From: a virus | Strand: one strand, 5' to 3' | DNA length: 64,000 nucleotides | Virus record (IMG/VR): IMGVR_UViG_3300020045_007008 | Coordinates: 17,450-81,449 of that record | Part shown: positions 1-64,000 of the stretch, one piece after another | Layout of the letters: every line of letters begins with the position of its first letter | Position numbering within the stretch: position 1 is the stretch's first letter | The notes under the pieces: generated by a model | Databases searched by the model: none | What the model saw: only the letters and a program-made list of their open reading frames with translations | What the model was told of the DNA's origin: nothing | Made by a program: the position numbers and the translations under genes

Positions 1-1
1 A

Positions 2-2884
2 TTTGATTCGGTCAGTATATCTGAGAGTATAAGTCCGATTGTTTCAAGTTTAGAAACCGGTGGTGTAGTAACAATGATTACACCAATAGAGTTAACTACT
101 GGTGTATTATCATCATGGGTAGAACATGATGTTTCATCCCATATTCCAAGTGGCTCAACTGGAGTTATTATACACATTGTTAATGAATCAAGTAATAATT
201 CATATAATATTGGATTCAGGAAGAATGGAAGTACAGATAATAGGATAAATTCACTATATGCCAGTTCGCATTTCTGGACTAGTATAGGTATTGATTCGAA
301 TAGAATTTTTGAATTCTATAGAAGTGATTCTACTGTCCATTTTTATCTATGTGGATATTTTAATAATAATGCAGTATTTTTTGATAATGCAATAGACAAA
401 ACTCCAGGAACATCAACAAGTTGGGAAGATGTAGATATATCAACTAATACCGGAGGTGATACTGCAATAGGTGCTATTTTTGAAGTAATTGGCGGAGCTG
501 GAGTATCTTATGGTGCTAGAAAAAATGGAAGTACTGATACTGTCTTAGGAGATTGCGATGCACATAGTTCTATTACAATCGGTGTTGATGGTAGTGAAAT
601 ATGCGAATTATATAAAGGTAGTTCGACAATAACATTTTATCTGGTTGGGTATATAAAAGCCGGTGCAGTATTTCATACTAATGCTGTAAATAGGTCTATA
701 TCTACTACTAGTTCATATATTGATATAACTCTGGAGAGTGATGCTCATGCAGGACTATTTGATATTATTTCTGGAAGTTATTCACAAACATTTGCCATTA
801 GAAAAAAAGGAGATTATGAAGATATTTATAAAAGAGCTAGTGGTGAACAACATTCATTTGCGATAATTCAGACAAATTCTGATAGAAAAATAGAAGCAAA
901 AATATCCAATGTTGCAGTTGATTTTTATGAGGTTGGATATTTTTTATCGAATCCAAATATAGATATCAGTGATTCTTTAACAATTACAGAAAATATAGCT
1001 ATTGAAATTATATCTGATTTATTCATATCAATTAATGATTCATTAACTATTACTGAAAACGTATCGCTTCTAATAGAAGAAGCAAATGCAATAAGCATCA
1101 ATGTTAGCGACACTATCACAGCTAATGAATATATTACTATAGGTTTAGCAGATATAAAAATACAAGTTGATACGGGTGGCACCGTGACTCCATTATTTGA
1201 TGCTATATCAATTACAGAGAATATATCATTTAATATAACAGCAGATATTGGTATATCTGTATATGATACTATTAGTATAACAGAATCAGAAGGACAAGAA
1301 TATGTATTAGAAATAGATATAAACGACGCAATAGCGATAATTGATAATGGTAGATTGCTTCCATCTGAATTGAAAGTATGGATTAATGAAATAGATAAAA
1401 CCAGATATATATCACAATCAGGATTTCAAATAGATAATATATTAACATCACAAGTAGATAAATGTAAATTTCAAATACAAAAAGTAGCTAATAGTACTAT
1501 ATTAGATTACCAACCAACAATAGGACAAGATGTCCAAATTACATATCAATTTGAAAAAATATTTGGCGGTATTATTACTAGAATAAATAAATTTTTAGAT
1601 ACAACTGGCATATTGATTTATGATTGTGAATGTGAAGATTATACAAAAATTCTTGATAGAAAATTAGTTGCTAAATCATATGAAAATCAAACAGTAAATC
1701 AAATAATAGCAGATATTAATGCTACATATTTAACTGATTTCACTATATATAATGTTGATTGTAGTGTTGTCATAGATTATATTGCATTTAATTATATTAC
1801 AGTATCTAAAGCATTAGCAAAATTAGCAGATTTAGTTCACTTCGATTGGTATGTAGATTATAATAGGGATATTCATTTCTTTTCAAAAACCTCTATTAAT
1901 GCACCATTTGATATTTTAGATACTGATGGTAGTTATAATATAAATACTTTAAAAATAAAACAAGATAATTCGCAAATACGAAATTCAATATATGTCAGAG
2001 GCGGTGAATATTTAGCAGATACATTTACAACAGAAATACAAACAGATGGTGTAAGAAATATTTATGATATTCCATATAAATACCAAGCATTAAGTTGCAC
2101 ATTAACTGGCCAGCCACAATCAGTAGGATTGGATTATATTGATAATGCGAATGACTATGATTTGTTATGGAATTTTCAAGAAAAATTATTAAAATGGAAA
2201 GAAGCAGATAAACCTGCTTTAGGTGCTACATTAAGAATTGGTGGCCGCCCATATTTACCGGTGAGATTAAAAACAAAAAATATTATTAGTATAAATACAA
2301 TGTCAGTATTAGAAGGAGGAGATGGTGAATATGAATTTATAATTATTGATGATAGCATCAAATCAAAAGAAGGAGCATTAGAAAGAGCAAATGCAGAACT
2401 AAATAATTATAAAAATACACTCATAGAAGGGAATTTCCAAACATATAAAGATGGATTAAGAGCAGGGCAGAAGATAAGAATAAATAGCCCACTATATGAT
2501 ATTAATGAAGACTATTTGATTAATCAAGTTAGTATTGGAATGTGGACACCAACTAAACTTATATATAATGTAAAAATTGTTTCTACAAAGACTTACGGGT
2601 TGATTGAATTCTTACAAGATTTATTATTACGAGATAATAATAAAATATTAGATATTGGTGAAAATATAGTTATAATAGATTTGATTGCAGATACAAGCTA
2701 TGAAACAATGTCTATTGCTGATACTATGACAGTTGCATTTAATCATCCTCAATATGAAACAATATCTATGTCAGATACTTTTACAGCTCAGAGTTTAGAT
2801 TATGATGTTCAATTTGTACTTGGTCCACAAATTCCATCTGGAACAAAAAGAGTATTTGTAGTATCTGGTAGTCGTATTGATTAA
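2..2884 (+). CDS. Large virion tail protein (5' truncated by the window)
   Basis: The frame is open from base 2 through the ATG at 74. It has two repeated beta-rich domains (RKNGSTD), repeated DS/T-x-I-T-E-N spacer motifs and a C-terminal tail hub/Tal-like region, and is followed by other tail-type genes. Confidence 0.75.
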   Translation, partial: FDSVSISESISPIVSSLETGGVVTMITPIELTTGVLSSWVEHDVSSHIPSGSTGVIIHIVNESSNNSYNIGFRKNGSTDNRINSLYASSHFWTSIGIDSNRIFEFYRSDSTVHFYLCGYFNNNAVFFDNAIDKTPGTSTSWEDVDISTNTGGDTAIGAIFEVIGGAGVSYGARKNGSTDTVLGDCDAHSSITIGVDGSEICELYKGSSTITFYLVGYIKAGAVFHTNAVNRSISTTSSYIDITLESDAHAGLFDIISGSYSQTFAIRKKGDYEDIYKRASGEQHSFAIIQTNSDRKIEAKISNVAVDFYEVGYFLSNPNIDISDSLTITENIAIEIISDLFISINDSLTITENVSLLIEEANAISINVSDTITANEYITIGLADIKIQVDTGGTVTPLFDAISITENISFNITADIGISVYDTISITESEGQEYVLEIDINDAIAIIDNGRLLPSELKVWINEIDKTRYISQSGFQIDNILTSQVDKCKFQIQKVANSTILDYQPTIGQDVQITYQFEKIFGGIITRINKFLDTTGILIYDCECEDYTKILDRKLVAKSYENQTVNQIIADINATYLTDFTIYNVDCSVVIDYIAFNYITVSKALAKLADLVHFDWYVDYNRDIHFFSKTSINAPFDILDTDGSYNINTLKIKQDNSQIRNSIYVRGGEYLADTFTTEIQTDGVRNIYDIPYKYQALSCTLTGQPQSVGLDYIDNANDYDLLWNFQEKLLKWKEADKPALGATLRIGGRPYLPVRLKTKNIISINTMSVLEGGDGEYEFIIIDDSIKSKEGALERANAELNNYKNTLIEGNFQTYKDGLRAGQKIRINSPLYDINEDYLINQVSIGMWTPTKLIYNVKIVSTKTYGLIEFLQDLLLRDNNKILDIGENIVIIDLIADTSYETMSIADTMTVAFNHPQYETISMSDTFTAQSLDYDVQFVLGPQIPSGTKRVFVVSGSRID

Positions 2885-2898
2885 TTATTTTTAAATAT

Positions 2899-3477
2899 AT
2901 GAATGAAATAAAAAGAAAAAAACAAGATAGTATTAATATGAAAGGAATTTATTATATTACTAAAGCAGAAATACAAACACCAGAGCAATGGAATTTATCA
3001 AAACAAATTGATAAATTAAGAAGTGAAGGAAAAGAATTTATAGATTTAGTAAGAAAATTAAATTCAATTTGTAAAACAAAAAAAATGGTATTTCAAAATA
3101 TAATACCAACGGTTGCAAGAACGATGATTGCAAATAATCTGACAAATAGTAGCCCGACCAATTCAATATTAGTTAATTACATCGCATTGGGAACTAATAA
3201 TACTGCTCCGGATAATGCTAACACGACATTAGAAACAGAACATTATAGAAATGCAGTAGCAAGTAAAACAAATTCAGCAAATATTGGATATGTAAGTGGA
3301 TTTTTTAATGCAACCGAATGTGTAAATACATATTATGAAGCAGGGATATTTTGTGATGCGACAGCCACAACAGATAGTGGAATATTATTAAGTCGTGTTT
3401 TAATAGATGCTCCAACTGGAGTAGTAAAAACAAATATCACCACGCTTACTATTGATTGGGTTCTAACTATAAGTTAA
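2899..3477 (+). CDS. Tail-associated structural protein
   Basis: YIALGT...TTLETEHYR...EAGIF...LLSR...TLTIDW pattern typical of tail fibre N-terminal/collar-like proteins; position between tail genes. Confidence 0.6.
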   Translation: MNEIKRKKQDSINMKGIYYITKAEIQTPEQWNLSKQIDKLRSEGKEFIDLVRKLNSICKTKKMVFQNIIPTVARTMIANNLTNSSPTNSILVNYIALGTNNTAPDNANTTLETEHYRNAVASKTNSANIGYVSGFFNATECVNTYYEAGIFCDATATTDSGILLSRVLIDAPTGVVKTNITTLTIDWVLTIS

Positions 3478-3488
3478 AATAAAAATAT

Positions 3489-4406
3489 ATGAGTAGAAAA
3501 ATTTGGATAACAGGAGAAGAATTATCGGCAAGTGATTTAAATGGTTCATATTTTTTTGGTGGAACTGGAGCAGACGGAGCATTGGCAATATCAAGCGGAA
3601 CGACAACTATAGATTTAGGAGGGTCGTCATTATTCACTAAAAATTATTCATCTATTTCAATAACAGGGACTGGAAAATTAGCATTCTCAAACCCAGCATC
3701 TACTGGTACATTGATAAATATAAAATGCTCGGGTAATGCAACACTAACTTCATCTACTAATCCAGCAATAGATATACAAAGTTTAGGTGGTATAGGCGGA
3801 AATGGTACAGTTGGGGCTGGGCAAACGGGGTCAGGTGGTGGAGGAGGAGCTGGTGCTTCATCTAATGGTGGAACTGGAATAACTATTAGCTCAACCCTTG
3901 GTAGTTTAGCATCAAGTGGTACTGGTTTTGGTAGTTGGATAACTAGCGTATTACAAACAGGGGGAACGGGTGGTGCTCCAGGAATAGGGGGCTCAGGAGG
4001 AATAAGTACATTATTTAATCCCGCTTATGCAAAATATGCAAAAATGTATATTATTTCAGGTGCAGGCGGTGGCGGTGGTTCTGGGGGATGGAGTGGTTCA
4101 GGAAATACAACAGGTGGTACTGGTGGACGTGGTGGTGGTGCAATATATATAGAAATAGCAGGAACATATACTTGTTCATCTACTATAAATGCAAGTGGTG
4201 CATTAGGTGGAGCTGGTGGAGCTGGTTCAGGAGCGGGTGGTTCAGGTGGTGGTGGTTCTATTGTTATTCTATATAATATATTAGTATCAGATACAGGGAC
4301 ATATAGTATAAGCGGTGGCGCGTCCGTTTCTAATGTTACTGATGGTGGAGCTGGTGGAGCTGGTGGAGCAGGATTATCATATATTGGATTAAATACCGAA
4401 TTTTAA
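3489..4406 (+). CDS. Glycine-rich tail fibre/receptor-binding-like protein
   Basis: W..GEELSASDLN N-terminus, FGGTGADGAL motif and long GGxGG runs. Confidence 0.65.
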   Translation: MSRKIWITGEELSASDLNGSYFFGGTGADGALAISSGTTTIDLGGSSLFTKNYSSISITGTGKLAFSNPASTGTLINIKCSGNATLTSSTNPAIDIQSLGGIGGNGTVGAGQTGSGGGGGAGASSNGGTGITISSTLGSLASSGTGFGSWITSVLQTGGTGGAPGIGGSGGISTLFNPAYAKYAKMYIISGAGGGGGSGGWSGSGNTTGGTGGRGGGAIYIEIAGTYTCSSTINASGALGGAGGAGSGAGGSGGGGSIVILYNILVSDTGTYSISGGASVSNVTDGGAGGAGGAGLSYIGLNTEF

Positions 4407-4418
4407 CTTTAATTAGTA

Positions 4419-4447
4419 TTGACTTTTTTTAAATACTATTATATAAT
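4419..4447 (+). promoter_or_regulatory. sigma70-type promoter
   Basis: TTGACT-17 nt-TATAAT. Confidence 0.8.
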
Positions 4448-4473
4448 ATTATATATAAATATAATGCTTGTCT

Positions 4474-5280
4474 ATGAAAATTATTAGAGAAATTATTCCT
4501 TATGATTCGGCATATATTATTCCATTTGGTGATATACATTTAGAAGACCAATATTTTACAGAAAAAAGTGAAAAAAAATTAAAAGAACAAATTGACTTCG
4601 TAAAAAAACACGATAATGCAAGGGCATTTTTAACTGGAGATATTTTTAATGTAGCAACGAGAACATCGAAAACAAGTCCTTTTTCTATCAATAAAAAACT
4701 ATTGAATAAATACAATGGTGACCAAATGGAATATGCATTAGATTTATTCAGACCAATAAGTGATAAAATAATTGGTGCAATAGATGGTAATCACGAACAA
4801 AGAACAATAGATTTTAATAACCGTTCTTGGATAACTGAATTATGTGGAAAATTATCAAGTAAGGAAAGAGAAGTTAAATATTGTGATATTAGTTGTTTAT
4901 TATTTTTAAAAATAGGTAAATCCAGAATAGAAGGCGAACGCTCTGCTCAAACATATTCTGGATATATTCATCATACTACAGGCGGAGGAGGAACAGCAGG
5001 AAGTAAAATAAATAGAGTAAAAAAATTAGAAGATATTGTTGTTGCTTGTGATTTTTATATTGGTGCTCATAATCATATGTGCGGAGCAGTAACATTAAGC
5101 ACATTCATAGCTAATAATACAAAATGTACAGTGACACAAATTAATCAATCATATATAGATGCAGGAGGATTTTTAGATTACGGTGGATATGTAGAACGAT
5201 TTCAATTGAGCCCAACTACTATTGGTGCTCCAATAATATATTTTGAAACAAAAAACAAAAACATAAAAATAAACATATAA
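4474..5280 (+). CDS. Calcineurin-like metallophosphoesterase
   Basis: GDIH, GD, GNHE, HH and GAHNH metal-binding motifs; ATG at 4474 preferred over TTG at 4468. Confidence 0.85.
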   Translation: MKIIREIIPYDSAYIIPFGDIHLEDQYFTEKSEKKLKEQIDFVKKHDNARAFLTGDIFNVATRTSKTSPFSINKKLLNKYNGDQMEYALDLFRPISDKIIGAIDGNHEQRTIDFNNRSWITELCGKLSSKEREVKYCDISCLLFLKIGKSRIEGERSAQTYSGYIHHTTGGGGTAGSKINRVKKLEDIVVACDFYIGAHNHMCGAVTLSTFIANNTKCTVTQINQSYIDAGGFLDYGGYVERFQLSPTTIGAPIIYFETKNKNIKINI

Positions 5281-5353
5281 ACAGGTCTTTTCTGGAGGCA
5301 GACTATAAAGAACCTCCTTCCAAAAATAACCGTTCTTTAAAGGAGAATTAAAA

Positions 5354-5572
5354 ATGAATGTTTGTCTAAACCAAAAATGGAGGCCTAAAATCCACGTAGA
5401 GAGAAAAGGCATTGGTAATTGTACCATCTGCACGGCGGATGGAAAAAACAATAAGTGCGATTTATATACGCCAATTTTCTGGGGAGAAGCCGATGTCAAG
5501 GAAAGAACGAAAACAGGCGAGGAAGAACAAGAGCGTAGTTGTCAAACAATTAGATTGGATAACAGACAATGA
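5354..5572 (+). CDS. Small Cys-rich hypothetical protein (SD-led)
   Basis: AAGGAG at 5340-5345 precedes the ATG; CxxC motif. Confidence 0.55.
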   Translation: MNVCLNQKWRPKIHVERKGIGNCTICTADGKNNKCDLYTPIFWGEADVKERTKTGEEEQERSCQTIRLDNRQ

Positions 5573-5807
5573 AATAAGAGCCATTTCCGACGAGTTGCTT
5601 AGGAGCGCGATGGAGGAGAAAAAAAAGCTTCCCTTGCATGATAGGTTTATATGCGAAGAATGCAGAAGGACTTATTGCCTAAACAATGACGGGGATATGC
5701 TTTATTGCAAAACTGGGTGTCCAACACTAAAGGACAATTGGGTAAATTGTTCAAAAAAAATAAATGGTTTTAGAAATTGCGGACAGCATAAGGAGATAAT
5801 ATCATGA
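5493..5807 (+). CDS. Cys-rich hypothetical protein (SD-led)
   Basis: GGGGAG precedes ATG 5493 (MSRKERKQARK); CEEC and further Cys residues. Confidence 0.55.
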   Translation: MSRKERKQARKNKSVVVKQLDWITDNEIRAISDELLRSAMEEKKKLPLHDRFICEECRRTYCLNNDGDMLYCKTGCPTLKDNWVNCSKKINGFRNCGQHKEIIS

Positions 5808-6046
5808 ACGAAAAAGTGCTTAGCGTAATGAAAGAAAGATTTTATCGTTGTTATGCCTGTGGTTCGCTTATTCCTGGCGAGGAAATAAACGAAAACGGGA
5901 AAATAAAATGCAGACAAATAGTCCTTAGGCATTGCCGATACGAATATTGCAATGTCGAGTTCAATGTTTCTGATTACAACGCTTTTACTAAGGTGGATGG
6001 ACATGAATACTTTAAAAAATTCCTTCCAGCTCAACACTGGTGGTAA
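5804..6046 (+). CDS. Zn-finger-like hypothetical protein (SD-led)
   Basis: AAGGAG upstream, ATGA overlap with the previous gene, CYAC motif. Confidence 0.55.
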   Translation: MNEKVLSVMKERFYRCYACGSLIPGEEINENGKIKCRQIVLRHCRYEYCNVEFNVSDYNAFTKVDGHEYFKKFLPAQHWW

Positions 6047-6052
6047 TAATTC

Positions 6053-6076
6053 GCAGGGATATGCTCTCTGCCTTTT
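6053..6076 (+). terminator. Rho-independent terminator candidate
   Basis: GCAGGGA-TATGC-TCTCTGC stem followed by CTTTT. Confidence 0.5.
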
Positions 6077-6148
6077 AACAAATTAATGTTAAATATACTG
6101 GATGTAGCAATGTATTGAATTTGTAATTTAAAAACTAAGATATAATAC

Positions 6149-6292
6149 ATGAGTCCAATGAAAACTAAAAAAATTGAAAGACAAGTTTGTGAAGTATTTT
6201 CAAGAGTATGTGGTTATATGCGACCAGTACAAAATTGGAATGATGCCGCAAAAGCTCAATTTAAAAGTAGAAAAACATTTATTAATAAATAA
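6149..6292 (+). CDS. Stand-alone glycyl-radical peptide resembling the NrdD C-terminus (47 aa; missing from the ORF track)
   Basis: Translation MSPMKTKKIERQVCEVFSRVCGYMRPVQNWNDAAKAQFKSRKTFINK contains the class III RNR RVCGY motif and the downstream RP..WN motif. Confidence 0.8.
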   Translation: MSPMKTKKIERQVCEVFSRVCGYMRPVQNWNDAAKAQFKSRKTFINK

Positions 6293-6296
6293 ATTT

Positions 6297-6500
6297 ATGA
6301 TGGAAAAAATTAAACAATTATTGAATACTAAACCTGGTGCAGTAACAATAAGATTTACAAAGACTTTTGTATATACAGCACTTGCTTTTTATGTTGTAAA
6401 TAAAACAGCTCCATTTACAGTTGATTATCTTGCAATGATTGAAGTTAGTTTGTTGGCGGGTTTTGGTTTTGGTGGGGATAAATATATTCGCTCAAAATAA
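6297..6500 (+). CDS. Putative holin
   Basis: Short protein with two hydrophobic segments and a basic C-terminus (DKYIRSK), directly upstream of a peptidase; true start probably 6297, not 6174. Confidence 0.55.
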   Translation: MMEKIKQLLNTKPGAVTIRFTKTFVYTALAFYVVNKTAPFTVDYLAMIEVSLLAGFGFGGDKYIRSK

Positions 6501-7418
6501 ATGCCAGCAATAAAATTAGGACAACAGAAAACAGATTGGATAGGTGGAGTAAGTAATATATTAATAGAATATAATAATGGGGATTGGAGTAACTATAGAC
6601 CAGAGCATGAAACTCAAAACAATCCAGAAACTTGGGGATGTGCATTATTCAGTGGAACAGATTCTATAGAAACATTATTTATGTATTTTCTATATAATAA
6701 TCTTATTCCAAAAGAATATGTTAAATGGTTAACTGATAATAAATATTTTATTAATGGATTTATTAATTTTAGTGATGCATATAGTTATCAATTTGCAGAA
6801 GTAGAACCAGGGCGAGGGACATTCTTATATAAAGCAAATGATGCAATCAGATTAGGTTTAGTACCAGAATCAATATATTCATTTAAAGATTATTTTATAG
6901 ATAAAAAAACAATACCTCCGGAGGCTGAAAAACTAAAATTAGAATTCAAAAAAAGATTTACTATCAATTGGTATTGGGTAGAAAATATCGAAAAGTCTTT
7001 AAAATCATCTCCTTTACAAGCAACAGTAAGATATGCAGATGGGGATGGAATATTAAGCCCAATCGGCGACCACAATCACGCAATAATGGTATATAAGAAA
7101 GGCGATTATTATGATATAGATGATAGTTATAATCAACCTACTAAAAAATATCATTTAGAAAGAGTATCTAATTTTATTGGTTATTCACTAACAATTAATA
7201 CAACTAATATGGACGTAGAAAATTTTGTAAAAGAATATGATTTGAAATGGATTTTTAATAACAATACTGGTGAAATTGGTAGAATTATACAAGGAAAATT
7301 AAGAACAATTGAAACACAAGATAGAGGTGTAAAAATGCTTTTAGATGATAAAGTAAGAGAAAATGGTAAACATATAATAGATGCAGAGTGGAAATTATTA
7401 CCTAAACTTCCATTTTAG
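6501..7418 (+). CDS. Papain-like cysteine peptidase, putative endolysin
   Basis: Q....ETWGCALFS (catalytic Cys), NHAI (His) and DSY motifs; next to a holin-like gene at the end of the late operon. Confidence 0.6.
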   Translation: MPAIKLGQQKTDWIGGVSNILIEYNNGDWSNYRPEHETQNNPETWGCALFSGTDSIETLFMYFLYNNLIPKEYVKWLTDNKYFINGFINFSDAYSYQFAEVEPGRGTFLYKANDAIRLGLVPESIYSFKDYFIDKKTIPPEAEKLKLEFKKRFTINWYWVENIEKSLKSSPLQATVRYADGDGILSPIGDHNHAIMVYKKGDYYDIDDSYNQPTKKYHLERVSNFIGYSLTINTTNMDVENFVKEYDLKWIFNNNTGEIGRIIQGKLRTIETQDRGVKMLLDDKVRENGKHIIDAEWKLLPKLPF

Positions 7419-7523
7419 TTACTTGATATGGCGATTATTGCTATATTAGGGATTATATACAAAACAAAAATAAAAATTTAAAAAAAATAGGAGATGTAGT
7501 AATATATACAAGACTCAATTTTT

Positions 7524-7546
7524 CTCACGTAAATCGTGAGTTTTTT
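7524..7546 (+). terminator. Rho-independent terminator ending the late/lysis operon
   Basis: CTCACG-TAAAT-CGTGAG followed by TTTTTT. Confidence 0.75.
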
Positions 7547-7703
7547 GTTGTGAAAATGCGATTTTAACAGTTTTTTATGATAGTTATATAAATATACATG
7601 TTTTCATTAAAAACGTTGCTATGAGCCGTATATTAGCATATTTTAACAGTATGATAATATATAATCTATCTTATTCAGATAATCAAATTTCATTGCAAAA
7701 ACC

Positions 7704-7730
7704 TGTGGATAACTCGAATAGTTATTCACA
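7704..7730. promoter_or_regulatory. Inverted pair of DnaA-box-like sites
   Basis: TGTGGATAA (reverse complement of TTATCCACA) and TTATTCACA in an imperfect palindrome. Confidence 0.6.
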
Positions 7731-7834
7731 TTTTTTATATCAAATTATTATTTTTAAAACAAAATTATTAACATCTATATAAAAAATCACTAATATTAAA
7801 TAAAATTAATTATATATAATACTATATAATAATA

Positions 7835-7863
7835 TTGACAATTTTCATATAATAATATATAAT
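7835..7863 (+). promoter_or_regulatory. sigma70-type early promoter
   Basis: TTGACA-17 nt-TATAAT, with TCACTAATATTAAA at 7787. Confidence 0.85.
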
Positions 7864-8442
7864 TATAATATAAGAAGATAAATAAAGAAAACAAATATAT
7901 GAAAACAAAAATAATGAACTTAAAAAAAATGGATAAAGTCACTAGAGCATGTTGGATAGCATATTGCAATTATAAAGGATATAAATATATTATTAATTAA
8001 GAATAATCATATGAGCAAATACTCAATATTCTACAATAAAGAAGATGAAAAAATAGCACATAAACAAATAGCAGAAATGGAAAAGAGTTTAGGTCTGCAA
8101 CTAGATTGGAAAAAAGTTAAAAGAATGAATGGTGATAATATTGCAACACTTCAGGGAATATTAGAAAGAAGAATGTTAAAAGAAGAAAAAACATTTGAAC
8201 AAAAATTACATAATCAATTTAATAATTTAGTTTCATAAAAATTAAATAAAAGTAAAAATATGAAAAAAGCAGACTATATCAAAGCTTATCAAAGCACCTT
8301 TAATGAATTGGCCACTTTAATTTTTCAAACCGAAGATGACCAAACAATGAAAGAAGCCTATGAAGCATACAAGACATTAAGAAGACTTCTTCCTAAAATG
8401 GCAGAAAAAGAGTGCTTATTATAAAACTAATTAATCAAGGCA

Positions 8443-8493
8443 ACTAGAGGAGGAGGGAGCAAGGTTCGGCCTTGAGCCTCGCTTCTCCTCTAG
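8443..8493 (+). other. GC-rich intergenic hairpin
   Basis: ACTAGAGGAG...CAAGG-TTCGG-CCTTG...CTCCTCTAGT. Confidence 0.7.
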
Positions 8494-9586
8494 TAAGAAA
8501 AATATGAAAAAGCACTATTCTCCTACAAAGGAAAAGCTAAAAACTTATTAAAGGCTTTAAGAAGCCGAGAAGAGGCCATAAAAAAATATGCAAAATCTAA
8601 TTCTTGAGCAACTAGAGCTAAACGAAAAATGTAAGGAAGCTATGAAGGGATATAATCCATATCCCAAACTAAGCAAAAGACATTTAATGGATAGCGAGTC
8701 AATCTTTTACTTCGAGCCTAACTTACATACTAGAGAAGATATTTATTAAAAACATATGGAAACAATCACAATGTACGTTCTAACCTGTAAATGTGGTGCA
8801 AAAAAAACATTTAAAGAAAAACCTAGCCAATATGAAAAATATATTTGCAAAAAGTGTGTTGCCCTTAGAAGCCAAACTATATAAAACATATGAAGTTTAA
8901 ATTAAAAAATGGAGATGAAATAATATTATCAAAAAAAGGAAATACATATATAGGAGTAACTGCTAATGAAATAGGTATATTAATAAGAAGATTTAATTTA
9001 AGTTTTGAAAAAACTAAAGAAATATTAATTAAAACAATTCAATAGATATATGAATAAAGAAATATTAAAAAAGATGGGTTATGAAAAACAGGTTGAAAAT
9101 TATGAAAATAATAAATGCAGTTGGTGTGGCAATAAAATAAAAACAAATAGTTTTAAAAACAAAATTAGTTTAGATGAATATCACATATCTGGATTTTGTC
9201 AAAAGTGTCAAGATAAAACATTTAATTAAAAATATGATAATAAATATATGAAAGCTAAAAAATATATGCACAATTCACCGGGGGATAATTTCAAAGTATT
9301 TGTTATTGCAAAGAAAAATTTCACAAATCAATGGACAACAACTACATTAGAGAATGCAAGAAAATCAATTAAATTATTTTTTAAAGAATGCAAGTATCCA
9401 AGAAATAGTGCAATTATTAAAGATAAAAATAATAAATTATTAGAAGAAATTATAAATAATTAAATTATATGAAAAAACTATTTTCATCTCGTTCAGATTA
9501 TTATAGGAAAAGATTATTTAATGCACCATTTCTATTACCAATATTATTTACATTAATTATTCTATCAGGATTTTTTAATTAAATTT

Positions 9587-9922
9587 ATGAGAATGTGGCT
9601 AGTAAATCCAAAAATGATGTGCAGAAAACACTTATTGGGTGAGCATGTTGAATTACATATGTTTGTCGGAACTATTAATAAAAATAAGAATCTAAATGGT
9701 TATATAAAGAATAATCTATTAGAATATTCAAATATATACCAAAGACATAATAAATTGGTAGCCGAAATGAAAAATAGACAATATAATCACAAAAGTGAAC
9801 TACCAGAGATTATAGGAAATGTAGATGAATATGTTAAAAATTATAAAATAAATAAAGAACAATCATTAAATGATTTATTAAGTAGATGTGAAATTTGTAA
9901 AAAATTATTTAATGAGTTATAA
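9587..9922 (+). CDS. Pyrimidine dimer DNA glycosylase (DenV-like family)
   Basis: MRMW.V.P..MCRKHLLGEH.E.H and RH..LV.EM..R.YNH.S.L signature motifs. Confidence 0.8.
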   Translation: MRMWLVNPKMMCRKHLLGEHVELHMFVGTINKNKNLNGYIKNNLLEYSNIYQRHNKLVAEMKNRQYNHKSELPEIIGNVDEYVKNYKINKEQSLNDLLSRCEICKKLFNEL

Positions 9923-11093
9923 TTAATATGCAAAGTATAGAACAAATTATAAATGAAGTAGACTTATTTAATGCTGATTTATCTAATATCACATTAAGCA
10001 AGAAAAAAAGAAAGGATTTTATAGTCTATCCTATTAAAAAGATTATTGATATTGATAATATCTTAATACAACAAGCAAATCTATTAAAATTTAACTTAGA
10101 TGATATAGAAGCAATGTTTACCAATAAGGATAGTTTAGATAGAACAAAAAAAGTAATTAAGACTTTAGAATATATCAATAATAATTATAAATTAATAAAG
10201 AAATAATATGACTAACAACATTAATGAAAACAATAAATTAAATCTTAAAAAGAGAACAAATGTTAGAATTCTAAAATTAGAAGAAGGAATAATAGTAGCT
10301 GTTCCTACACTAAAAGCAATCAGTGATGCAAGAATTTTAGATGTGAACGAAGATGGTTCATTTACAGCACATTGGAATGAAAATTGGAATGAAAGTGGTG
10401 ATTTTAGAACTGAATTAATGCGATTTGATAATAACCTAATATTTGATAATGGTGATAAAGAAAAAAGAAATAAAATTAGAAAAAATAATAATTTAATTGA
10501 AATTATATAATATGAAATCTAAAACTTGGGGCAAAAAAGTAAAATGTAAACGATGTGGGAAAGAAGGAGGAATTGAAGAAATAGAAGGTCGATTATTTTT
10601 TCAATGCTACGGTATCTGCCAGTTAAAGGAATATTTGAAAACATATAATATGAAGAAATATGTATAATAAAATATTACAATGCGAAGAATGTGGTCTATA
10701 TTATGATAATGAAGAAGATATCGAAAATATAGACGAAACCGGAGTATGTATAGATTGCGATAATCAATTTGAATGTATTATAAAATAAAAAATAAAAGTA
10801 TGAAATTACAAGGGAAATATAATATCGAAATCATAGTGAATGATAATTTTAATGAAAATCAAGTAATTAAAGTTACCACTACATCGACAAAAGAAATAGA
10901 AGAAAATTTAAGATTGCTTGATAAAATGATTGCAGAATATGACGAAGAAAATAACAAACAATGTTATCAATGTAATGAATATTTTCATATTGATGATATG
11001 AGTATTCCGGAAGGATTAGATGATGTACTCATATGTCAAGATTGTTTACAAAAGATATTAAGTGGAGAAATTATTCTTAAAAATATTGAAAGT

Positions 11094-11189
11094 TGTGGAT
11101 AACTATTTTATATGCTTTATTTATCACTAATATTAAATGAAAATAATTATTAAAATAATATTGACAAATTCTATATAATAATATATAAT
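11094..11189 (+). promoter_or_regulatory. DnaA box + TCACTAATATTAAA + sigma70 promoter cassette
   Basis: TGTGGATAA at 11094, TCACTAATATTAAA at 11124, TTGACA 11161-17 nt-TATAAT. Confidence 0.8.
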
Positions 11190-11493
11190 TATAATATAAG
11201 TAATTAAATAAGTATATGAAAAATAATGACATAATAGTAAATATAAAAAATCCAGAATATGGAGAATGGAAAGTAAGGGAAAGTGATATAGAAGGAATGT
11301 GGGAAATAACAAGCGATAGGGGTTCAAGAATGTTAAATAAAGATGAAGAAAAATTTTGGAGAATTATAGAAAAATAAATATAGCTAAGGTTATCTAGATA
11401 CGAGTTAAGAGCAAACAAGCTACTTCTCTTATGAAGATAACAAATAAAAAGATAACCTTGGCTATTCATATAATTTAAAATAAAAACAAAAAT

Positions 11494-12045
11494 ATGGAGA
11501 ACAAAAACAAAAAAATAGAAATCTTTACAATCAAAAACACTTTAAAAGCAATTATAGCATCGATAGTAGTATTTACACTTGCTTATTTATTAGTAAGCAT
11601 AATAGTATTTCCTACTATAGCAGTTCAGAAATTTATAACATTTATTAAAAATCCAGTTCCTATTTATAAAATAGCAGAGATTAATTGCATTCAAGAAAAA
11701 AAATATAAATATAATGATAAAATTCCAGTAGAAATTATTAAAAATGAAATTAAGAAACAAGCTATAGAATTTAATAATGATGCTAGATTTATGCTAGAAT
11801 TGGGACATTGTGAAAGTGGATTTAATAACTTAGCAGATAATTCAATCAGTACAGCTAAAGGAGTATTTCAATTTGTAGCTAATACGTGGGAAGTAACAGA
11901 ATCAAATACAAAAAAAATTAGTGAATTTGACTATATTGCAAATATCAGAGAAGCCAATATAAAAATTGCTAATCATGAATATCATCATTGGGTTGATTGT
12001 ATAGCAGATATAAAAGCTGGTGAATTCAAATCATTAAAATTTTAA
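11494..12045 (+). CDS. Membrane-anchored lytic transglycosylase-like (SLT/Rpf-like) protein
   Basis: N-terminal TM helix; CESGFN..A.N..STAKGVFQF...TW motif. Confidence 0.75.
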   Translation: MENKNKKIEIFTIKNTLKAIIASIVVFTLAYLLVSIIVFPTIAVQKFITFIKNPVPIYKIAEINCIQEKKYKYNDKIPVEIIKNEIKKQAIEFNNDARFMLELGHCESGFNNLADNSISTAKGVFQFVANTWEVTESNTKKISEFDYIANIREANIKIANHEYHHWVDCIADIKAGEFKSLKF

Positions 12046-12130
12046 ATAGCACATTAACTCATATGTGCCGGTAGACGAAACTCGTCTATCGCAACAAGTG
12101 AATTAATATTAAACAAAAAGGAGAACTAAA

Positions 12131-12382
12131 TTGGAAAAGACAAACTGTCCAAAATGCCAGCGAGATATATACGGCAGAGCAGACAACTTTAAATGCTATT
12201 CTTGCGGAGACTACAAACGCAATCATGACGGCAAGTTAATCCCCACTACTTGCACAAGTTGCTCACAGCCTTTAACTAAGGGCTACTACAACACAGATAA
12301 AGGATTTATTTGTCCAGCTTGTATAGACACAAAGTTTATCCAAGAAAACAAAGACCTAATATCCAAACTCTATCGGGGATAA
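12131..12382 (+). CDS. Multi-CxxC zinc-finger protein (SD-led, TTG start)
   Basis: Four CxxC pairs; AAAGGAG upstream; followed by a GGGGAT/ATCCCC-TTTT terminator at 12375-12396. Confidence 0.65.
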   Translation: MEKTNCPKCQRDIYGRADNFKCYSCGDYKRNHDGKLIPTTCTSCSQPLTKGYYNTDKGFICPACIDTKFIQENKDLISKLYRG

Positions 12383-12600
12383 TATATCCCCCTTTTAAAA
12401 GATTATTAAATTATAATATGACCAAAAACCTAAAACCAATAATTAAATAAGTAATAAGTTTATGGAAAAGATGTTTAAATTAGTGGAAAGCCTTGAATCT
12501 TTAACAGAAAAAAAACTATTAATATTAATTATAGGTCTTCTTTTATCAAGAAAGGAAGACAGAAAAGAATTAGTAGAACAATTAACTAATCAATAAGTTT

Positions 12601-12794
12601 ATGGACAAAGAATGGACAAAAATAGTAAAAAACAAGATGACGCTAGATGAGATATTCGCTATAGACAATTTAGAACATCGTAGAATAGCAGATGATAATA
12701 TTTTGCAATTCGATATGAAGAGAAATGCTTGGAGGCTAAAGCTGGACTTATCGGACTTAGCACCGATGAAATAGAGTGGGTTAAAGAATATTAA
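12601..12794 (+). pseudogene. Probable internally deleted or frameshifted gene remnant
   Basis: Starts MDKEWTKIVKNKMTLDEIFAIDNLEHRRIA; a plausible C-terminus (CLEAKAGLIGLSTDEIEWVKEY) lies in another frame. Confidence 0.4.
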
Positions 12795-12808
12795 TTTTAA
12801 ATAATAAT

Positions 12809-12997
12809 ATGAAATACGAAGAAAAAATATTCTAGTCAGGCGTAACTATCGGCGTAGTAATAGCCGTTATAGCGTTTTTGATTACATTCGCCACTCTCTT
12901 CGCCCTAAGAGCCGAAGCCCAGACAGAGATTACGGCGAGGGTGGAGGAAAATATTTGTAATAGTAATATTGAAATTTTAAAAGTGTGTTGTAAATAA
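12809..12997 (+). pseudogene. Small membrane protein gene with an in-frame TAG at codon 9
   Basis: MKYEEKIF*SGVTIGVVIAVIAFLITFATLFALRAEAQTE...; typical leader, and the frame continues 53 codons past the stop. Confidence 0.5.
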
Positions 12998-13002
12998 AAA
13001 TT

Positions 13003-13146
13003 ATGAAAATCTATAGAACATTATGCCCTAATTGTGGAGAAGAAATGGATAATTTAATTGTTTTTGATTATCATTTCGAGTGCCCAATTTGTCATAAACA
13101 TGTTTCATATGAACTTGCTAAGAGAAGACAAATACATATTTACTAA
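13003..13146 (+). CDS. Zn-ribbon micro-protein
   Basis: MKIYRTLCPNCGEEM...ECPICHK. Confidence 0.6.
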   Translation: MKIYRTLCPNCGEEMDNLIVFDYHFECPICHKHVSYELAKRRQIHIY

Positions 13147-13190
13147 AGTCGTTTCTTGCACTGTATTTCTTTTAGCGGATGATTGTAAAT

Positions 13191-13262
13191 TAATCCCCAC
13201 CACCAACCCTCTTGGGCAGGTTATTAATCTTGAGAGATTAATTTAATTGGTGGATGGGATTA
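13191..13262 (+). ncRNA. Structured intergenic element
   Basis: TAATCCC..CACCAA pairs with TTGGTG..GGGATTA, enclosing inner hairpins. Confidence 0.45.
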
Positions 13263-13278
13263 GCGGATAATTAAAAAC

Positions 13279-13476
13279 TAATCGTCCATTACAAGCTACG
13301 GGAGGCAGAATAGTAATGCATCTTAGAAATTGAACTAATGTTTATTTTCGGAGTAAGCAAGGTGACTATACAAGCGTGTCGCAGATGTAAAATTGCGACT
13401 GGCGGAGAGAATACCGCCTTTATAAAAAATTGACTACTTGTCAAATCCTTGCCCTGTAGCTTTTAGCGGATGATTA
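13279..13476 (+). ncRNA. tRNA-like RNA with a large T-loop insertion
   Basis: GCTACGGG/CCTGTAGC acceptor-like stem, D-arm-like GGCAGAATAGTAATGC, and GCAAGGT...TCAAATCCTTGC T-arm split by about 77 nt. Confidence 0.55.
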
Positions 13477-13606
13477 ATAATAAGTATAAAAATTATGGCT
13501 TACACACCACCAAAAAAAGAATGCGAACACGATATAGACCATATGTGGAATTATGATAAAGAGCGAAATCTATTTGTGTGTCTTAAATGTGGAGCAACTA
13601 AAAATT

Positions 13607-13730
13607 AATTACCCCCTCCCCTCCGATGAGAAATGAGCGAACCTGTTTTAATCAAAGGTCTAGAACTTTAGTTATTAATTGGCTTCATCCAAGCGCGCGA
13701 CCATTGCTCATCGGTAGAGAGTCGATAATT
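13607..13730 (+). ncRNA. Structured intergenic element
   Basis: CCGATGAG (13623) pairs with CTCATCGG (13707); GC-rich, no ORF. Confidence 0.4.
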
Positions 13731-14043
13731 ATTAAATAAAATATTATATGGAAAAAGAAAAATGCGCTAATTGTGGAAAGGCACTTAGCACAGACAAAGT
13801 TGAGCAAAGTAATTGGAAATTGTATTGCCCGGAATGTATAGAAAAAGACCCTACACTCTTACTTCCTGATTTACTAAATAAATAATATGAAACCAAAATA
13901 CAAATTTCACATTTCAATAATTGGTAACGAAAGCAAGCACAAAGCATTTGTGTCGGTTAATACCAATATTAATGAGAAAGAAGTCATCGCCCTGGAGAAA
14001 AAGATATATGGTGTTATTAAAAGGCATTTAGAGAAGAAATAAT

Positions 14044-14271
14044 ATGGAAAATGAAATAATCAAAAGGTTTAGGAAATTATTGGTTGAAGACCAATTATCG
14101 CAACCTGACTGTGAAAAATTCATCCTCTCCGAACTTAAAGCCTTAAAAGAGGAGTGTGTCGGGAAAAAAAGAATTTATACACCAGATATGCCAGCTTCTT
14201 ATAAATTTTTTAGAGGCTATAATAAAAAAAGAGAAGAAATAATCAAAGCCTTCGAAAAGCGAGGTATTTAA
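14044..14271 (+). CDS. Hypothetical protein
   Basis: ORF with typical AATATG leader. Confidence 0.55.
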   Translation: MENEIIKRFRKLLVEDQLSQPDCEKFILSELKALKEECVGKKRIYTPDMPASYKFFRGYNKKREEIIKAFEKRGI

Positions 14272-14276
14272 AATAT

Positions 14277-14489
14277 ATGAAAGAACATAAATGCTGACCA
14301 ATAAAAATAGGTGAACATCCAAATAGCAATCAGTATAGGTTTCAATGTTTAAAACAAAAAGGATTTTTACATTTTGTTGAAATTTATAATTGTTGGACTT
14401 GTTGGGAAAAAGTAGAATTTAGAATACCATTTTTACAGTCAATATTTTTTAAAAAGACATTATATTGGAAAGTACACGGAGAAAAATAA
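14277..14489 (+). pseudogene. Small gene with an in-frame TGA at codon 7
   Basis: MKEHKC*PIKIGEHPNSNQYRFQC...CWTCW...; the frame continues 63 codons past the stop. Confidence 0.5.
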
Positions 14490-14562
14490 ATAATAAAATT
14501 TTAGTAAAATATTCTAAAGATAAGAATATAAATTTATAATAACATTAAACATTATTTAGATA

Positions 14563-14591
14563 TTGACTTTTTATATAATATTATATATAAT
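14563..14591 (+). promoter_or_regulatory. sigma70-type promoter of the replication module
   Basis: TTGACT-17 nt-TATAAT. Confidence 0.8.
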
Positions 14592-14617
14592 AATTAAATA
14601 ATAAATAATATAATTCT

Positions 14618-14944
14618 ATGAAATTAACAATCAAAAAAATCACAAAAAATCAAAAAATTTCAAAAAAAACAAATAATCCATATACTTCAATCGGTCTATT
14701 AACTGAAGAATATGGTGATAAACAATGGATTAATGGTTTCGGCAATAAACAAAATGAAGATTGGAAAATTGGAGATGTAATAAATGTTGAACTTACACAA
14801 GGAGAATATAATGGAAATAAAACATTGAATTTTTCTATGATTGATGAGAAAGAAAATAATTCTAATAAATCAGATGATAGAATTATTAATGCTTTAAGAG
14901 AAATTTATACGAAATTACAAGAAATTGAAAAATTAATTAAATAA
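14618..14944 (+). CDS. Putative OB-fold single-stranded DNA-binding protein
   Basis: Beta-rich small protein (K..PY..IGL...W.NGF.....W..GD.I.V) at the head of the replication module. Confidence 0.45.
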   Translation: MKLTIKKITKNQKISKKTNNPYTSIGLLTEEYGDKQWINGFGNKQNEDWKIGDVINVELTQGEYNGNKTLNFSMIDEKENNSNKSDDRIINALREIYTKLQEIEKLIK

Positions 14945-14981
14945 AAAAAAGTAATTAGCTTGTCAGTTATTTACTAAAAAG

Positions 14982-15257
14982 ATGAAAGAAAAAGAAATTA
15001 TATCATTAAATGAGCTTTACAAATCAAAAAAAATTTATTGGATAGATACTTCATTAACATTAAGAAAATGGATACAAAGAGATATTATTACAAATAATAT
15101 TTTAGAAGCAAAAACAATAGAGTCAAATGGATATCAAACAGGATTAAGATATTACATTCCTAAAAAGAATGTGAATTCGTTTATTATTGCCTTTGAACAA
15201 GGAAATTTATATGAAAAAAACAATACAACTAATAGAAAAAATCCACCAAGAATATGA
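14982..15257 (+). CDS. Putative HTH/excisionase-like DNA-binding protein
   Basis: TLRKWI...L.A......G.RY.I pattern. Confidence 0.4.
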   Translation: MKEKEIISLNELYKSKKIYWIDTSLTLRKWIQRDIITNNILEAKTIESNGYQTGLRYYIPKKNVNSFIIAFEQGNLYEKNNTTNRKNPPRI

Positions 15258-15756
15258 AGAAGAATTTTTTAATCTCCAAATCCAAAAGGACCAATTAGAT
15301 ACTATCATTGAAGTTGATAGAATTTTAGAAATATTAAATCTCGGTAAAGTTGACGAAAAGGTCAAAGAGAACCGGGATTTTTTATTCTGGGATGGGGATA
15401 AATTAATTAATGCAGAAGCAAAATTATCTCGATATTCAGAAAAGATTGGAGATTGGATTACATTTCATGAATCACGGTCAGATTTTTCTTGGCTATGGCG
15501 TAAAGGAAAAATGTCAGAAGATTGGCTACCAATGAAAACAGAAATAAAAAATAATCTTGGAAAGGTAACAAATGATGATGTGAATAATAAACTAGTTGAA
15601 AAATATCTAGGTGAACAATTCTATTCTATGTTTCATAGAAGACGAGCAGATTATCTAATTAGAAAAATCGATGCAATAGATAGAATGTTAAGAACAATTG
15701 CCCACCGGTTAAAAGAATTAAGCAGACAACAATCATTACCACAGGATAATAATTAA
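15211..15756 (+). CDS. Hypothetical protein
   Basis: Long ORF in the replication module. Confidence 0.6.
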   Translation: MKKTIQLIEKIHQEYEEEFFNLQIQKDQLDTIIEVDRILEILNLGKVDEKVKENRDFLFWDGDKLINAEAKLSRYSEKIGDWITFHESRSDFSWLWRKGKMSEDWLPMKTEIKNNLGKVTNDDVNNKLVEKYLGEQFYSMFHRRRADYLIRKIDAIDRMLRTIAHRLKELSRQQSLPQDNN

Positions 15757-15799
15757 TTTGATTTTTATATTGAATAATGTTCTAATATAAAAAATTAAT

Positions 15800-16777
15800 A
15801 TGACAAAAAATAGATATATAAATACAAGAATGTGGCGTGATGTTTCATTTAGAAAATTTACTAAAGATGAAAAATTGTTATTCTTATATTTATTAACTAA
15901 TCCAGATACTAATATAGCAGGAATATATGAAATACCACTTGACCAAATATCTTTAGATACAGGAATAAGTGAAAATGATATTAAATCTATTTTTAAAAAT
16001 TTTGAAAAATTTGATAAAATTTTCTATATTGATGGGTGGGTTTTTATTAAAAATTTTATAAAATATCAAAAAATAAATCCAAAAATTGAAATTGGCATTG
16101 AAAACTGTAAAAAAGAAGTACCATCTAAAATTTATTTAAAGTTACAGAAAATTGATAGCCTATTAAAGCCTATCGATAGCATTTCAAAGCCTTCGAATAA
16201 TAATAATAAGAATTATAATAATAATTATAATAAGAATATTATTACGCAGAAAAAATCTTCGATTTTGTCTGACAGTGGATTAATATTTGATTTTGACCAA
16301 GAAAAGGAAAAAATGCAATCTAGTAAATTACTATGGCGAAAGATATTAATAAATTACTGGTTGATAAAAGACATAAAAATAACCTCTCGTGAAATGTTTA
16401 AATCTGCACATGATAGAGATATAAAATCATCAAAGTCAATTGCTTGTTATGAATATGATGATATAATCGGTTGTATGCAATGGCTAAAAAATACTGCTGA
16501 TTATGATTGGAAATTAGAAACAATACATAAAAAAATAGATTGGTATTTAAAAAACATCAAGAATATAAATATAAAACAAGATAATGAAGATAAAAGAAAA
16601 ATATTATCAAAAGATTGTAAAATATGTAAAGATGGATATATTCTAATGGTGAATGATAAAAAATACGAGGAATTATTACCATGTGAGTGTATATATTCAA
16701 CAATTTCAACAAAAAAACTAGAAGAATTGAAAGAATATATCAAAAAAAATAATTTCAAGATGAAAGTTGATACCTAG
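15800..16777 (+). CDS. Phage replication initiator/replisome organizer
   Basis: R.I.T.MW.D..F......KLLFLYLLTNP.TNIAGIYEI....I..DTG N-terminal wHTH; low-complexity Asn linker with DNA repeats. Confidence 0.8.
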   Translation: MTKNRYINTRMWRDVSFRKFTKDEKLLFLYLLTNPDTNIAGIYEIPLDQISLDTGISENDIKSIFKNFEKFDKIFYIDGWVFIKNFIKYQKINPKIEIGIENCKKEVPSKIYLKLQKIDSLLKPIDSISKPSNNNNKNYNNNYNKNIITQKKSSILSDSGLIFDFDQEKEKMQSSKLLWRKILINYWLIKDIKITSREMFKSAHDRDIKSSKSIACYEYDDIIGCMQWLKNTADYDWKLETIHKKIDWYLKNIKNINIKQDNEDKRKILSKDCKICKDGYILMVNDKKYEELLPCECIYSTISTKKLEELKEYIKKNNFKMKVDT

Positions 16778-16908
16778 TTCACTATTAGCATATTGAAATT
16801 CCTTGAAATTCGATAGCGTGCTAATGAGTTTAGGTGAAAGTTAATATAATATACATTCCATAAAAAAATAACCGTAGAAACGCGTATAATCGCAAATCTA
16901 TCAAGACT

Positions 16909-18435
16909 ATGTATCTAGAAGCATTGAAATATCTAAAATTAGGTTGGTCTATAATACCAATAGGTGAAAATAAACGACCACTTATTGCTTGGAAAAAATA
17001 TCAGACTGAATTACCAACAGAACAAGATATTGAATTATGGTTTAAAGAACCAGAGAAAATGGGTAAAGCACCAAATATTGGATTGATAACTGGAAAAATT
17101 TCAAATGTTACTGTAGTTGATGTTGAAAATGGTGGGAATGCAAATGATTTGCCAGAAACATTAATATCAAAAACAGGTGGAGGTGGGTTTCATTATTTTT
17201 TTAAATATCAAAAAGATATTGGAAATCTAGTACGAGTAAGAGAATTAACTGATATTCGCAACGATGGTGGCTATGTCATCCTTCCTCCCTCCAAATCTAC
17301 CAAAGGAGGATATGAATGGAGGAAAATAATTCCACTTGTTGAATTTCCAATTGAATTATTCAATGTAAAAAAATTCAATAAACCAGAGAGAATAGATATA
17401 CCTATTCCTGAATATCCCGGAGTAAATGATGGTCAGAGAAATGATGCTATGCTGAGATATATTGGAAAAATAATTCCATTAATTCATCCATTGGATTGGG
17501 AGACAATCGGCTGGGAAAAAATAAAAGAAGCAAATGAAAAAAATAATCCACCATTAACAGAAAAAGAAATTAGAGGAATGTTTGATGGAATTTGTAAAAA
17601 TGAAAAAAATAATCCAAGTCTAAGAAAAGGAGTTCCAATAATACAAGAAGAGGAAGACGATGATGAAGATATTTTACCTATTTGGCAAATTGCAGAAATG
17701 ACAGATATGAAAGATTTAGAAACATTCCCTTGTGGAATAGATGATTTTGATAATGCTATCATGGGAGGATTTAAAGAAGGAGATTTGATAGTTATTACTG
17801 CTAAAACCGGTGAGGGTAAGACGACTTTTGCTCAGTCAATAACTTATAATATGGCGAATAATGGAGTACCTTGTTTATTCTTTTCTTATGAAGTTTTAAT
17901 TACAAATGTTTGGAAAGCATTTCAGAAGATGGGAGCAACGAATGAACATTTAATTTTTTCTCCATTTAAAACATCATCTGGAACAATAGATTGGCTTGAA
18001 AGAAAAATATTACAAGCAATAAAAAAATATGGTACGAAAATGATTGTGATTGACCACTTGGGATTTTTATTTCCTCGTAAAACTGGATTCGATTCACAAA
18101 TGAGTGCAAATTATTCTGCTTTTCTTGGAAATGTATGTAGAGATTTAAAAACATTAGCTATAAATAATAAATTAATAATTATTCTTTTAGCTCATTTAAG
18201 AAAAACAGATAAACCAACTATCAATGATTTAAAAGATAGTGTTGGTATAGGACAAGAATCAGATACTGTATTTATTTTAGAACGACAATTAGCAAATCAA
18301 AAAACTGGTTCAACTGAATTATATTCAAATGATACTATGATTACTTTAGTAAAAAATAGAATGGGAGGAAGTACACCAAAAGTATTATGTCATCTAGAAA
18401 ATGGACGATTTAAAAAGAAATTTGAATTAAATTAG
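16909..18435 (+). CDS. Bifunctional primase-polymerase fused to a PriCT domain and DnaB-like helicase
   Basis: NIGLITG...VVDVE...TGGGGFHYFF...DIR.DGGYV; GQRND; Walker A AKTGEGKT; VIDHL; LKDS..I.QESD. Confidence 0.9.
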   Translation: MYLEALKYLKLGWSIIPIGENKRPLIAWKKYQTELPTEQDIELWFKEPEKMGKAPNIGLITGKISNVTVVDVENGGNANDLPETLISKTGGGGFHYFFKYQKDIGNLVRVRELTDIRNDGGYVILPPSKSTKGGYEWRKIIPLVEFPIELFNVKKFNKPERIDIPIPEYPGVNDGQRNDAMLRYIGKIIPLIHPLDWETIGWEKIKEANEKNNPPLTEKEIRGMFDGICKNEKNNPSLRKGVPIIQEEEDDDEDILPIWQIAEMTDMKDLETFPCGIDDFDNAIMGGFKEGDLIVITAKTGEGKTTFAQSITYNMANNGVPCLFFSYEVLITNVWKAFQKMGATNEHLIFSPFKTSSGTIDWLERKILQAIKKYGTKMIVIDHLGFLFPRKTGFDSQMSANYSAFLGNVCRDLKTLAINNKLIIILLAHLRKTDKPTINDLKDSVGIGQESDTVFILERQLANQKTGSTELYSNDTMITLVKNRMGGSTPKVLCHLENGRFKKKFELN

Positions 18436-18438
18436 GTA

Positions 18439-18467
18439 TTGACTAATGATATATAATAATATATAAT
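18439..18467 (+). promoter_or_regulatory. sigma70-type promoter
   Basis: TTGACT-17 nt-TATAAT. Confidence 0.65.
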
Positions 18468-18719
18468 ATGGATAAGCAACAAAGAAAAGTATATAATCGA
18501 GAATATTATAGAGTATATAATCATAAACCAGAGGCAAGAGAAAAAAGATTATTGAGAGCTAGAATATCTGCCGCTGTACGAAAGAAAAAAATAAAAAGAC
18601 AAGCTTGTTATTGTTGTAAAGAGAAAAAAGTTATGGTATATTTAGATGCTGTTGATGAATTAGGATTAATTTGGTTATGTAAAAAACATCATTTGTATTT
18701 TAGAAAATTAAATAAATAA
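18468..18719 (+). CDS. Degenerate HNH-like Zn-binding protein
   Basis: CYCC...WLCKKHH motif. Confidence 0.55.
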   Translation: MDKQQRKVYNREYYRVYNHKPEAREKRLLRARISAAVRKKKIKRQACYCCKEKKVMVYLDAVDELGLIWLCKKHHLYFRKLNK

Positions 18720-18732
18720 TTTAAAGATTAAT

Positions 18733-19671
18733 ATGAAAACATTACGAACAGTAATCAAAGAGAAAATTTTTGAGATTGGAGAAGAAAGAACAAGAGTAAA
18801 AAAATCATTTTGGTGTACAGAATCAGAGACAAATCAACTTGAATTATTTTTTAAATTCAAAGGGATTAAGCCAACCAATCCAATGAAACCAGAAACAAAA
18901 TTTGGATTGAATATTAGAAAAAAAGTTGAAGATGTTATTCTAAGTTATCTTGAAGATATAATAATCAAACCAAAGCGATATGAAGATGAAGATGGAACAA
19001 TTATTGAAAATCCTGAGCAACATAGAGTAAAAATGGAAAGATTAGGAGTTCCAATCACTGGATATATGGATGCAGTTATAAAAGAAAGAGTAGAAGTAGA
19101 ATCTGGGGCTGATGGAGTTAATGGGCAATGGATTGAATTACCAGTAGAAATAAAAACAAGTTACGGTCCATTTGCTGAAGCAGAATTAAAAAGATGTGAA
19201 CCTAAATTAGGATATCTAAAACAACTTGGCCAATATATGGATTTCATGGGAGTTAATAAGGGATATTTATTTCAATTACATTTTAGTAATAATGGATTTA
19301 TCCCAGATGATTTTTATCAATTTGCTTTAATAAGAAATGGAAATAAATTTAAATGTGGCAATATCGAATTTGATATTTATGAAGATATATATAAACGATA
19401 TGAAAGAATATGGAATAATTATATTGTACCAAATATCGAACCACCATCAGAATATAAATATAAATATAAATTAGATGAAATAGATTGGAGAAGAATACCA
19501 AAATCAAAAGTAACTAATGCAAGAAATAATAGAGCAGTAATTGGTGATTGGCAAATTCAATATTCAGATTGGAAAGATTTAATTATACAAAAAGAAGGAA
19601 CACAGTTAGGGTATACAGACCAAGAATTAAATTATATTAAAGATTGTACAAAAGGATTTACATCGTGGTAA
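18733..19671 (+). CDS. PD-(D/E)XK (Cas4/RecB-like) exonuclease
   Basis: ITGYMD...VEIKT...QL..Y motifs. Confidence 0.75.
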   Translation: MKTLRTVIKEKIFEIGEERTRVKKSFWCTESETNQLELFFKFKGIKPTNPMKPETKFGLNIRKKVEDVILSYLEDIIIKPKRYEDEDGTIIENPEQHRVKMERLGVPITGYMDAVIKERVEVESGADGVNGQWIELPVEIKTSYGPFAEAELKRCEPKLGYLKQLGQYMDFMGVNKGYLFQLHFSNNGFIPDDFYQFALIRNGNKFKCGNIEFDIYEDIYKRYERIWNNYIVPNIEPPSEYKYKYKLDEIDWRRIPKSKVTNARNNRAVIGDWQIQYSDWKDLIIQKEGTQLGYTDQELNYIKDCTKGFTSW

Positions 19672-19721
19672 TAAATAATTATTAAATAAGCATATGAAAA
19701 TAACAAAATATAAAAACAATT

Positions 19722-20201
19722 ATGCATAGAGGAAAATATAAGAGAACGAAAGAAATAAAATTAAAAATAAGTAAATCTTTAACGGGACATAAGCGAACAA
19801 TGGAATCAAGGCAAAAACAAAGCGAATCCACTAAAGGTAAAAAACAATCTAAAATTCATATTAAAAACAGAAGTATATCAATGATAGGTAAGAACACCGG
19901 TAAAAAACGAACAGAAGAACAAAACAAAAAAAGAAGTTTATTATCTAAAGAAGAAAAAAATCCAAATTGGAAAGGTAAAAAAGCCGGATACACATCTATT
20001 CATATATGGTTAAAAACAAATCACGGAAAAGCAGATAAATGTGAAAATTTGGATTGTATTGGAAAATCAAAAATATATGATTATGCTTTACTAAGAAATA
20101 AAGAATATGACCATAAAAGAGAAAATTTTATAAAGTTATGTAGAAGTTGCCATAAAAAATATGATTTAAGTAATAATTTTTTTATAAACATAAATAAGTA
20201 A
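19722..20201 (+). CDS. NUMOD3-containing HNH homing endonuclease-like protein
   Basis: Repeated NUMOD3 motifs (KISKSLTGHKRT), NPNWKG, IH.W and LCRSCH. Confidence 0.75.
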   Translation: MHRGKYKRTKEIKLKISKSLTGHKRTMESRQKQSESTKGKKQSKIHIKNRSISMIGKNTGKKRTEEQNKKRSLLSKEEKNPNWKGKKAGYTSIHIWLKTNHGKADKCENLDCIGKSKIYDYALLRNKEYDHKRENFIKLCRSCHKKYDLSNNFFININK

Positions 20202-20205
20202 AAAT

Positions 20206-21447
20206 ATGAAGATAGTTCGTTTTAGAGCAATTAATTACAAGGGAATTAAACAAATAGAAATTATTCCAGAAGGAAATTTAGTGATAGTATCTGGAAAAAA
20301 TGGAGCTGGAAAATCATCAACATTAGATGGAATAAAAAACATTTTAGCAGGCAAAGACAAAATAACAAAACACCCAATTAGAAATGGTGAAGATAGAGCA
20401 GAGTTAGAATTAGATATTGAAGGACAATCTAGTAATGGTATAAAAGTAAACTATAAAATAAAAAAAGTTTTTACTGAAAATGGAGAACAATTACAAATAA
20501 TTAATAATGATGGATTGAAATATCCTAGCCCTCAAAGTTTTCTGAATAAACTAACTGGTAGTAAAAGTTTTGACCCAAATGAGTTTCTAAATAAATCAGA
20601 AAAAGAACAAAGAGAAGAATTAATTAAATTTTCAGGAATTGATTTAGCTAAAGAAGATAGAGACTTACAAGATATTTATGACCAAAGACATCAAGTTGGA
20701 ATAGAAGGAAAAGCATTAGCACAATATAATGATACTCAAATACAAGAAGCAAAAGAATATGAAAATATTGAAGAAATTAATATTAGTGATTTAACAAATA
20801 AATTAGAAGTAGAACAAAATAAACATCGAGAATATAATAGTGCTCAAAATGAATTATTATCAAATGATGAAAAAATAAAAAATTTAGAAAATCAAATTCA
20901 ATTAATAAAAGTTAGAAATGAATTATTAAAAGATATTAAAAAACCAGAAAGCAATATTGAAGAAATAAAAATAGAACTCAATACTGCAGATGATAAGAAT
21001 AAAAAAATAAGACAATCAAAACAAATTTTAGAGAATAATGAAAAGGTTATTTCAAAGAAAAAGGAATGGATTGGATTAGATTTACAATATAAAGAAAAAC
21101 AAAATGAACGTCAGCAATTATTATCTGCTATGGAATTACCATTAGACGGATTAGTAGTTACAGAGGATGAAATATTATTTAATAATGTTCCGATTAAACA
21201 ATTATCAACAAGTGAAGCAATGAAAATAGCAATTGCAATGTATATTGAAACTTGTGTCAGAGATGGAATAGAATTAAAACTAGTTACTATAAAAAATGGA
21301 AATGATTTTGACGATGATAGTATAAAAATAATTGCAGAAATAGTTGATGGATATGAAGATTTAACTATGTTTATTGAAAGAGTAGTTAATAGTGAAAATG
21401 AAGCAGTTGGAATATATATCGAAGAGGGTGTTATAATTAAAAAATAA
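20206..21447 (+). CDS. SMC/SbcC-like coiled-coil ATPase
   Basis: Walker A GKNGAGKSS, long coiled coil and LSTSE signature-like motif. Confidence 0.8.
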   Translation: MKIVRFRAINYKGIKQIEIIPEGNLVIVSGKNGAGKSSTLDGIKNILAGKDKITKHPIRNGEDRAELELDIEGQSSNGIKVNYKIKKVFTENGEQLQIINNDGLKYPSPQSFLNKLTGSKSFDPNEFLNKSEKEQREELIKFSGIDLAKEDRDLQDIYDQRHQVGIEGKALAQYNDTQIQEAKEYENIEEINISDLTNKLEVEQNKHREYNSAQNELLSNDEKIKNLENQIQLIKVRNELLKDIKKPESNIEEIKIELNTADDKNKKIRQSKQILENNEKVISKKKEWIGLDLQYKEKQNERQQLLSAMELPLDGLVVTEDEILFNNVPIKQLSTSEAMKIAIAMYIETCVRDGIELKLVTIKNGNDFDDDSIKIIAEIVDGYEDLTMFIERVVNSENEAVGIYIEEGVIIKK

Positions 21448-21457
21448 AACAATAATT

Positions 21458-22522
21458 ATGAAATTTAAAAAACAAGATTTAAAAAATATATTATCGATAG
21501 TTTGTCCTATTGCTAATAAAAATAATCTATTGCCGATATTGAGTAATATTTTTATCAAAGCAGAACAAGATAATATAAAATTTATTTCTAGCGATGGTGA
21601 AAATATAGTTGAATATACACAAGATGGCCAATATGAAACTGGTGAATATATAATTAATTCAAAGACATTTCAAGATTATATTAATCTAATAACAAGTGAT
21701 GATGTCGAATTAAATTTTAGTGAAAAATGTTCTATAAATAGTAAGACACATAAGACAACTATTAATTTACAGAATAATGAAAAATATCCAAATTTATTAG
21801 AAAAGACAAATGGATTTGAATATGAAATTGATAGAAAAGAATTAATGAATAGTATTTCACAAGTATTATTTGCATCATCAACTAGTGATATAAAAATAGA
21901 ATTATCTGGTGTAAATTTTAATTTCAAAGATATATTAATTTTAGCATCAAGTGATGGAATGCGATTAGCAGAAAAGAAAATAAATATAAGCGGTGATGAA
22001 TTAAATATTATAGCACCATCTAAACTTTTGAATATATTATTAAATATATTATCAAAAATAAATGATGATAAAATAAAAATTATTGCAAATCAAAATAGTA
22101 TTTCATTTAAATCTAATAATGCATATATTTCATCGAGATTAATAAATGGTGTTTTTCCAAATTATTCTCCACTAATATCGAAAGAATTTAAAACAAATAT
22201 TATTGTTGATAAGAATGATTTAATAAATACTATACAAACTAATGCATTATTTTCTTTAGATGGGACTATTAAATTAGATATAAATGAAAAATTATATATA
22301 GATACAGAATCATCGATGGGTAAAAATAAAAGTGAAATTGATATAATAAAAACAGGAGAAAATAATAATATAAAATTTAATTATTTATATTTATTAGAAA
22401 TAGTAGAAAATATAAAAAGTAATAGAATAATAATAGAAATGAATGATAGTAAATCGCCTGCTATTATTAAATCAGATATAGATGATAGATTTTTTTGTGT
22501 ATTAATGCCAATGAATCAATAA
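21458..22522 (+). CDS. dnaN: DNA polymerase III beta sliding clamp
   Basis: PILSNI, SDG.RLA, SRLING.FPNY, FN..YL and VLMPM C-terminal motifs; 354 aa. Confidence 0.92.
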   Translation: MKFKKQDLKNILSIVCPIANKNNLLPILSNIFIKAEQDNIKFISSDGENIVEYTQDGQYETGEYIINSKTFQDYINLITSDDVELNFSEKCSINSKTHKTTINLQNNEKYPNLLEKTNGFEYEIDRKELMNSISQVLFASSTSDIKIELSGVNFNFKDILILASSDGMRLAEKKINISGDELNIIAPSKLLNILLNILSKINDDKIKIIANQNSISFKSNNAYISSRLINGVFPNYSPLISKEFKTNIIVDKNDLINTIQTNALFSLDGTIKLDINEKLYIDTESSMGKNKSEIDIIKTGENNNIKFNYLYLLEIVENIKSNRIIIEMNDSKSPAIIKSDIDDRFFCVLMPMNQ

Positions 22523-22525
22523 TTT

Positions 22526-24730
22526 ATGAAATATATAAATGGTTACACATATAAGGACAAAATAATTCTCGAATACAAAGAAGATAATATAAAAAAACAA
22601 AAAGAAATAATAGATTTTAAATGGTATTTTTATATTAGAAAAGTTGATTTATTGAAAATAGATTTAGATAAAATGAAGTCTTGTGGAATGATAGATGATT
22701 ATATTATTGGAAATGAATATGTCAGATTATATTCTCAAAATTTAAATAATAACTACGAACAAGATGCAAAGAAAGCAGTTTTAGAATATTTAAAAAAAGA
22801 AAATATAGAAACATTCGAATCTGATTTTGATAGTTTAAAAAGATATTGCATTGATAATAGAATAGAAGTAGATGATGATTATGATATATTATATTTTGAT
22901 ATTGAAACTGATGATACAAATATTGGAATAAATATTGGTGCATATCCTATGTTAACAATGGGAGCAATTGATAATAAAGGTAATAAATTTTATTTTAATG
23001 ATAAAAATGAGAAAATTCTTTTACATAATTGTTTAGAATTATTTAAAAGATATGATATTATTGCAGGATGGAATAGTTCTGGATTTGATTTACCATATAT
23101 CAAAGAAAGGATGAAAGAATATAGATTACATTTCAATTGGGGAAGTGTTGCACATATTGATATGATGAAACGATTCATATCTCTCTTTAATCTACCTAAA
23201 AATTCATTAAATTATGTTGCTGAATATTTTTTAAATGCAAGTAAATTAGACCATAGTGGAAAAAGAATTATAGATATATATAATAAAGAACCGGAATTAT
23301 TGAAAGAATATAATATGCAAGATGTACAATTATTGAAAGATTTAGATGAAAAGGTCGATTGTTTTAAATTAATGATAAAAGAAGCAAAGTGGTGTAATAC
23401 TTTTATGAGTAATTTCTATGTTTCAGAATTATTAGATAATTATATTTTAAAGAATGCGAAAGAAAAGAATATTATATGCCCATCAAAAAAACAACAAGCA
23501 GATAATTTTCAATATGCTGGAGCAATAGTATTAGAACCTGACCGAGGATTATATGATGATGTATATGTATTTGATTTTAGTAGTCTATATCCTAGTATTA
23601 TAATGACATCAAATATTGGTTTTGATACATTGGATAAAAATGGACATATAAAGAACCCAGGCTCAGGATTTAGATTTTCAAATAAAAAGAAATCAATCAT
23701 AAAAGAAACTATTGAAGGAATGATAGGAAAAAGAAAAGAATATAAAGATAAAAAATTAAAGATGATTGAAGAAGGAAAAAATAAAGGACCAGAATTTGAA
23801 ACTATAGTTAGTAATGAATATGTTGTTAAAGCTCTTACTAATTCTATCTATGGTATAATGGGAATGCAAACAAGTAGATGGTATTCAGTTGAAATAGCAG
23901 AATCAATCACAAAAATGGGGCAATGGATAATTACATTTACATTAAATTATTTTAATTCAATTGGCTTTAAAGTAATCTATGGTGATACAGATTCACTATT
24001 TATCTGTGATAATGAAAATAAAGATATTAAAAATAAAATGGAAGATATTTTAAAAGAATATCATAGAGTTTTAGAAGATGAACTTAAACAATATGGAATT
24101 TTAGAATCACATATTCATTTAGAAGACGACAAAACATTTAGTAGATTTTTATTAGTTGATAAAAAAAATTATACTGGTATTGCTTCAAGCATAAACGGTA
24201 AAAAAACAAATGAACTATATACCAAAGGACTTGATTATATAAAAAGAAATACAATTAAATATGCAAGTAATAAACAAGAAAAATTAATTAAACATATTTT
24301 ATTTGATAATTATAATATTGATGATTGTATTTGGTTTATCGAAGAATGCCAAAGAGAAGTGATAGATGGTAAATTAGATATTGAAGATTTAATCATCAGA
24401 ATGAAAATAACAAAACAACCAAAGGAATATGCGTCAAAATTACCACACGTTATTATTGCCGAAAGAATTATAGAAAAGACTGGATATTTACAAAATTATG
24501 AAATTGAATATATTGTAAAAAATAGTGATATAAAAGAATATATAATGGTAGAAGAATATCAAGGCAAATATGATGAATATTTCTATTGGAATAATAGAAT
24601 TTATAATTTATTAAAAAGAATATGTAATGTTGCATTTCCTGATGAAGATTGGGAAAGATTTTATATGCAAAAAATAAGAGAAAGAGCAGGTAGAAAGAAA
24701 GAACAAAATCAATTATTTTTACAATTTTAA
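22526..24730 (+). CDS. polB: Family B DNA polymerase
   Basis: Exo DIET and GWNS.GFD; DFSSLYPSI; K...NSIYG; YGDTDS; KKNY; C-terminal QNQLF. Confidence 0.95.
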   Translation: MKYINGYTYKDKIILEYKEDNIKKQKEIIDFKWYFYIRKVDLLKIDLDKMKSCGMIDDYIIGNEYVRLYSQNLNNNYEQDAKKAVLEYLKKENIETFESDFDSLKRYCIDNRIEVDDDYDILYFDIETDDTNIGINIGAYPMLTMGAIDNKGNKFYFNDKNEKILLHNCLELFKRYDIIAGWNSSGFDLPYIKERMKEYRLHFNWGSVAHIDMMKRFISLFNLPKNSLNYVAEYFLNASKLDHSGKRIIDIYNKEPELLKEYNMQDVQLLKDLDEKVDCFKLMIKEAKWCNTFMSNFYVSELLDNYILKNAKEKNIICPSKKQQADNFQYAGAIVLEPDRGLYDDVYVFDFSSLYPSIIMTSNIGFDTLDKNGHIKNPGSGFRFSNKKKSIIKETIEGMIGKRKEYKDKKLKMIEEGKNKGPEFETIVSNEYVVKALTNSIYGIMGMQTSRWYSVEIAESITKMGQWIITFTLNYFNSIGFKVIYGDTDSLFICDNENKDIKNKMEDILKEYHRVLEDELKQYGILESHIHLEDDKTFSRFLLVDKKNYTGIASSINGKKTNELYTKGLDYIKRNTIKYASNKQEKLIKHILFDNYNIDDCIWFIEECQREVIDGKLDIEDLIIRMKITKQPKEYASKLPHVIIAERIIEKTGYLQNYEIEYIVKNSDIKEYIMVEEYQGKYDEYFYWNNRIYNLLKRICNVAFPDEDWERFYMQKIRERAGRKKEQNQLFLQF

Positions 24731-24740
24731 AAAATAAAAT

Positions 24741-24836
24741 TGTGGATAACTTTTCAGTACATTAAAATAATCACTAATATTAAAGTAAATTAAATACATT
24801 TTAATACTTGACCAATTCTATATAATATTATATAAT
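24741..24836 (+). promoter_or_regulatory. DnaA box + TCACTAATATTAAA + sigma70 promoter cassette
   Basis: TGTGGATAA at 24741, TCACTAATATTAAA at 24771, TTGACC 24808-17 nt-TATAAT. Confidence 0.8.
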
Positions 24837-24867
24837 TATAATATAAGAGATAAGTAATAAAAAATGT

Positions 24868-25611
24868 ATGAAAAAAATAACAAGAGCAACATTAAAAAGT
24901 TTTATCAAAAGAGAACACAAGAATAATAATTTATTTGTAAAGACTAAATCAAGTTTTGATGGTATGGTAGATTGTGTTATGGCTACTTCAGATGATTTTA
25001 GAAAAGTAGAAGAAATAAATTTTGATGATAGTCATACATTAGGTCTAAAAGGATTATGGTTAGTAGGAGAAAGTAGAGATTATATTACAGAATATTCAGA
25101 TGATAATTATATTGGATATTATATTTCTAATTGCTGTGGTTCGTCAATCGTAGCAATGAAAAGATTATTTTAAAATATAAAAATATGATAACTAAAGAAA
25201 AATTTTTATCTTATGAAGCGGTTAGAGAAGATGGAATGACAAATATGTTTGATATTAAAAAAGTGATAGAATTATCTGAAATATATTATGGAATAGAATT
25301 AACTAGAGAAGATATTACAGAAATAATGAAAAATTATAAAAAATTTAAAGAACAATATCTATAAAAATATGAAATTATATAAATTTATTAGACCCCAGAG
25401 TGAGCAAATTATAGAAGAAGTCAGAGCAGAAAATCATATTGAAGCAGTTCAAAAAGCAATTAGTCCAATGATAAATACCTCTACAGATTTTTATACTGAA
25501 GAATTAGATATTAGAGATGATGAATTTTTTAGAGAACTAGCCACAGATGCAATGTTAGAAATTGGATTGACAGAAGATGAATCAGAAAGAATGTTAGAAG
25601 ATTTATTATAA
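24868..25611 (+). other. Three small hypothetical proteins (24868-25173, 25185-25364, 25369-25611)
   Basis: Packed ORFs after the promoter. Confidence 0.6.
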
Positions 25612-25616
25612 AATAT

Positions 25617-26072
25617 ATGTATCAAAAAGATGTAATACAATTATATAAAGAATTAAGTAAAAAATATAATTGTGATTATAGACTTGAATTTAATAATAGA
25701 AAAACAGTTTTAGGCTCTTGCAATTATAATAAAAAAGTTATTTCATTATCTAAACCATATATAGAATCAAATAAAGATGAAGTAATTAAAAATACAATAT
25801 TACACGAAATAGCTCACGCATTGACAAAAAGTGGGCACGATAAAAAATGGAAATTAAAATACATAGAAATTGGTGGAAATGGAAATAGAGTAAATTATGA
25901 AGCAGTTATAAAATATAAATATATTGCTACCTGTCCTGAATGTGGATATGAAACTGAATATAATAAAAGACAAAGCGTAGCGTGCCATAAATGTTGTGTG
26001 AAATATAATAATGGTAAATTTTCAAATAAATATATTCTAATATTTACTGAAAATAAAAATATAAAGTTATGA
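25617..26072 (+). CDS. SprT-like zinc metalloprotease
   Basis: TILHEIAHAL...H...WK plus CPEC/CHKC. Confidence 0.85.
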   Translation: MYQKDVIQLYKELSKKYNCDYRLEFNNRKTVLGSCNYNKKVISLSKPYIESNKDEVIKNTILHEIAHALTKSGHDKKWKLKYIEIGGNGNRVNYEAVIKYKYIATCPECGYETEYNKRQSVACHKCCVKYNNGKFSNKYILIFTENKNIKL

Positions 26073-26596
26073 ATTATAATGAAAAAGATATAAGAGAATT
26101 TTTAAGTGAATCAAATAAGATAGAACGAGAATATTCAGAACAGGCATTTGAAGATGCAATTTTAGCTTGGAAATATGCATATAAATATGCGATACCGTTT
26201 AAAATTAAGGGACTTCAAAGTACAAAATATATTTTAAAAATACATAGATTATTATGTCAGAATATAAGACCAGATATCGCTGGTAAGTATAGAGATTGTG
26301 ATGTTTGGATAGGTGGAGAAATAAAAAGATTTATAAGCAGAAAATTTTTAGAAGATGTTACTCAAGGTTGGATTAATACTATAGATATAAATCAAACAAA
26401 AAAATTAACAAAAAAGAAAAAAGAAGAAAAAGTAAAAGAATGGCATATTGGATTTGAGAAATTGCACCCATTCGAAGATGGTAATGGCAGAACAGGAAGA
26501 ATATTATACAACATTCATAGATTATTATTAGATTTACCAATACATATAATTCATACTGGAGATGAACAGTTAAATTATTATCGATGGTTCAAATAA
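26069..26596 (+). CDS. Fic-domain protein (AMPylase-type)
   Basis: Canonical HPFEDGNGRTGR motif; ESN.IE N-terminal motif. Confidence 0.9.
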   Translation: MNYNEKDIREFLSESNKIEREYSEQAFEDAILAWKYAYKYAIPFKIKGLQSTKYILKIHRLLCQNIRPDIAGKYRDCDVWIGGEIKRFISRKFLEDVTQGWINTIDINQTKKLTKKKKEEKVKEWHIGFEKLHPFEDGNGRTGRILYNIHRLLLDLPIHIIHTGDEQLNYYRWFK

Positions 26597-27121
26597 ATGG
26601 ATAATAAAGTTTGGATTATAACCGATACACATTTCAATCACAGAAAGATGGTAGAATATTGTACTAGGCCAGAAAATTTTGATGAGCTTATTTGGAAAAG
26701 ATTGAAAATAATTAATGAAAATGATTTATTAATTCATTTAGGTGATATTTGTATTGGTAAAGATAATGAAGTTCACGCGCATCTAAATGGTTTATTAAGA
26801 TGTAAAAAAATATTAGTCAAAGGAAATCACGATAAGAATAGTAATAATTGGTATTTAAGAAATGGTTGGGATTTTGTTTGTAATACATTTAGTGATTATT
26901 ACTTTGGTAAGAATATATTATTTAGTCATATTCCACATAAAGATATTGGTTATGATATAAATATACACGGTCATTGTCATACTACACCGAGGACAAAAGA
27001 TAACAATCCCGATATGAATGATAAACAGATATTATTAGCTATTGAAAATACAAATTATCAACCAGTTTTATTGAATACTTTAATAAGTTCATATATTAAA
27101 AATTATGAAAATAGAAGATAA
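26597..27121 (+). CDS. Metallophosphoesterase
   Basis: DTHF.H, HLGD, GNHD, SH.P and HGH.H motifs. Confidence 0.85.
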   Translation: MDNKVWIITDTHFNHRKMVEYCTRPENFDELIWKRLKIINENDLLIHLGDICIGKDNEVHAHLNGLLRCKKILVKGNHDKNSNNWYLRNGWDFVCNTFSDYYFGKNILFSHIPHKDIGYDINIHGHCHTTPRTKDNNPDMNDKQILLAIENTNYQPVLLNTLISSYIKNYENRR

Positions 27122-27247
27122 GATAAAAGAAGAATTATTGAAATTGAAAATGAATAAAAATAATTTAGGATATCTTGGAGAATTATCAGAAAAGCATAAA
27201 GCAATAAATAGAACAATATATAAAGCTATAAAAATTATAGATAAGAT

Positions 27248-27871
27248 ATGTCAACAATCAAAACTAGAAAAGAAAAAGGAAAAAAATTAGAAAATTGGAT
27301 TTCAGATAGAATGATGGAAAAGAGATTAGGTATTGCAAGTAAATCTCCTGGAAGTGGAAGTGGTACAAGAGAAAAGGCAGATATAGTTAATTCAGTTATA
27401 ATAGTAGAAAGAGAAACAAAAGAAAAAAGAGGATTAGGTATAGAAGCAAAAAATCACAAAACACCACATATACGAGAATGGTGGGAACAAACATTGAAAT
27501 TAGAAACAGGAGATTCAAATAGAATTCCAGTACTAGTCTATAAATTAGAGGGAGAAAAATATTTTGATAGTAAAGCAGTTATAAGATTAGAAACATTTTT
27601 AGATTTAGTAAAAGATAATTGTGAGTTATATGGAAATTTAAAACAACTAACAGAACAATTAGATAAAAGTGAAGAATGGAAAAGTGAAAGTATGAAAAAT
27701 AAATTAAATAATTGTTTAAATATGATTGAACTTGGTAGAAATAAATTAATGAGTAATAGTAAAGTAGAAAAGATAGAAGATTGGAATAATTATAATATGC
27801 AGAATGGAAATGAATATCTTAAGAAATCCAAAACAATAATAAAAGACTGTATAAATTTAATTGAAAAATAA
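27248..27871 (+). CDS. Hjc-like Holliday junction resolvase
   Basis: KG..LE...GSG....ADI...IEAKN motif. Confidence 0.65.
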   Translation: MSTIKTRKEKGKKLENWISDRMMEKRLGIASKSPGSGSGTREKADIVNSVIIVERETKEKRGLGIEAKNHKTPHIREWWEQTLKLETGDSNRIPVLVYKLEGEKYFDSKAVIRLETFLDLVKDNCELYGNLKQLTEQLDKSEEWKSESMKNKLNNCLNMIELGRNKLMSNSKVEKIEDWNNYNMQNGNEYLKKSKTIIKDCINLIEK

Positions 27872-27999
27872 TATGAAAATAAATCTAAAGATTAGTTTCT
27901 TATTAGCGATGATATTATCTTGGTTTTTCTTTGATTGGAAAATAGCACTGATTGTTTCTTTATTTGTAATGGATTTTAAATATACTAATATAAAATAAT

Positions 28000-28687
28000 A
28001 TGACAAAGACATTAACAATAAATTTACCACAATCATTTGTTTCTGCTTTACATAGAAGACATCATGGAGTAGAACACACTGAAGAAGAAATACAGAAAAA
28101 ATTTAAACATATTACAGAATTATATAATGGTTATAAAAAATCGGTAAACAGTCTTAATAAATTATGGGAATTTTGGAATAGAGAAAATGTTGAGAGTTAT
28201 TTTAAAAGGCCAAAATGGTATAATGCACATTCGAGAAGAAGGAAATTAGAAGAAAAAATAAAAAGATATCATGAATATATGTTTAGCACATTGACTTCTT
28301 TTGATGGTAATAGTGGCCAATCATTTTCAACTTTTCATTGTATTTCGCCAGAAGAAATATATGAAGATTTTTTAAAAAAATATATAAAATAATATGACAG
28401 ATAAAATTTTATCTTTAGGGGTGATGTATTATGGAAAGGTTAAGATAATTAAGAGTAAAGATAATATAGAATTAGTTCAAATACCAGGACAAAGTTGGTC
28501 TAATCAAGGATTTAAACATTATTCAACACCATTATTTATCATACATAATAATAAAGAAGAATTATTTTCAGTTGAGTATGATAGAAAAACAAGAAAAGAA
28601 GCAATAAAAATTGCAGATTTACATTTTGATAAAATATTAAATAATATAAAATTTGATAGAAAAGTAATAGATTTAAAAAATTATTAA
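28000..28687 (+). other. Two hypothetical proteins (28000-28392, 28394-28687)
   Basis: Packed ORFs. Confidence 0.55.
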
Positions 28688-28691
28688 AAAT

Positions 28692-29981
28692 ATGTTAAGT
28701 ATCTCAAAAACAGCCAATTCAAATTATCTTGCTAAAATAGTAAAAATAAAGAATTTAAGAAAACATAATAATGCAGATAGACTACAAATAACAAGTATTG
28801 ATTTTCAAGATGTTATTGTTGGATTAGATGCAAAAGAAGGAGATATCTATTGTTTTTTTCCATTAGAGTGCCAAATAAATAAGAATTTTTTGTCATTTAC
28901 CAATTCATTTAGGCATAGTGAATTAAATCAAGATAAAGAAAAAGTTGGATTTTTTGAAGATAATTGTAGAGTACGAGCAGTAAAATTAAGAGGAGAAAAG
29001 TCAATGGGATATATAGTTCCAATTGAAGAATTAGAAAAATTCATTGGAAAAGATTTAAAAGATTATATTGATGAAGAATTTGATACTGTTGATAATATTT
29101 TATTATTACAAAAATACATAATAAAGACTAGAGAATCTAATATCACCAATGGTAAAGGAAGGAAGCTAAAAATATCAAGACTAGTAGAAGGACAAGTTAG
29201 ATTGCATGTTGATACTGAAAATTTAAGAAAGAATGCTTTTAAAATCAATCCAGAAGATGAAATTACTATTACATATAAAGTTCATGGGACATCTTGGTGG
29301 GTAAGTAATTTATTAGTAAAGAAAAAATTAAATTTATTTTATAAGTTTTTAAAACTAATTGGAATTAAAATTATAGATAAAGAATATGATTATATCTACG
29401 GTTCAAGAAAAGTCGTAAAAAATGAATATGAAACATCAGGAAAACAACATTTTTATGATACTGATATTTGGGGAGAAATAAAGGAAGAAATAAAAGAATT
29501 TATTCCAAAAGGATATACTATTTACGGTGAATGTTTAGGATATACAAAAAGTGGAAGTGAAATTCAAAGTAAATATGACTATGGTTGTAATGTAGGAGAA
29601 AAAAGAATTCAGATATATAGAATTACCTTTACTAATGAAGATGGAGTAGTTAATGATTTATCTTCAAAACAAATAAAAGAATTTTGCGATAGATTTGGAT
29701 TAGAATATGTACATATATTTTATATGGGATTAGCAGGAAACTTATATCCAGAATTAAACTTAAATGAACATTGGCAAGAAGAATTCATTAGAAGATTGGA
29801 GAAAGATTACAATGACAAAAATTGTTTTATGTGTAAAAATGAAGTACCAGAAGAAGGAATAGTATTGAGAAAAGAAACACTATTTTATTTTGAAGCATAT
29901 AAATTGAAGTCTTGGAAATTTCTTGAGTGGGAATCGAAGGAATTAGATAAAGGAGAAGTCGATATAGAAAGTAATAATTAA
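28692..29981 (+). CDS. RNA ligase (Rnl2/DRB0094-like, with N-terminal OB fold)
   Basis: H.NADRL OB fold, motif I KVHGTS, IYGE, EGIVLR and KLKS. Confidence 0.85.
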   Translation: MLSISKTANSNYLAKIVKIKNLRKHNNADRLQITSIDFQDVIVGLDAKEGDIYCFFPLECQINKNFLSFTNSFRHSELNQDKEKVGFFEDNCRVRAVKLRGEKSMGYIVPIEELEKFIGKDLKDYIDEEFDTVDNILLLQKYIIKTRESNITNGKGRKLKISRLVEGQVRLHVDTENLRKNAFKINPEDEITITYKVHGTSWWVSNLLVKKKLNLFYKFLKLIGIKIIDKEYDYIYGSRKVVKNEYETSGKQHFYDTDIWGEIKEEIKEFIPKGYTIYGECLGYTKSGSEIQSKYDYGCNVGEKRIQIYRITFTNEDGVVNDLSSKQIKEFCDRFGLEYVHIFYMGLAGNLYPELNLNEHWQEEFIRRLEKDYNDKNCFMCKNEVPEEGIVLRKETLFYFEAYKLKSWKFLEWESKELDKGEVDIESNN

Positions 29982-29999
29982 TAATTTAAAATTAATATT

Positions 30000-30341
30000 A
30001 TGAATATAAAAAATGGAGATGTGTGCTTTTCACTTGATGGAGAACATTTTAATGATGATTGGGAAAGAATAGAAGAATTAAAGAGTGGAGAAAAATATTA
30101 TAAAGCAATTACTAGAGAAATTAGATTAGAAGATTTAATTGATGTAGATAGTATATTGGAATATATGCAAGAAAGAGCGGGTGAAGAATGTGGTGATGCG
30201 TCAGAAGATTATCTTATGGATTTGTTTGGAAATCAAAAACATAAAGATGAGCTATTAGATTTAATATGTAATTGGTTTAAATTAAAAGAATATCAACCAA
30301 ATTTCTATGCTGTGGATGATATTGAGGAATTAATTAAATAA
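30000..30341 (+). CDS. Acidic hypothetical protein
   Basis: ORF in operon. Confidence 0.55.
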   Translation: MNIKNGDVCFSLDGEHFNDDWERIEELKSGEKYYKAITREIRLEDLIDVDSILEYMQERAGEECGDASEDYLMDLFGNQKHKDELLDLICNWFKLKEYQPNFYAVDDIEELIK

Positions 30342-30343
30342 AT

Positions 30344-30571
30344 ATGATTTATTTTTTCACATCAAAAAAAGATACAAATTGTAAATTAATGAAACCGATA
30401 ATAGATAGACTACAAAGAAAATACATTATTGAAATCATAGATATAGATGAACATAGAGAACTGGTTAAGAATTTTGAGATAAAAGAATTACCAACATTAG
30501 TAAAACGAAATGGTAGATTATTCGGTATAGCATCAAAACAAAAGATAGTAGAATTTTTAAATAGTAATTAA
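30344..30571 (+). CDS. Thioredoxin-like protein with degenerate active site (DTNC)
   Basis: F.....C..MKP.I...IDIDE...L...F.I..LPTL pattern. Confidence 0.7.
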   Translation: MIYFFTSKKDTNCKLMKPIIDRLQRKYIIEIIDIDEHRELVKNFEIKELPTLVKRNGRLFGIASKQKIVEFLNSN

Positions 30572-30847
30572 AAATATGAATTTATTAAAATGTATTATTG
30601 TAGGAATTATTCTTGATGTCTTAATGATATTATGGATTATTCATTTAGCAAATTAATATGAAAAAATTAATAGTATTTATTGTATTATTTTATCAGTTCG
30701 CCTCTGGTTATTGGATATTTGGGTTTTCTATCCCGCGAGTGACATCTATCGCTATAGACAGCAATGGTCAATGTGTAAAATGGGAAGGAGAACAAAGACA
30801 ATGTACTATTGACGAAATATATATGATGAATAATCTTTACAAATTAT

Positions 30848-31696
30848 ATGAAGAATAAAATATTAGTACTAAAAGGACTCCCAGCTTCAGGTAAAACGAC
30901 ATTTGCAAAAAAGTTGATTAATGAAGAAAAGAATTGGAAAAGAATAAATAAAGACGATTTAAGAGCAATGATTGATAATAATATTTGGAGTAAAGACAAT
31001 GAAAAACTTATCTTAAAAATAAGAGATAATATTATTATTGATTGTTTAGTAAATAAATATAATATTATTATTGATGATACTAATTTTGCAGAAAAACACA
31101 TTAATCGAATAAATGAAATTGCAGATAGACTTGACGTTGAAGTAGAAGAAAAGTTTTTCGATATTCCAGTAAATGAATGTATTAAAAGAGATTCGGAAAG
31201 ACCCAATCCAGTAGGAAAAAAAGTCATAATGAATATGTATAATACCTATTTAAAAAAAGAAATACCACCAGTAAAATGGATAAGTAAAAGAAGAACTGCT
31301 ATAATATGTGATATAGATGGTACATTGGCAAAAATGAAAAATAGAGGACCATTTGATTGGATGAAAGTAGAGAATGATGAATTAAATAAACCAGTTGCTG
31401 ATATATTAGAAAAATATCAAGATAGTGTAGATACAATTCTTTTAAGTGGTAGAGATGGAATATGTAGAGAACAAACAGAACAATGGTTAGCTGATAATAA
31501 TATAAAATATACTTGTCTTTTTATGAGAGATATTGATAATAATGAAAAAGATAGTATAATAAAAGAGAGAATATATAGAGAAAAAATAGAATCATTATAT
31601 AATATTTTATTTATTCTCGATGATAGGACTCAAGTAGTAGAGATGTGGCGTAATTTAGGATTAACTTGTTTTCAAGTAGCAAATGGCGATTTCTAA
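30848..31696 (+). CDS. pseT: Polynucleotide 5'-kinase/3'-phosphatase (T4 PseT-like)
   Basis: GLPASGKTT, N.DDLR, DDTN; HAD DIDGTLA, LSGR, DDR.QVV.MWR..GL. Confidence 0.92.
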   Translation: MKNKILVLKGLPASGKTTFAKKLINEEKNWKRINKDDLRAMIDNNIWSKDNEKLILKIRDNIIIDCLVNKYNIIIDDTNFAEKHINRINEIADRLDVEVEEKFFDIPVNECIKRDSERPNPVGKKVIMNMYNTYLKKEIPPVKWISKRRTAIICDIDGTLAKMKNRGPFDWMKVENDELNKPVADILEKYQDSVDTILLSGRDGICREQTEQWLADNNIKYTCLFMRDIDNNEKDSIIKERIYREKIESLYNILFILDDRTQVVEMWRNLGLTCFQVANGDF

Positions 31697-31697
31697 C

Positions 31698-31769
31698 GCC
31701 CAGGTGGCCAAATTGGCTAGGCGATAGACTGCAAATCTATTAATGGAGGTTCGAGTCCTCTCCTGGGCT
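31698..31769 (+). tRNA. tRNA-Cys (GCA)
   Basis: GCCCAGG/CCTGGGC acceptor; ATAGA-CTGCAAA-TCTAT anticodon arm; GGTTCGAGTCC T arm; no encoded CCA. Confidence 0.92.
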
Positions 31770-31937
31770 CAATATAATTAATAATATAAAAATATGCTTG
31801 TTCAATGTGAAGTTTGTAATAAATCATTTGATGCTAAAGATGATAGTATTCCAGTATGTGATGAATGTTTAGAGCTTAATTCAAGGGAGTATTGGGAGCA
31901 AGCACTATTTGATGAGTTTGATTATTAAATTTAACAT

Positions 31938-32442
31938 ATGAAAAAAATATTAATTATATTGACGATACTAGTAATATTATATTTACTATTAATACCAGTT
32001 AATGCGGACGAACCAAAACAAATGAATATTACTATTTCTGAATATCCAGAAAAGACATTAACAATATCACAGAGTTTTGAAATGACAGCTAATGTACCAA
32101 AAAGTGACTATTATAAATGTTTAGATGTTTGTTTCTGTGATGATAGCCCAGATATGGATGAAAAACAATGTAGGGATATTTGTAAAATTTATTGTTATAA
32201 TACTTATGTTAAATAATATGGCATTAACAGCCGAACAAAGATTAAGGGCAATAAGTAAAATAATTGAATCTGATATGGGATTTGAGGCTGATACATATTC
32301 ATTAAGAAAAAATAAAGACAAAGATGCTCAATTATTTGCTGATATGATAATGGAAGTATATATGATAGTTCATCCACATTTTGGATGTAAACACAATGAT
32401 TGGGATGATAATACATATAAATTATCTGAAGAATATGAATAA
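31938..32442 (+). other. Two hypothetical proteins (31938-32216 with signal peptide; 32218-32442)
   Basis: Packed ORFs. Confidence 0.5.
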
Positions 32443-33169
32443 CAACAAGATAGGTAAAATGAAAAAACAATTTATAGATATAATACCAGATGAATTAAAT
32501 ATCTGTCTATTGGGATTGCAAGGAAGTAGAGCATTAGGTATGGCTATGAATGAAGATGCTGATTATGATTATCGAGGTATATTTATAGAAGATAATAAAA
32601 AATTATTATCCCTAAGAAAGACAAAAGAAACTATTGATTTTGGTAGTTCAAAAGATGGTGAAGCAGAATTTGTTTTTCATGAAATTGGAAAGTTCTTCAA
32701 ATTAGCAATAGCTGGAAATCCAAATTTGATTAATTTATTATTTTTACCAGAATATAATTATTCAGATAATTATGGTAGAATGATAATTGCAAATAAAGAG
32801 TTATTTTTAAGTGAGAAGGCAATACGAAATTCATTTGGTGGATATGCATTTGGTCAGATGATGTATTTAAAAAGAAATCATAAATTTACTAAGAATAAAT
32901 CTATAGAAAGCAAAATAAAAAAACACATTAGACATTGCTTTTCTCTATTTGATATGGGAATAGAACTATTAGAAACAGCAAAAATAACATTTCCATTAGA
33001 GAATGCTAAAAAATATATTGAGATTGCAGAATGGAATGATGAAGATAGGTGGATGAAATTATTTGAGGAAACAAATGATAGATTTAACGATTGTAAATGT
33101 ATATTACCAAAAGAACCAAATATTTTATTATTAGAACATTTATTATTAAAAATTAGAGGGTTAGTGTAA
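32435..33169 (+). CDS. Pol-beta superfamily nucleotidyltransferase (RlaP/YcgL-like)
   Basis: GSRA.G......DYDYRGIF...E..KF..L...GNPN....LF motifs. Confidence 0.85.
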   Translation: MNNNKIGKMKKQFIDIIPDELNICLLGLQGSRALGMAMNEDADYDYRGIFIEDNKKLLSLRKTKETIDFGSSKDGEAEFVFHEIGKFFKLAIAGNPNLINLLFLPEYNYSDNYGRMIIANKELFLSEKAIRNSFGGYAFGQMMYLKRNHKFTKNKSIESKIKKHIRHCFSLFDMGIELLETAKITFPLENAKKYIEIAEWNDEDRWMKLFEETNDRFNDCKCILPKEPNILLLEHLLLKIRGLV

Positions 33170-33225
33170 TGGTAACACGATGGTCTCCAAAACCATAATT
33201 TAGAGTTCGAATCTCTAGCCTTCTG
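33155..33225 (+). tRNA. tRNA-Trp (CCA)
   Basis: AGAGGGT/GCCTTCT acceptor; ATGGT-CTCCAAA-ACCAT anticodon arm; TAGAG-TTCGAAT-CTCTA T arm; overlaps the upstream stop codon. Confidence 0.88.
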
Positions 33226-33794
33226 CATTTAATAAAAATATATTATAAATGCGTAAATTAACTAAAAAACAAAGAGAAAAATTAGCATATTCTCATCAAG
33301 TATTTTATAATGAAACTGGGACACATATCACAATAGAAATTGATAATGCAATAAGAAAAATATTAGGATATGAAATCCCATCTAATAGTGTAAGAATGTG
33401 GAAAATAAAATTATGAAAGAAAATACATATCAAGAATATAACAATTATAAAATATATCTCAATAATTGGGAAGAGTATTGTGTATGTGATTTACATGGAA
33501 ATTTAATAGAATGGAATTCGAGTTTCAGGACACTTAAAGAAGCAAAAGATTATATTGATAAAATATTAAATTAATATTATGTTTGATAAAAAAGAAAAAC
33601 ACTTATTAATAGCACTAGTTGAAGCACAAAAATCAACAGTTAGTTTATTAAGAGGATTTCGAAAACCAAATAGAGAAGAGCAAGATGAAAATGCTTATTA
33701 TAATAGAATAATTGAAAAATTAAATAAATTTTAATAATAAAGAAGAACCGAAACAATTAGCAGATAAAATTAATATTGAAGAGAAAAAATAGTT

Positions 33795-34142
33795 ATGGAT
33801 ATACAAAAATTTATAGAAAAAAGAAAAGAAGATGGACAGAATAGTTTTAGAGATAAATGTCTTGTCATTGGTGTAGATATGGATGGAGTATTATGTAGTG
33901 GAGAATTATGGGAAGGAGAAAATAGTGAACCAAAACCAATACAAGAAAATATAGATAAAATAAATGAATTAAGTAAAACTAATTTTATAGTAATTCATAC
34001 AGCAAGAAGAAAAGAATCGGCAACAAAAACAATAAATTGGCTCAATAAATATCAAGTGGTATATCATGCAATTAGATTTGATAAAATGCCAGCTGATTTA
34101 TATATAGATGATAAAGCATTTAACTTTGATATCTATGAATAA
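33795..34142 (+). CDS. Small HAD-superfamily phosphatase
   Basis: DMDGVL, HTAR, K..ADLYIDDKA. Confidence 0.8.
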   Translation: MDIQKFIEKRKEDGQNSFRDKCLVIGVDMDGVLCSGELWEGENSEPKPIQENIDKINELSKTNFIVIHTARRKESATKTINWLNKYQVVYHAIRFDKMPADLYIDDKAFNFDIYE

Positions 34143-34303
34143 AAATTTAGAAATAGTACAATCAAAATCAAAAGAAATTGGACATTGCGTTTGTTCAAAA
34201 TGTTTTACTTGCCCCTGTAATTATTTTACTCAATATAATTTATGTAAATGTGCAGGGGATAAAATAAATCAAGAAGAGTGGCTAAAATTTAATTTAAATA
34301 AAA

Positions 34304-34696
34304 ATGAATACATTTGAATTAGGTAAGAAAGGCGAACAAATTATTTATCAGTTATTTAAAAATAAAAAATATCAAATTCAATCACCAGACTTTTTTGTAT
34401 ACAGCAAAGAAATAGATAAATATATATGTATTGAAGTTAAATTTAAAAATAATCAATTTAAATCTCAATATTTTAATGGTTATGGAATAAATAAAAATCA
34501 AATATATTTAAGAAATAAACTATTTGAAAAAACAAATATAAGAACATTCATAATAATAGTTGATAATACGATAAAAAATATTTATGGTCAATATTTAGAT
34601 ATATTACAGAAAGGAAAATTTATAAATACAAAAGATACTACAATATATGATTTAAATAGCTATTTATTAATAAAAAAAGGTATTGACTTTTTTTAA
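34304..34696 (+). CDS. PD-(D/E)XK nuclease-like protein
   Basis: G..GE...PDF...IEVK motif. Confidence 0.6.
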   Translation: MNTFELGKKGEQIIYQLFKNKKYQIQSPDFFVYSKEIDKYICIEVKFKNNQFKSQYFNGYGINKNQIYLRNKLFEKTNIRTFIIIVDNTIKNIYGQYLDILQKGKFINTKDTTIYDLNSYLLIKKGIDFF

Positions 34697-34711
34697 ATAA
34701 TACTATATAAT
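34683..34711 (+). promoter_or_regulatory. sigma70-type promoter of the 7-deazaguanine operon
   Basis: TTGACT-17 nt-TATAAT, 26 nt before queD. Confidence 0.8.
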
Positions 34712-34737
34712 AATATTATAATTAAAAGAATAAAAAT

Positions 34738-35145
34738 ATGCACATATTGAGATTAAAACACCATTTCGATGCGGCTCATCGATTAGAATTTCATAGTGGA
34801 TTATGCTCGAACCTCCATGGCCACCGCTGGGATGTAGAAGTATTAATACGAAAAAATGAATTAGATAAAAATAAATTAGTAGTTGATTTCGGAGATATTA
34901 AAAAAATAATTAATGAGTTCGACCATAAGACTATTTTAAAAAATTGTGAAGAAAATCAAAAATTAATAGATGTTATTTTCGAGATGGGATGTGCTTATAT
35001 TTTATTAGGTGATTCACCTACTGCAGAAAATATTGCACAAGTATTAACAAATAGAATTAATGAAGAATTACAAATATCAAATACAGAAGTTATTGTTTGG
35101 GAATCACCAGAAGCATCAATTGAATATTATAATAATGAAATATAA
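34738..35145 (+). CDS. queD: 6-carboxytetrahydropterin synthase
   Basis: FDAAHRL...C.NLHGH.W; DF..IK; DH..L; PTAENIA; WES. Confidence 0.93.
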   Translation: MHILRLKHHFDAAHRLEFHSGLCSNLHGHRWDVEVLIRKNELDKNKLVVDFGDIKKIINEFDHKTILKNCEENQKLIDVIFEMGCAYILLGDSPTAENIAQVLTNRINEELQISNTEVIVWESPEASIEYYNNEI

Positions 35146-35149
35146 AAAT

Positions 35150-35800
35150 ATGATAAAAGTAAATATCAATGAAGCATTTCATTCTATTCAAGGAGAAGGT
35201 GCAACAATAGGGCATCCAATATTGTTTATTAGATTAGCAGGATGTAATTTACATTGTTTGTTCTGTGATACTCAATACCATACTAATATTAATTATAATG
35301 AGATAAATGATGAGTTAGATAAATTATTAAGAAAACATAAATCATGGTGCATTACTGGTGGTGAGCCATTATTACAGCAAGATAAAATCCTAGAACTTAT
35401 TAGAGAATATGACCCAGAATGGGTAGAAATAGAAACTAATGGTACAATAAAACCATCTGATGAATTATTAGAAATTATTAGTCAATGGAATATAAGTCCT
35501 AAAAATCCAGAACAAAACGAAGTGAAAAATATTGAATATAAATTTTTAGATAGTTTAGCATATAATATTAATTATATAATTAAATTTGTATATACAGATA
35601 AACAAGATGAAAATTTTATTGAGACAATGATAGATAATTATTATATAGATGAAAATAGAGTATTTATAATGACAGAAGGTGCAACAAAAAAAGAGCAAGA
35701 GCACAATATGCCAAATGTAATAGAGTATTGTTTAAAAAATGAATTTAATTTTAGTCCCAGGCTACATGTGTTGCTCTGGAACAATAGACAAGGAGTATGA
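35150..35800 (+). CDS. queE: 7-carboxy-7-deazaguanine synthase (radical SAM)
   Basis: SIQGEG, RLAGCNLHCLFCDT, TGGEP, ETNG, SPK and RLH motifs. Confidence 0.93.
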   Translation: MIKVNINEAFHSIQGEGATIGHPILFIRLAGCNLHCLFCDTQYHTNINYNEINDELDKLLRKHKSWCITGGEPLLQQDKILELIREYDPEWVEIETNGTIKPSDELLEIISQWNISPKNPEQNEVKNIEYKFLDSLAYNINYIIKFVYTDKQDENFIETMIDNYYIDENRVFIMTEGATKKEQEHNMPNVIEYCLKNEFNFSPRLHVLLWNNRQGV

Positions 35801-36279
35801 TTGTAACATATAAACAAATAATAAAAGACTCAATTGAGTTAGCAAATCACATTAAAAACAATTATGTTAATAGAGCAAAAGAGTATAAAGCAATCCATGG
35901 TATCCCAGCTGGCGGAATAGCAACTGCAGTTGTAATGGCTCATGTATTGAATATTGATAATATTCTAAGTGCTGAAGATTATAAAAATTATGAAAATAAA
36001 TCAGAAGTATTAGTAGTAGATGATTTAGTAGACAGTGGTGCAACATTAAAAAAGTTTTCAGAATCAGATTGTGCTGTAGTATATAAAAAACCACATTCAC
36101 CTCAACCAACATATTACTATAAAGATATTGAAAGTGGTTGGGTAGAATTTCCACACGAAAAGGACAAAGCAGGTATTCTTGACCATATTATAAGAGTATT
36201 CTCTTATATTGATGTTCAATTATCAGATGAGGAACAGCAATTAGTTATACAATTACTTAATAAAATAAAGAATAAATAA
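35797..36279 (+). CDS. Type I phosphoribosyltransferase (Gpt-like)
   Basis: GIP.GG, PRPP loop VVDDLVDSGAT, WVEFP.E. Confidence 0.85.
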   Translation: MIVTYKQIIKDSIELANHIKNNYVNRAKEYKAIHGIPAGGIATAVVMAHVLNIDNILSAEDYKNYENKSEVLVVDDLVDSGATLKKFSESDCAVVYKKPHSPQPTYYYKDIESGWVEFPHEKDKAGILDHIIRVFSYIDVQLSDEEQQLVIQLLNKIKNK

Positions 36280-36338
36280 TTAATATAGAGTTATAAAATT
36301 AGACTTATCTTTTTACTACTTTTCCTCTATTCAAAAAA

Positions 36339-37085
36339 ATGAAAAAAAAGATTGTTATTATTTCTGGAGGAATGGATTCAACTACACTGCTATATGATGT
36401 AGTGAATCAATTCTCATCAGAAAATGTGATTGCTTTAACATTTTTCTATGGTTCAAAACATAATGACCAAGAAATAAAGAGAGCAAAAATTAGTTGTCAA
36501 AAATTAAATGTTGAGCATAAATTATTTGATTTATCGTCAATATTTCAAAATTTTAACTCATCATTATTAAAAAAAGAAGACAGTGAAATAATACCAGAGG
36601 GGCATTATGCAGAAGACAATATGAAAAAAACGGTTGTCCCATATCGAAATGGTATATTATTATCTATTGCAATTGGATTTGCTGAAGATTTAGATTGTGA
36701 TTCAGTATATTATGGTGCTCACGCTGGTGACCATACTATTTATCCAGATTGTCGAGATGAGTTTGTGAAAGCATTTTCATTAGCATCAATATTAGGTACA
36801 TATAATAGAGTGAAAGTAATTGCAAGTTATGAAAATATTGATAAATATGGAATTCTACAGATAGGAAAAAAATTAAATATTAATTATATTGATACTTGGA
36901 CGTGTTATAATGGAGAAGAAGCACCTTGCGGAAAATGTGGAAGTTGTACAGAAAGAGCTGAAGCATTCTATAAAATGAATATGAAAGACCCATTATATAC
37001 AGATAAACAATGGCAAGATGTATTATTAAATCTTAAAAAATTAAACATAATTGATAATACCAATTATCAACCTGAATTATTATGA
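36339..37085 (+). CDS. queC: 7-cyano-7-deazaguanine synthase
   Basis: SGGMDS, VP.RN, H.GD..IYPDCR, TWTCY...CGKCGSC.ER. Confidence 0.95.
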   Translation: MKKKIVIISGGMDSTTLLYDVVNQFSSENVIALTFFYGSKHNDQEIKRAKISCQKLNVEHKLFDLSSIFQNFNSSLLKKEDSEIIPEGHYAEDNMKKTVVPYRNGILLSIAIGFAEDLDCDSVYYGAHAGDHTIYPDCRDEFVKAFSLASILGTYNRVKVIASYENIDKYGILQIGKKLNINYIDTWTCYNGEEAPCGKCGSCTERAEAFYKMNMKDPLYTDKQWQDVLLNLKKLNIIDNTNYQPELL

Positions 37086-37669
37086 GAAATAAAGAAAAAT
37101 TAGAACAAATTTCAAAATCTCTAATAGAAGAAATCGGAGAAAAATCAGACAGACAAGGATTAATTGGTACACCAGATAGAATGGCAAGAATGTTTTTAGA
37201 AGTTTTTAGAGGATATGATGAAACACAAAAACCCAAAATAACAACATTTAAAAATGGAACTGATGGAATAGTATATGACCAAATTATTACTGATACGGGT
37301 TCATATTATTCATATTGTGAACATCATATGGTACCATTCTTCGGTCAATATTGGTTTGCATATATTCCACACCCAGACGGAAAAATTTTAGGATTAAGTA
37401 AAGTTGCAAGAATCGTTGATTATTATTCGGCTAAAATGCAAATACAGGAAAGATTAGTTCAAGATATCGTGAATAATCTATGGAGTGCTTTAATAGATAG
37501 TAATAGAATTGAACCTATAGGAATGGCTTTGGTAATGAAAGGTGAACATTTATGTAAATCAATGCGTGGTGTGAAAAAAAGAGGAACAATGACGACATCT
37601 GATTTGAGGGGTTGTTTTAAAACTGAAGCTGATACAAGAAAAGAATTTTTTGACTTGATAAAATTATGA
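37082..37669 (+). CDS. folE: GTP cyclohydrolase I
   Basis: GL..TP.R, CEHH..PF.G, GLSK..R, QERL, H.C..MRG. Confidence 0.95.
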   Translation: MRNKEKLEQISKSLIEEIGEKSDRQGLIGTPDRMARMFLEVFRGYDETQKPKITTFKNGTDGIVYDQIITDTGSYYSYCEHHMVPFFGQYWFAYIPHPDGKILGLSKVARIVDYYSAKMQIQERLVQDIVNNLWSALIDSNRIEPIGMALVMKGEHLCKSMRGVKKRGTMTTSDLRGCFKTEADTRKEFFDLIKL

Positions 37670-38160
37670 AAGAAAAATTAGAGAAATTATTACAACAAAT
37701 AAAAGAAAGAAAAGGTGGTGCTGATTCATCAAAATCACATTTAAAGAGTGCATTATATGATTGGAGAATTGAAGATAACTGGTCTAGAAATAATTGCTTT
37801 GTAATAAGTGAAAATGATTTGGGATTTGCATTTTATACATTCACGATACGAGAGCCTAGACACTGCACATTAAGACATATATTCACATTAGAAGAAGCAA
37901 GAGGTCAAGGAATTGGAAAGAAACTAATGAATAGAATTGAAGAGCATATGAAGAGAGATAGAGTTGAGATAATGCGATTTTATGCAAATAAGCCAGCTAT
38001 TAAATTCTATGAAAAATTAGGATATACTTGGCTCGGTGAAAATAAACAAGGATTGCCATTCACATATTGTGATATATGTACAAAGAAGAATATTAATAAT
38101 CAACAACAATTGAAAAAAATATTCAAAATTTATAATCAAAATAATTTATTTAATATCTAA
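37666..38160 (+). CDS. GNAT-family N-acyltransferase
   Basis: Acetyl-CoA motif RGQGIGKKL and N.PAIKFYEKLGY; C-terminal QNNLF. Confidence 0.85.
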   Translation: MKEKLEKLLQQIKERKGGADSSKSHLKSALYDWRIEDNWSRNNCFVISENDLGFAFYTFTIREPRHCTLRHIFTLEEARGQGIGKKLMNRIEEHMKRDRVEIMRFYANKPAIKFYEKLGYTWLGENKQGLPFTYCDICTKKNINNQQQLKKIFKIYNQNNLFNI

Positions 38161-38165
38161 ATTTT

Positions 38166-38645
38166 ATGTCAGATACAAAAAGTTTAAAATCATTAGGTTC
38201 TAAATCAACAAAATATGAATGTAATGGTGTCAATCCAGAATTATTGGAAGTATTTGAAAATCAACACCAAAAAAATAATTATTTAATACCATTTATTCAA
38301 CCAAGAGATGAATTTACTTCATTATGTCCTAAGACTGGGCAACCCGACCACGCCGCTTTAGAAATTATATATATACCGAGAGAAGATTGTGTAGAATCAA
38401 AATCATTAAAGCTTTATTTAGTATCTTTTCGAAATAGCGGAGAATTTCACGAAGATGTCTGTAATAGAATAGCAGATGATTTAATTAGATTATTAAATCC
38501 TAAATATCTCAGAGTATATGGTGATTTTGCACCAAGAGGCAGTTTAGCAATAAAACCACTTATTGAACGATGGAATATAGAAGAAGGTATAGAAAAACAA
38601 GATATAAAATTTTTAATTAATTCTTGGGATTTAAAGAAAAAATAA
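38166..38645 (+). CDS. queF: NADPH-dependent preQ0 reductase (unimodular)
   Basis: EFTSLCPKTGQPD, intact QueF motif ESKSLKLYL, FHE and PRG. Confidence 0.92.
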   Translation: MSDTKSLKSLGSKSTKYECNGVNPELLEVFENQHQKNNYLIPFIQPRDEFTSLCPKTGQPDHAALEIIYIPREDCVESKSLKLYLVSFRNSGEFHEDVCNRIADDLIRLLNPKYLRVYGDFAPRGSLAIKPLIERWNIEEGIEKQDIKFLINSWDLKKK

Positions 38646-38646
38646 A

Positions 38647-39663
38647 ATGAATAGTTTAAAAGATTTTAATTTATTTTATGCAGTTAGTGGACGAATGTTC
38701 TTAGAATATCTTCTTATCTGTAATGTTAAAAATATTCTTATTTCTTTTGCTTATTTAGACCCGTGGTCAATGAGTAATATAATGAAGCACAATAATATAA
38801 ATTTAATTTGTGATTCTGGTGCATTTACTGCTTGGAATTTAAGTCAAAAATATAAAAAGAAGGGCGACCCGAATTGGCAAAAATATTTAGTTGATATTGA
38901 TGCATATGTTGAATTTCTGAATAAACATAAAGATATAATTTATAGAGCAGTAAATATTGATGTCATCCCAGGTGAACAAGGTATAGAACCAACAGAGGAG
39001 CAAATAATTGAAGCGGCAGAGCAAGGGTGGAAAAATTATCAATATTTAAAAAGCAAAGGATTTGATACAATTCACGTATTTCATCAAGGTGAGCCAGATT
39101 GGGTTCTAGATAGAATGTTGAAAGAATGTGATTATATTGGAATAAGTCCAAGTAATGACTATAGCACAAAGAGAAAAAGATTGTGGATGGATAGAATTTT
39201 TAAATATATTGCTGATTCTAATAACCCAAAAATAAAAACTCACGGATTTGCTGTAACAAGTGAAGAATTAATGAATAATTATCCTTGGTTTTCAGTTGAC
39301 TCAAGTAGCTGGTGTCTAAGTGCCGCGATGGGAAAAGTAAGAACAAAATATGGTGAGTTATATGTAAGTGATAGGGGAAAATATGGAGATGATAATATTT
39401 TTTCAAAAACAGGTGAAGTGAGAAAAGAATTAGATAAATACTTCATAGAAAAAATTGGATATAATATATCAGCATTAGCAGGTGAACCAGAAAAAATAAT
39501 TAAGAAATGTGAATGTGGAATCGAAAATGAAATCGAGATACCGTGCAGTCAATATAAGACAAGAACATTAGCGAATATATTATATAATTTAGAATTTGAA
39601 GAAAAGAGACGAGCAAGCGGACCGAATTTGAATTTTATGAATCAAAATAAATTATTTGAATAA
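38647..39663 (+). CDS. dpdA: DpdA-like DNA transglycosylase (TGT-fold)
   Basis: DSGAFTAW, D.IPG, HVFHQGE, YIGIS, HGF, SVDSSSW; last gene of the preQ operon; C-terminal QNKLF. Confidence 0.75.
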   Translation: MNSLKDFNLFYAVSGRMFLEYLLICNVKNILISFAYLDPWSMSNIMKHNNINLICDSGAFTAWNLSQKYKKKGDPNWQKYLVDIDAYVEFLNKHKDIIYRAVNIDVIPGEQGIEPTEEQIIEAAEQGWKNYQYLKSKGFDTIHVFHQGEPDWVLDRMLKECDYIGISPSNDYSTKRKRLWMDRIFKYIADSNNPKIKTHGFAVTSEELMNNYPWFSVDSSSWCLSAAMGKVRTKYGELYVSDRGKYGDDNIFSKTGEVRKELDKYFIEKIGYNISALAGEPEKIIKKCECGIENEIEIPCSQYKTRTLANILYNLEFEEKRRASGPNLNFMNQNKLFE

Positions 39664-39678
39664 ATTTATATAAAATAA

Positions 39679-39734
39679 TCACTAAGATTAAATAATATCT
39701 AAGTATTGACATTTTTTATATAATATTATATAAT
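39679..39734 (+). promoter_or_regulatory. TCACTAAGATTAAA + sigma70 promoter
   Basis: Motif at 39679; TTGACA 39706-17 nt-TATAAT. Confidence 0.8.
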
Positions 39735-39743
39735 TAAAATATA

Positions 39744-40048
39744 ATAATCAGAATAATTGTATTATTCTTCGTAATATAATTATCCCAGCGAAGTTAATTC
39801 TTCCAAAATCTGATTATATGGGGGATTTATTTATATTTAGCCTCATTATAAAGTCATAAGTGTAATGTGGAAATTAGGTTAGGTCTTAATATATTAATTT
39901 ATATTGAGACTAAATATAAATAAAATATTAAACCATTATAAGTTGTCCATTTTTTATCGGTTATAAGCCAGCTGCTTTAAATCGCAAACTAAATAGTTGG
40001 TGAATTGCGCATAACAATAACTGCCTTAGCTCTAACTAGTTGGCAGTT
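39744..40048 (+). ncRNA. Noncoding structured leader/RNA cluster
   Basis: ATAATCAGA/TCTGATTAT, TTTATTTATATTTAG/CTAAATATAAATAAA and AACTGCC/GGCAGTT stems; no convincing ORF. Confidence 0.45.
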
Positions 40049-40103
40049 CTAGTATATTGAAGAAATAAATATATGTCTACAACAAATTAAAATTTTTATT
40101 AAT

Positions 40104-40331
40104 ATGAGTAAAACAAAAGATTTATTAATAGAAGAATTAAATAAAGAAAAAGAATGCATATACTGTAAAGATTGTAAATATAAATATACAGGAAAAAAAC
40201 TAAATAAAAGATTTGAAAAAGTATATGGAGAATATTTCGATGATAGATGTAATCCATATTTTGATAATAAAGAGAATAATTGTAAATATTTTGAATCAAA
40301 TATAAATTGGTTCTGGGGATTATTTAAATAG
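40104..40331 (+). CDS. Small Cys-rich hypothetical protein
   Basis: CKDCKY...C...C pattern. Confidence 0.55.
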   Translation: MSKTKDLLIEELNKEKECIYCKDCKYKYTGKKLNKRFEKVYGEYFDDRCNPYFDNKENNCKYFESNINWFWGLFK

Positions 40332-40390
40332 AATATTAACATTGATAAATATATATGTTTTATACAAGAAAAAAATATAAAAAAAATTAA

Positions 40391-40743
40391 ATAGTATATA
40401 ATGTTCAGAGGTGACTGAATAATCTATTAGTGAGTAGATAAGGTATAGCGAAAATTCATAGGGAATTAGTAGCTAGTTTATGAGTATATGACTTAATCAT
40501 TACTAAAAGGTATCACTACCGAGAGGCTCCAAATAAACTTAATGAGCCAATTATGCGTTAAGATGTTGATGTGCTGACTCCTAGGTTCGGTACAAAGATT
40601 GTATAATTTAGAGCAACAAATCTTAATCTTAAGATTAGCTCCTTATTGATAGAGTAGGCTCTATTGATTTGCAAAAATAAAAGATGAATAAGGTCTCATA
40701 ATAGAGGAAAACCTACTCCTCTCCTCTGAACATTGTATATTAT
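40391..40743 (+). ncRNA. About 350 nt structured RNA with tRNA-like ends
   Basis: GTATATAATGTTCAGAGG pairs with CCTCTGAACATTGTATAT (G-U wobbles); AGAGG/CCTCT T-arm-like hairpin adjacent to the 3' strand; no ORF. Confidence 0.6.
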
Positions 40744-41025
40744 AATATTATGTCATATACTAAAGAAAAAGCAATAGAACAATTGAATAAAGAAAGAGAA
40801 TTAAAATATTTATATTTTAATTATTTTAGACTATTGTTTCAAAAACTATTGAATAGATGATATGAGAATATATATAATTATTTACATATTAATGTATCTT
40901 TTTAATGTAATTGTTACTCCATTTATTTTTGGTGAAAAAAAATCATTCACTGAATTTAATCCTATTGAGTGGCTAGTGCATCTAGTATTTGATTTACCGA
41001 TAATTTATTTTTTATTCAAAACATT

Positions 41026-42521
41026 ATGAAGAAAAATATTAAAGTAGTAGAAAAAATAGAATATATACTAGAAGATAAAGATATTAATATTCTAAAAGAT
41101 TGTTTAAATTATTGTTTTCATAGAGCGACTAAACATAAAACACCGATGACTGGTAAAGATAATGATATAAATAGACTAAGACAAGATTTAGATATTATCG
41201 AAACAAGAGAAAATAAAAAAATAAAAATCCCAGTACACGATTGTAGTAATGATTGTAGATGCAATAGAACAATAGATGATGAAAATATAAGTATGATATT
41301 TATTTAAGAATATCAATAAAATAATGTAAAAAAATATGTATAAATGTACACTATGTAATCACGAGTTCGAAAAACCAATGAAAATAACCAAAGGAAGTAT
41401 TGTAATAGAAATTATATTATGGTTATGTTTATTATTTCCTGGAGTTATATATTCACTATGGCGAGTAACAAGTAGATATAAAGCTTGTCCAAAATGTGGA
41501 TGGAATCATTTAATGATATTATAAAATGATTACTAATAACACAAAATTTAGAGTATTCGATAAAGAACAAAATAAAATGTTATATTATGATACTGATATA
41601 GTACCTAACATGACACTAAATGGAGTATTAATAGATGATAAAGGAAGTAATGTAAGCAATAGATATATATTAATGCAATATACTGGTAAGAATGATTCAA
41701 ACGGCAAAGAGATATATGAAAGTGATATAGCATATATAAAGTGGTTAAATATGATACATTATAAAACAGAAAAGGCAATAATAAGAAAAGAAGATATAAC
41801 ATATAGAGCATATTTATCAAATGAAAAAAGATTAGGATGTATAGATAGTGATTATTATGATGATTGGCAAGAATGTGAATATATAGCAGTAATAGGCAAT
41901 ATTTATGAAAGATAAATAATTAAATAAATAGTATGAAAATTATGTATAGAATTATAATATTTGCAATAGCAATAACAATAATAACCTTCTTTTTCGCTAG
42001 AATAGTAACTAAAAATGATGATATAGTAAAAGAAGAAAATAAAAACAAAATAAACTTCACCACTACAATGACATTAGAATCTAATAGTGAAGAAAAATTA
42101 GAAGCATTTAAAGAAAGAATAAAAACACTAAAAGACGAAGAGATATTAGACTTATTGCAAACAATACCATTAGAAACTAAACCAGTTTATATTATATATA
42201 AAGAATTAGAAAGAAGACAATATTTTGAAAATAAAAAAATAGATAAAGAAAAGAAAGCATTAGAGATAATAGATGAATATTTTAGATAATATGGATAATA
42301 TAAATTCAAAACAATGGGAAGAATTTAAAAAATGGTGGGAAGAAGAGATAAATAGATTATACTCATGTAAATCAAAACAATTAATAGGTAAATATATTCC
42401 AGAAAAAACAATAGAAGAATATAATAGATGGTTATTAGATAATGATAAAAATAAAGTAATAAAAAATATCCAATGTTCGCACCAAATAATGGAATGTGCT
42501 ATAGATGTAAAAAAGATATAG
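41026..42521 (+). other. Small ORF cluster including a Zn-ribbon membrane protein (41336-41524) and a YopX-family protein (41526-41915)
   Basis: KFR.FD...LMQYTG..D.NGKEIYESDI...VIGNIYE is the YopX pattern; CTLC-TM-CPKC in the small protein. Confidence 0.7.
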
Positions 42522-42713
42522 TAACAGAAAAATGGGCAACAGAACATATAGTAGGATGTCCAAAATGTAATAAGAGTTATTGTGATTAATATAAACAAAA
42601 GTAATAAAAATGTAAATTAAAACAAAAAAAGAATGTATAAAAATGCTTGTCAAAACAATTAAAAAACTAATAAATACTAATAGAGTAGTAAAAGAACGTA
42701 TATATAATAACAT

Positions 42714-42736
42714 ACACCTGTTTTGGGTGTTTTTTT
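42714..42736 (+). terminator. Terminator candidate
   Basis: ACACC-loop-GGTGT followed by a T run. Confidence 0.5.
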
Positions 42737-42798
42737 ATTTAATATAAACGAAAATATAATAATTAATAAGAATAAGATAAAGAAGATAAATAAACTTT

Positions 42799-42990
42799 AT
42801 GAAATATACTAGTAACAATATTGGATTACAAATGATATTATTTTTAATCTTTTTAGTATTAAAATTAACTAATACAATAACTTGGTCATGGTGGTGGGTT
42901 ACAGTCCCATTATGGATACCAATTGTAATTATCTTTAGTGTTATTATATTAACTATTATATTCATAACTTTAAAAAATTATTTAAAATAA
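42799..42990 (+). CDS. Small two-TM membrane protein
   Basis: LFLIFLVLKLT..I.WSWWWV..PLWIP motif, common in phages. Confidence 0.7.
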   Translation: MKYTSNNIGLQMILFLIFLVLKLTNTITWSWWWVTVPLWIPIVIIFSVIILTIIFITLKNYLK

Positions 42991-42994
42991 ATAT

Positions 42995-43585
42995 ATGGGA
43001 ACATGGGGAGGATATCAACCTAATGCAGGAAGACCACCTGGTCGACCTAATAATGAAACATTAGAAAGAAGAAAAGTAGAAAAAGCATTACATCAAGCTA
43101 TAATGGCAAAGGCAAATAGACTATTAAAGGCAATGATGTTACAAGCAGAAGGAGAATTCTTTTTAATGAGAGTAGATGAAGAAGAGGGAGAAAAAGGAAA
43201 AAAGAAAAGAGTACATAACATAGTAACTGATTGGAGAGAAATAAAAGAATTTTTTAATGAACATGCACAAGAAATAACTAGTCAAGAAGAGATAGGGGGA
43301 TTATCAGGTAAAGTAGAAGATAACTATTATTATATAAAAACAATTCCAGCAGATTGGAGAGCAATAGAATCGTTATTTGACAGAGTATTTGGTAAATCAA
43401 CACAACATATTAGCACCGATGAAGGTGGTAGTGAAAGAGATAATTATGAGCAACTTAATGGAGAACAACTCGATAGACACATTGAAGAACTTAGAGCAAG
43501 AATTGCAAAGGTTAGAGATGCTAAAGGTGAGGGAACAGAAAATACTGGAACTGGAGAATCTGAAACTAAAACTGAAGAGCCATAA
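42995..43585 (+). CDS. Terminase small subunit
   Basis: GG.QPNAGRP.G N-terminus and AIESL.DRVFGK..Q motif; directly upstream of terL. Confidence 0.7.
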   Translation: MGTWGGYQPNAGRPPGRPNNETLERRKVEKALHQAIMAKANRLLKAMMLQAEGEFFLMRVDEEEGEKGKKKRVHNIVTDWREIKEFFNEHAQEITSQEEIGGLSGKVEDNYYYIKTIPADWRAIESLFDRVFGKSTQHISTDEGGSERDNYEQLNGEQLDRHIEELRARIAKVRDAKGEGTENTGTGESETKTEEP

Positions 43586-45092
43586 ATATGAATCATATTT
43601 GAATTGGGTTGAAAAATATTGGTCAGTTAGAGGTAAACCACTAGACCTTGGTAAATATAATGGTGGTAATCATACATACGTTGAAAGATTATATGAAGAC
43701 CAACATCCAGACATAACATATAAGAAGTCAGCTCAAGCGGGTATTACTGAAAGACTATTAACTGAAGCACTATGGATACCAGACCAGTTTAGAGAAAATT
43801 CATTATATATGTTTCCTACCAGTGGAACAGTAGCTGATTTAGTACAAGAAAGATTAGATGAGCCTATTAATAATAGTAAATATTTATCAGCAGTTTCAGG
43901 TAGAGCAAAGAAGATAATGAAAAAACAGGCAGATAAGGTGGGATTAAAAAGAATGTCAAAAGGATTTATTTATTTTAGAGGTTCAAATAAACCGACACAA
44001 ATTACTTCTGTTTCTGCTGATGCTGTATTTGTAGATGAGTTAGACAGAATGATGATTGAAAGTATTCCATATTTTAAGAAAAGAATGATGCATAGTAAAA
44101 GAAAATGGATTAGATATGGCAGTACTCCAACAATTCCAAATTTCGGTATAGATATAAAATTCAATGAATCAGACCAACATTATTTACATTTAAAATGTAA
44201 TCATTGTAATGAATGGCAAGTATTAGACTTCTGGGAGAATATAGATAAAATAAAAAAAATAATACATTGTAGTAGATGTAAGAAAGAAATAGTTCCATAT
44301 ACTTGTCAATTACAATGGGTTGCTAAATATCCAGATAAAAATAAAAGAGGATATTTCATCAGTCAATTATATAGTCCATTATTAGACCTAAATGACATAA
44401 TAGAAGAGAGTGAAAGAGAAGCAGAGTGGGAGATAATGCAATTCATGAATCAGTCATTAGGATTAACATATGAGCCTAAAGGAGGAAAGATAACAGAGAA
44501 AGATTTAGATGCTTGTAAAAGAGATTATAATATTCCAGCATTGAATGATTATTCTTTTATGGGTATAGACGTAGGTAAAGCATTTCATATAGTAATAGTA
44601 GATGAAAAGAAATTATTATTTACTGGTGAAGTAAGAACAGTAGATGAATTAGTAGGATTAGCAGAACAATATAAAAGTAAGTGTGCAGTTATTGATGGCA
44701 ATCCTGAAGGACGAGCCGCAGAAGAATTTTGTAAAAGAGCTCAAGGAAATAATTTCATGTGTTGGTATGTAGATACGAGTGGTTTTTCTAAAGGACAATG
44801 GTTCAAAATAGAAGAATTAAAAGTAACAACTGGTAGAACAATGAGTTTAGATAAGTCTACCAATATGATAAAGAAACAGAAGATTGAAATACCAAAGAAT
44901 ATCGACATATATATAGACTTTAAAGAGCAAATGAAAAACCTAACTAGAGTACAGAATGAAAATAAAAGCGGTGACATCGTAGCTCAATATTTAAAGACAG
45001 GAGCAGACCATTATAGACATGCATTTAATTATGCAAATCTAGCTAGAGAAATTCATTCAAATGTAGGTGTACCAGAAATATTTACTTTATAA
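43446..45092 (+). CDS. terL: Terminase large subunit, lambda GpA-like
   Basis: KSAQAGITE Walker A, VFVDELD Walker B, STPT, CNHC/CSRC, GIDVG and DH..HA..Y; ATG 43446 has a typical leader. Confidence 0.9.
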   Translation: MSNLMENNSIDTLKNLEQELQRLEMLKVREQKILELENLKLKLKSHKYESYLNWVEKYWSVRGKPLDLGKYNGGNHTYVERLYEDQHPDITYKKSAQAGITERLLTEALWIPDQFRENSLYMFPTSGTVADLVQERLDEPINNSKYLSAVSGRAKKIMKKQADKVGLKRMSKGFIYFRGSNKPTQITSVSADAVFVDELDRMMIESIPYFKKRMMHSKRKWIRYGSTPTIPNFGIDIKFNESDQHYLHLKCNHCNEWQVLDFWENIDKIKKIIHCSRCKKEIVPYTCQLQWVAKYPDKNKRGYFISQLYSPLLDLNDIIEESEREAEWEIMQFMNQSLGLTYEPKGGKITEKDLDACKRDYNIPALNDYSFMGIDVGKAFHIVIVDEKKLLFTGEVRTVDELVGLAEQYKSKCAVIDGNPEGRAAEEFCKRAQGNNFMCWYVDTSGFSKGQWFKIEELKVTTGRTMSLDKSTNMIKKQKIEIPKNIDIYIDFKEQMKNLTRVQNENKSGDIVAQYLKTGADHYRHAFNYANLAREIHSNVGVPEIFTL

Positions 45093-45566
45093 TATATGAG
45101 TATAAAAATAAAAAAACCAAAGAAATGGAGAAAAGGACAAATGATATTTAATTTTTTAGAATGGTTAGCATATGAAAAGAATATGGTTACTATAAATAGA
45201 ATGGCAGACCCATTTTTCTTAACAGACGAAGAATTAGATGAATATTATGAAGAGTTTTTAAAAACAATATTATGAAATATCTAGCTGAATTATATAAAGA
45301 TAATAAACATATCGGTGATGTATTTATAGTAGATGATGAATACGGTGGGGGTTTAAATGGCGGTATATTTTTTAGAGGAATAGATAGTAATATATTAGAA
45401 AGAGATATTCCATTGTTTGATAAATATAAATAAAAAATATGAATAAAATAAATATACTTAAAAAATTATTTCTTGCATTGAATAATAAAGAAGAATGTAA
45501 GAATAATGAATGTAAAAATAAAAGGAGACATTGTTCATGTTATTGTGAAGAATGTAGTGAAAAACT

Positions 45567-45860
45567 ATGGGAGACAAAACACAATGGATAGATACTTGCC
45601 CTGATTGTGGTGAAAATACATTAGAGTGCTATGATGCACCATCATCAGTAATGTGGGTTAGAACTTGTAAATGTGGTTATATAGATAAGAGAGATTATTA
45701 TGAAGATAATAAAAATAATATTTATCTATGTACAGAAGAAGAAGCAATACAAAAAAAATTATTAGTTAAGTGCCCACTATGCAAACAATATTGTAATTGT
45801 TGGCAGATAAAACAAAATAAAGTTTGTTTTGAATGTGAAATACATACAGAAAGACGATAA
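45567..45860 (+). CDS. Multi-CxxC zinc-binding protein
   Basis: CPDC, CKC, CPLC, CFEC. Confidence 0.55.
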   Translation: MGDKTQWIDTCPDCGENTLECYDAPSSVMWVRTCKCGYIDKRDYYEDNKNNIYLCTEEEAIQKKLLVKCPLCKQYCNCWQIKQNKVCFECEIHTERR

Positions 45861-45866
45861 TAGGTA

Positions 45867-45895
45867 TTGACTTTTTTTATATAGTATTATATAAT
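45867..45895 (+). promoter_or_regulatory. sigma70-type promoter
   Basis: TTGACT-17 nt-TATAAT. Confidence 0.8.
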
Positions 45896-45903
45896 ATTAT
45901 TAT

Positions 45904-46224
45904 ATGAAACAATACATAGCAAAAGAACAATTCGGTGAATTATCTATAGAAGAAAAGCATATTTTTTATGACCTATGGTGGGATTATGAAAATCAAAAAT
46001 GGAGAGAAGTAGAGGGTCTAGATTGTGATTTTGTCATGGATAGATGTGAACCAAATATTGGGCAAATGATAGAATTTTTAGGAGATGATTTAAAAAATAC
46101 AATAAATTTCCAATGCAGTTGGGAAGTCATATTAAATAATCTCCCAACCGATAATAGCTTCAATGATGAAAAATTATGTGATGCACTTTGGGAAGCAGTT
46201 AAATATAAAATAAGAAAACAATGA
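45904..46224 (+). CDS. Hypothetical protein, paralog family copy 1
   Basis: KQ.I...PNIGQMIEFLGDD...LCDALWE. Confidence 0.65.
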   Translation: MKQYIAKEQFGELSIEEKHIFYDLWWDYENQKWREVEGLDCDFVMDRCEPNIGQMIEFLGDDLKNTINFQCSWEVILNNLPTDNSFNDEKLCDALWEAVKYKIRKQ

Positions 46225-46632
46225 GAGATATTGAACAAATAATAAAAAAAATAAAAAAAGAAGTTCCAATGACTTGGGATATGAAGATACAATTTTTTGA
46301 TGCTATAGAAGTAATGATGTCAGCCACAAGATGGACAGCACCAGAGATAAGATATATTAGATTTGAAAAATTAGCAAAGATATTAGAAGATTATCTGAGA
46401 AGACCAGAAGAAGAATGGAAACAATATATATGGAAAATATTTAATGGGGATATTAAACAAGACTAATATGACATTATCACAATTTACAAATTTAAACGTA
46501 GCAGATAAGATGGCGACATTAAATAGTCTTTATAAAGGACTAGTTAAATTTACTATAGAATCAAAAGCATATAATGGTGAATATAATAGTGATTTAGAAT
46601 CGTTAAAAAGAACAATGGGAATGAGTTAATTG

Positions 46633-46789
46633 TTTATTTTTAGTTGGTGTGCTATATAACACGACGGTGGGCCAAAACAACGAAGTTATGACTAATATAT
46701 CGCGTAATGATTAGTCCTCTGGAATGCAGTGCTTCTCTACTTCGACTTCGTAAGTTAATTTCAATGAGAAGACACCAACCATGAATAAA
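46633..46789 (+). ncRNA. About 155 nt structured intergenic RNA
   Basis: GTTGGTGT/ACACCAAC closing stem; GACTAAT/ATTAGTC and TTCTC/GAGAA inner stems. Confidence 0.5.
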
Positions 46790-46992
46790 TAATTATATGA
46801 TTATATTTTCAACAGTAATGTTTTTCTTAATATTCATATCAATAGAATATAATTATTTTTTATATGATTTTAAGAAAAGAAATAAATATAGGGGAGGATA
46901 TAATATAGATACTTTTTGGAGAGATGATAAGAAAATGATAATATGGTTATTTATATTATCATTAATTATTTCAATAATAATACAATTGTTTT

Positions 46993-47589
46993 ATGATTAT
47001 ACAAAGTAGCTGGGACGACGGTAGCGAATATGATTATTATCTATGTTCATTATTAAAAAAATATAATATACCAGGGATATTTTATATACCAACTAATAAT
47101 GATTTAAGACAATCAGAAATAAAAGAAATAAGCAAAGACTTCGAAATAGGTGGACACACAGTAACACATCCGAGAGATATGAAATTATTATCTGAAGAAA
47201 ATCAATTTAATGAAATAAAAGAAAATAAAGAATATCTAGAACAACTAATAGGGAAAGAAATAAATTCATTTTGTTATCCTAGAGGTAAATATAATGAGAT
47301 AACATCTAAAATGGTTGAGAAGGCAGGATTTAAAGAAGCTAGAACAACTTGTGTATTATGTATAGATGACCCGATAGATAGATATAGAAAACACACGACA
47401 ATACATGTAAGACCAGATAGACCAGAATATGATAATCAGCATTGGTTAGTGGTAGCAAAAGAATTATTCAATATAGCAAAAAAGAAAGATGGTTATTATC
47501 ATATTTGGGGCCACGGATGGGAAATTGAGAAGTTCCAACAATGGCAAAATTTAGAGATATTATTTAAGTATATAAATAAAAATTTATGA
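46993..47589 (+). CDS. Polysaccharide deacetylase (CE4/NodB)
   Basis: SWDDG, EIGGHT.TH, FCYP.G and H.WGH motifs. Confidence 0.85.
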   Translation: MIIQSSWDDGSEYDYYLCSLLKKYNIPGIFYIPTNNDLRQSEIKEISKDFEIGGHTVTHPRDMKLLSEENQFNEIKENKEYLEQLIGKEINSFCYPRGKYNEITSKMVEKAGFKEARTTCVLCIDDPIDRYRKHTTIHVRPDRPEYDNQHWLVVAKELFNIAKKKDGYYHIWGHGWEIEKFQQWQNLEILFKYINKNL

Positions 47590-47834
47590 AAAAAGGAGAA
47601 TGTGGAAATGAGCTATTAAAAATCATAGTATGTATAATGGTTGGTATGGTTCTATTATCACTCTTACAAACATTATAAAATGAATTGTAATAGATGCAAA
47701 AAGAATATATGTAAAGGATATAATAGACATGTTTTGTATGGTTGGAATGATGAAGAGTATTGTGAGAAGAAAATAAAAATAATACAAGAGCAAGACCCAC
47801 TAGAAGAAACAATTAAATTAATAGAAAAAAGTAT

Positions 47835-48284
47835 ATGTCAACTAAAAAGAAAGAATCAAAAATAGAAATAAAACAATCAAAAGAAGATAAAGAATATGTA
47901 AAGAGAATATTGAATGAAAGAAAAGATATTAGATGTGAATGTAAAGCACAAAAGAAAAATGAAAATGATAGAATAAAATATGGTACTTGTAGATGTGATT
48001 CATATAGTTTAAATACTACATTGGGAAATGTTATTGCTAATTCATTATTTCAATATATAGCTATAGCAAGTCAGATAATTGAAAGAGATGATTTTGATAT
48101 AATTGAAAAACACGCAAGAGCAATAAGAGAATATTCAAATGCTGATATTTGGGATAAATATATAATAAAGAAAGAAAATGCAGAAGATGAACTAACACCT
48201 AATTATGCATATGAGTTAAAAGAACGAGCATGGAGAGAAGCAATATTCTGGTTACAAGAAAATTGGCCATCACTGTGGTGGTGA
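47835..48284 (+). CDS. Hypothetical protein
   Basis: ORF ending LWW. Confidence 0.55.
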   Translation: MSTKKKESKIEIKQSKEDKEYVKRILNERKDIRCECKAQKKNENDRIKYGTCRCDSYSLNTTLGNVIANSLFQYIAIASQIIERDDFDIIEKHARAIREYSNADIWDKYIIKKENAEDELTPNYAYELKERAWREAIFWLQENWPSLWW

Positions 48285-48287
48285 TAT

Positions 48288-48360
48288 AGCGGGGTAGAGA
48301 AGCTGGCATCTCGATTGTTTCATAAGCAATAGGTCGTGGGTTCGAATCCCACCCCCGCAA
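48288..48360 (+). tRNA. tRNA-Met (CAT), initiator-like
   Basis: AGCGGGG/CCCCGCA acceptor with 1:72 mismatch; ATTGT-TTCATAA-GCAAT anticodon arm; GTGGG-TTCGAAT-CCCAC T arm. Confidence 0.88.
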
Positions 48361-48379
48361 CAGAGCACATTGTACAATA

Positions 48380-48453
48380 GCCGAAGTAGCTTAATTGGTC
48401 AGAGCAGTTGATTTGTAATCATCAGGTTGTAGGTTCAAGTCCTATCTTCGGCT
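48380..48453 (+). tRNA. tRNA-Thr (TGT)
   Basis: GCCGAAG/CTTCGGC acceptor; TTTGTAA anticodon loop; GTAGG-TTCAAGT-CCTAT T arm. Confidence 0.9.
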
Positions 48454-48483
48454 CACATATATTTAAAAATTAAATGTAAAGAA

Positions 48484-48765
48484 ATGACAAAACAAAAAAG
48501 TAATATCTCAGAGGTTAATATTATTCCTATTCAACCAAAAAAAGGTTTAGTAGCATTAGCAAGTTGTGTTATAAATGAAGATTTTTATATTGGTTCAATT
48601 GGTATATATACTAAATTGAAAGGTGGATATAGATTAACATATCCAAATAAAAAATCAGGTAGTAGTGTAATAAATATTTTTCATCCCATTTCAAAAGAAC
48701 TGGGGGATGCAATTGAAAATGCAGTAGTAGAAGAATATGAAAAATTAATCAGTATTGATTTGTAA
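48484..48765 (+). CDS. SpoVG-like nucleic acid-binding protein
   Basis: I.EV.I......L.A.AS......F.I..I........L..P...I.HPI.......IE.AV..EY pattern. Confidence 0.7.
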   Translation: MTKQKSNISEVNIIPIQPKKGLVALASCVINEDFYIGSIGIYTKLKGGYRLTYPNKKSGSSVINIFHPISKELGDAIENAVVEEYEKLISIDL

Positions 48766-48766
48766 T

Positions 48767-49630
48767 ATGATTAAAATATATATTCCAAACTTACAAGATA
48801 ATTTAAAAAAGATAGGTGGTGGATTTACTTTTTTAAATAACCTATATAAAGGATTAAAAGATAAAGTTGAATTTGTAGATAATTGGGTTAAGTGTGATAT
48901 AGTATTTATATTTGGTATTACTACAATAGATAAGACTGATATATATAATGCAATTAATGCAGGTAAAAAATTAGTACTCAGAGTAGATAATATTCCTAGA
49001 AAAAGTAGGAACACAAGACAAAGTCCAGTAGAGAGATTAACTGAATTTGGAAATAAAGCAGATATGGTTATATATCAAAGTAAATGGTGTAAAGAATACG
49101 CAGGATATTTTATAGATAATAAGAATGAAATCATTATAAACAATGGTGTAGACACCTCGATATTCAATAGAGATGCACGAGAGACCGATGGTAAGACATA
49201 TTTATATATAAACTATAATGACAATCCAAATAAACGATTTGATGAAGCTCTTTATTGGTTCGATATGCAATATAGATTAGATAATTCTAGTCATCTAATA
49301 ATAGCTGGTAATGTACCAAAAATATATATTGAACATCCAGAATATAATTGGGATTTGCCAACAAATGGAAAGGTTGAATATGTGGGTATAACTAAAACAC
49401 CAAATGATACAGCAAAGCTAATGAAGAGATGTGATTTTCTATTATATCCATCATTCGCTGAAGCCTACCCAAATACGGTGATTGAAGCAATTGCATGTGG
49501 AATGATACCAATACATTTGAATAACATTGGAGGAACAAAAGAAGCAGATAGTAATAATTACGATGAAATAAAAACAATAGAAAAAATGAGCTTAGAATAT
49601 TTAGAAGTTTTTAATAAAATATTAAGTTAA
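48767..49630 (+). CDS. GT-B (GT4-like) glycosyltransferase
   Basis: I.NGVD..F and PS..EAYPNTVIEAIACG motifs. Confidence 0.85.
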   Translation: MIKIYIPNLQDNLKKIGGGFTFLNNLYKGLKDKVEFVDNWVKCDIVFIFGITTIDKTDIYNAINAGKKLVLRVDNIPRKSRNTRQSPVERLTEFGNKADMVIYQSKWCKEYAGYFIDNKNEIIINNGVDTSIFNRDARETDGKTYLYINYNDNPNKRFDEALYWFDMQYRLDNSSHLIIAGNVPKIYIEHPEYNWDLPTNGKVEYVGITKTPNDTAKLMKRCDFLLYPSFAEAYPNTVIEAIACGMIPIHLNNIGGTKEADSNNYDEIKTIEKMSLEYLEVFNKILS

Positions 49631-49635
49631 AAAAT

Positions 49636-49974
49636 ATGGATAGCGAAACAACAATTCAATTTATAGAAAAAATTATCAAAGAAAAGAAACAAGATTTATT
49701 GAGTGTAAGAATGGATATTCTTTTTCATCAATTACAAAAACAAAAATTAGGTAATGAGGATAAGTTGAGAAAATCATTAGCAAAAGAGAAAGATAAAGAC
49801 CCACAAAAAAGAAACAGAGAAGTATTAGAAACATTAGAAGATAAAATAAACAATCTTAATATAATTAATAAAAAACTTAGTGAATTAATTTCAATTGAGC
49901 CACAGATATTAGAATATGTCGAATACCTACAGAAGAATAAATCAAAGATAGAAAAAATGGGATTAGATATTTAA
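49636..49974 (+). CDS. Coiled-coil hypothetical protein
   Basis: ORF in operon. Confidence 0.55.
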   Translation: MDSETTIQFIEKIIKEKKQDLLSVRMDILFHQLQKQKLGNEDKLRKSLAKEKDKDPQKRNREVLETLEDKINNLNIINKKLSELISIEPQILEYVEYLQKNKSKIEKMGLDI

Positions 49975-50127
49975 TTATGTCAGATAATATAATAGAAAAA
50001 ACCAAAACTGGTATTTGGTATAGATGTAATATCTGTTCATCTAAATTTTTTAAAGAGTATAATACTATTTGTGTATGTGGAGATTGTAATTCTTTATGTA
50101 ATAAATGTGATGATTATAGTTAAATAA

Positions 50128-50748
50128 ATGAATAAAATAAAATTAAATTTAGGTTGCGGTGTAAGATTAAGAAGTGGCTATATAAATGTTGATAATTATT
50201 TTGATATGAAACAATTAAAAAGTGAAGATAAGCTTTTTAATAATGTGATTATTGAAGATGATGCAGAATTTATACAAGCAAATATTTTAAATTTACCATT
50301 TGATAATGATTATGTAGATTATATATTATTCATTGATGTAATTGAACATTTAAAAATAAGAGAAGTAATTCCCGGATTACAAGAAATATATAGAGTAATG
50401 AAACCTAATGCAACAATGACACTAATGACAATTGATTATGTTGGATTGTGTAGAGATTTTTTAGATTTAGATAAACAATTCCATAAAGATAAGAAATTAT
50501 ATTTAGATGCATATGCAGAAATAGCAATGGCAATATATGGTAATCAAATAGGTAAACACGATGGTGAACATCATAAGGTACCATTCAATGATATTTTTTT
50601 AAGTTATTGTTTGAATGAAGCAGGATTCAATAAATTTGAAATAATAAAAGTGCCATATGGTTGTAAAAATCCAGAAGGATTAGATGGATTGAGTGATATT
50701 CCTGGAGTAAATAAATATGATATGATAATAGCTAAAGTAACAAAATGA
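50128..50748 (+). CDS. Class I SAM-dependent methyltransferase
   Basis: LNLGCG, LPF, VIEHL and RVMKP motifs. Confidence 0.85.
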   Translation: MNKIKLNLGCGVRLRSGYINVDNYFDMKQLKSEDKLFNNVIIEDDAEFIQANILNLPFDNDYVDYILFIDVIEHLKIREVIPGLQEIYRVMKPNATMTLMTIDYVGLCRDFLDLDKQFHKDKKLYLDAYAEIAMAIYGNQIGKHDGEHHKVPFNDIFLSYCLNEAGFNKFEIIKVPYGCKNPEGLDGLSDIPGVNKYDMIIAKVTK

Positions 50749-50929
50749 AGGGAACAATATATAATTTTTTTCCAGTAACAGTAAATGAAAATGATGATGA
50801 ATGTGATGCAATAGATTGTTGGCAATGGGCATATTTTGGTTGGCTATTTGAATTTATAACTTATTGTAGAATTCTTGTTGCTATATTATTCAATATGGAA
50901 CAAGCACCATTTTTAATTAAGATAAAAAA

Positions 50930-51508
50930 ATGAGCTCGTATAGCAGAGAACAATTGGAAAATTGGATTAGAGATATAAAAATAGTACAAGGTAAAGTTCT
51001 AGATATTGGTGGTAGCCAATTACCAATATTAAAACGATTAAAAAATACATCACTATTTGTTGAAGAATATAAAATATTAGATTTAGAACATCCACACGAA
51101 TGCAAAGAAGAACCAGATATTATTTGTGATTTAAATATACCATTAGATTTAAGAGAGTTTGAGCAATATATAGATTATTTTGATGTAGCATTTTGTATAG
51201 AAGTATCTGAATATTGGTATAATCCATTTGAAGCATTAGATAATATATTTTATTTATTAAGAAAAGGAGGTATATTATATTTATCTACTCATTTTATATA
51301 TCCAGTACACAATCCTATAAAACAAGATTATATAAGATATACACCAGAGGGAATAAAAAAACTATTAGAAGAAACAGGATTTGAAATATTAGAAATGACA
51401 CCAAGATTATTAAGAACAAATATATCAAATATAGATGGTATGAGACCGGCTAAAGATTATGATAAGCATAATTGGCAAGGATGTATGATAAAGGCAAAAA
51501 AGTTATGA
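50930..51508 (+). CDS. Class I SAM-dependent methyltransferase
   Basis: VLDIGG, EV.E, LLRKGG, DY.RYT motifs. Confidence 0.85.
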   Translation: MSSYSREQLENWIRDIKIVQGKVLDIGGSQLPILKRLKNTSLFVEEYKILDLEHPHECKEEPDIICDLNIPLDLREFEQYIDYFDVAFCIEVSEYWYNPFEALDNIFYLLRKGGILYLSTHFIYPVHNPIKQDYIRYTPEGIKKLLEETGFEILEMTPRLLRTNISNIDGMRPAKDYDKHNWQGCMIKAKKL

Positions 51509-51759
51509 AGAAACAAATAACAAGAGAACAATGGGATGAATTAGCTGATATACATAAGGCAATTTTTTGTAATAGAATGGATAATGATACATATATAGAT
51601 GAACCACCAACAATAGGAGATATGATTGAATTCTTAGATGATGATTGGATAGATTATATTCCATATACCGAAAAAGAATTAGACAAAGTAGATAATGAAT
51701 ATTTATGTGATACTTTATGGGATAGAGTGATTTATAAAATAGCTAATAAATATATATGA
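51505..51759 (+). CDS. Hypothetical protein, paralog family copy 2
   Basis: KKQIT.EQW...PTIGDMIEFLDDD...LCDTLWD. Confidence 0.65.
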   Translation: MKKQITREQWDELADIHKAIFCNRMDNDTYIDEPPTIGDMIEFLDDDWIDYIPYTEKELDKVDNEYLCDTLWDRVIYKIANKYI

Positions 51760-52619
51760 ATATATTATTAACTGGCTCAAAGGGTTTTATTGGTTCAAAA
51801 CTACTTATTGAATTAAAGACAAAATATAATGATAATATTAATATAACGGAATATGATTTGATAGATGGAAATGATATAAGAGATAGAATTAAATTAGATA
51901 AATTATTTGAATCAAAGCAATTTGAGATTATTATTCATTTAGCCGCATTAGCTGGTGTTAGAAGAAGTGAAGATTTTCCAGATGAGTATATAAGTACAAA
52001 TATCACCGGTGTTAAAAATTTAATTGATTGTGCTAAAAAATATAAAGTAAATAAATTTGTTTTTTATAGTAGTAGTTCAGTATTAGGTGGTGGCACTAAT
52101 TTAAAGGAAACAGATGAGTATAACCCTAGGGGATTATATGCAATAACAAAAGTAACAGGTGAATTATTAGTAAAATCAAGTGGTTTAGAATATATAATAA
52201 TACGCCCATTCACAGTATATGGAGAAAATGGTAGACCAGATATGGTTATATATAAATGGATAAATGAAATAAAAGCAGATAGACCAATTACATTTTATGG
52301 TGATGGAAAAACATCAAGAGGATATACACATATAGATGATGTTGTTAATGGAACTATAAAATTAATAGAAAATAATTGTTTTTTAAATACTGTGCATTTA
52401 GGTGGAAGTGAACGCATAAAATTATTTAATATCTATGAAATATTCAAAGATGTTTGTTATGATAAAGATTTTACATTTAAATATAATAGATTACCGATTC
52501 CAAATGGTGATGTTATTGATTCATTAGCTAATATACAGTTAGCTAAGAAATTAATAAATTTTAAACCCAAAAAACAATTTAAAAATATAATAAAAAATAT
52601 ATTAAATAAAGAACTATGA
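51756..52619 (+). CDS. NAD-dependent sugar epimerase/dehydratase
   Basis: TGSKGFIG, HLAA.AGVR.S, SSSSV, YAITK, R.FTVYG..GRPDM. Confidence 0.9.
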   Translation: MNILLTGSKGFIGSKLLIELKTKYNDNINITEYDLIDGNDIRDRIKLDKLFESKQFEIIIHLAALAGVRRSEDFPDEYISTNITGVKNLIDCAKKYKVNKFVFYSSSSVLGGGTNLKETDEYNPRGLYAITKVTGELLVKSSGLEYIIIRPFTVYGENGRPDMVIYKWINEIKADRPITFYGDGKTSRGYTHIDDVVNGTIKLIENNCFLNTVHLGGSERIKLFNIYEIFKDVCYDKDFTFKYNRLPIPNGDVIDSLANIQLAKKLINFKPKKQFKNIIKNILNKEL

Positions 52620-52770
52620 TGTACCAAGTAAATTATAAAATCTTCAGTAGTGATGAACACGAACACGCAAGAGTATTCAAGGGAAAAAATCAGAATGAGG
52701 TTGAAGAACAATTTAAAGACTATTGTAAAGGAATGAGATTAAAATGTGATGTAGTTAGTATTGATAAACT

Positions 52771-53064
52771 ATGAAAAAACAAATAGATATTATCGATTGG
52801 AATAAAATAGATTTACAAACTAAAAATAAATTAATTGTAAGTGGCAAGTTCAATATTATTCCAGATGCAACGATATTACCGAATATTGTCGATATGATAG
52901 ATTTTTTAGGTGATGATTGGACTAATATAGTTATGTGGATAAGAGAAGGTAAACCAAAAAGAACAATAGATGATAATATAAGAAATATATATTGGTTAAC
53001 TAATGGACAATTATGTGATAGTTTATGGGAAGCAACAATAGATAAAATAAATGAAACAGACTAA
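52771..53064 (+). CDS. Hypothetical protein, paralog family copy 3
   Basis: KKQI...PNIVDMIDFLGDD...LCDSLWE. Confidence 0.65.
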   Translation: MKKQIDIIDWNKIDLQTKNKLIVSGKFNIIPDATILPNIVDMIDFLGDDWTNIVMWIREGKPKRTIDDNIRNIYWLTNGQLCDSLWEATIDKINETD

Positions 53065-53154
53065 AGCAGAAAGACGAGAAAAAAAGAAAAGAATAAAGAT
53101 GAAAGTAAATGGTAATAAAATAAAACAACTAGTAAGAATAATAAAAAATGACAA

Positions 53155-53730
53155 ATGAGTGAAGTAGATATAATATTTGAAAAATTTTATAAATTTACAG
53201 ATGGATATAGAATGTTATTATTACTTAATAGAACAGAACAAGATGGACACGATTATGATGGATTCAATGATAAGAATATAATACGAAGAATAACAACAAA
53301 TTCAGAAGAATTTAAAATAGCATTAGGTGAATTATTAGACATTCAGAAAACAAGAAAAGACTCTAGAATTTATTCTTGTGTTAATCCAAGAAATATAGAT
53401 AAGGTTATATTTGAATTTAAATATCTAATGCTAAAGACTGATTATTTTCCACAAGAGCAGATTAATGATTTTTATTTTAATATTCAAAATAAATTTTTCA
53501 GTACATTGATGTCTAGTATGTGTGTAGATGAAATGAATTATTTAATAGATATAGATACTGAAAATGAAGAAAAAATAAAAAAGTGTGAAGATACATTATT
53601 AAATATAACAACAATATTATTAAAATATAAAACAAAAAGTGGTTGGCATTTTATTACAAAGCCATTTAATCCAGAATTAAGAAATGGATATAAAATAAAA
53701 TATGATGCCTTTATATTATTAAATTATTAA
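53155..53730 (+). CDS. Hypothetical protein with AEP-like catalytic motifs
   Basis: RIY..VN.R, LIDID and TKSGWHFI resemble archaeo-eukaryotic primase motifs I and II. Confidence 0.45.
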   Translation: MSEVDIIFEKFYKFTDGYRMLLLLNRTEQDGHDYDGFNDKNIIRRITTNSEEFKIALGELLDIQKTRKDSRIYSCVNPRNIDKVIFEFKYLMLKTDYFPQEQINDFYFNIQNKFFSTLMSSMCVDEMNYLIDIDTENEEKIKKCEDTLLNITTILLKYKTKSGWHFITKPFNPELRNGYKIKYDAFILLNY

Positions 53731-53732
53731 TT

Positions 53733-54575
53733 ATGCTAAAACAAAAAATAGGTTTTATTGGCCAAGGATGGATTGGAAAAAATTATGCTGATAACTTTGA
53801 AGAGCGAGGATATAGAGTAGTTAGATATTCGTTAGATGATGAATATAGAGGAAATAGAGAAGAACTAAAACAATGCGGTATTATTTTTATTGCCGTTCCT
53901 ACACCGAGTACTCCTGATGGTTTTGATGATAGTATTTTAATAAGTGCTATAGGTAATACAATCGCTGGCCAGACCATAGTTATTAAATCAACAGTTAAAA
54001 TAGGTACAACAAATAAAATACAAAAATTATTTCCGGATAGATATATTATACATAGTCCGGAGTTTTTAACTGAGAAGACGGCAAAGCATGATGCGGCTAA
54101 TCCTGCTAGAAATATTGTTGGATATACAAATGAATCATTTAAGAAAACAATAGAGGTTATGAATGTTTTACCAATAGCACCATATGAAAGTATTGTTAAA
54201 GCAGAAGAAGCCGAATTTGTTAAATATATGGGCAATTGTTGGTTCTATTTTAAAGTATTGGCAATGAATATATTTTATGATATTGCACAAGATAAAGGAT
54301 TAGATTTTGATAAATTAAAAGAGATGTTAGGTGCAGATAAAAGAATTGGTAGAACACACCTAGATGTAATTCACCAAGGGGGTAGAGGAGCAGGTGGTCA
54401 TTGTTTTATAAAAGATTTTGCCGCATTAAGAGAGATGTATAAAGAAATAAAAGATAAGAAAGTTATAAATGCCACTACATTAGAATTTATCAAATATGCA
54501 GAAGAGTTTAATTATCAATTACTAAAAGATTCAAATAAAGATTTAGATTTATTAGATGGTGTATATGGGAAATAA
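53733..54575 (+). CDS. UDP-glucose/GDP-mannose dehydrogenase family (short form)
   Basis: GQGWIG, AVPTP, IKSTV..GTT, PEFL and GGHCFIKD; lacks the C-terminal domain. Confidence 0.85.
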   Translation: MLKQKIGFIGQGWIGKNYADNFEERGYRVVRYSLDDEYRGNREELKQCGIIFIAVPTPSTPDGFDDSILISAIGNTIAGQTIVIKSTVKIGTTNKIQKLFPDRYIIHSPEFLTEKTAKHDAANPARNIVGYTNESFKKTIEVMNVLPIAPYESIVKAEEAEFVKYMGNCWFYFKVLAMNIFYDIAQDKGLDFDKLKEMLGADKRIGRTHLDVIHQGGRGAGGHCFIKDFAALREMYKEIKDKKVINATTLEFIKYAEEFNYQLLKDSNKDLDLLDGVYGK

Positions 54576-54852
54576 AATACAAGAAATAGACCAAAGGAGT
54601 GGAGATGAATTGATAATTAATTGTCACTGTGGTGATAATCATTTTATAAAATTTGATTATTGTAAATTTGATGATTGTAAAATGTTCTATATTAATATGA
54701 TAGCACAATCAGATTCATTATGGAATAGAATAAAACAAAGTTTTAAATATATACTAAATGGTGATGATATGTTCTATACTGATATCGGATTAACTGAAAG
54801 TGATTTAGATAAAATAGTTACTTTAATTAATAAATATAAACAAAATGAATAA
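54565..54852 (+). CDS. Hypothetical protein
   Basis: CHCG..H motif. Confidence 0.5.
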   Translation: MGNKIQEIDQRSGDELIINCHCGDNHFIKFDYCKFDDCKMFYINMIAQSDSLWNRIKQSFKYILNGDDMFYTDIGLTESDLDKIVTLINKYKQNE

Positions 54853-55159
54853 TCAAGAATATTTAAAATTCATAGAAGAAAGCCAAGCTAAAGGATTAGC
54901 ACTAATGGGAATGAAAAGTGCAGATTATGCTAGTAAAGAAAATCCATTTAAAAATTTCGATACAGTTGAACCATTATGTAATATATCAAGCGAAAGAGGC
55001 ATATTAGTTAGGATGTGTGATAAGATGACTCGTATTGGTAATCTATTGGAATGTGAAGCACAAGTTAAAGATGAATCAATAGAAGATACTCTATTAGACT
55101 TAGCAAATTATTCTTATATTCTATTGGCAAAAATTAAATCAAGAAAAGAACTAAAATAA
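54845..55159 (+). CDS. Nucleotide modification-associated domain 1 (DUF1599-like)
   Basis: K.ADY...NF...GILVR..DK..RI...DESIEDTLLDLANY. Confidence 0.75.
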   Translation: MNNQEYLKFIEESQAKGLALMGMKSADYASKENPFKNFDTVEPLCNISSERGILVRMCDKMTRIGNLLECEAQVKDESIEDTLLDLANYSYILLAKIKSRKELK

Positions 55160-55163
55160 AATT

Positions 55164-55607
55164 ATGCGAATTGATTTAGGTTGTGGTAATAGCAAACATG
55201 AAGGATGTGATACTTTTATAGATAGGGTAGATTTTGGTCATAACGTGGTATGTAATTTTGAAATAGAAAAACTACCATTTAAAGATAATTCAGTTGATTA
55301 TATTTGGAGTAATCACGTATTGGAACATATAAAAGACCCGCAATTATTAATGAATGAGTGTTGGAGAGTATTAAAAAAAGATAGTAAATTTGAAATTCAT
55401 GTGCCTTATGGATTATGGCCCGGAGCAAGTAAGCCCGTTCATCTACAATATATTACAGCATGTTGGTTCGACTGGTTCAGAAGAAAAGATTTATTTAAAT
55501 GGTATGGATATCATAATTGGATAATACAGCCAGGAGATTTAAAAGAAGTAAAAAATAATAATGGTGAAATATATGAAGTATATTGTATAATGAGTCCAGA
55601 TAAGTAA
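55164..55607 (+). CDS. Class I SAM-dependent methyltransferase
   Basis: DLGCG, LPF.DNSVD, HVLEH, E.WRVLK. Confidence 0.85.
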   Translation: MRIDLGCGNSKHEGCDTFIDRVDFGHNVVCNFEIEKLPFKDNSVDYIWSNHVLEHIKDPQLLMNECWRVLKKDSKFEIHVPYGLWPGASKPVHLQYITACWFDWFRRKDLFKWYGYHNWIIQPGDLKEVKNNNGEIYEVYCIMSPDK

Positions 55608-55792
55608 TAAATCAGTATCTACTATTAAAAGATATAAGATGACAAAATTTGAAACTGAATGTATTAAAAAGTGGTTACATAATGTATCTCATGGTAAAAT
55701 AGAAATGGTAGATTTTTATTCATTAGTATATGGATTAGTATATCCACCAGTTAAAAAGAAATATAAAGAATGGAAACCAAAAGATAAATAAT

Positions 55793-56266
55793 ATGAATCT
55801 AAATATAGGATGCGGTAGAATAAAAAAAGAAGGATATACGAATATAGATATAACTCAATATATAGATAGAAAAAGAAATAAATTAGTCGATTATGTTTTA
55901 AATATAGAAAAGGATATATTACCATTTGATGATAATTCTATTGATAATATTCTAATTGATAATGTATTAGAACATTTAGGAGATGGGTTTATATTTGCAT
56001 TAAATGAATTACATAGAGTATTGAAAAAAGATGGGACAATAAATGGGCATGTTCCAGTAGCAGGAACAAGAGTTGATTTCATGGATATAACACATAAAAG
56101 ACATTTTATACTAGATAGTTTTGTCTATATCTGTGGTGATAATTTAGCAATGAATAATAGACCATCTCATCCTAGATATGCAGATTATGGAGTACTACCT
56201 TGGAATGAAATAAAATTAGAGCAGAATAATGATTTAATATATTTTGAATTAAGCCCAAGAAAATGA
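55793..56266 (+). CDS. Class I SAM-dependent methyltransferase
   Basis: LNIGCG, LPF.DNS.D, VLEH, ELHRVLK.DG, D.TH. Confidence 0.85.
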   Translation: MNLNIGCGRIKKEGYTNIDITQYIDRKRNKLVDYVLNIEKDILPFDDNSIDNILIDNVLEHLGDGFIFALNELHRVLKKDGTINGHVPVAGTRVDFMDITHKRHFILDSFVYICGDNLAMNNRPSHPRYADYGVLPWNEIKLEQNNDLIYFELSPRK

Positions 56267-56269
56267 TTA

Positions 56270-56662
56270 AATTATAAATAAGTGAAGTCAAGTTAAGTTT
56301 AACAAAAAGTTATGTCAAAAGAAATAAAACATAGAGATATACAAGAAGTATGGTCTGGTATATATAGTGAAGTATATGGAGCAAGAAAAGATATACTTGG
56401 AAAAGTATTGACTATTATTGATGCAGTAATAGTTGATTCAAAACAAAATAAAAATGTAAAAGATTTAGTAAAGAGTGCAGTATGGAATGATAATTATTTA
56501 GAATTTAGATTAGCAGACTGGTTGCTATGGTTAGATAATCAATCAGAAGATAATGATAATAGTGTTCCTTGGAAATACCAAATGGAAAATCCTACACCAT
56601 CATTAGAAAATTATATTAGAAAATAAATAATAGCTTGATATTGACTTCACTTATTTGTAATT
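56270..56662. repeat. Long inverted repeat enclosing ORF 56312-56626
   Basis: AATTATAAATAAGTGAAGTCAA (56270-56291) versus TTGACTTCACTTATTTGTAATT (56641-56662). Confidence 0.85.
56312..56626 (+). CDS. Hypothetical protein inside the inverted repeat
   Basis: 104 aa ORF with GKVLTIIDA......Q.K.VKDLVK motif. Confidence 0.65.
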   Translation: MSKEIKHRDIQEVWSGIYSEVYGARKDILGKVLTIIDAVIVDSKQNKNVKDLVKSAVWNDNYLEFRLADWLLWLDNQSEDNDNSVPWKYQMENPTPSLENYIRK

Positions 56663-56668
56663 AATAAT

Positions 56669-57352
56669 ATGAGTATAAAACTTAACTTAGGGAGTAACAA
56701 TAAAATAATTGGTGATGATTGGATTAATGTCGATGGATTAGATTTACCAAATGTAGATTTAATCTGTGATTTAAATATAGTACCATTTAAATTCACATCA
56801 AAAAATAATATAAAGAATATTTTTTTTAATAAAATATATGATGAAACTAAAATAGGATATTATGATGGAAGAAATCCACAGAATAATCATACTGAAATAG
56901 ATTTTAAATTAAATAACAATTCAGTAGATGAAATACAAATGGTTGAAGTATTAGAACATATATCATTTCATAATACATTAAAAATTTTACAAGAATGTTA
57001 TCGTATATTGAAGCCAGAAGGAAAATTACATATTCAAGTTCCTGATTGTGGTAAAGCAATGGAATATTATATCAATAAACAAATATGCGAATGTGTTCCT
57101 CACAAATCAATGAAAGGAGACTCAAGTGGAATATTTAAAGCTGATGATAATTGTAATGCATGCAAAGGACAAGCGAAGATAAATCCAAAAAGATGGCTAT
57201 ATAGTTTTACTGGAGCACAAAAACATGAATTTGATATACACCGAATGATATTTACAAAAGAAATATTAGAAAAGATATTAATAGATGCTGGATTCAATGA
57301 TTTTGAATTTAAAGATGATACATATAAATTAAAAATTAATATCTACAAATAA
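56669..57352 (+). CDS. Class I SAM-dependent methyltransferase
   Basis: LNLGS, INVD, EVLEH, E.YRILKPEG...VPD. Confidence 0.85.
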   Translation: MSIKLNLGSNNKIIGDDWINVDGLDLPNVDLICDLNIVPFKFTSKNNIKNIFFNKIYDETKIGYYDGRNPQNNHTEIDFKLNNNSVDEIQMVEVLEHISFHNTLKILQECYRILKPEGKLHIQVPDCGKAMEYYINKQICECVPHKSMKGDSSGIFKADDNCNACKGQAKINPKRWLYSFTGAQKHEFDIHRMIFTKEILEKILIDAGFNDFEFKDDTYKLKINIYK

Positions 57353-57564
57353 ATGTTTAATTTTTTTCACATTCATAAATATAAAAATATCGCTGGTGTA
57401 TATGGTGATAATGGATATGTTGGTGATTTATTTGAATGTAAATGCGGTAAAAGAAAAACACTTATACCTAAAAAAATATTAGTAGATTGGAATTGTTATA
57501 TAATAAACATAGAAGGACAGATGATATATTTTCCATTCTTTTTAAAAAATATTAAAGATAATTT

Positions 57565-59220
57565 ATGAAAATTTTAATAGTGCCAGATGTGCATGGGTGG
57601 GCAATAGACCGGTTAGCAAGTGCAAAAATAAAACACAATCCACACATCAACTGGAGATGTCATTATGTTCATCCAAGAGATGCAGGAGAGAAAAGAACAC
57701 AAGATGAATTTAGAAAAGTAATTAATGAATTCAATCCAGATATTATTCATTTTGAATTCTATAGAAGTTGTAGTCAATTATTAGATGCTATACCAGAATT
57801 AAAAAGTAAAAAAATAATATTAACACACCATAATCAAAGAACCAAAGCATTAAGAAGTTATGACTGGTTTGCTAATGGAGTGGATTATTTAGTTACTCAT
57901 ACTAATAAATGTAAAAGATATTTAGTAGAACAATGTGGCCAACTAGAGGCAAATATAAAAGTAATAAACCATGGCATTGATTTAGATGAGTTTTATTATA
58001 ATGATATCGAACCTAAAGAAAAGAAAGTTGGATATGTTGGTAGAATAGTTCCATGGAAAGGATTAAAAGAAATAGCTAGAGCATGTAAAGAATTGGGTTA
58101 TAAATTACAGATAATGGGTAAGCACGATAAAGCTGGTTATTGGGATGAAATAATACAAGCAGGTTATACTGATATAATGGATTTCAGTTATTTCGATTGT
58201 CCAGATAGTCAAAGAAGAATGGCATATAATGATATGACTATTTTTGTTGGTAATAGTGAAGACTGGTATGAAGAAGGAACAATGCCATATTTAGAAGCAA
58301 TGGCATGTGGTGTTCCTATTGTTACTACACCAAATGGTGTGGCAGATGATATTGGGAAAGATAGATATAATTGTCTTATAACACCATTTAAAGATTATGA
58401 TAAATTAAAAAACAATATAAAAGAATTAATGGAAGATTCTGAACTAAGGAAGACATTGAGAAAAAATGCTTGGGAAACAATAAAGAATATGCCAGAAGAA
58501 AAAATGGCATATGGGTATAGCAAGTTATATAGTGAATTAAAGAACGATGATAATGATTTAATATCCATAATTATTCCAGTTACATTTGATAGAATAGAAC
58601 AATTAAAAATGTCATTATCAAAAATAAGAGAACAAGATTATAAATATATAGAAACAATAATAATATTTGATGAAGAGGAAAATAAAGATAATATTATAAA
58701 GCTAGCAGAATCAGAAGAAGAACTAAGAAATGAATATTCAGATTTAACCATTAAAGTATTATTTACTGGCAATAAGGGTTATGGATTAGCTGAAGCTAGA
58801 AACTTAGGTGCTATAGAGTCTATTGGAAAATATTTATTATTTTTAGATAGTAGATTAATGTTAGAAGAAGATTCGATTAATGTATTTTTAAATGGTGCAG
58901 AAATAACAAAAGATACTAATCAAAAGAAATGGTTCTTTGGAAATAAAGGAAGTAATAAAAATACTTTTGTTGAGAATTTTAGTTTTATAGAGAGAAAAGA
59001 ATTTTTTACATTCGGTATGTTCTGTGAAAGAATAAATGCCTATGGTGGTATGAGTCAAGAAATAAGAACTAGATGGACTAATCAAGGAGGAACATTTGTA
59101 TATCTTGAAGATGCACAAGCAATCGAATTAATGAAAGCAAGTAAAGGAAAAGAAAGAAGAAGAAATATTATTGATATGAAATTCAAATTATATAAAATGT
59201 ATAATGGAATAAATCACTAA
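57565..59220 (+). CDS. Fused GT-B (GT4-like) and GT-A (GT2-like) glycosyltransferase
   Basis: HGID, VGRI...KG and E......LEAMACG.P, followed by ISIIIP, ARN.GA and LFLDS. Confidence 0.85.
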   Translation: MKILIVPDVHGWAIDRLASAKIKHNPHINWRCHYVHPRDAGEKRTQDEFRKVINEFNPDIIHFEFYRSCSQLLDAIPELKSKKIILTHHNQRTKALRSYDWFANGVDYLVTHTNKCKRYLVEQCGQLEANIKVINHGIDLDEFYYNDIEPKEKKVGYVGRIVPWKGLKEIARACKELGYKLQIMGKHDKAGYWDEIIQAGYTDIMDFSYFDCPDSQRRMAYNDMTIFVGNSEDWYEEGTMPYLEAMACGVPIVTTPNGVADDIGKDRYNCLITPFKDYDKLKNNIKELMEDSELRKTLRKNAWETIKNMPEEKMAYGYSKLYSELKNDDNDLISIIIPVTFDRIEQLKMSLSKIREQDYKYIETIIIFDEEENKDNIIKLAESEEELRNEYSDLTIKVLFTGNKGYGLAEARNLGAIESIGKYLLFLDSRLMLEEDSINVFLNGAEITKDTNQKKWFFGNKGSNKNTFVENFSFIERKEFFTFGMFCERINAYGGMSQEIRTRWTNQGGTFVYLEDAQAIELMKASKGKERRRNIIDMKFKLYKMYNGINH

Positions 59221-59229
59221 AACAAAAAT

Positions 59230-59955
59230 ATGAAAGGAATAATTTTAGCAGGTGGTACTGGCTCAAGACTCAGACCACTAACAAGAGTAACAAATAAACA
59301 TTTATTGCCAATATATGATAAGCCAATGATTTATTATCCAATTAATACATTAATAACTGCTGGCATAAAAGATATACTTATAATTTGTGGCAAAGAGAGT
59401 GCTGGTCATTTTCTTGAATTACTTGGTTCAGGAAAAGAATTCAATGCAACATTTACCTATAGAATACAAGACGAATCAGATGGAATAGCTGGTGCAATAA
59501 AACTAGCTGAAGATTTTGTTAATGGTGAGAGCTTCGCAGTTATATTGGGGGATAATATTTTCGATGATGATTTCTCAGAATCAGTAAAGAATTTTAAAAC
59601 AGGAGCATTCATTTTTGCTAAAATGGTTAAAGACCCACAAAGATTTGGTGTAGTAGAATTTGGCAAAGGACATAAAGTAATAAGCATTGAAGAAAAACCC
59701 AAAAAACCAAAATCACATTTTGCCCAAACGGGATTATATTTTTATGATAATCAAGCATTTGAATTTATAAGAACATTAAAGCCATCTAAACGTGGTGAAT
59801 TAGAAGTAACTGATTTGAATAATTTTTATCTAAAAGAGCAAGAACTAAGGTGTGAATTAGTTAAAGGATTTTGGTCAGATGCTGGAACATTTGATAGTTT
59901 AAATATAAGCAATAATTTCATAAGACGTAAATATGAAAAAAATAAGAATACTTAA
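59230..59955 (+). CDS. rmlA: Glucose-1-phosphate thymidylyltransferase (short form)
   Basis: GIILAGG.GSRL.PLT...KHLLPIYDKPMIYY, LGDNIF, EKP, RGELEVTD and W.DAGT. Confidence 0.9.
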   Translation: MKGIILAGGTGSRLRPLTRVTNKHLLPIYDKPMIYYPINTLITAGIKDILIICGKESAGHFLELLGSGKEFNATFTYRIQDESDGIAGAIKLAEDFVNGESFAVILGDNIFDDDFSESVKNFKTGAFIFAKMVKDPQRFGVVEFGKGHKVISIEEKPKKPKSHFAQTGLYFYDNQAFEFIRTLKPSKRGELEVTDLNNFYLKEQELRCELVKGFWSDAGTFDSLNISNNFIRRKYEKNKNT

Positions 59956-60979
59956 TCATCCTTGGCATCTGGCCCATCAATATGAACTCTATAAAGTGCC
60001 TGATACTGAATGGACTTGGCTAGCACAATATAAAAGACAATATAATGAAATGCCTAGAGGTGATATGATGGGCAAATTCAATATTAATACTGTACCACAT
60101 TATGAATCTGGTAAATATGATATCGCATTATTACATGTAGACCAACAATGTTTTGATGAAGATATATGGGAAAGAGGAAAGGGAAGTGTTTATCGAGAAC
60201 TTAATAGCGTGATAAAAGATATTCCAAAAATAGTTATAAATCATGGTACACCATATTATCCTGAAAATTTTCCTTGTAATATCAAGAAAGAAAATTATAA
60301 ATCTTTGGGTTATACAGAAAAACAAATAGGAATGAGTGGGCAATTAATAGATTTCTGTAAGAGCGTAGTTGGTGATAATTATATGATAGTTAATTCACAT
60401 CGAGCACAAGAAGAATGGGGTTTTGGTACAGCAATTATTCATGGACAAGATAAAGAAGAGTGGTTTGATTTACCTAAAGAACCAAGAGTGATAACAACAT
60501 TAAGTCCAGCAGGATTAGATAAGTATTATGATAGAAGTTTTTTAAGAGGAATAAGAGAAGAATTAGAAGATAGAGATATTGGATTCTGTCAAATTACAGT
60601 TGATGTTAATTTCAAAAGTTTCAAAGAATATCGAGAATTTATTGGTAGAAGTTTAATATATATTCATCCAATGAAAGAAGCCCCAATGAGTAGAGGAAGA
60701 ACAGAAGCAATGTTTTCTGGTTGTTGTGTTATAACAACACCTTGGCATGATGCAGATAAATTTATTGTTAATGGAGTAAATGGATTATTCATGCCTAGAA
60801 ATCCAAAGCTAGTGGCAGATATGATTGAGGGATTAATATATGATTATCAGACTGCTATTAAAATAGGGCAAGAAGGAAAGAAGACAGCTATAGAAAAATT
60901 CAGCGGAGATAGATATAGACAAGACTGGAGAGAATTTATGGAATACGTCATTGATGATTATAAAAATAAGCATAAATAA
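59933..60979 (+). CDS. GT-B glycosyltransferase
   Basis: PM..GRTEAM..G.....T.......I.NG.NG C-terminal GT-B motif. Confidence 0.75.
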   Translation: MKKIRILNHPWHLAHQYELYKVPDTEWTWLAQYKRQYNEMPRGDMMGKFNINTVPHYESGKYDIALLHVDQQCFDEDIWERGKGSVYRELNSVIKDIPKIVINHGTPYYPENFPCNIKKENYKSLGYTEKQIGMSGQLIDFCKSVVGDNYMIVNSHRAQEEWGFGTAIIHGQDKEEWFDLPKEPRVITTLSPAGLDKYYDRSFLRGIREELEDRDIGFCQITVDVNFKSFKEYREFIGRSLIYIHPMKEAPMSRGRTEAMFSGCCVITTPWHDADKFIVNGVNGLFMPRNPKLVADMIEGLIYDYQTAIKIGQEGKKTAIEKFSGDRYRQDWREFMEYVIDDYKNKHK

Positions 60980-60981
60980 AT

Positions 60982-61827
60982 ATGAATAAAAATTATAATG
61001 TCGGTGTTCTCACATTTGAGCAATATCATGGAAGAAAAAATCTAGGGTCATCTAGAATCAGGGGGCATTGGCTAGTAGATAATTGGTCAGAAGCAGAACT
61101 ATTTAAAATGGGTAAAGAATATAATGTGGTAATCTATCAGAAAGCATATTTTATAGAACACGCAAAAACATTTAATGGTATAAAGATACTTGACTTATGT
61201 GACCCAGATTGGCTAAGTTGGCAATATAGAGTTAAAGAGATGATTGATTTATGTCATGCAGTAACAACATCTACCGAAGCATTGGCGATAGCACTGAGAA
61301 GAATAACAGATAAGCCAGTTTTATGTATTCCGGATAGAGTTGATTTAAGTAAATTTAAAGAAAAGAAAATACATAATGGTGATGCGACAAAAGTATGTTG
61401 GTATGGATATAGTGAAAATTTTGAAATAATAAAACCAGTATTATCTATTCTAAGTAAAAATAAATTAGAATTATCGGTAATATCAGATGGTCAATTTAAT
61501 TTACCTAATATATATAGTGATAAAATAAATGTTGAGAACATAAAATGGAATGCAGATACAGTTAACCAGAATATACTTAGGTCAGATTTTGTTATTAATC
61601 CTCATGGAAATTATGGTAGATGGAAATTTAAAAGTAATAATAAAACACTGACTGCTTGGGCAATAGGTATGCCAGTAGCAGAAAATAGTGAACAATTATA
61701 TAGATTCATTAAATGTGAAGAAAGAATAAAAGAGATTGAAATAAGAACTAAAGAACTTAAAGAACTATGGTCTATCGAAAAAAGTATTGAGGAATATAAA
61801 AAACTTATCGGCGATGTGAGTAAATAA
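60982..61827 (+). CDS. Divergent GT-B glycosyltransferase-like protein
   Basis: SSRIRG, D.CD, TST..L, W.GY..N, KSNNK...WA.G.PV. Confidence 0.65.
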   Translation: MNKNYNVGVLTFEQYHGRKNLGSSRIRGHWLVDNWSEAELFKMGKEYNVVIYQKAYFIEHAKTFNGIKILDLCDPDWLSWQYRVKEMIDLCHAVTTSTEALAIALRRITDKPVLCIPDRVDLSKFKEKKIHNGDATKVCWYGYSENFEIIKPVLSILSKNKLELSVISDGQFNLPNIYSDKINVENIKWNADTVNQNILRSDFVINPHGNYGRWKFKSNNKTLTAWAIGMPVAENSEQLYRFIKCEERIKEIEIRTKELKELWSIEKSIEEYKKLIGDVSK

Positions 61828-61845
61828 AAATATAATATTTATAAC

Positions 61846-62031
61846 ATGCAATATATTTGGCATTGTCCGGGTGACGACTGTAAAGATAATGGAACAATAC
61901 TTTTTAAAACAAATAAACCATTCTTACAAGATGGTGAAATCAAGTGTCAGAAGTGTAAAAAAATATATACTTTTCAAGATATTGAGAAATTTAACATCAA
62001 AAATATTCAATTCTATTTTAGTCAATTTTAA
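61846..62031 (+). CDS. Zn-ribbon protein (Com-like)
   Basis: CP...C....LFK...EIKCQKCK, just upstream of the portal gene. Confidence 0.5.
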   Translation: MQYIWHCPGDDCKDNGTILFKTNKPFLQDGEIKCQKCKKIYTFQDIEKFNIKNIQFYFSQF

Positions 62032-62032
62032 A

Positions 62033-62088
62033 TCACTAATATTAACTATTATTTAGATATTGACTTTTTCTGAGAAATATTATATAAT
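62033..62088 (+). promoter_or_regulatory. TCACTAATATTAA + sigma70 promoter of the head operon
   Basis: Motif at 62033; TTGACT 62060-17 nt-TATAAT. Confidence 0.8.
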
Positions 62089-62160
62089 TATAGTATATAA
62101 TATAAAATTTAATATAATAGGCAAAGTGTATATTTTTTAAGGAAGATATATTAAAACACG

Positions 62161-62206
62161 AAACCTTTATCTCATGGGATTAAAACTAATGGGATAAAGG
62201 TTTTTT
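62161..62206 (+). terminator. Terminator-like hairpin directly before the portal start
   Basis: AAACCTTTATCTCAT pairs with ATGGGATAAAGGTTT, followed by a T run. Confidence 0.6.
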
Positions 62207-62208
62207 AT

Positions 62209-64000
62209 ATGTCGATTTTGCAAAATTTATTAAGATTATTCAAACAAGAATCAGAGCAAGAGCAACCAAAATCAGTAACCGGTATGGAAGCATATGGTTT
62301 TGATAGTATTGGGCAAACACAAGCGAAGGGGAAAAAATATTTAGACGAAATGCGAGGATGGGTTGGTGCATGTGTAAATGCTATATCTGATGAAGTAGCA
62401 TCCATAAATATCAAACTATATAAATATACAAATTCAGGAGTAGAAGAAATTCATGAGCACCCACTCTTAGATTTGATATATAAAGTAAATAATTATACTA
62501 CAAAATTTGACCACTTCTGGTTGACACAATCTTATCTAGAATTATGTGGTGAAAGCCCTTGGTTTATTGATAGACAGAATGGAAAAGTAAAGGCAATATA
62601 TTTTTTAAGACCAGATAAAATATCATTAGTCATAGACTCATCAAAGTTAATAGCAGGATATAAATATGATATTGGTAATGGTAAACAAATACCATTAGAA
62701 ACCAATGAAGTAATATTCATAAAATATCCAAATCCAGCCAAGCCATTTCGTGGTCTTGGTACTTTAGAGATGGCTAGCACATCAGTAGATGTTGATAATT
62801 ATTCTGAAGAATGGAATAAAACATTTTATCAAAATTCAGCACACCCAGATTCAGTATTGAAAGTTAAGGTGTCACAGATGGATGAACAACAGAGAGAAAT
62901 GTTAAAGAAAAGTCTGAAAGCAAATTATGAATCATTAAAGAATTCTCATAAAACAATGGTACTTTTTGGTGATATGGAATTTGAAAAATTATCATCAACA
63001 CAGAAGGATATGGATTTTCTTGAACAACAAAAGTTTTCAAGAGATAAAATTTTAGGAATATTCAGAGTCCCAAAAGCTATTCTATCACAAACAGACGGCG
63101 TCCAATATGCAGCAGCAAAAGCGGCATATTATATTTTTTCAAGATTTACAATCAAACCAAAAATGACAAGACTCATTGAACAATTGAATGAGTTTTTATT
63201 ACCTCTTTTTCCGGGAACAGAAAGAATGTTTTTTGATTTTGTGAGTCCAGTTCCAGAAGATGATGAAATGATATTAAAAAAATACGAAAGTGCATTAAAA
63301 TCTGGTTGGATGACGATAAATGAAGTCAGAGAAAAAGAAGGATTAGAGCCAGTAGATGGCGGTGATGTCATATATATGCCAATGAATGTAGTTGCATTAG
63401 GTACTACAGTAGACACTAATCAAGATAATAAGAATTATGGGGATAGAATAAAGGCAATGAGGGCTAGAAACAAAACATATTTTGAAATAGAAAAGGAAAT
63501 AGAAAAAATAAGAAAAGAAATGGTTGATAAAGTAAAATGTGGAATAAAGAAAAAACTACAGAATAACAATATAGAAAGAAAATTAACAGAAGAGGATAAG
63601 ATGAAAGTTTGGGTCAAGAAAGATGCATTATTCAATAAATATCTAAAACAAGTAAAAGACGGACAAATAGAAATTTTCAGAGAGCAAAGAAAATATGTTA
63701 TTGGTAAATTAAATAAAAGTAAACTAATTAAATCAGCATCTAATGATATATATAATGAAATAAAGTTAGATGAGAAGACTGAAATAGCAAGAACATTAAA
63801 AATTGAATTTCCATTCTTATCTGAATTATATATAGAAGCAGGTAATGAAGCATTTGAATTATTAGAAGTTGAAATGCAAATGGAACTGACAAAAGAAATT
63901 CAAAAATTAATAAAAGCTGATATTAGAAAATTTGCAACATCAGTAACAGAAACAACAAATAATACTATAAAGAATTTAGTGATTGATACTATAGGTGGAG
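62209..64000 (+). CDS. HK97-family portal protein with C-terminal extension (possible Mu gpF-like fusion); 3' truncated and absent from the ORF track
   Basis: WV.ACVNAI, HPLL, LRPD, RGLG.L, DMDFLE....RD.I..IFRVP and GWMTINEVR..EGL.P..GGD; the frame stays open to the window end. Confidence 0.9.
   Translation, partial: MSILQNLLRLFKQESEQEQPKSVTGMEAYGFDSIGQTQAKGKKYLDEMRGWVGACVNAISDEVASINIKLYKYTNSGVEEIHEHPLLDLIYKVNNYTTKFDHFWLTQSYLELCGESPWFIDRQNGKVKAIYFLRPDKISLVIDSSKLIAGYKYDIGNGKQIPLETNEVIFIKYPNPAKPFRGLGTLEMASTSVDVDNYSEEWNKTFYQNSAHPDSVLKVKVSQMDEQQREMLKKSLKANYESLKNSHKTMVLFGDMEFEKLSSTQKDMDFLEQQKFSRDKILGIFRVPKAILSQTDGVQYAAAKAAYYIFSRFTIKPKMTRLIEQLNEFLLPLFPGTERMFFDFVSPVPEDDEMILKKYESALKSGWMTINEVREKEGLEPVDGGDVIYMPMNVVALGTTVDTNQDNKNYGDRIKAMRARNKTYFEIEKEIEKIRKEMVDKVKCGIKKKLQNNNIERKLTEEDKMKVWVKKDALFNKYLKQVKDGQIEIFREQRKYVIGKLNKSKLIKSASNDIYNEIKLDEKTEIARTLKIEFPFLSELYIEAGNEAFELLEVEMQMELTKEIQKLIKADIRKFATSVTETTNNTIKNLVIDTIGG

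Follow-up and report, generated by a model that had tools for sequence, protein, structure and literature searches.

A strongly structured, non-coding element with partial tRNA likeness in an accessory segment of a freshwater phage genome

Phage small RNAs are poorly understood. In the early region of phage T7, RNase III sites in the form of simple hairpins of about 60 nt punctuate the polycistronic transcript, and phage T4 encodes RNAC and RNAD, two RNAs with tRNA-like ends whose genes belong to a group of tRNA genes. A 2022 account describes these two T4 RNAs, also called species 1 and 2 RNAs, as stable and non-decoding with functions still unknown, and classes them as late RNAs (PMC9697503). 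YrlA Y RNAs, whose genes adjoin Ro60, have a tRNA-like domain with the order T, "acceptor" stem-loop, D and carry the motif GNCGAAN0-1G, as described in PMC4201824. A search of titles and the beginnings of abstracts found no paper describing a phage RNA that resembles tRNA and has an insert in its T-loop.

We analyzed a 198-nt element in a 64,000-nt window (the whole stretch of DNA studied) from the complete 81-kb genome of an uncultured freshwater phage and compared it with each of these systems. Like the T7 RNase III hairpins, it presents a long imperfect double-stranded stem between small early cistrons, but it differs from them in enclosing about 150 nt of further structure with conserved sequence. 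Compared by description only, it would share with RNAC and RNAD the character of a phage-encoded small non-decoding RNA; those are late RNAs of a tRNA cluster, whereas the element is surrounded by mini-genes of early type, and the nearest tRNA gene lies 18 kb away. With the YrlA RNAs it has in common a long helix formed from both ends and a multi-branched, partly tRNA-like domain, and these RNAs occur in phages too; it differs in having no TROVE/Ro60 gene and no Rfam match, and in its order of D-like stem, hairpin and T-like stem.

The sequence-only reading of this DNA had described a tRNA-shaped RNA with a 77-nt structured insertion in its T-loop, all within an outer stem. Every stem that it named was found in the sequence where it had been placed. 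The outer stem is predicted with nine pairs, and both GC-rich hairpins inside the claimed T-arm were recovered, along with a third hairpin. The predicted features are as follows.

13279..13476 (+): whole structured element, 198 nt, from folding, shuffles, genome windows and GC
13279..13302 (+): closing helix, 5′ arm (outer plus acceptor-like stem), predicted to pair with 13453-13476
13453..13476 (+): 3′ arm of the closing helix, overlapping the third TTAGCGGATGATT copy, from folding and the inverted repeat
13279-13287/13468-13476 (+): outer stem, 9 pairs, one of them G-U
13293-13302/13453-13462 (+): acceptor-like stem, 10 pairs in the MFE fold
13305..13319 (+): D-like hairpin, weakly predicted, 3 pairs and a 9-nt loop, probability 0.48-0.49
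13322..13353 (+): AU-rich hairpin at the place of the anticodon and variable arms, 12 pairs and a 4-nt loop, probabilities 0.67-1.0
13357..13452 (+): conserved 3′ domain, a 6-pair T-like junction stem around three hairpins, from folding and metagenome pieces
13357-13362/13447-13452 (+): T-like junction stem, 6 pairs, probability 0.52-0.54, enclosing 84 nt
13378..13399 (+): GC-rich hairpin A, 7 pairs and an 8-nt loop, probabilities 0.71-1.0
13401..13418 (+): GC-rich hairpin B, 5 G-C/C-G pairs and an 8-nt loop, probabilities 0.99-1.0
13430..13444 (+): hairpin C, 5 pairs and a 5-nt loop, probabilities 0.68-0.95

The folding check that the earlier reading called for placed the element far beyond chance. 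The minimum free energy of 13279-13476 on the + strand was -67.2 kcal/mol, compared with -42.0 +/- 4.0 kcal/mol in shuffles (z -6.25), and none of the 200 shuffles was as stable. None of 2,463 windows of 198 nt across the 81-kb genome folded as low, making this the most stable predicted fold of the genome, and after correction for GC the residual of the element was -4.76 sd compared with -4.08 sd for the runner-up window genome-wide. With a GC content of 0.39, it is richer in G and C than the genome as a whole (0.275) and than promoter-type spacers (0.09-0.2). The minus strand folded more weakly (-53.3 kcal/mol, z -4.17), and the 13.9 kcal/mol advantage of the + strand is due to G-U pairs. The closing helix has 22 predicted pairs, 3 of them G-U, with pair probabilities mostly of 0.9-1.0, and its arms form a 24-nt inverted repeat (I10) that is 79% complementary. 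Further in, an alternative fold only 1.1 kcal/mol worse re-pairs both the D-like and the T-like stem, joining the 13305-13319 region to 13357-13369 and 13449-13453, so that the predictions leave two rival folds for the inner junction.

The element sits between tiny early-type genes and on the same strand as all of its neighbors. Its surroundings contain repeats, further stem-closed modules and a promoter.

11161..11189 (+): consensus sigma-70-type promoter, 12/12 hexamer matches
13172..13184 (+): TTAGCGGATRATT direct repeat (family D2), copy 1
13185..13261 (+): stem-closed module 1, a long imperfect hairpin when the entire intergenic region is folded (MFE and centroid)
13260..13272 (+): TTAGCGGATRATT direct repeat (family D2), copy 2, between module 1 and the element
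13463..13475 (+): TTAGCGGATRATT direct repeat (family D2), copy 3, inside the 3′ arm of the element
13606..13731 (+): stem-closed module 3, bounded by a 30-nt inverted repeat (I8) that is 77% complementary

The promoter at 11161..11189 probably drives the operon that holds the element. No terminator-like site was found in 11000-16000, and on the + strand another strong promoter does not follow until 14563-14591, with 11/12 hexamer matches. Beyond these three copies, TTAGCGGATRATT does not recur in the 81-kb genome at one mismatch or fewer. We rejected the repeat as a CRISPR-like array, given its spacing of 88 and 203 nt, as a sigma-70 promoter, its hexamers being inadequate, and as a peptide C-terminus, since a few codons upstream the frames are already closed.

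Near-identical pieces of the element were found in short contigs from three other freshwater studies (X2, X3 and X4). A contig from X2 carries 13357-13458 with 2 differences and one from X3 carries 13353-13447 with 2 differences, and in both the 5′ DNA is unlike or replaced; in the X3 contig, 71 other letters stand in place of 13314-13352, the region of the AU-rich hairpin. An X4 contig keeps 13216-13281 with 3 differences, including module 1 and the repeat, and differs from 13282 onward, and a contig of another study holds 13446-13481 with 1 difference between stretches of unlike DNA. The comparison comprised 11 pieces of 10 records, none spanning the whole element, and five of the ten records matched other parts of 12600-14300 over 33-39 nt, with 3-6 differences, and were treated as chance. 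The interior of the element is about 98% conserved across studies, and its periphery is swapped. Breakpoints fell at 13281/2, 13313/13353, 13356/7, 13445/6 and 13481/2, all of them 5 nt or less from a boundary in the MFE fold, with 13313/4 lying inside the D-like loop. That the fragments are so alike could be a result of recent transfer and not of selection. None of the sequencing runs listed as carrying the element is an RNA run, and two RNA runs of study X1 contained next to none of its words.

Searches of all the collections gave no full-length homologue, though records very near the source genome may be omitted from them. There was no copy by blastn among 50,697 phage and 72,556 plasmid records, no exact pattern of the element in metagenome contigs and no match of two exact patterns in the genomes of 185,579 species. 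Exact or gapped patterns gave no true match in viral contigs, where two hits were rejected as lying inside coding sequence of unrelated contigs. A single PrimPol-helicase query found no relatives among viral contigs, but the PrimPol-helicase alignment (A1) recovered 22 metagenome and 79 viral loci; the accessory proteins 14044-14271 and 12131-12382 found none as queries. When blastn and nhmmer were run on the 22 metagenome loci and on 103 loci, the best match to the element was 24 nt long (E 0.019), and in five whole related virus records the only BLAST match below E 0.1 was a 29-nt AT-rich one outside the element. A covariance model of the core (R1) hit only the window itself in 1.34 Mb, with 145.6 bits. 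L002, the nearest relative in which the flanking genes are the same (its PrimPol is 72% identical), lacks the element; the 2.6-kb accessory segment is missing there in its entirety, with other DNA in its place. The element is therefore dispensable for the lineage.

We considered whether the conserved stretch might be a small protein gene, since a + strand open reading frame at 13338-13433 encodes 31 amino acids with a CxxC, resembling the neighboring zinc-ribbon mini-proteins of 37-83 amino acids, among them those at 13003-13146, 13495-13608 and 13748-13885. A single variant is listed, 13388 T>C; it leaves the encoded residue unchanged in that frame and also falls in the loop of GC-rich hairpin A. 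The conserved block, from 13353 or 13357 to 13458, is out of step with the limits of the frame, however, there is only one CxxC, and among 1.84 billion representatives the sole match was a repeat artefact, with no real homologue. A search with a 51-aa frame on the minus strand of the element likewise returned no homologue. We regard a hidden gene as extremely improbable, and the view of the element as a discrete, strongly structured, non-coding stretch on the + strand is supported.

Likeness to tRNA proved narrower than the earlier label had implied. As in tRNA (RF00005), the closing stem is predicted to stack on a second stem at its 3′ side, with zero nucleotides between the two on the 3′ strand, but the stack amounts to 8-10 plus 6 pairs (14-16) in the element compared with 7 plus 5 (12) in tRNA. 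The intact element has no anticodon loop and no contiguous T-loop, encodes no CCA, and in its D-like loop lacks the GG. A stem does exist where a D-arm had been proposed, yet it has 3 pairs at a probability of 0.49; a hairpin occupies the place of the proposed anticodon and variable arms, but it is a single 12-pair stem with a 4-nt loop. For the T-like stem the probability is 0.53, and the letters taken for a T-loop come mostly from the 3′ strand of hairpin C. With these departures the "tRNA-shaped" label is not borne out. Removal of 13364-13440 yields a T-arm-like hairpin as had been foreseen, because the letters enclosed by the 6-pair stem start with U and end with UCAAAU. Only in this deleted form do a four-way junction and a T-arm-like motif appear. 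Of the cloverleaf asked of the spliced form, the junction topology alone was recovered; the anticodon loop is absent.

At its default threshold ARAGORN called a tRNA in 0/4 runs, which covered the intact and deleted forms, each with and without the anticodon-loop intron option. Its intron mode, which considers anticodon-loop introns only, returned nothing in the element, and none of the 4 tRNAs it called in the window lies there. Rfam 15 gave no match in the element at gathering score or at E <= 10 (12800-14200), nor at E <= 0.1 over the whole window. With a sequence profile of 31 phage tRNAs the intact element had no match, and the deleted form matched in its T-arm alone, at 8.0 bits (E 0.0017 for 1,452 nt) compared with 32.8-36.0 bits for real tRNAs. 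The genome has 116 occurrences of a loose pattern of a split T-arm plus a 7-bp acceptor, and 20 Markov shuffles had 97 on average; the pattern missed the element itself. Its frequency being near chance, motif resemblance alone is weak evidence. The element is not a tRNA gene. On present evidence the practical outcome is mostly corrective, in that annotation as a tRNA or an intron-bearing tRNA should be avoided. A tmRNA was rejected as well, with none found in the window by ARAGORN, which also seeks tmRNAs, and none by Rfam.

A precursor from which the 77-nt insert is cut out, the ends being re-joined by the phage PNKP and RNA ligase, had been offered as one explanation. Both enzymes are indeed encoded (28692-29981 and 30848-31696), and the deletion gives the T-arm-like hairpin. 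The product, however, would have no anticodon loop, is not called as a tRNA and could not decode; no group I or other intron family matched (Rfam, E <= 10), no endonuclease is evident for the two junctions, and inspection by eye revealed no bulge-helix-bulge at either. Moreover, no part of the element is conserved better in other metagenomes than the supposed insert, an unusual pattern for an intron. Splicing is in our judgment hardly credible.

The other explanation offered, a tRNA-derived decoy or scaffold, fared differently in its two halves, in that the tRNA identity was not supported and a scaffold-type RNA is possible. Such an RNA would keep the acceptor/T-type coaxial stack and occupy a host factor that targets tRNA; it would be handled by RNase P, RNase Z and CCA addition, and the AU-rich hairpin and the three-hairpin block would be its cargo. 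The uninterrupted stack on the 3′ strand fits this reading, as do the T-arm match and four-way junction of the deleted form, the RNA ligase, PNKP and RlaP that the phage encodes beside tRNA genes, and a tRNA-Gly in the equivalent variable segment of a relative. It nevertheless appears unlikely, given that neither ARAGORN (0/4) nor the Rfam tRNA model (E <= 10) recognized a tRNA, that the T-loop is split, the D-like loop without GG, the stack too long, the CCA not encoded and the T-like stem weakly predicted, and that split-T-arm patterns are at chance frequency in the genome. In addition, an X3 contig keeps the 3′ strands, but the letters directly 5′ of 13446 are unlike. In a bolder form, which we consider quite unlikely, the element would found a class of tRNA-derived phage RNAs in which the anticodon region and the T-loop serve as docks for cargo. 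Its RNA would be cut out of a polycistronic early transcript by RNases that process tRNA or are specific for double strands, and would work in trans on a factor of the host or the phage. A tRNA-directed defence nuclease would then be one candidate for this factor, to which the ligase, PNKP and RlaP set would be a further answer.

It is also conceivable that the long stem is purely a cis-acting mRNA element, a processing or stability signal that punctuates the early transcript with no function in trans. Three stem-closed modules (13185-13261, 13279-13476 and 13606-13731) alternate with tiny genes in one operon, the closing helix has about 22 pairs, and an inverted repeat of 22 nt, 95% complementary, encloses a whole 104-aa gene at 56270-56662. 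Module 3 folds less strongly than the element (z -2.55), and the interiors of the three modules have no common sequence. A simple processing hairpin, however, needs no 150-nt interior with three GC-rich hairpins, and interior conservation of about 98% across studies would be superfluous for it. We judge this reading somewhat unlikely.

At the DNA level, the inverted repeats and the TTAGCGGATRATT repeats might be the exchange ends and linkers of a non-autonomous mobile or recombination cassette. The 24-nt arms would be terminal inverted repeats, the TTAGCGGATRATT repeat flanks module 1 and the element and nothing else in the genome, and the + strand also folds strongly as single-stranded DNA (z -4.47). 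Mosaic presence points the same way, with the X4 contig keeping module 1 and the repeat and differing from 13282, and with the 2.6-kb segment swapped in L002. On the other hand, most breakpoints lie within the element and not at its ends, it is single-copy in the genome, and its G-U pairs favor one strand. Searches for a tyrosine integrase, a serine recombinase and a reverse transcriptase found none in the genome, and no copy turned up among the phage and plasmid records or by exact patterns in three large collections. A cassette of this kind seems distinctly unlikely.

The explanation that we tentatively prefer is a free-standing, non-coding accessory structured RNA of a horizontally exchanged kind, with a 22-pair closing helix and the conserved 3′ domain as its working part. 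Transcription from the promoter at 11161 would cover it together with the small early genes, and the closing helix would insulate it from the flanking cistrons and let it fold independently. RNase III substrates have about 20 or more pairs of double-stranded RNA, and the helix has 22 predicted pairs; a double-strand-specific RNase, for example that of the host, could conceivably cut it to leave a stable core of about 150-170 nt, a step that we purely infer. The domain at 13357-13452, with its three hairpins around a junction, would most likely bind a protein or other partner, and the AU-rich hairpin at 13322-13353 would be a replaceable peripheral arm. The analysis shows the predicted fold, its strand bias, the absence of a coding signal and of any family match, the mosaic conservation and the accessory position, whereas transcription, processing and a role in trans are inferred. 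The core of the element recurs almost unchanged in other freshwater metagenomes; if expressed, this RNA would be a candidate new family with a sequence-specific partner, in a phage with an RNA-repair set.

Several other classes were tested and rejected. For a Ro60-bound Y RNA, the complete 81-kb genome gave 0 matches to PF05731 (TROVE) at E <= 1, in a search whose control matched in 2/14 genomes, and as with the YrlA model no Rfam family of any kind matched the element at E <= 10. A retron was rejected on 0 matches to the PF00078 reverse transcriptase (E <= 1, genome), and an attP site or integrative element end on 0 matches to PF00589 and PF00239 in the genome; identity of such a site to a host tRNA-type gene was rejected because two exact element patterns are absent from the genomes of 185,579 species. 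For a TIGR or box C/D-type guide array, PF01798 (Nop domain) had 0 matches and the units are 88 and 203 nt apart, compared with the 8-12-nt repeats and 9-nt spacers given for TIGR arrays in PMC12045711. Stop-codon recoding with a suppressor tRNA was rejected, as TAG ends the conserved PrimPol gene; the stops of 97 long open reading frames comprise 77 TAA, 15 TGA and 5 TAG.

In favor of the preferred reading, a second stem-closed RNA of the same phage, at 40385-40750, has a homologue in the relative L044. Between the two, 19 of 76 predicted pairs are kept through two-sided changes, including pairs of a long closing helix, which points to the stem-closed RNA as a recurrent design in this phage lineage.

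The predicted RNA fold of the element (13279-13476, plus strand, 198 nt) had a minimum free energy (MFE) of -67.2 kcal/mol, versus -42.0 +/- 4.0 for shuffled sequences (z -6.25), and was matched by 0 of 200 shuffles. The minus strand was weaker at -53.3 kcal/mol (z -4.17), owing to three G-U pairs in the closing helix that the outer and acceptor-like stems form; the plus strand folded as single-stranded DNA gave z -4.47. We also scanned every 198-nt window on the plus strand of the genome (step 33), and none of 2,463 was as low. With GC correction, the element lay 4.76 sd below the trend and the runner-up window 4.08 sd below. By both measures, therefore, this is the genome's most stable predicted fold, and these folding models indicate that its structure is real and outstanding within this genome. 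All of the stems named in the sequence-only reading were found in the sequence. The predicted parts are:

13279-13302/13453-13476, plus strand: closing helix, 22 pairs, probabilities mostly 0.9-1.0
13322-13353, plus strand: AU-rich hairpin, firm in pair probabilities
13357-13362/13447-13452, plus strand: T-like junction stem, probability 0.53, not firm
13378-13399, plus strand: hairpin A, firm in pair probabilities
13401-13418, plus strand: hairpin B, firm in pair probabilities
13430-13444, plus strand: hairpin C, firm in pair probabilities

The D-like stem was not firm (pair probability 0.49). An alternative fold, 1.1 kcal/mol worse, paired 13304-13308 with 13449-13453, 13310-13314 with 13365-13369, and 13317-13319 with 13357-13359.

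The element is not a tRNA. The sequence-only reading had called it tRNA-shaped, with a 77-nt insert in the T-loop, and the evidence from ARAGORN, Rfam and a tRNA profile runs against that label. An ARAGORN scan of the window, which called four tRNAs elsewhere, called none at the element, and Rfam 15 gave no match there at gathering scores, nothing with E <= 10 over 12800-14200, and nothing with E <= 0.1 over the window. As that reading had suggested, we made a deleted form by script, cutting 13364-13440 by coordinates. ARAGORN with and without these positions was blank at default thresholds in four of four runs; only lowered thresholds produced calls, one a 94-nt "tRNA-Lys" whose acceptor stem leaves two positions unpaired, the other a spurious one on the minus strand. 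A profile built from 31 phage tRNAs scored real tRNAs at 32.8-36.0 bits and the deleted form at 8.0 bits, for the T-arm only, and did not match the intact element. The D-like loop lacks GG, the acceptor-plus-T stack has 14-16 pairs versus 12 in tRNA, and no CCA is encoded, as is also true of the phage's real tRNAs (0 of 4). A loose search pattern, a split T-arm with a 7-pair acceptor next to it, occurred 116 times in the genome versus 97 on average over 20 Markov shuffles, and missed the element, whose stems are longer. Given the stem, we estimate from base composition that the letters next to it in the T-arm motif would turn up by chance about 1 time in 300. The profile scores and chance control thus mark the T-arm likeness as a real motif that is weak evidence. 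A tRNA-derived decoy or scaffold, handled by tRNA enzymes, is an unlikely account of the element.

The deleted form did fold into a four-way junction, as expected of a cloverleaf, with no anticodon loop: a 12-pair hairpin with a 4-nt loop occupies that position, so there is no means of decoding. This leaves unsupported the proposal that a precursor is spliced by the phage RNA ligase and PNKP, and we regard it as very improbable. Both genes are distant from the element, as are the four ordinary phage tRNAs (Cys, Trp, Met and Thr; ARAGORN, window). Positions 26069-33226 form an RNA-repair-type cluster:

26069-26596: Fic protein, distant from the element
28692-29981: RNA ligase, distant from the element
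30848-31696: PNKP, distant from the element
31698-31770: tRNA-Cys, within the cluster
32381-33169: RlaP nucleotidyltransferase, distant from the element
33155-33226: tRNA-Trp, within the cluster

In the acceptor-like stem, the 5' strand includes 13 letters (CTACGGGAGGCAG, 13296-13308) that are also present in 11,201 papers; the matches listed are 16S V3-V4 amplicon studies, which identifies these letters as the core of a universal 16S rRNA primer site. By a rough estimate, ~0.5 13-mers would be shared by chance between one 16S sequence and this genome, and the match may be without meaning.

We found no full-length homologue by blastn against phages and plasmids, by pattern searches, exact or gapped, of IMG/VR, JGI metagenome contigs and the genomes of 185,579 species, by blastn and nhmmer in 103 fetched loci, in five whole related virus records, or by searching 1.34 Mb with a covariance model built on the core; the collection scans may omit records of genomes very close to that of the window. 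Short contigs (151-196 nt) on the element came from four DNA runs (X1-X4) in four studies, all of freshwater or freshwater sediment:

13308-13458: X1 contig, 0 differences
13357-13458: X2 contig, 2 differences; 47 unlike letters before
13284-13313 (4 differences) and 13353-13447 (2 differences): X3 contig 1; the 39 nt between replaced by 71 other letters
13446-13481: X3 contig 2, 1 difference; both flanks unlike
13216-13281: X4 contig, 3 differences; DNA unlike afterwards

The X1 contig may be from the same phage. The sole variant listed in the contigs, 13388 T>C, maps to the hairpin A loop. Switches from like to unlike sequence fell at 13281/2, 13313/4, 13352/3, 13356/7, 13445/6 and 13481/2, each <=5 nt from a helix end of the MFE fold except 13313/4, which is inside the D-like loop. 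In these partial pieces, none of which covers the whole element, the pattern is what a structured RNA would give if its core were conserved and its peripheral arms exchangeable, and it is likewise consistent with mosaic recombination among phages. That the element is itself a DNA-level recombination or mobile cassette seems improbable.

We compared the surrounding segment with relatives' loci fetched through protein homologues; homologues of the PrimPol-DnaB gene (16909-18435) are 72% identical. Locus L002 keeps the flanking genes (homologues of 11494-12045 and 14618-18435, 54-72% identical), and the 2.57 kb holding the element is swapped for 0.92 kb of unrelated small genes. Locus L003 carries 4.4 kb in the equivalent gap, with a tRNA-Gly(tcc). 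The segment corresponds to:

12046-14617: this genome
L002:3601-4521
L003:508-4956

The differing gap content in L002 and L003 indicates, at the level of sequence comparison, that the segment is hypervariable and accessory and the element dispensable for the lineage.

The source record is a complete virus of 81,449 bp with direct terminal repeats and a GC content of 27.5%, and the plus strand carries nearly all of its genes. The element stands in a 348-nt gap separating two tiny zinc-ribbon genes, within a run of mini-genes that has a perfect sigma-70-type promoter upstream; a search of 11000-16000 turned up no terminator-like site.

11161-11189: upstream promoter
13003-13146, plus strand: zinc-ribbon mini-gene 5' of the gap, 47 aa
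13495-13608, plus strand: zinc-ribbon mini-gene 3' of the gap, 37 aa
14563-14591, plus strand: next strong promoter (promoter scan)

Within the element, a minus-strand 51-aa ORF had no homologue, and a plus-strand 31-aa ORF (13338-13433) had a single match among 1.84 billion representatives, a 652-aa tandem-repeat artefact. The limits of both ORFs differ from the block conserved in other samples, and a hidden mini-gene is scarcely credible. Upstream, a frame at 12809-12997 begins with ATG (12809) and meets an in-frame TAG (12833) 8 codons later; past this TAG it stays open, with a transmembrane-like stretch and TTG 12878 as its only ordinary start; TAG is otherwise a stop in this genome, ending 5 of 97 long ORFs.

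A direct repeat, TTAGCGGATGATT at 13172 and 13463 and TTAGCGGATAATT at 13260, has no further copy in the genome at <= 1 mismatch. The repeats flank module 1 and the element, the third copy lying within the element's 3' arm. The element stands between two neighboring stem-closed stretches, and the three modules have unrelated interiors:

13185-13261: module 1, long imperfect hairpin
13606-13731: module 3, stem-closed, with a 30-nt, 77% complementary inverted repeat

The repeat fits a promoter poorly, has no open frame for coding, and was rejected as a CRISPR- or TIGR-type unit. The 5' arm of module 3 is C-rich and includes CCTCC, and the module as a whole folds weakly (z -2.55). Over 25 nt, the start of module 1 (13179-13203) is 80% identical to 12225-12249 in an 83-aa zinc-ribbon gene, both reading K-L-I-P-T-T in one frame; this may mark module 1 as the remnant of a decayed gene, or be chance.

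Our tentative reading is that the element is a free-standing accessory structured RNA that would be transcribed, processed and active in trans. It would be co-transcribed with the early mini-genes and insulated by its 22-pair closing helix, which a double-strand-specific RNase may cleave; the working part, binding a partner, would be its conserved 3' domain of three hairpins, and the AU-rich hairpin an arm open to swapping. A purely cis-acting stability or processing element is a less probable explanation.

The element is a predicted, unclassified phage structured small RNA. It lacked every tested defining feature of a tRNA, an intron-bearing tRNA, a tmRNA, a retron RNA, an attP site and a TIGR array. 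A YrlA-type Y RNA was also rejected, since the phage has no Ro60 gene and the arm order of YrlA-type Y RNAs (PMC4201824) is unlike that of the element. The nearest kind is the small, stable RNAs of unknown function that phages encode, T4 RNAC and RNAD among them (PMC9697503). Among titles and abstract openings in the literature, no phage RNA resembling a tRNA with an inserted T-loop appeared.

Another large intergenic RNA closed by a stem, at 40385-40750 (fold z -4.70), had no Rfam match; a distant relative carries its homologue (L044:9705-10065; nhmmer E 1.9e-19). When the two are aligned, 19 of the 76 predicted pairs persist with both sides changed, including some in the long closing helix, which supports stem-closed RNAs as a real design in this lineage. 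At 56270-56662, an inverted repeat of 22 nt (95% complementary) surrounds a whole 104-aa ORF (56312-56626), with a larger gene adjoining each side and a predicted RNA closing stem of ~30 pairs.

Follow-up and report, generated by a model that had tools for sequence, protein, structure and literature searches.

The family B DNA polymerase PolB and the DpdA-type DNA guanine transglycosylase of the uncultured phage IMGVR_UViG_3300020045_007008 end in short C-terminal peptides that behave like real clamp-binding motifs; the case is strong on conservation for both proteins and, for DpdA, also on a complex model that predicts docking in the canonical pocket of the phage's own beta sliding clamp DnaN. 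On balance, we lean towards an account in which PolB and DpdA, and less surely a GNAT acetyltransferase, are putative clamp clients, with base exchange taking place on nascent DNA. The whole genome comprises 81,449 bases; all positions refer to the window, a stretch of 64,000 nt corresponding to positions 17,450 to 81,449 of the record, and the features described lie on the plus strand.

Rarity of the terminal motif

The C-termini from which the first-pass annotation had started, EQNQLFLQF in PolB, NQNNLFNI in the GNAT and NQNKLFE in DpdA, are all present at the respective genes, and DpdA QNKLF, GNAT QNNLF and PolB QLFLQF match the clamp-motif consensus Q-x-x-L-(x)-F / QLxLx[LF]. The aromatic pair of the PIP pattern Q-x-x-[LIM]-x-x-[FWY]-[FWY] is absent from all three tails and the clamp is of the beta type, which does not fit PIP-box clients of a PCNA-type clamp.

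In a greedy non-overlapping set drawn from all 81,449 bases of the genome and comprising 152 ORFs with a minimum length of 40 aa, Q..LF occurs seven times, three of them within the last 10 residues; the remaining four are internal or N-terminal, and the initial statement that no other listed protein has such an ending is right. The background count suggested at the same stage marks the terminal motif as rare: with random tails drawn for each protein from its own composition, a mean of 0.15 ORFs carried a terminal Q..LF, three or more did so in 10 of 20000 trials, and QN.LF, found three times in the genome and each time terminal, reached that count in 0/20000, figures that overstate the significance because the pattern was picked post hoc, after inspection of the data. 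The genome is AT-rich, with codons for N, Q, K, L and F being common.

The beta clamp and the PolB tail

DnaN (354 aa; 21458..22522) is a three-domain beta clamp with PF00712, PF02767 and PF02768 above cut-off, a match to phrog_947 (6.5e-55) and matches to PDB beta clamps with E down to 2.3e-26; with polB starting at 22526, a phage-encoded dnaN indeed adjoins polB. The DnaN residues 165, 169, 170, 234, 236, 308, 334, 350 and 351, contacted in the complex model described below, fall into nearly invariant columns of a 99-clamp alignment, and 16 of the 20 contact residues of the pocket are identical in a sister phage, so that the peptide pocket is intact-looking at the sequence level. Among 150 DnaN homologues, none carries Q..[LM][FLI] within the last 8 residues.

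PolB (734 aa; 22526..24730; PF00136 2.3e-60 together with exonuclease domains) ends in KKEQNQLFLQF, of which QLFLQF, a clamp-binding-like hexapeptide conserved in relatives, occupies 24710..24727 and the QNQLF register 24704-24718. Four PolB relatives with 80-82% identity end in NQLFL[DEN]F, with the first Q of QNQLF replaced by K, T or E in relatives of this identity. More broadly, Q..[LM][FLI] ends 24 of the 42 nearest homologues, many with QLSLF, QLTLF or QQPLF, while a PIP-like Q..L..[FWY][FWYL] end is found instead in 6/119 PolB homologues. The PolB hook proposed at first sight as QNxLF is thus retained as a conserved terminal motif, but in the register NQLFLxF and not QNQLF. Because the conserved unit is NQLFLxF and the upstream Q varies, the QNxLF common to PolB and the other tails is partly a coincidence of register.

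The DpdA tail

DpdA (338 aa; 38647..39663) matches phrog_887 (2.3e-54), has no Pfam match at E <=0.01 and possesses a TGT fold, with a mean pLDDT of 91.5 for the AF2 model and a Foldseek probability of 1.00 at a TM of about 0.55 against tRNA-guanine transglycosylases. The adjoining preQ pathway genes suggest that the enzyme would insert 7-deazaguanine into DNA. The protein ends in FMNQNKLFE, with the clamp-binding-like QNKLF at 39643..39657. All 43 sequences sharing 45-58% identity with this phage's DpdA keep Q333, and L336 and F330 show a conservation of 90% or more. Q..[LM][FLI] lies within the last 8 residues of 34/42 DpdA relatives, the exact terminal Q..L[FL] ends 28 of the 42, and of the 627 further ORFs with 100 aa or more in the same DpdA loci, 7 have a Q..[LM][FLI] tail. 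Motif conservation among homologues, one of the checks that the first-pass annotation had put forward, hence holds for DpdA and does not extend to the GNAT, as detailed below.

Equally, structure prediction with DnaN, proposed alongside and applied to the DpdA tail, docks this tail in the pocket. Two DnaN copies modelled with DpdA 305-338 gave scores of 0.61, 0.61 and 0.62 as compared with 0.01 for the best of 3 controls, the score mark being reached by 58 of 80 solved complexes versus 2 of 110 mismatched pairs, with the reservations that a pass may reflect mere likeness, as many clamp-peptide complexes have already been solved, that custom alignments are uncalibrated and that the fold of the DpdA partner is uncertain. 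The runs have at least 67% of contacts in common, with a partner pLDDT of 42-49. Residues 329 and 332-337 of DpdA contact DnaN 165, 167-170, 234, 236, 308, 334 and 348-353. Two stretches that hardly vary among the 99 clamps, the DG(M)RLA segment and the MPM at the C-terminus, are part of this contact surface.

TGT-family enzymes act as dimers, and a conserved tail might serve dimer or partner contact, folding, turnover or packaging, with the likeness to clamp peptides being superficial. That the AF2 model gives the last 8 residues a mean pLDDT of 77, i.e. does not show them as clearly disordered, and that distant DpdA clades carry other conserved tails, for example RGV.W or GF.L, unlike the classical motif, would fit such a role. 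We regard it as improbable, since the motif is situated at the extreme C-terminus past a Gly-Pro break after helix 302-324, belongs to the same class as that of the polymerase family and is placed by the model in the clamp pocket with the controls at 0.01, and since dnaN adjoins or neighbours dpdA in the phages MS1, Dp-1 and CAjan.

The GNAT tail and the deazaguanine cluster

The GNAT acetyltransferase (164 aa; 37666..38160; PF00583 9.7e-16; AF2 mean pLDDT 93) ends in IYNQNNLFNI, and QNNLF at 38137..38151 is a weak candidate for a clamp hook. In an alignment of 51 family members, the tail protrudes past the end of most of them, and GNAT residues 160-164 are modelled by AF2 as disordered (pLDDT <50). 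None of 56 GNAT homologues with 47-60% identity carries the clamp motif; of the two closest, one (P0122) stops short of it and the other (P0123) has FPNNTFDLK in its place. Although 17 of 18 bases are identical between the GNAT and DpdA tails, this proves nothing because codon bias yields such identity. The tail had been taken as an independent argument that the GNAT acts on DNA. Motif and extension are present, but with the motif absent from the homologues and one homologue belonging to a complete phage of 33.5 kb that lacks DpdA, GNAT action on DNA is to be treated as no more than a lead.

The GNAT is embedded in a cluster that comprises QueD of the 6-pyruvoyl-tetrahydropterin synthase family (34738..35145; PF01242 3.3e-29), a QueE-like radical SAM enzyme (35135..35800; phrog_2076 1.1e-54, aligned from residue 30), a phosphoribosyltransferase-like protein (35797..36279; phrog_8995 1.6e-09, PF00156 below cut-off) with a 55% identical copy in locus L001, QueC (36339..37085; PF06508 5.1e-58), the GTP cyclohydrolase I FolE (37082..37669; PF01227 3.1e-50) and the preQ0 reductase QueF (38166..38645; PF14489 1e-29). 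The longest queE ORF begins at 35060, with a likely start at 35135 or 35150, and a Q..LF at position 9 falls into the stretch overlapping queD, probably upstream of the true start. QueC, ending in YQPELL (QPELL at 37068-37082), had been listed as bearer of a weaker clamp motif, a suggestion that finds no support: the relaxed pattern Q..[LMIV][FLMWY] that admits it is observed four times, a count that 1941 of the 20000 random trials attain as well, which puts it at the chance level, and the tail is not conserved in sibling clusters. For the former reason, QueC adds nothing to the argument.

These observations bear on a narrower explanation, namely that PolB and DpdA are the sole clamp clients, that the GNAT and QueC ends are AT-rich accidents and that the GNAT works on the free base or on a non-DNA target. 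The missing motif in the GNAT homologues, the occurrence of the family in phages without DpdA and the chance level of the QueC-admitting pattern speak for it, as does the finding that in the other 124 DpdA loci a GNAT stands beside DpdA solely in L106, where its identity amounts to 31.5% and its tail differs. We consider it rather unlikely, given that QN.LF is exclusively terminal in this genome, that the GNAT tail agrees with the one of its neighbour DpdA at N-Q-N-x-L-F within an extra stretch with five final residues predicted to be disordered, and that L106 keeps the gene order FolE-GNAT-QueF-DpdA seen here.

Clamp-type tails in other phages

The sister phage is syntenic with this one at 66-82% identity, and the deazaguanine cluster is absent from its 27.9-kb fragment. 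Between its dnaN and polB sits an SNF2-helicase/N6_N4 DNA methylase fusion ending in KKQQTLF, and a looser Q..[LMIF][FLMIWY] is found in the last 8 residues of 36 of the 63 long (>500 aa) homologues of this fusion, which can be seen as an independent case of a terminal clamp-type motif. In sibling clusters, an uncharacterised protein of ~190 aa is counted among the candidate hook carriers. With respect to cultured phages, DpdA of MS1 ends in KQNRLF with dnaN as the next gene, DpdA of Dp-1 in RQRRLF with dnaN three genes downstream and DpdA of Flasso in SQGKLF; dPreQ1 is present in Dp-1 DNA (PMC6884629).

In three phage fragments (59-86% complete) of the same DpdA clade and with the same tail, no DnaN, PolB or PolA was seen. 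The idea that the phage's own clamp would restrict modification to phage DNA is therefore unsupported, as motif-bearing relatives show no clamp of their own, and the simplest view of the DpdA tail is that of a hook for beta clamps in general, which would fit the host clamp too. The host clamp as the target in those relatives would also suit a scenario of host takeover, in which abundant hook proteins occupy the host clamp and halt host replication and repair while the tethering of enzymes is incidental. This scenario is very improbable, with the carriers all being DNA-acting enzymes that profit from being on DNA and this phage encoding a clamp whose pocket is conserved.

A proposed replication-coupled route to modified DNA

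Co-replicational recruitment to the clamp, as originally envisaged, retains PolB and DpdA by virtue of their conserved tails and the modelled docking of DpdA, but is weak for the GNAT and unsupported for QueC. [quoted passage not shown] DpdA may dock in the hydrophobic pocket of a clamp that is left on, or moves with, the new DNA, which would concentrate base exchange on the nascent duplex and render it more processive. With lower confidence, a GNAT that has acquired a near-identical tail (NQNNLF versus NQNKLF) may join the same clamp platform and act on the inserted base in DNA. With clamp binding as predicted by the model, the phage DNA is probably modified while being copied.

Bacterial beta-clamp clients carry a QL[SD]LF pentapeptide or a QLxLxL hexapeptide, as do Escherichia coli Pol II and Pol IV at their C-termini. 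The short terminal Q...L.F, the family B polymerase as a carrier, the three-domain DnaN and the modelled docking resemble these clients, whereas here the hook sits on DpdA, a base-exchange enzyme, and possibly on a GNAT rather than on replication and repair proteins, position 2 of the motif is N instead of L, and the docking is modelled. DNMT1, recruited to PCNA via a PIP box, is likewise an enzyme that modifies DNA and is linked by a short peptide to the clamp of the replication machinery, but one that is eukaryotic, of the PIP-box type with the aromatic pair that is missing here, and devoted to maintenance methylation. The T4 alpha-glucosyltransferase was originally said to bind the gp45 clamp, a proposal similar in that a phage hypermodifying enzyme would travel with the sliding clamp and modify the DNA during replication, and different in that the T4 clamp is PCNA-like and the one here of the beta type; we know of no defined linear clamp motif in the T4 enzyme. 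A 2025 preprint (10.64898/2025.12.06.692756) reports that the alpha-glucosyltransferase did not interact with gp45, either in vitro or in vivo.

As in the phage DpdA systems portrayed in two reports (Hutinet 2019, PMC6884629; Cui 2023, PMC10516641), FolE, QueD, QueE, QueC, QueF and a TGT-fold DpdA form one cluster. Deazaguanine insertion is treated there as post-replicative; a term search of the main texts gave 0 occurrences of 'clamp' in both texts and 0 of 'acetyl' in PMC10516641, and no link of DpdA to a clamp was found in the literature. Modification levels range from <0.1% to all guanines (PMC10516641).

Tentatively, and with some doubt, beta-clamp docking might be a general, hitherto undescribed principle by which phages organise DNA modification and couple hypermodification to the replication fork. 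Unrelated enzymes, namely DpdA, also that of Dp-1, MS1 and Flasso, the SNF2-helicase/methylase fusions, the GNAT and the ~190-aa protein, would each have gained a C-terminal hook, the GNAT would acylate dPreQ1 in DNA, and hook strength would help to set the completeness of genome modification. The DpdA hook bears on how the enzyme finds its substrate, on the range of modification levels and on the tie of insertion to replication and, if true, would make deazaguanine insertion 'replication-coupled' instead of 'post-replicative'. A genuine GNAT tail would argue for the extra acyl step occurring on DNA; and if the pattern extends to the methylase fusions, the clamp hook could become a marker for new phage DNA-modifying enzymes.

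Occurrence of clamp-binding-like protein ends

The family B polymerase PolB (22526-24730, + strand), the acetyltransferase GNAT (37666-38160, + strand) and the DNA guanine transglycosylase DpdA (38647-39663, + strand) end in EQNQLFLQF, NQNNLFNI and NQNKLFE, respectively, while QueC (36339-37085, + strand) ends in QPELL, all exactly as quoted in the first-pass annotation, which had proposed recruitment of the base exchange and acylation enzymes to the sliding clamp. Throughout the whole genome, the pattern Q..LF occurs seven times in 152 non-overlapping ORFs, with three of the seven occurrences, those in PolB, GNAT and DpdA, located within the last ten residues. Chance tails rarely match these three, as random tails drawn with each protein's own composition yielded 0.15 such ORFs on average and attained three in 10 of 20000 trials, and the observed number of the narrower QN.LF was attained in 0 of 20000; since the pattern had been picked post hoc, conservation is, however, a better test than these figures. 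The tails of DpdA and GNAT are identical at 17 of 18 bases, an identity which follows from codon bias and thus does not decide on a recent DNA duplication of the tail. The N-terminal QKLLF of QueE was discarded as a motif, as it is situated within the queD overlap upstream of the likely start. Equally, an internal NQLELFF (residues 34-40) in a RecE-like protein (18733-19671; weak assignment, phrog_434, 4.9e-4) is uninformative; a sister phage has NQLEIFY there, but the entire N-terminus is approximately 77% identical.

Genomic setting

The phage record of 81,449 bases, whose 3' 64 kb constitute the window, has approximately 26% G+C and carries nearly all genes on the + strand. A replication block at 16.9-24.7 kb includes a primase-polymerase/DnaB-type helicase fusion (16909-18435), the RecE-like protein, the three-domain beta clamp DnaN (21458-22522, + strand) and PolB. 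Immediately upstream of dnaN, the block also encodes an SMC/RecF-type ATPase (20206-21447; AAA_23, AAA_15; phrog_1499), an adjacency that resembles the bacterial dnaN-recF neighbourhood; a clamp-loader gene was not recognised among the genes scanned. The 7-deazaguanine cluster at 34.7-39.7 kb encodes QueD, QueE, a phosphoribosyltransferase-like protein (35797-36279; 55% conserved in the related locus L001), QueC, FolE, GNAT, QueF and DpdA. An RNA-repair set consisting of an RNA-ligase-like protein, a polynucleotide kinase-phosphatase and an RlaP-family nucleotidyltransferase is located at 28692-33169; in the sister phage, the RNA-ligase homologue is present as two pieces flanking a 253-aa ORF. 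By megablast, no close relative of the phage was found among cultured phages, and the best tblastn match of DpdA among these has 33% identity.

A conserved tail on DpdA

The DpdA model (mean pLDDT 91.5) has a tRNA-guanine transglycosylase fold, with the tail coming after a Gly-Pro that itself follows the last long helix. Of 636 matches to DpdA among 5.8 billion proteins, the best 120 were considered; these include 42 full-length relatives (P0002-P0044 without the truncated P0023) with 45-58% identity to the window DpdA. In the resulting 43-sequence alignment Q333 is invariant, with L336 and F330 at least 90% conserved, and 34 of the 42 relatives display Q..[LM][FLI] within the final eight residues, 28 with an exact Q..L[FL] end, so that the terminal motif is conserved among these relatives. 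The remaining eight are near variants, six ending in QQTIF, QLIFNI, QGVLNI, QHTLNI, QQTLTL and QSTLQF and two having the motif followed by an extension. By comparison, the pattern is present in 7 of the 627 remaining ORFs (100 aa or longer) of the 80 metagenome loci, in none of 150 DnaN homologues and in 2 of the 76 more distant DpdA matches.

On the side of the clamp, DnaN aligns over its full length with solved beta clamps. Modelling of two DnaN copies (99-row alignment) with DpdA residues 305-338 (43-row alignment) placed the tail in contact with the clamp with scores of 0.61, 0.61 and 0.62 versus 0.01 for the best of three controls, a pass that may mirror likeness to solved clamp-peptide complexes; 58 of 80 solved complexes attained this score mark, as did 2 of 110 mismatched pairs. 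At least 67% of contacts recurred between runs, with a partner pLDDT of 42-49. Confident contacts involve DpdA residues 329 and 332-337 and DnaN residues 146, 165, 167-170, 234, 236, 239, 268-270, 308, 332, 334, 348 and 350-353, nine of which are nearly invariant columns among 99 clamps and 16 of 20 of which are identical in the sister phage clamp. Three DnaN segments, DG.RLA, FP.Y and the C-terminal MPM, would correspond to the peptide pocket in the clamp of E. coli. The modelled complex supports the predicted binding of the DpdA tail to DnaN, and the tail is probably a working clamp hook.

PolB and other enzymes with similar tails

The four closest PolB relatives (80-82% identity, one from the sister phage) end in NQLFLDF, NQLFLEF, NQLFLDF and NQLFLNF, with the first Q of QNQLF replaced by K, T or E. 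As NQLFLxF is kept while the upstream Q varies, the conserved unit is the hexapeptide-type QLFLxF, and the common QNxLF is therefore partly a coincidence of register. Of the proposed shared QNxLF motif, a conserved terminal clamp-type motif in PolB consequently holds, but not the QNxLF register. Among the 42 nearest PolB homologues, 24 end in Q..[LM][FLI], frequently QLSLF, QLTLF or QQPLF, and a PIP-like end is found instead in 6 of 119 homologues. Judged from these ends, the PolB family would be a routine clamp client via its C-terminus.

The sister phage, a syntenic 27.9-kb fragment (L055) with proteins 66-82% identical, is devoid of the deazaguanine cluster in its assembled part. Between dnaN and polB it encodes a 729-aa SNF2-helicase/N6_N4 DNA methylase fusion (L055:4029-6218) ending in KKQQTLF. 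Among long (>500 aa) homologues of this fusion from 80 viral loci, 36 of 63 have Q..[LMIF][FLMIWY] in the final eight residues, with NQISLF, RQLSLF and NQITLF as frequent ends. Thus, two unrelated kinds of DNA-modifying enzyme have a tail of this type.

Inside sibling deazaguanine clusters, a protein of approximately 190 aa was observed in five full copies (L064:1475-2050, L065:7008-7586, L069:4651-5226, L070:6921-7505, L072:8394-8960) and one fragment at a contig end. Its tail fits Q..[LF][ILV], with QPKLIN, QQKML, QPSLI and QPSFV as ends seen. It could be assigned to neither a Pfam nor a PHROG family and had no match in cultured phages; the atlas provided a lead to PDDEXK_14 only (score 0.95, 163-168 shared features with a guide value of 170).

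The tails of GNAT and QueC

Conservation did not extend to GNAT, as none of 56 homologues (47-60% identity) carries the motif. In the 51-row alignment, the core of the family extends to about residue 141, and most members end 8-20 residues short of the window GNAT; of the two closest homologues, one stops before the motif and the other has FPNNTFDLK there. One GNAT homologue is encoded in a phage record of 33.5 kb with a rated completeness of 100%, in which DpdA was not found. This GNAT therefore belongs to a general phage family and its tail is new in the window. This tail equals that of DpdA at N-Q-N-x-L-F and is modelled with a pLDDT under 50 over its five terminal residues. On a distant metagenome contig (L106:6959-9475), the order FolE-GNAT-QueF-DpdA recurs with a GNAT 31.5% identical and ending in KPLFSQF, a gene order relevant to the separate question of an acylated deazaguanine. 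The tail match, the low-pLDDT end and the L106 order make GNAT a plausible, if thinly supported, member of the deazaguanine pathway and a plausible clamp client; that its tail works as a hook is possible, with some doubt prevailing.

QueC, the weaker candidate, was dismissed as a fourth client. A loose pattern that admits QPELL was attained in 1941 of 20000 random trials, no rarer than chance, and the QueC tail is different in sibling clusters; a working hook is very improbable here.

Dependence on the phage clamp and cultured phages

With three IMG/VR records that harbour the same DpdA clade, the window phage has only the deazaguanine module in common. In these fragments (59-86% complete) no DnaN, PolB or PolA was found, while the PolB search recovered the sister phage's gene; no DnaN was found in any of five related records searched, all of them fragments. 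As tailed DpdA occurs without a phage DnaN in these fragments, the predicted DpdA hook does not depend on the phage clamp, and the suggestion that it confines modification to phage DNA gained no support.

Among cultured phages, DpdA ends in KQNRLF in Streptococcus phage MS1, in RQRRLF in Streptococcus phage Dp-1, in SQGKLF in Bacillus phage Flasso and in RVMELF in E. coli phage CAjan. In three of these, dpdA adjoins or is within three genes of a DnaN- or beta-subunit-annotated gene, dnaN being the next gene in MS1 and three genes downstream in Dp-1 and a 'DNA polymerase protein beta subunit' following two genes later in CAjan.

In the accessible text of the two main phage deazaguanine papers the word 'clamp' is absent (PMC6884629, PMC10516641), and deazaguanine insertion is called post-replicative in such text of the latter. 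In the literature covered, including accessible parts of PMC7824862, no link was found between DpdA or deazaguanine and the sliding clamp, nor between a clamp-binding motif and a phage methyltransferase. The nearest precedent for a clamp-riding phage DNA-modifying enzyme is T4 alpha-glucosyltransferase with gp45, an interaction not reproduced according to the available part of a 2025 preprint (10.64898/2025.12.06.692756). For Dp-1, dPreQ1 is given as approximately 1.7% of G in the accessible text of PMC6884629; with a Q..LF DpdA and dPreQ1 in the same phage, a tractable test system is therefore available. The proposal of the first-pass annotation is thus upheld in part, and DpdA is predicted, with better than even likelihood, to be a novel client of a well-established docking mechanism; this would bear, in a useful and testable way, on the manner in which phages modify DNA.

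Follow-up and report, generated by a model that had tools for sequence, protein, structure and literature searches.

The window, a 64,000-nt stretch of viral DNA, carries a tightly packed run of eight plus-strand genes (34738–39663) encoding QueD, QueE, a small PRTase, QueC, FolE, a GNAT N-acyltransferase, QueF and a DpdA-type transglycosylase (Table 1). The original prediction had listed these genes, and the ORF list and family assignments place all eight on the plus strand where it had put them. The GNAT gene is coupled to folE and directly precedes queF, as had also been proposed: the stop codon of folE shares an ATGA with the start codon of the GNAT gene, and the queF ATG follows 5 nt after the GNAT stop. 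The probable start of queE is the ATG at 35150 (MIKVNINEAF...), within a longest ORF that begins at 35060; the in-frame piece 35141–35800 served as the query for family scans. The PRTase, whose role may lie in forming nucleotides or salvaging guanine, shares 35% identity (E 6e-18) with the PRTase that Flavobacterium phage immuto_2-6A has in its fdPreQ1 cluster (PMC10516641). That one promoter drives all eight genes is plausible. The two best sigma-70-like sites in the region 33500–40500 flank the operon, one upstream of queD and the other at 39706–39734 (12/12 matches), but the total of 59 such sites is no higher than the 59.1 expected from shuffles. The plus strand of the same region showed no terminator-like site.

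Table 1. Positions in the window of the operon, its candidate promoter, the replication genes and the C-terminal motifs.
Feature	Position	Strand	Evidence or remark
DnaN-type sliding clamp	21458–22522	+	PF00712, PF02767, PF02768 all match; phrog_947 6.5e-55
Family B DNA polymerase (PolB)	22526–24730	+	PF00136 2.3e-60
QNQLF, PolB residues 727–731 of 734	24704–24718	+	beta-clamp-binding-like motif
Sigma-70-like promoter candidate, TTGACT-17-TATAAT	34683–34711	+	11/12 matches; 27 nt upstream of queD
queD, 6-carboxytetrahydropterin synthase	34738–35145	+	PTPS PF01242 3.3e-29; TIGR03367 2.4e-23
queE, radical-SAM 7-carboxy-7-deazaguanine synthase	35150–35800	+	TIGR04349 2.9e-28; Radical_SAM PF04055 6.4e-9
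PRTase, small, xanthine/guanine-PRT-like	35797–36279	+	NF006613 1.5e-10; phrog_8995
queC, 7-cyano-7-deazaguanine (preQ0) synthase	36339–37085	+	PF06508 5.1e-58; TIGR00364 182 bits (cut-off 150.3)
folE, GTP cyclohydrolase I	37082–37669	+	PF01227 3.1e-50; NF006826 179 bits (cut-off 162)
GNAT N-acyltransferase, candidate dPreQ1 N-acetyltransferase	37666–38160	+	PF00583 58.5 bits (cut-off 20.7)
QNNLF, GNAT residues 158–162 of 164	38137–38151	+	beta-clamp-binding-like C-terminal motif
queF, unimodular NADPH-dependent preQ0 reductase (preQ1 synthase)	38166–38645	+	TIGR03139 146 bits (cut-off 86.9)
dpdA-type DNA guanine transglycosylase	38647–39663	+	phrog_887 2.3e-54 (3.8e-56 in genome search)
QNKLF, DpdA residues 333–337 of 338	39643–39657	+	beta-clamp-binding-like C-terminal motif

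The QueF keeps the Cys of SLCPKTGQPD together with ESKSLKLYL, both of which are invariant in an alignment of the QueF proteins of the window, Streptococcus phage Dp-1, Bacillus phage Flasso and two metagenomic sequences, and it is 58% identical to Dp-1 QueF. The kept motifs and this identity favour its being a reductase and not QueF-L, as originally predicted. The DNA of Dp-1 was measured to contain dPreQ1 at ~1.7% of G (PMC6884629). The DpdA-like protein has no Pfam match and is 33% and 33.5% identical (tblastn) to the DpdA proteins of Flasso and Dp-1, respectively. The Dp-1 cluster, described as QueF, QueC, QueD, QueE, FolE, QueT and DpdA (Hutinet et al. 2019, PMC6884629), has in common with the window FolE, QueD, QueE, QueC, a unimodular QueF with the catalytic Cys motif, and a DpdA that ends in QxxLF, and a DnaN clamp is encoded in both phages. 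Unlike the window, Dp-1 has neither a GNAT nor a PRTase but a QueT transporter instead, and its genes are arranged in another order; the window phage would, by prediction, take the pathway one step beyond dPreQ1. The complete genome of this uncultured phage (81,449 bp, with terminal repeats) gave no match to ADDT, Tet_JBP or Ploopntkinase3, nor to Formyl_trans_N (DpdN) or DUF3109 (DpdM); by these searches it has neither another pathway to an amine-bearing base nor another tailoring enzyme.

The window GNAT has an RGQGIG acetyl-CoA loop, a pI of 9.55 and a GNAT fold in its AF2 model (pLDDT 92.9), and its fold and profile matches are generic only: polyamine, serotonin and protein N-acetyltransferases and tRNA-acetylating toxins (e.g., AtaT). 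At E ≤ 1e-5 it belongs to a family of 57 proteins, the other 56 of which are 47–60% identical to it. The family is marked by an N-terminal KGRxSSKSHLKxALYDW motif and an EPRHCTLRH block, and most members are basic (pI >8.5 in 49 of 57). A search of 185,579 prokaryote species, one genome each, found no relative in cellular genomes. The window GNAT is therefore a member of a discrete, apparently virus-only family and no stray generic acetyltransferase.

Dereplication at 90% identity, with the window included, gave 24 clusters, which by genome context comprise 10 with Que genes, 2 within aaDT/kinase/TET genes, 9 beside an amidohydrolase-2-like gene alone (mostly on contigs <9 kb) and 3 that are uninformative. 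The Que-linked clusters, 8 of which have a visible queF, branch at three different points of the GNAT tree and represent three phage lineages that are unrelated in other respects. Three DpdA types accompany their GNATs: the phrog_887 type in the window phage, a ParB_N+DUF6610 type in loci L009, L020 and L027, which is the DpdA4 family as defined in PMC10516641, and in L032 a DpdA3 that is 80.6% identical to that of immuto_2-6A. At 1e-5, the window and the Que-linked loci have no protein in common beyond the GNAT, Que proteins and PRTase; across all loci, the sole further ORF common to the window (20206–21447) was found with L058. The original prediction had tied the GNAT to queF plus dpdA and to the amine of preQ1. 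The recurrence with preQ1 genes in three lineages and with three DpdA types largely bears out the association, but no Que genes were seen in 14 of the 24 clusters.

In two clusters (24 loci), the family GNAT has an amino-acid:DNA transferase (PF18724, 7.9e-22) on one side and, on the other, a 260-aa protein, a P-loop kinase 3 and a Tet/JBP oxygenase, a layout that resembles the pathway to 5-acetylaminomethyl-dU in phage PaMx11. In that phage, gp48, a GNAT, acetylates 5-aminomethyl-dU in oligonucleotides (PMC8989533). Like the window GNAT, gp48 is a small GNAT inside a phage DNA-hypermodification operon, and the group that it was shown to acetylate, a primary aminomethyl on a DNA base, projects into the major groove like the amine of preQ1. 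Unlike the window family, it has neither the conserved N-terminal helices nor the motif, and its target is a pyrimidine whose amine is made by an aaDT and a FAD lyase and not by QueF; the two proteins are 35% identical over 69 residues and give a tblastn E of 0.04, a similarity confined to the generic acetyl-CoA-binding core. Mom of phage Mu, which acylates N6 of adenine in DNA and acts directly on the unmodified base, is by description a family of its own, whereas the window GNAT keeps the standard acetyl-CoA loop. Both are GNAT-fold enzymes, and Mom modifies a phage DNA base for restriction evasion (PMC7824862). The tailoring enzymes described in 2023 (PMC10516641) likewise occur with FolE-to-QueF and DpdA and derivatise the aminomethyl nitrogen of preQ1; they have PurN-like PF00551 and DUF3109 folds with their own donors, unlike a GNAT with acetyl-CoA, and the terms "acetyl" and "GNAT" are absent from the main text of that paper.

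The GNAT, DpdA and PolB of the window phage end in related QNxLF tails, which we regard as putative clamp-binding motifs by their likeness to the consensus QL[SD]LF. The pattern Q..[LIM]F occurs seven times in the 114 plus-strand ORFs of the genome; three of the occurrences, those of PolB, DpdA and the GNAT, fall within the last 15 residues (binomial P 0.005). DpdA proteins elsewhere end similarly (Dp-1, QRRLF; MS1, QNRLF; Flasso, QGKLF), and dnaN adjoins dpdA in Dp-1, MS1, Flasso, R7M and CAjan. From these sequences, we propose that the phage clamp may serve as a tether for PolB, DpdA and the GNAT.

On this basis, we give somewhat better than an even chance to the reading that DNA-borne dPreQ1 receives an N-acetyl group from the GNAT in the wake of the replication fork. 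FolE, QueD, QueE and QueC would make preQ0, which QueF would reduce to preQ1 with its free aminomethyl group, and DpdA would swap guanine in the phage DNA for preQ1; these steps are proposed because of the family membership of the enzymes and the Dp-1 precedent. The GNAT would then move an acetyl group, the acyl group that we assume, from acetyl-CoA to the 7-aminomethyl nitrogen to give 2'-deoxy-7-(acetylamino)methyl-7-deazaguanosine (N-acetyl-dPreQ1). Since the GNAT, DpdA and PolB share their tails and the phage encodes a DnaN-type clamp, this acetylation would take place on DNA just behind the fork. By analogy, the GNAT would play here the role of DpdN (formyl) or DpdM (methyl) in other phages and of gp48 in PaMx11. 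The predicted acetylation of the preQ1 amine agrees with the recurrence of the family beside queF and other preQ1 genes and in PaMx11-type clusters, but fits less well with the 14 clusters without Que genes and with L032, which holds a DpdN homolog (51% identical) in addition to the GNAT and an amidohydrolase-like gene.

The order of these steps might instead be reversed, with the GNAT acetylating preQ1 as the free base or as a nucleotide formed by the PRTase before DpdA or a polymerase inserts the acetylated base. Bacterial QueF reduces the free base, and the Dp-1 paper leaves open whether the phage QueF-type reduction comes before or after insertion (PMC6884629). DpdA enzymes accept different 7-substituents, given that Vibrio phage VH7D DpdA2 inserted preQ1, preQ0 and CDG in E. 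coli (PMC10516641). PRTases, present in the window operon and in the immuto_2-6A, L032 and L047 clusters, would also suit this order, as would a nucleotide kinase that adjoins the GNAT in L032 (phrog_2107) or lies near it in L044 (PF21448). We nevertheless consider it unlikely: the tail common to the GNAT, PolB and DpdA suggests that the GNAT acts on DNA, and the family is basic (median pI 9.18). Moreover, DNA has to be the substrate of the members in aaDT/kinase/TET clusters, since pathways of this type assemble the amine on the polymer itself (PMC8989533). Rather more doubtful is that the GNAT tailors the DNA-borne amine with an acyl group other than acetyl, taken from a different acyl-CoA or an aminoacyl donor, or does so within a longer route. 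This would explain the relatives paired or fused with the 328-aa amidohydrolase-2-like enzyme, which is a neighbour in 13 of 24 clusters (9 alone and 4 with Que genes) and is fused to the GNAT as one 538-aa ORF in L030. The model of this neighbour (pLDDT 87.7) matches the lactonase LigI and the decarboxylases IDCase and ACMSD, which may fit further processing of an appended group, and L032 retains DpdN, a predicted dPreQ1 formyltransferase (PMC10516641), beside its GNAT–amidohydrolase pair, so that simple capping of a free amine does not account for the GNAT in that locus. However, the window phage genome contains no amidohydrolase-2-like gene, and the GNAT thus works alone here; its R-x-x-G-x-G loop and small size are typical of GNATs that use acetyl-CoA, and the only characterised GNAT acting on a DNA amine uses acetyl-CoA, as reported in PMC8989533.

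The GNAT could also be unrelated to the base, acetylating a host or phage protein (in takeover or in regulation of the replisome or clamp), a polyamine or tRNA, and be linked merely with DNA-metabolism genes. A CheckV-complete 31.5-kb phage (L012/G005), one of the nine amidohydrolase-only clusters, carries a family GNAT, and a search of its genome found no Que, DpdA (phrog_887, DUF6610) or aaDT/kinase/TET gene, which means that the family acts, or is able to act, on a further substrate. Three clusters are without informative neighbours, the structural matches include protein and polyamine acetyltransferases and toxins such as AtaT, and a phage GNAT that acetylates host RNA polymerase is known (Rac; PMC7824862). 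The clamp-binding-like tail would suit a replisome regulator as well. Against such a substrate, which we regard as improbable, stand the occurrence of the family inside two chemically different DNA-hypermodification modules, both yielding a primary amine in the major groove, its association with three DpdA types in phages that have no other genes in common with the window phage, the translational coupling of the GNAT within the operon, and the lack of relatives in the cellular genomes searched.

We thus modestly favour N-acetyl-dPreQ1 as the product of the window operon, a reading that draws on gene context and analogy. Our literature search found no paper describing acetyl-preQ1 in DNA, and N-acetyl-dPreQ1, if the reading is true, would be a DNA base not yet measured. 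Its likely benefit to the phage would be a bulkier, uncharged group in the major groove that escapes host nucleases or glycosylases recognising dPreQ1.

The record that holds the window is a complete, uncultured virus of 81,449 bp, known from metagenomic sequence, with direct terminal repeats; the window covers its bases 17450–81449, is AT-rich (22–34% G+C per 2-kb window, mostly near 25%) and carries nearly all of its genes on the + strand. Its replication genes code for a DnaD-like loader, a primase-helicase, a family B polymerase (PolB), and a DnaN-type clamp in which all three Pfam domains are present; an RNA ligase, four tRNAs, and a large terminase are also encoded. The preQ1 gene run is situated between the replication and packaging genes. 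Its coordinates and family matches bore out the original prediction of eight genes with the GNAT gene directly before queF, and the proposed coupling of the GNAT gene to folE is reflected in an ATGA overlap between the folE stop and the GNAT start. The single promoter assigned to the run is plausible: the region's two best promoter-like sites lie on either side of the operon, but the overall frequency of this kind of site does not exceed that in shuffled sequences, and no terminator-like site was seen on the + strand. A perfect TTGACA-17-TATAAT is present at 39706–39734, inside a 440-nt ORF-free stretch (39664–40103) downstream of dpdA.

Genes of the preQ1 operon in the window, and C-terminal tails of DpdA proteins in the window and in GenBank phages (L numbers denote loci outside the window)
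Feature	Position	Strand	Family match
QueD	34738–35145	+	family match
QueE	35150 (probable start)–35800	+	family match
PRTase, small, xanthine/guanine-type	35797–36279	+	family match
QueC	36339–37085	+	family match
FolE	37082–37669	+	family match
GNAT	37666–38160	+	PF00583, 58.5 bits
QueF	38166–38645	+	NCBIfam preQ1 synthase TIGR03139
DpdA-type transglycosylase	38647–39663	+	phrog_887, 2.3e-54
DpdA tail QNKLF (window)	39643–39657		
DpdA tail QRRLF (Dp-1)	L002 3793–4728		
DpdA tail QGKLF (Flasso)	L001 8158–9054		
DpdA tail QNRLF (MS1)	L110 2839–3774		
DpdA tail QELF (R7M)	L109 2971–3888		
DpdA tail MELF (CAjan)	L111 1405–2325		

The preQ0 pathway is complete in the operon, with FolE, QueD, QueE, and QueC all present. 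A catalytic Cys together with an E(S/L)K(S/A)hK motif marks a QueF nitrile reductase as opposed to QueF-L. The window QueF scores 146 bits with TIGR03139 (cut-off 86.9), and its SLCPKTGQPD and ESKSLKLYL segments are invariant in the alignment, in agreement with the earlier claim that both elements are kept; the protein is predicted to be of the nitrile reductase type and not QueF-L. The window DpdA had no hit in the Pfam search, TGT included, and the whole operon had no megablast match among GenBank phages. In tblastn comparisons with the proteins annotated as DpdA in Flasso, Dp-1, MS1, and CAjan, the enzyme gave E values of 8e-35 to 5e-22, and it is 33–33.5% identical to the Flasso and Dp-1 proteins. 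Dp-1 has the closest characterized QueF and DpdA to those of the window, and its DNA is reported to contain dPreQ1 at ~1.7% of G (PMC6884629). The window system is of the Dp-1 dPreQ1 type, with one further, predicted tailoring step.

Such a step would be analogous to those of DpdN, a predicted dPreQ1 formyltransferase, and DpdM, a methyl tailoring enzyme, and mechanistically closest to that of PaMx11 gp48; the GNAT belongs to none of these three families and would be a functional analogue of DpdN and DpdM. The window genome gave no match to ADDT, Tet_JBP, P-loop kinase 3, amidohydrolase-2-like, formyltransferase (PF00551), or DUF3109 proteins. Given these absences, the QueF product is the only visible amine-bearing base precursor, and none of the tailoring enzymes known so far would compete for it, which makes preQ1 the likely target in this phage. 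Literature searches turned up no account of a 7-deazaguanine bearing an acetyl group in DNA, and neither "acetyl" nor "GNAT" occurs in the main text of PMC10516641.

A small PRTase also recurs in phage preQ1 DNA clusters (L108 4932–5327, L032 3798–4199, and L047 470–805, besides the window), and that of the fdPreQ1 phage immuto_2-6A is 35% identical to the window protein. The term "phosphoribosyl" is likewise absent from the main text of PMC10516641. Salvage of released guanine and nucleotide formation are both candidate roles for the enzyme.

The GNAT exceeded the curated cut-offs of PF00583 (20.7 bits) and PF13508 (56 vs 27). GNATs bind the pyrophosphate of acetyl-CoA through a Q/R-x-x-G-x-G/A loop, which we read in this sequence as R79-G-Q-G82-I-G84; across 31 family members R79 never varies, and G80 and G84 hardly do. 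An AF2 model (pLDDT 92.9) adopts the GNAT fold and has a pair of long helices at its N-terminus. Searches with Foldseek and against PDB profiles returned generic GNATs only, and the best Foldseek matches were all GNATs with a probability of 1.00 and a TM of ~0.5. A search of 5.8 billion proteins yielded a family of 57 proteins at E ≤ 1e-5, and the 56 besides the window's own are 47–60% identical to it. A pattern scan covering 185,579 prokaryote species, with a single genome per species, detected no relative, and tblastn at 1e-5 detected none in GenBank phages. The alignment of 31 members contains 25 invariant columns, and the invariant blocks comprise an N-terminal KGRxSSKSHLKxALYDW...W and EPRHCTLRH before the acetyl-CoA loop. 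The family is basic, with a pI above 8.5 in 49 of the 57 proteins (9.55 in the window GNAT). The window GNAT belongs to a discrete family and is no generic acetyltransferase.

Gene neighborhoods were collected from IMG/VR (18 relatives and 4 more) and from metagenomes (173 relatives, of which 80 were kept and 36 counted). The 36 counted metagenome loci (L025–L059 and L071) have a best-segment identity of at least 44%; the other 44 (L060–L104 except L071) were dropped before counting as generic GNATs with 30–46% identity over part of the domain. Neighbors were classified by tblastn, the queries being window proteins and reference sequences taken from the loci, and the GNATs were dereplicated at 90% identity into 24 clusters, the window included. 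Ten of these are Que-linked, two lie in aaDT/kinase/TET modules, nine have only a 328-aa neighbor, and three are uninformative. The expected co-occurrence of the GNAT with queF and dpdA was largely borne out: 10 of the 24 clusters are Que-linked, with three DpdA types, but the remaining 14 were not seen with Que genes.

The Que-linked clusters consist of the window, five clusters of one gene order, and four clusters (L031, L032, L047, and L050) whose phages are relatives of Flavobacterium phage immuto_2-6A; queF is present in eight of the ten, and the other two are truncated contigs. The five share the order exonuclease-SLT-GNAT-QueF-QueC-QueD-QueE-FolE, followed, where the contig is long enough (L009, L020, and L027 groups), by a ParB_N+DUF6610 protein (DUF6610 match 7.7e-38; 4.1e-40 in the whole record). 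DUF6610 corresponds to the DpdA4 transglycosylase subfamily as described by Cui et al. (PMC10516641). A phrog_887 search of five relatives' records detected no DpdA, whereas the same model found the window's own; for the L009-type relatives, DUF6610 accounts for this result. The ParB_N fusion to DUF6610 is at 15112–16287 in L009, with homologs in L020 and L027. DpdA4 is described as archaeal-virus-specific (PMC10516641); in the L009-type loci it is carried on 34–39-kb viral contigs with an SLT lysozyme-like gene. Between the GNAT gene and queF, L009 has ~1.1 kb (8468–9570) without an ORF of at least 70 aa, and L010 has the same. In L011 and L020, which are sister contigs, this interval is only 130–360 nt; an insertion, an RNA, or a gene in decay could account for the longer one.

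At 1e-5, the window and the Que-linked loci have only the GNAT, Que proteins, and the PRTase in common, and the sole further ORF common to the window and any locus is 20206–21447, shared with L058. On the GNAT tree, the Que-linked sequences are spread over three distinct regions. Given these three placements and the lack of other shared genes, the GNAT-Que association had independent origins, or was independently maintained, with three DpdA types.

The 328-aa neighbor stands on either side of the GNAT in the nine clusters that have it alone, and is fused to it in L030. Its gene is also present in all four immuto-like Que-linked clusters, and it adjoins the GNAT gene in 13 of the 24 clusters in total. 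The family has an invariant D-x-H-x-N at the N-terminus (L030 261–1877, the fusion; L012 7031–8017; L032 8458–9450). The protein had no Pfam or PHROG hit and no phage tblastn match. We considered it as a DpdA and rejected this, since it has no sequence similarity to the window DpdA and its predicted fold (model pLDDT 87.7) is that of an amidohydrolase-2 barrel, with LigI, IDCase, and ACMSD as matches, and not of a TGT.

Two GNAT clusters (24 loci) lie inside an aaDT-type DNA-hypermodification module with the order ParB-like, aaDT (amino-acid:DNA transferase; PF18724, 7.9e-22), GNAT, 260-aa protein, P-loop kinase 3 (8.9e-18), and Tet/JBP (8.5e-28). In L005 (5052–8692) and the loci of 11 sister clusters, the run from aaDT to Tet/JBP is seen with the 260-aa protein as a FAD-motif protein. 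The layout of PaMx11 is alike: aaDT gp46, FAD lyase gp47, acetyltransferase gp48, and kinase gp49. According to Lee et al. (PMC8989533), gp47 unmasks 5-aminomethyl-dU in oligonucleotides, and gp48, a GNAT, adds 42 Da using acetyl-CoA. The 260-aa protein, a putative counterpart of gp47, can be aligned with it only over an N-terminal dinucleotide-binding (FAD-type) stretch and over a PSWF motif (pairwise E 0.002; probability of 23% in hhalign). The arrangement suggests that the L005-type clusters make a PaMx11-like acetylaminomethyl pyrimidine via an on-DNA oxygenase and not via pre-replicative 5-hmdU.

Among the 101 + strand ORFs of the window, the QN.LF motif is found in three places, each time within 10 residues of the C-terminus: in PolB (QNQLF), in the GNAT (QNNLF, residues 158–162 of 164), and in DpdA. 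Genome-wide, three of the seven Q..[LIM]F matches are in C-terminal tails (binomial P 0.005). By the QL[SD]LF consensus, such Q-x-x-L-F tails are putative β-clamp-binding peptides, and the genome encodes a DnaN-type clamp with three DnaN domains. The DpdA proteins of five GenBank phages end in comparable tails, and dnaN is at most three genes from dpdA in all five (Dp-1, MS1, Flasso, R7M, and CAjan). These tails suggest that DpdA may in general be tethered to the sliding clamp; we found no literature linking the two. Given that PolB, the GNAT, and DpdA have a clamp-like tail in common, we read the GNAT as working on DNA with DpdA behind the fork. A complex prediction of the clamp with the GNAT gave no verdict either way, at a score of 0.07 against a mark of 0.34. 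The QNxLF-type motif is absent from the other family members, so the window GNAT tail appears to have been fitted, within this lineage, to the phage's own clamp. The other members (P0004–P0057) have conserved tails of their own, e.g., LPKSQxRY[IV]V and P.KRD..R[IL], which may tether them to partners of their own. At 18733–19671, flanked by the primase-helicase and an AAA ATPase, the window encodes a 312-aa protein that had no Pfam hit; its residues 35–39 read QLELF, which may be an N-terminal clamp-binding motif.

The original prediction that the GNAT acetylates the preQ1 amine is partly supported by the position of a discrete family beside preQ1 genes in a genome with no other amine-base pathway that was recognized, but three results weigh against it. 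The L012 record, CheckV-complete at 31.5 kb, carries the GNAT with the amidohydrolase-like gene and DNA methylases, and the searches run found no Que, DpdA, or aaDT/kinase/TET gene in it. L032 encodes a DpdA3 that is 80.6% identical to the immuto_2-6A enzyme and a DpdN homolog that is 51% identical to the predicted dPreQ1 formyltransferase, and at 5939–10703 these are followed by a kinase-GNAT-amidohydrolase-like insertion before queF; because DpdN is carried as well, the GNAT there is an addition and not a replacement, and this cluster may make a product beyond fdPreQ1. The likeness to gp48 is generic: the window GNAT is 35% identical to gp48 over 69 residues, in the CoA-binding core only (tblastn against phages, E 0.04), and gp48 is encoded with aaDT and a 5-hmdU DNA kinase, whereas the window GNAT is not, though two sister clusters are.

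On balance, we lean slightly towards the GNAT N-acetylating dPreQ1 on DNA. More tentatively, and with somewhat less confidence than in that reaction, we propose that the phage DNA carries 7-(acetylamino)methyl-7-deazaguanine, an undescribed natural base, made at the fork by DpdA and the GNAT both riding the phage DnaN clamp, and that the family is a general major-groove aminomethyl-base N-acetyltransferase reused on purine (dPreQ1) and pyrimidine (5-aminomethyl-dU type) hypermodifications.

Eight 7-deazaguanine derivatives are listed as known in viral DNA (PMC10516641); if the acetylation is true, the N-acetyl form would be the ninth, and the GNAT would represent a new enzyme class for tailoring 7-deazaguanines. 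These enzymes are small and could find use in writing acetylated or otherwise acylated bases into DNA. Host glycosylases are reported to attack modified guanines and thymidines (bioRxiv 10.1101/2025.10.29.685425), so capping of the amine may be a counter-move. The shared clamp-binding-like tail suggests how post-replicative modification keeps up with replication. If one family does serve both thymidine and guanine, tailoring enzymes would be shuffled among phages by chemical handle, the primary aminomethyl group, and not by base.
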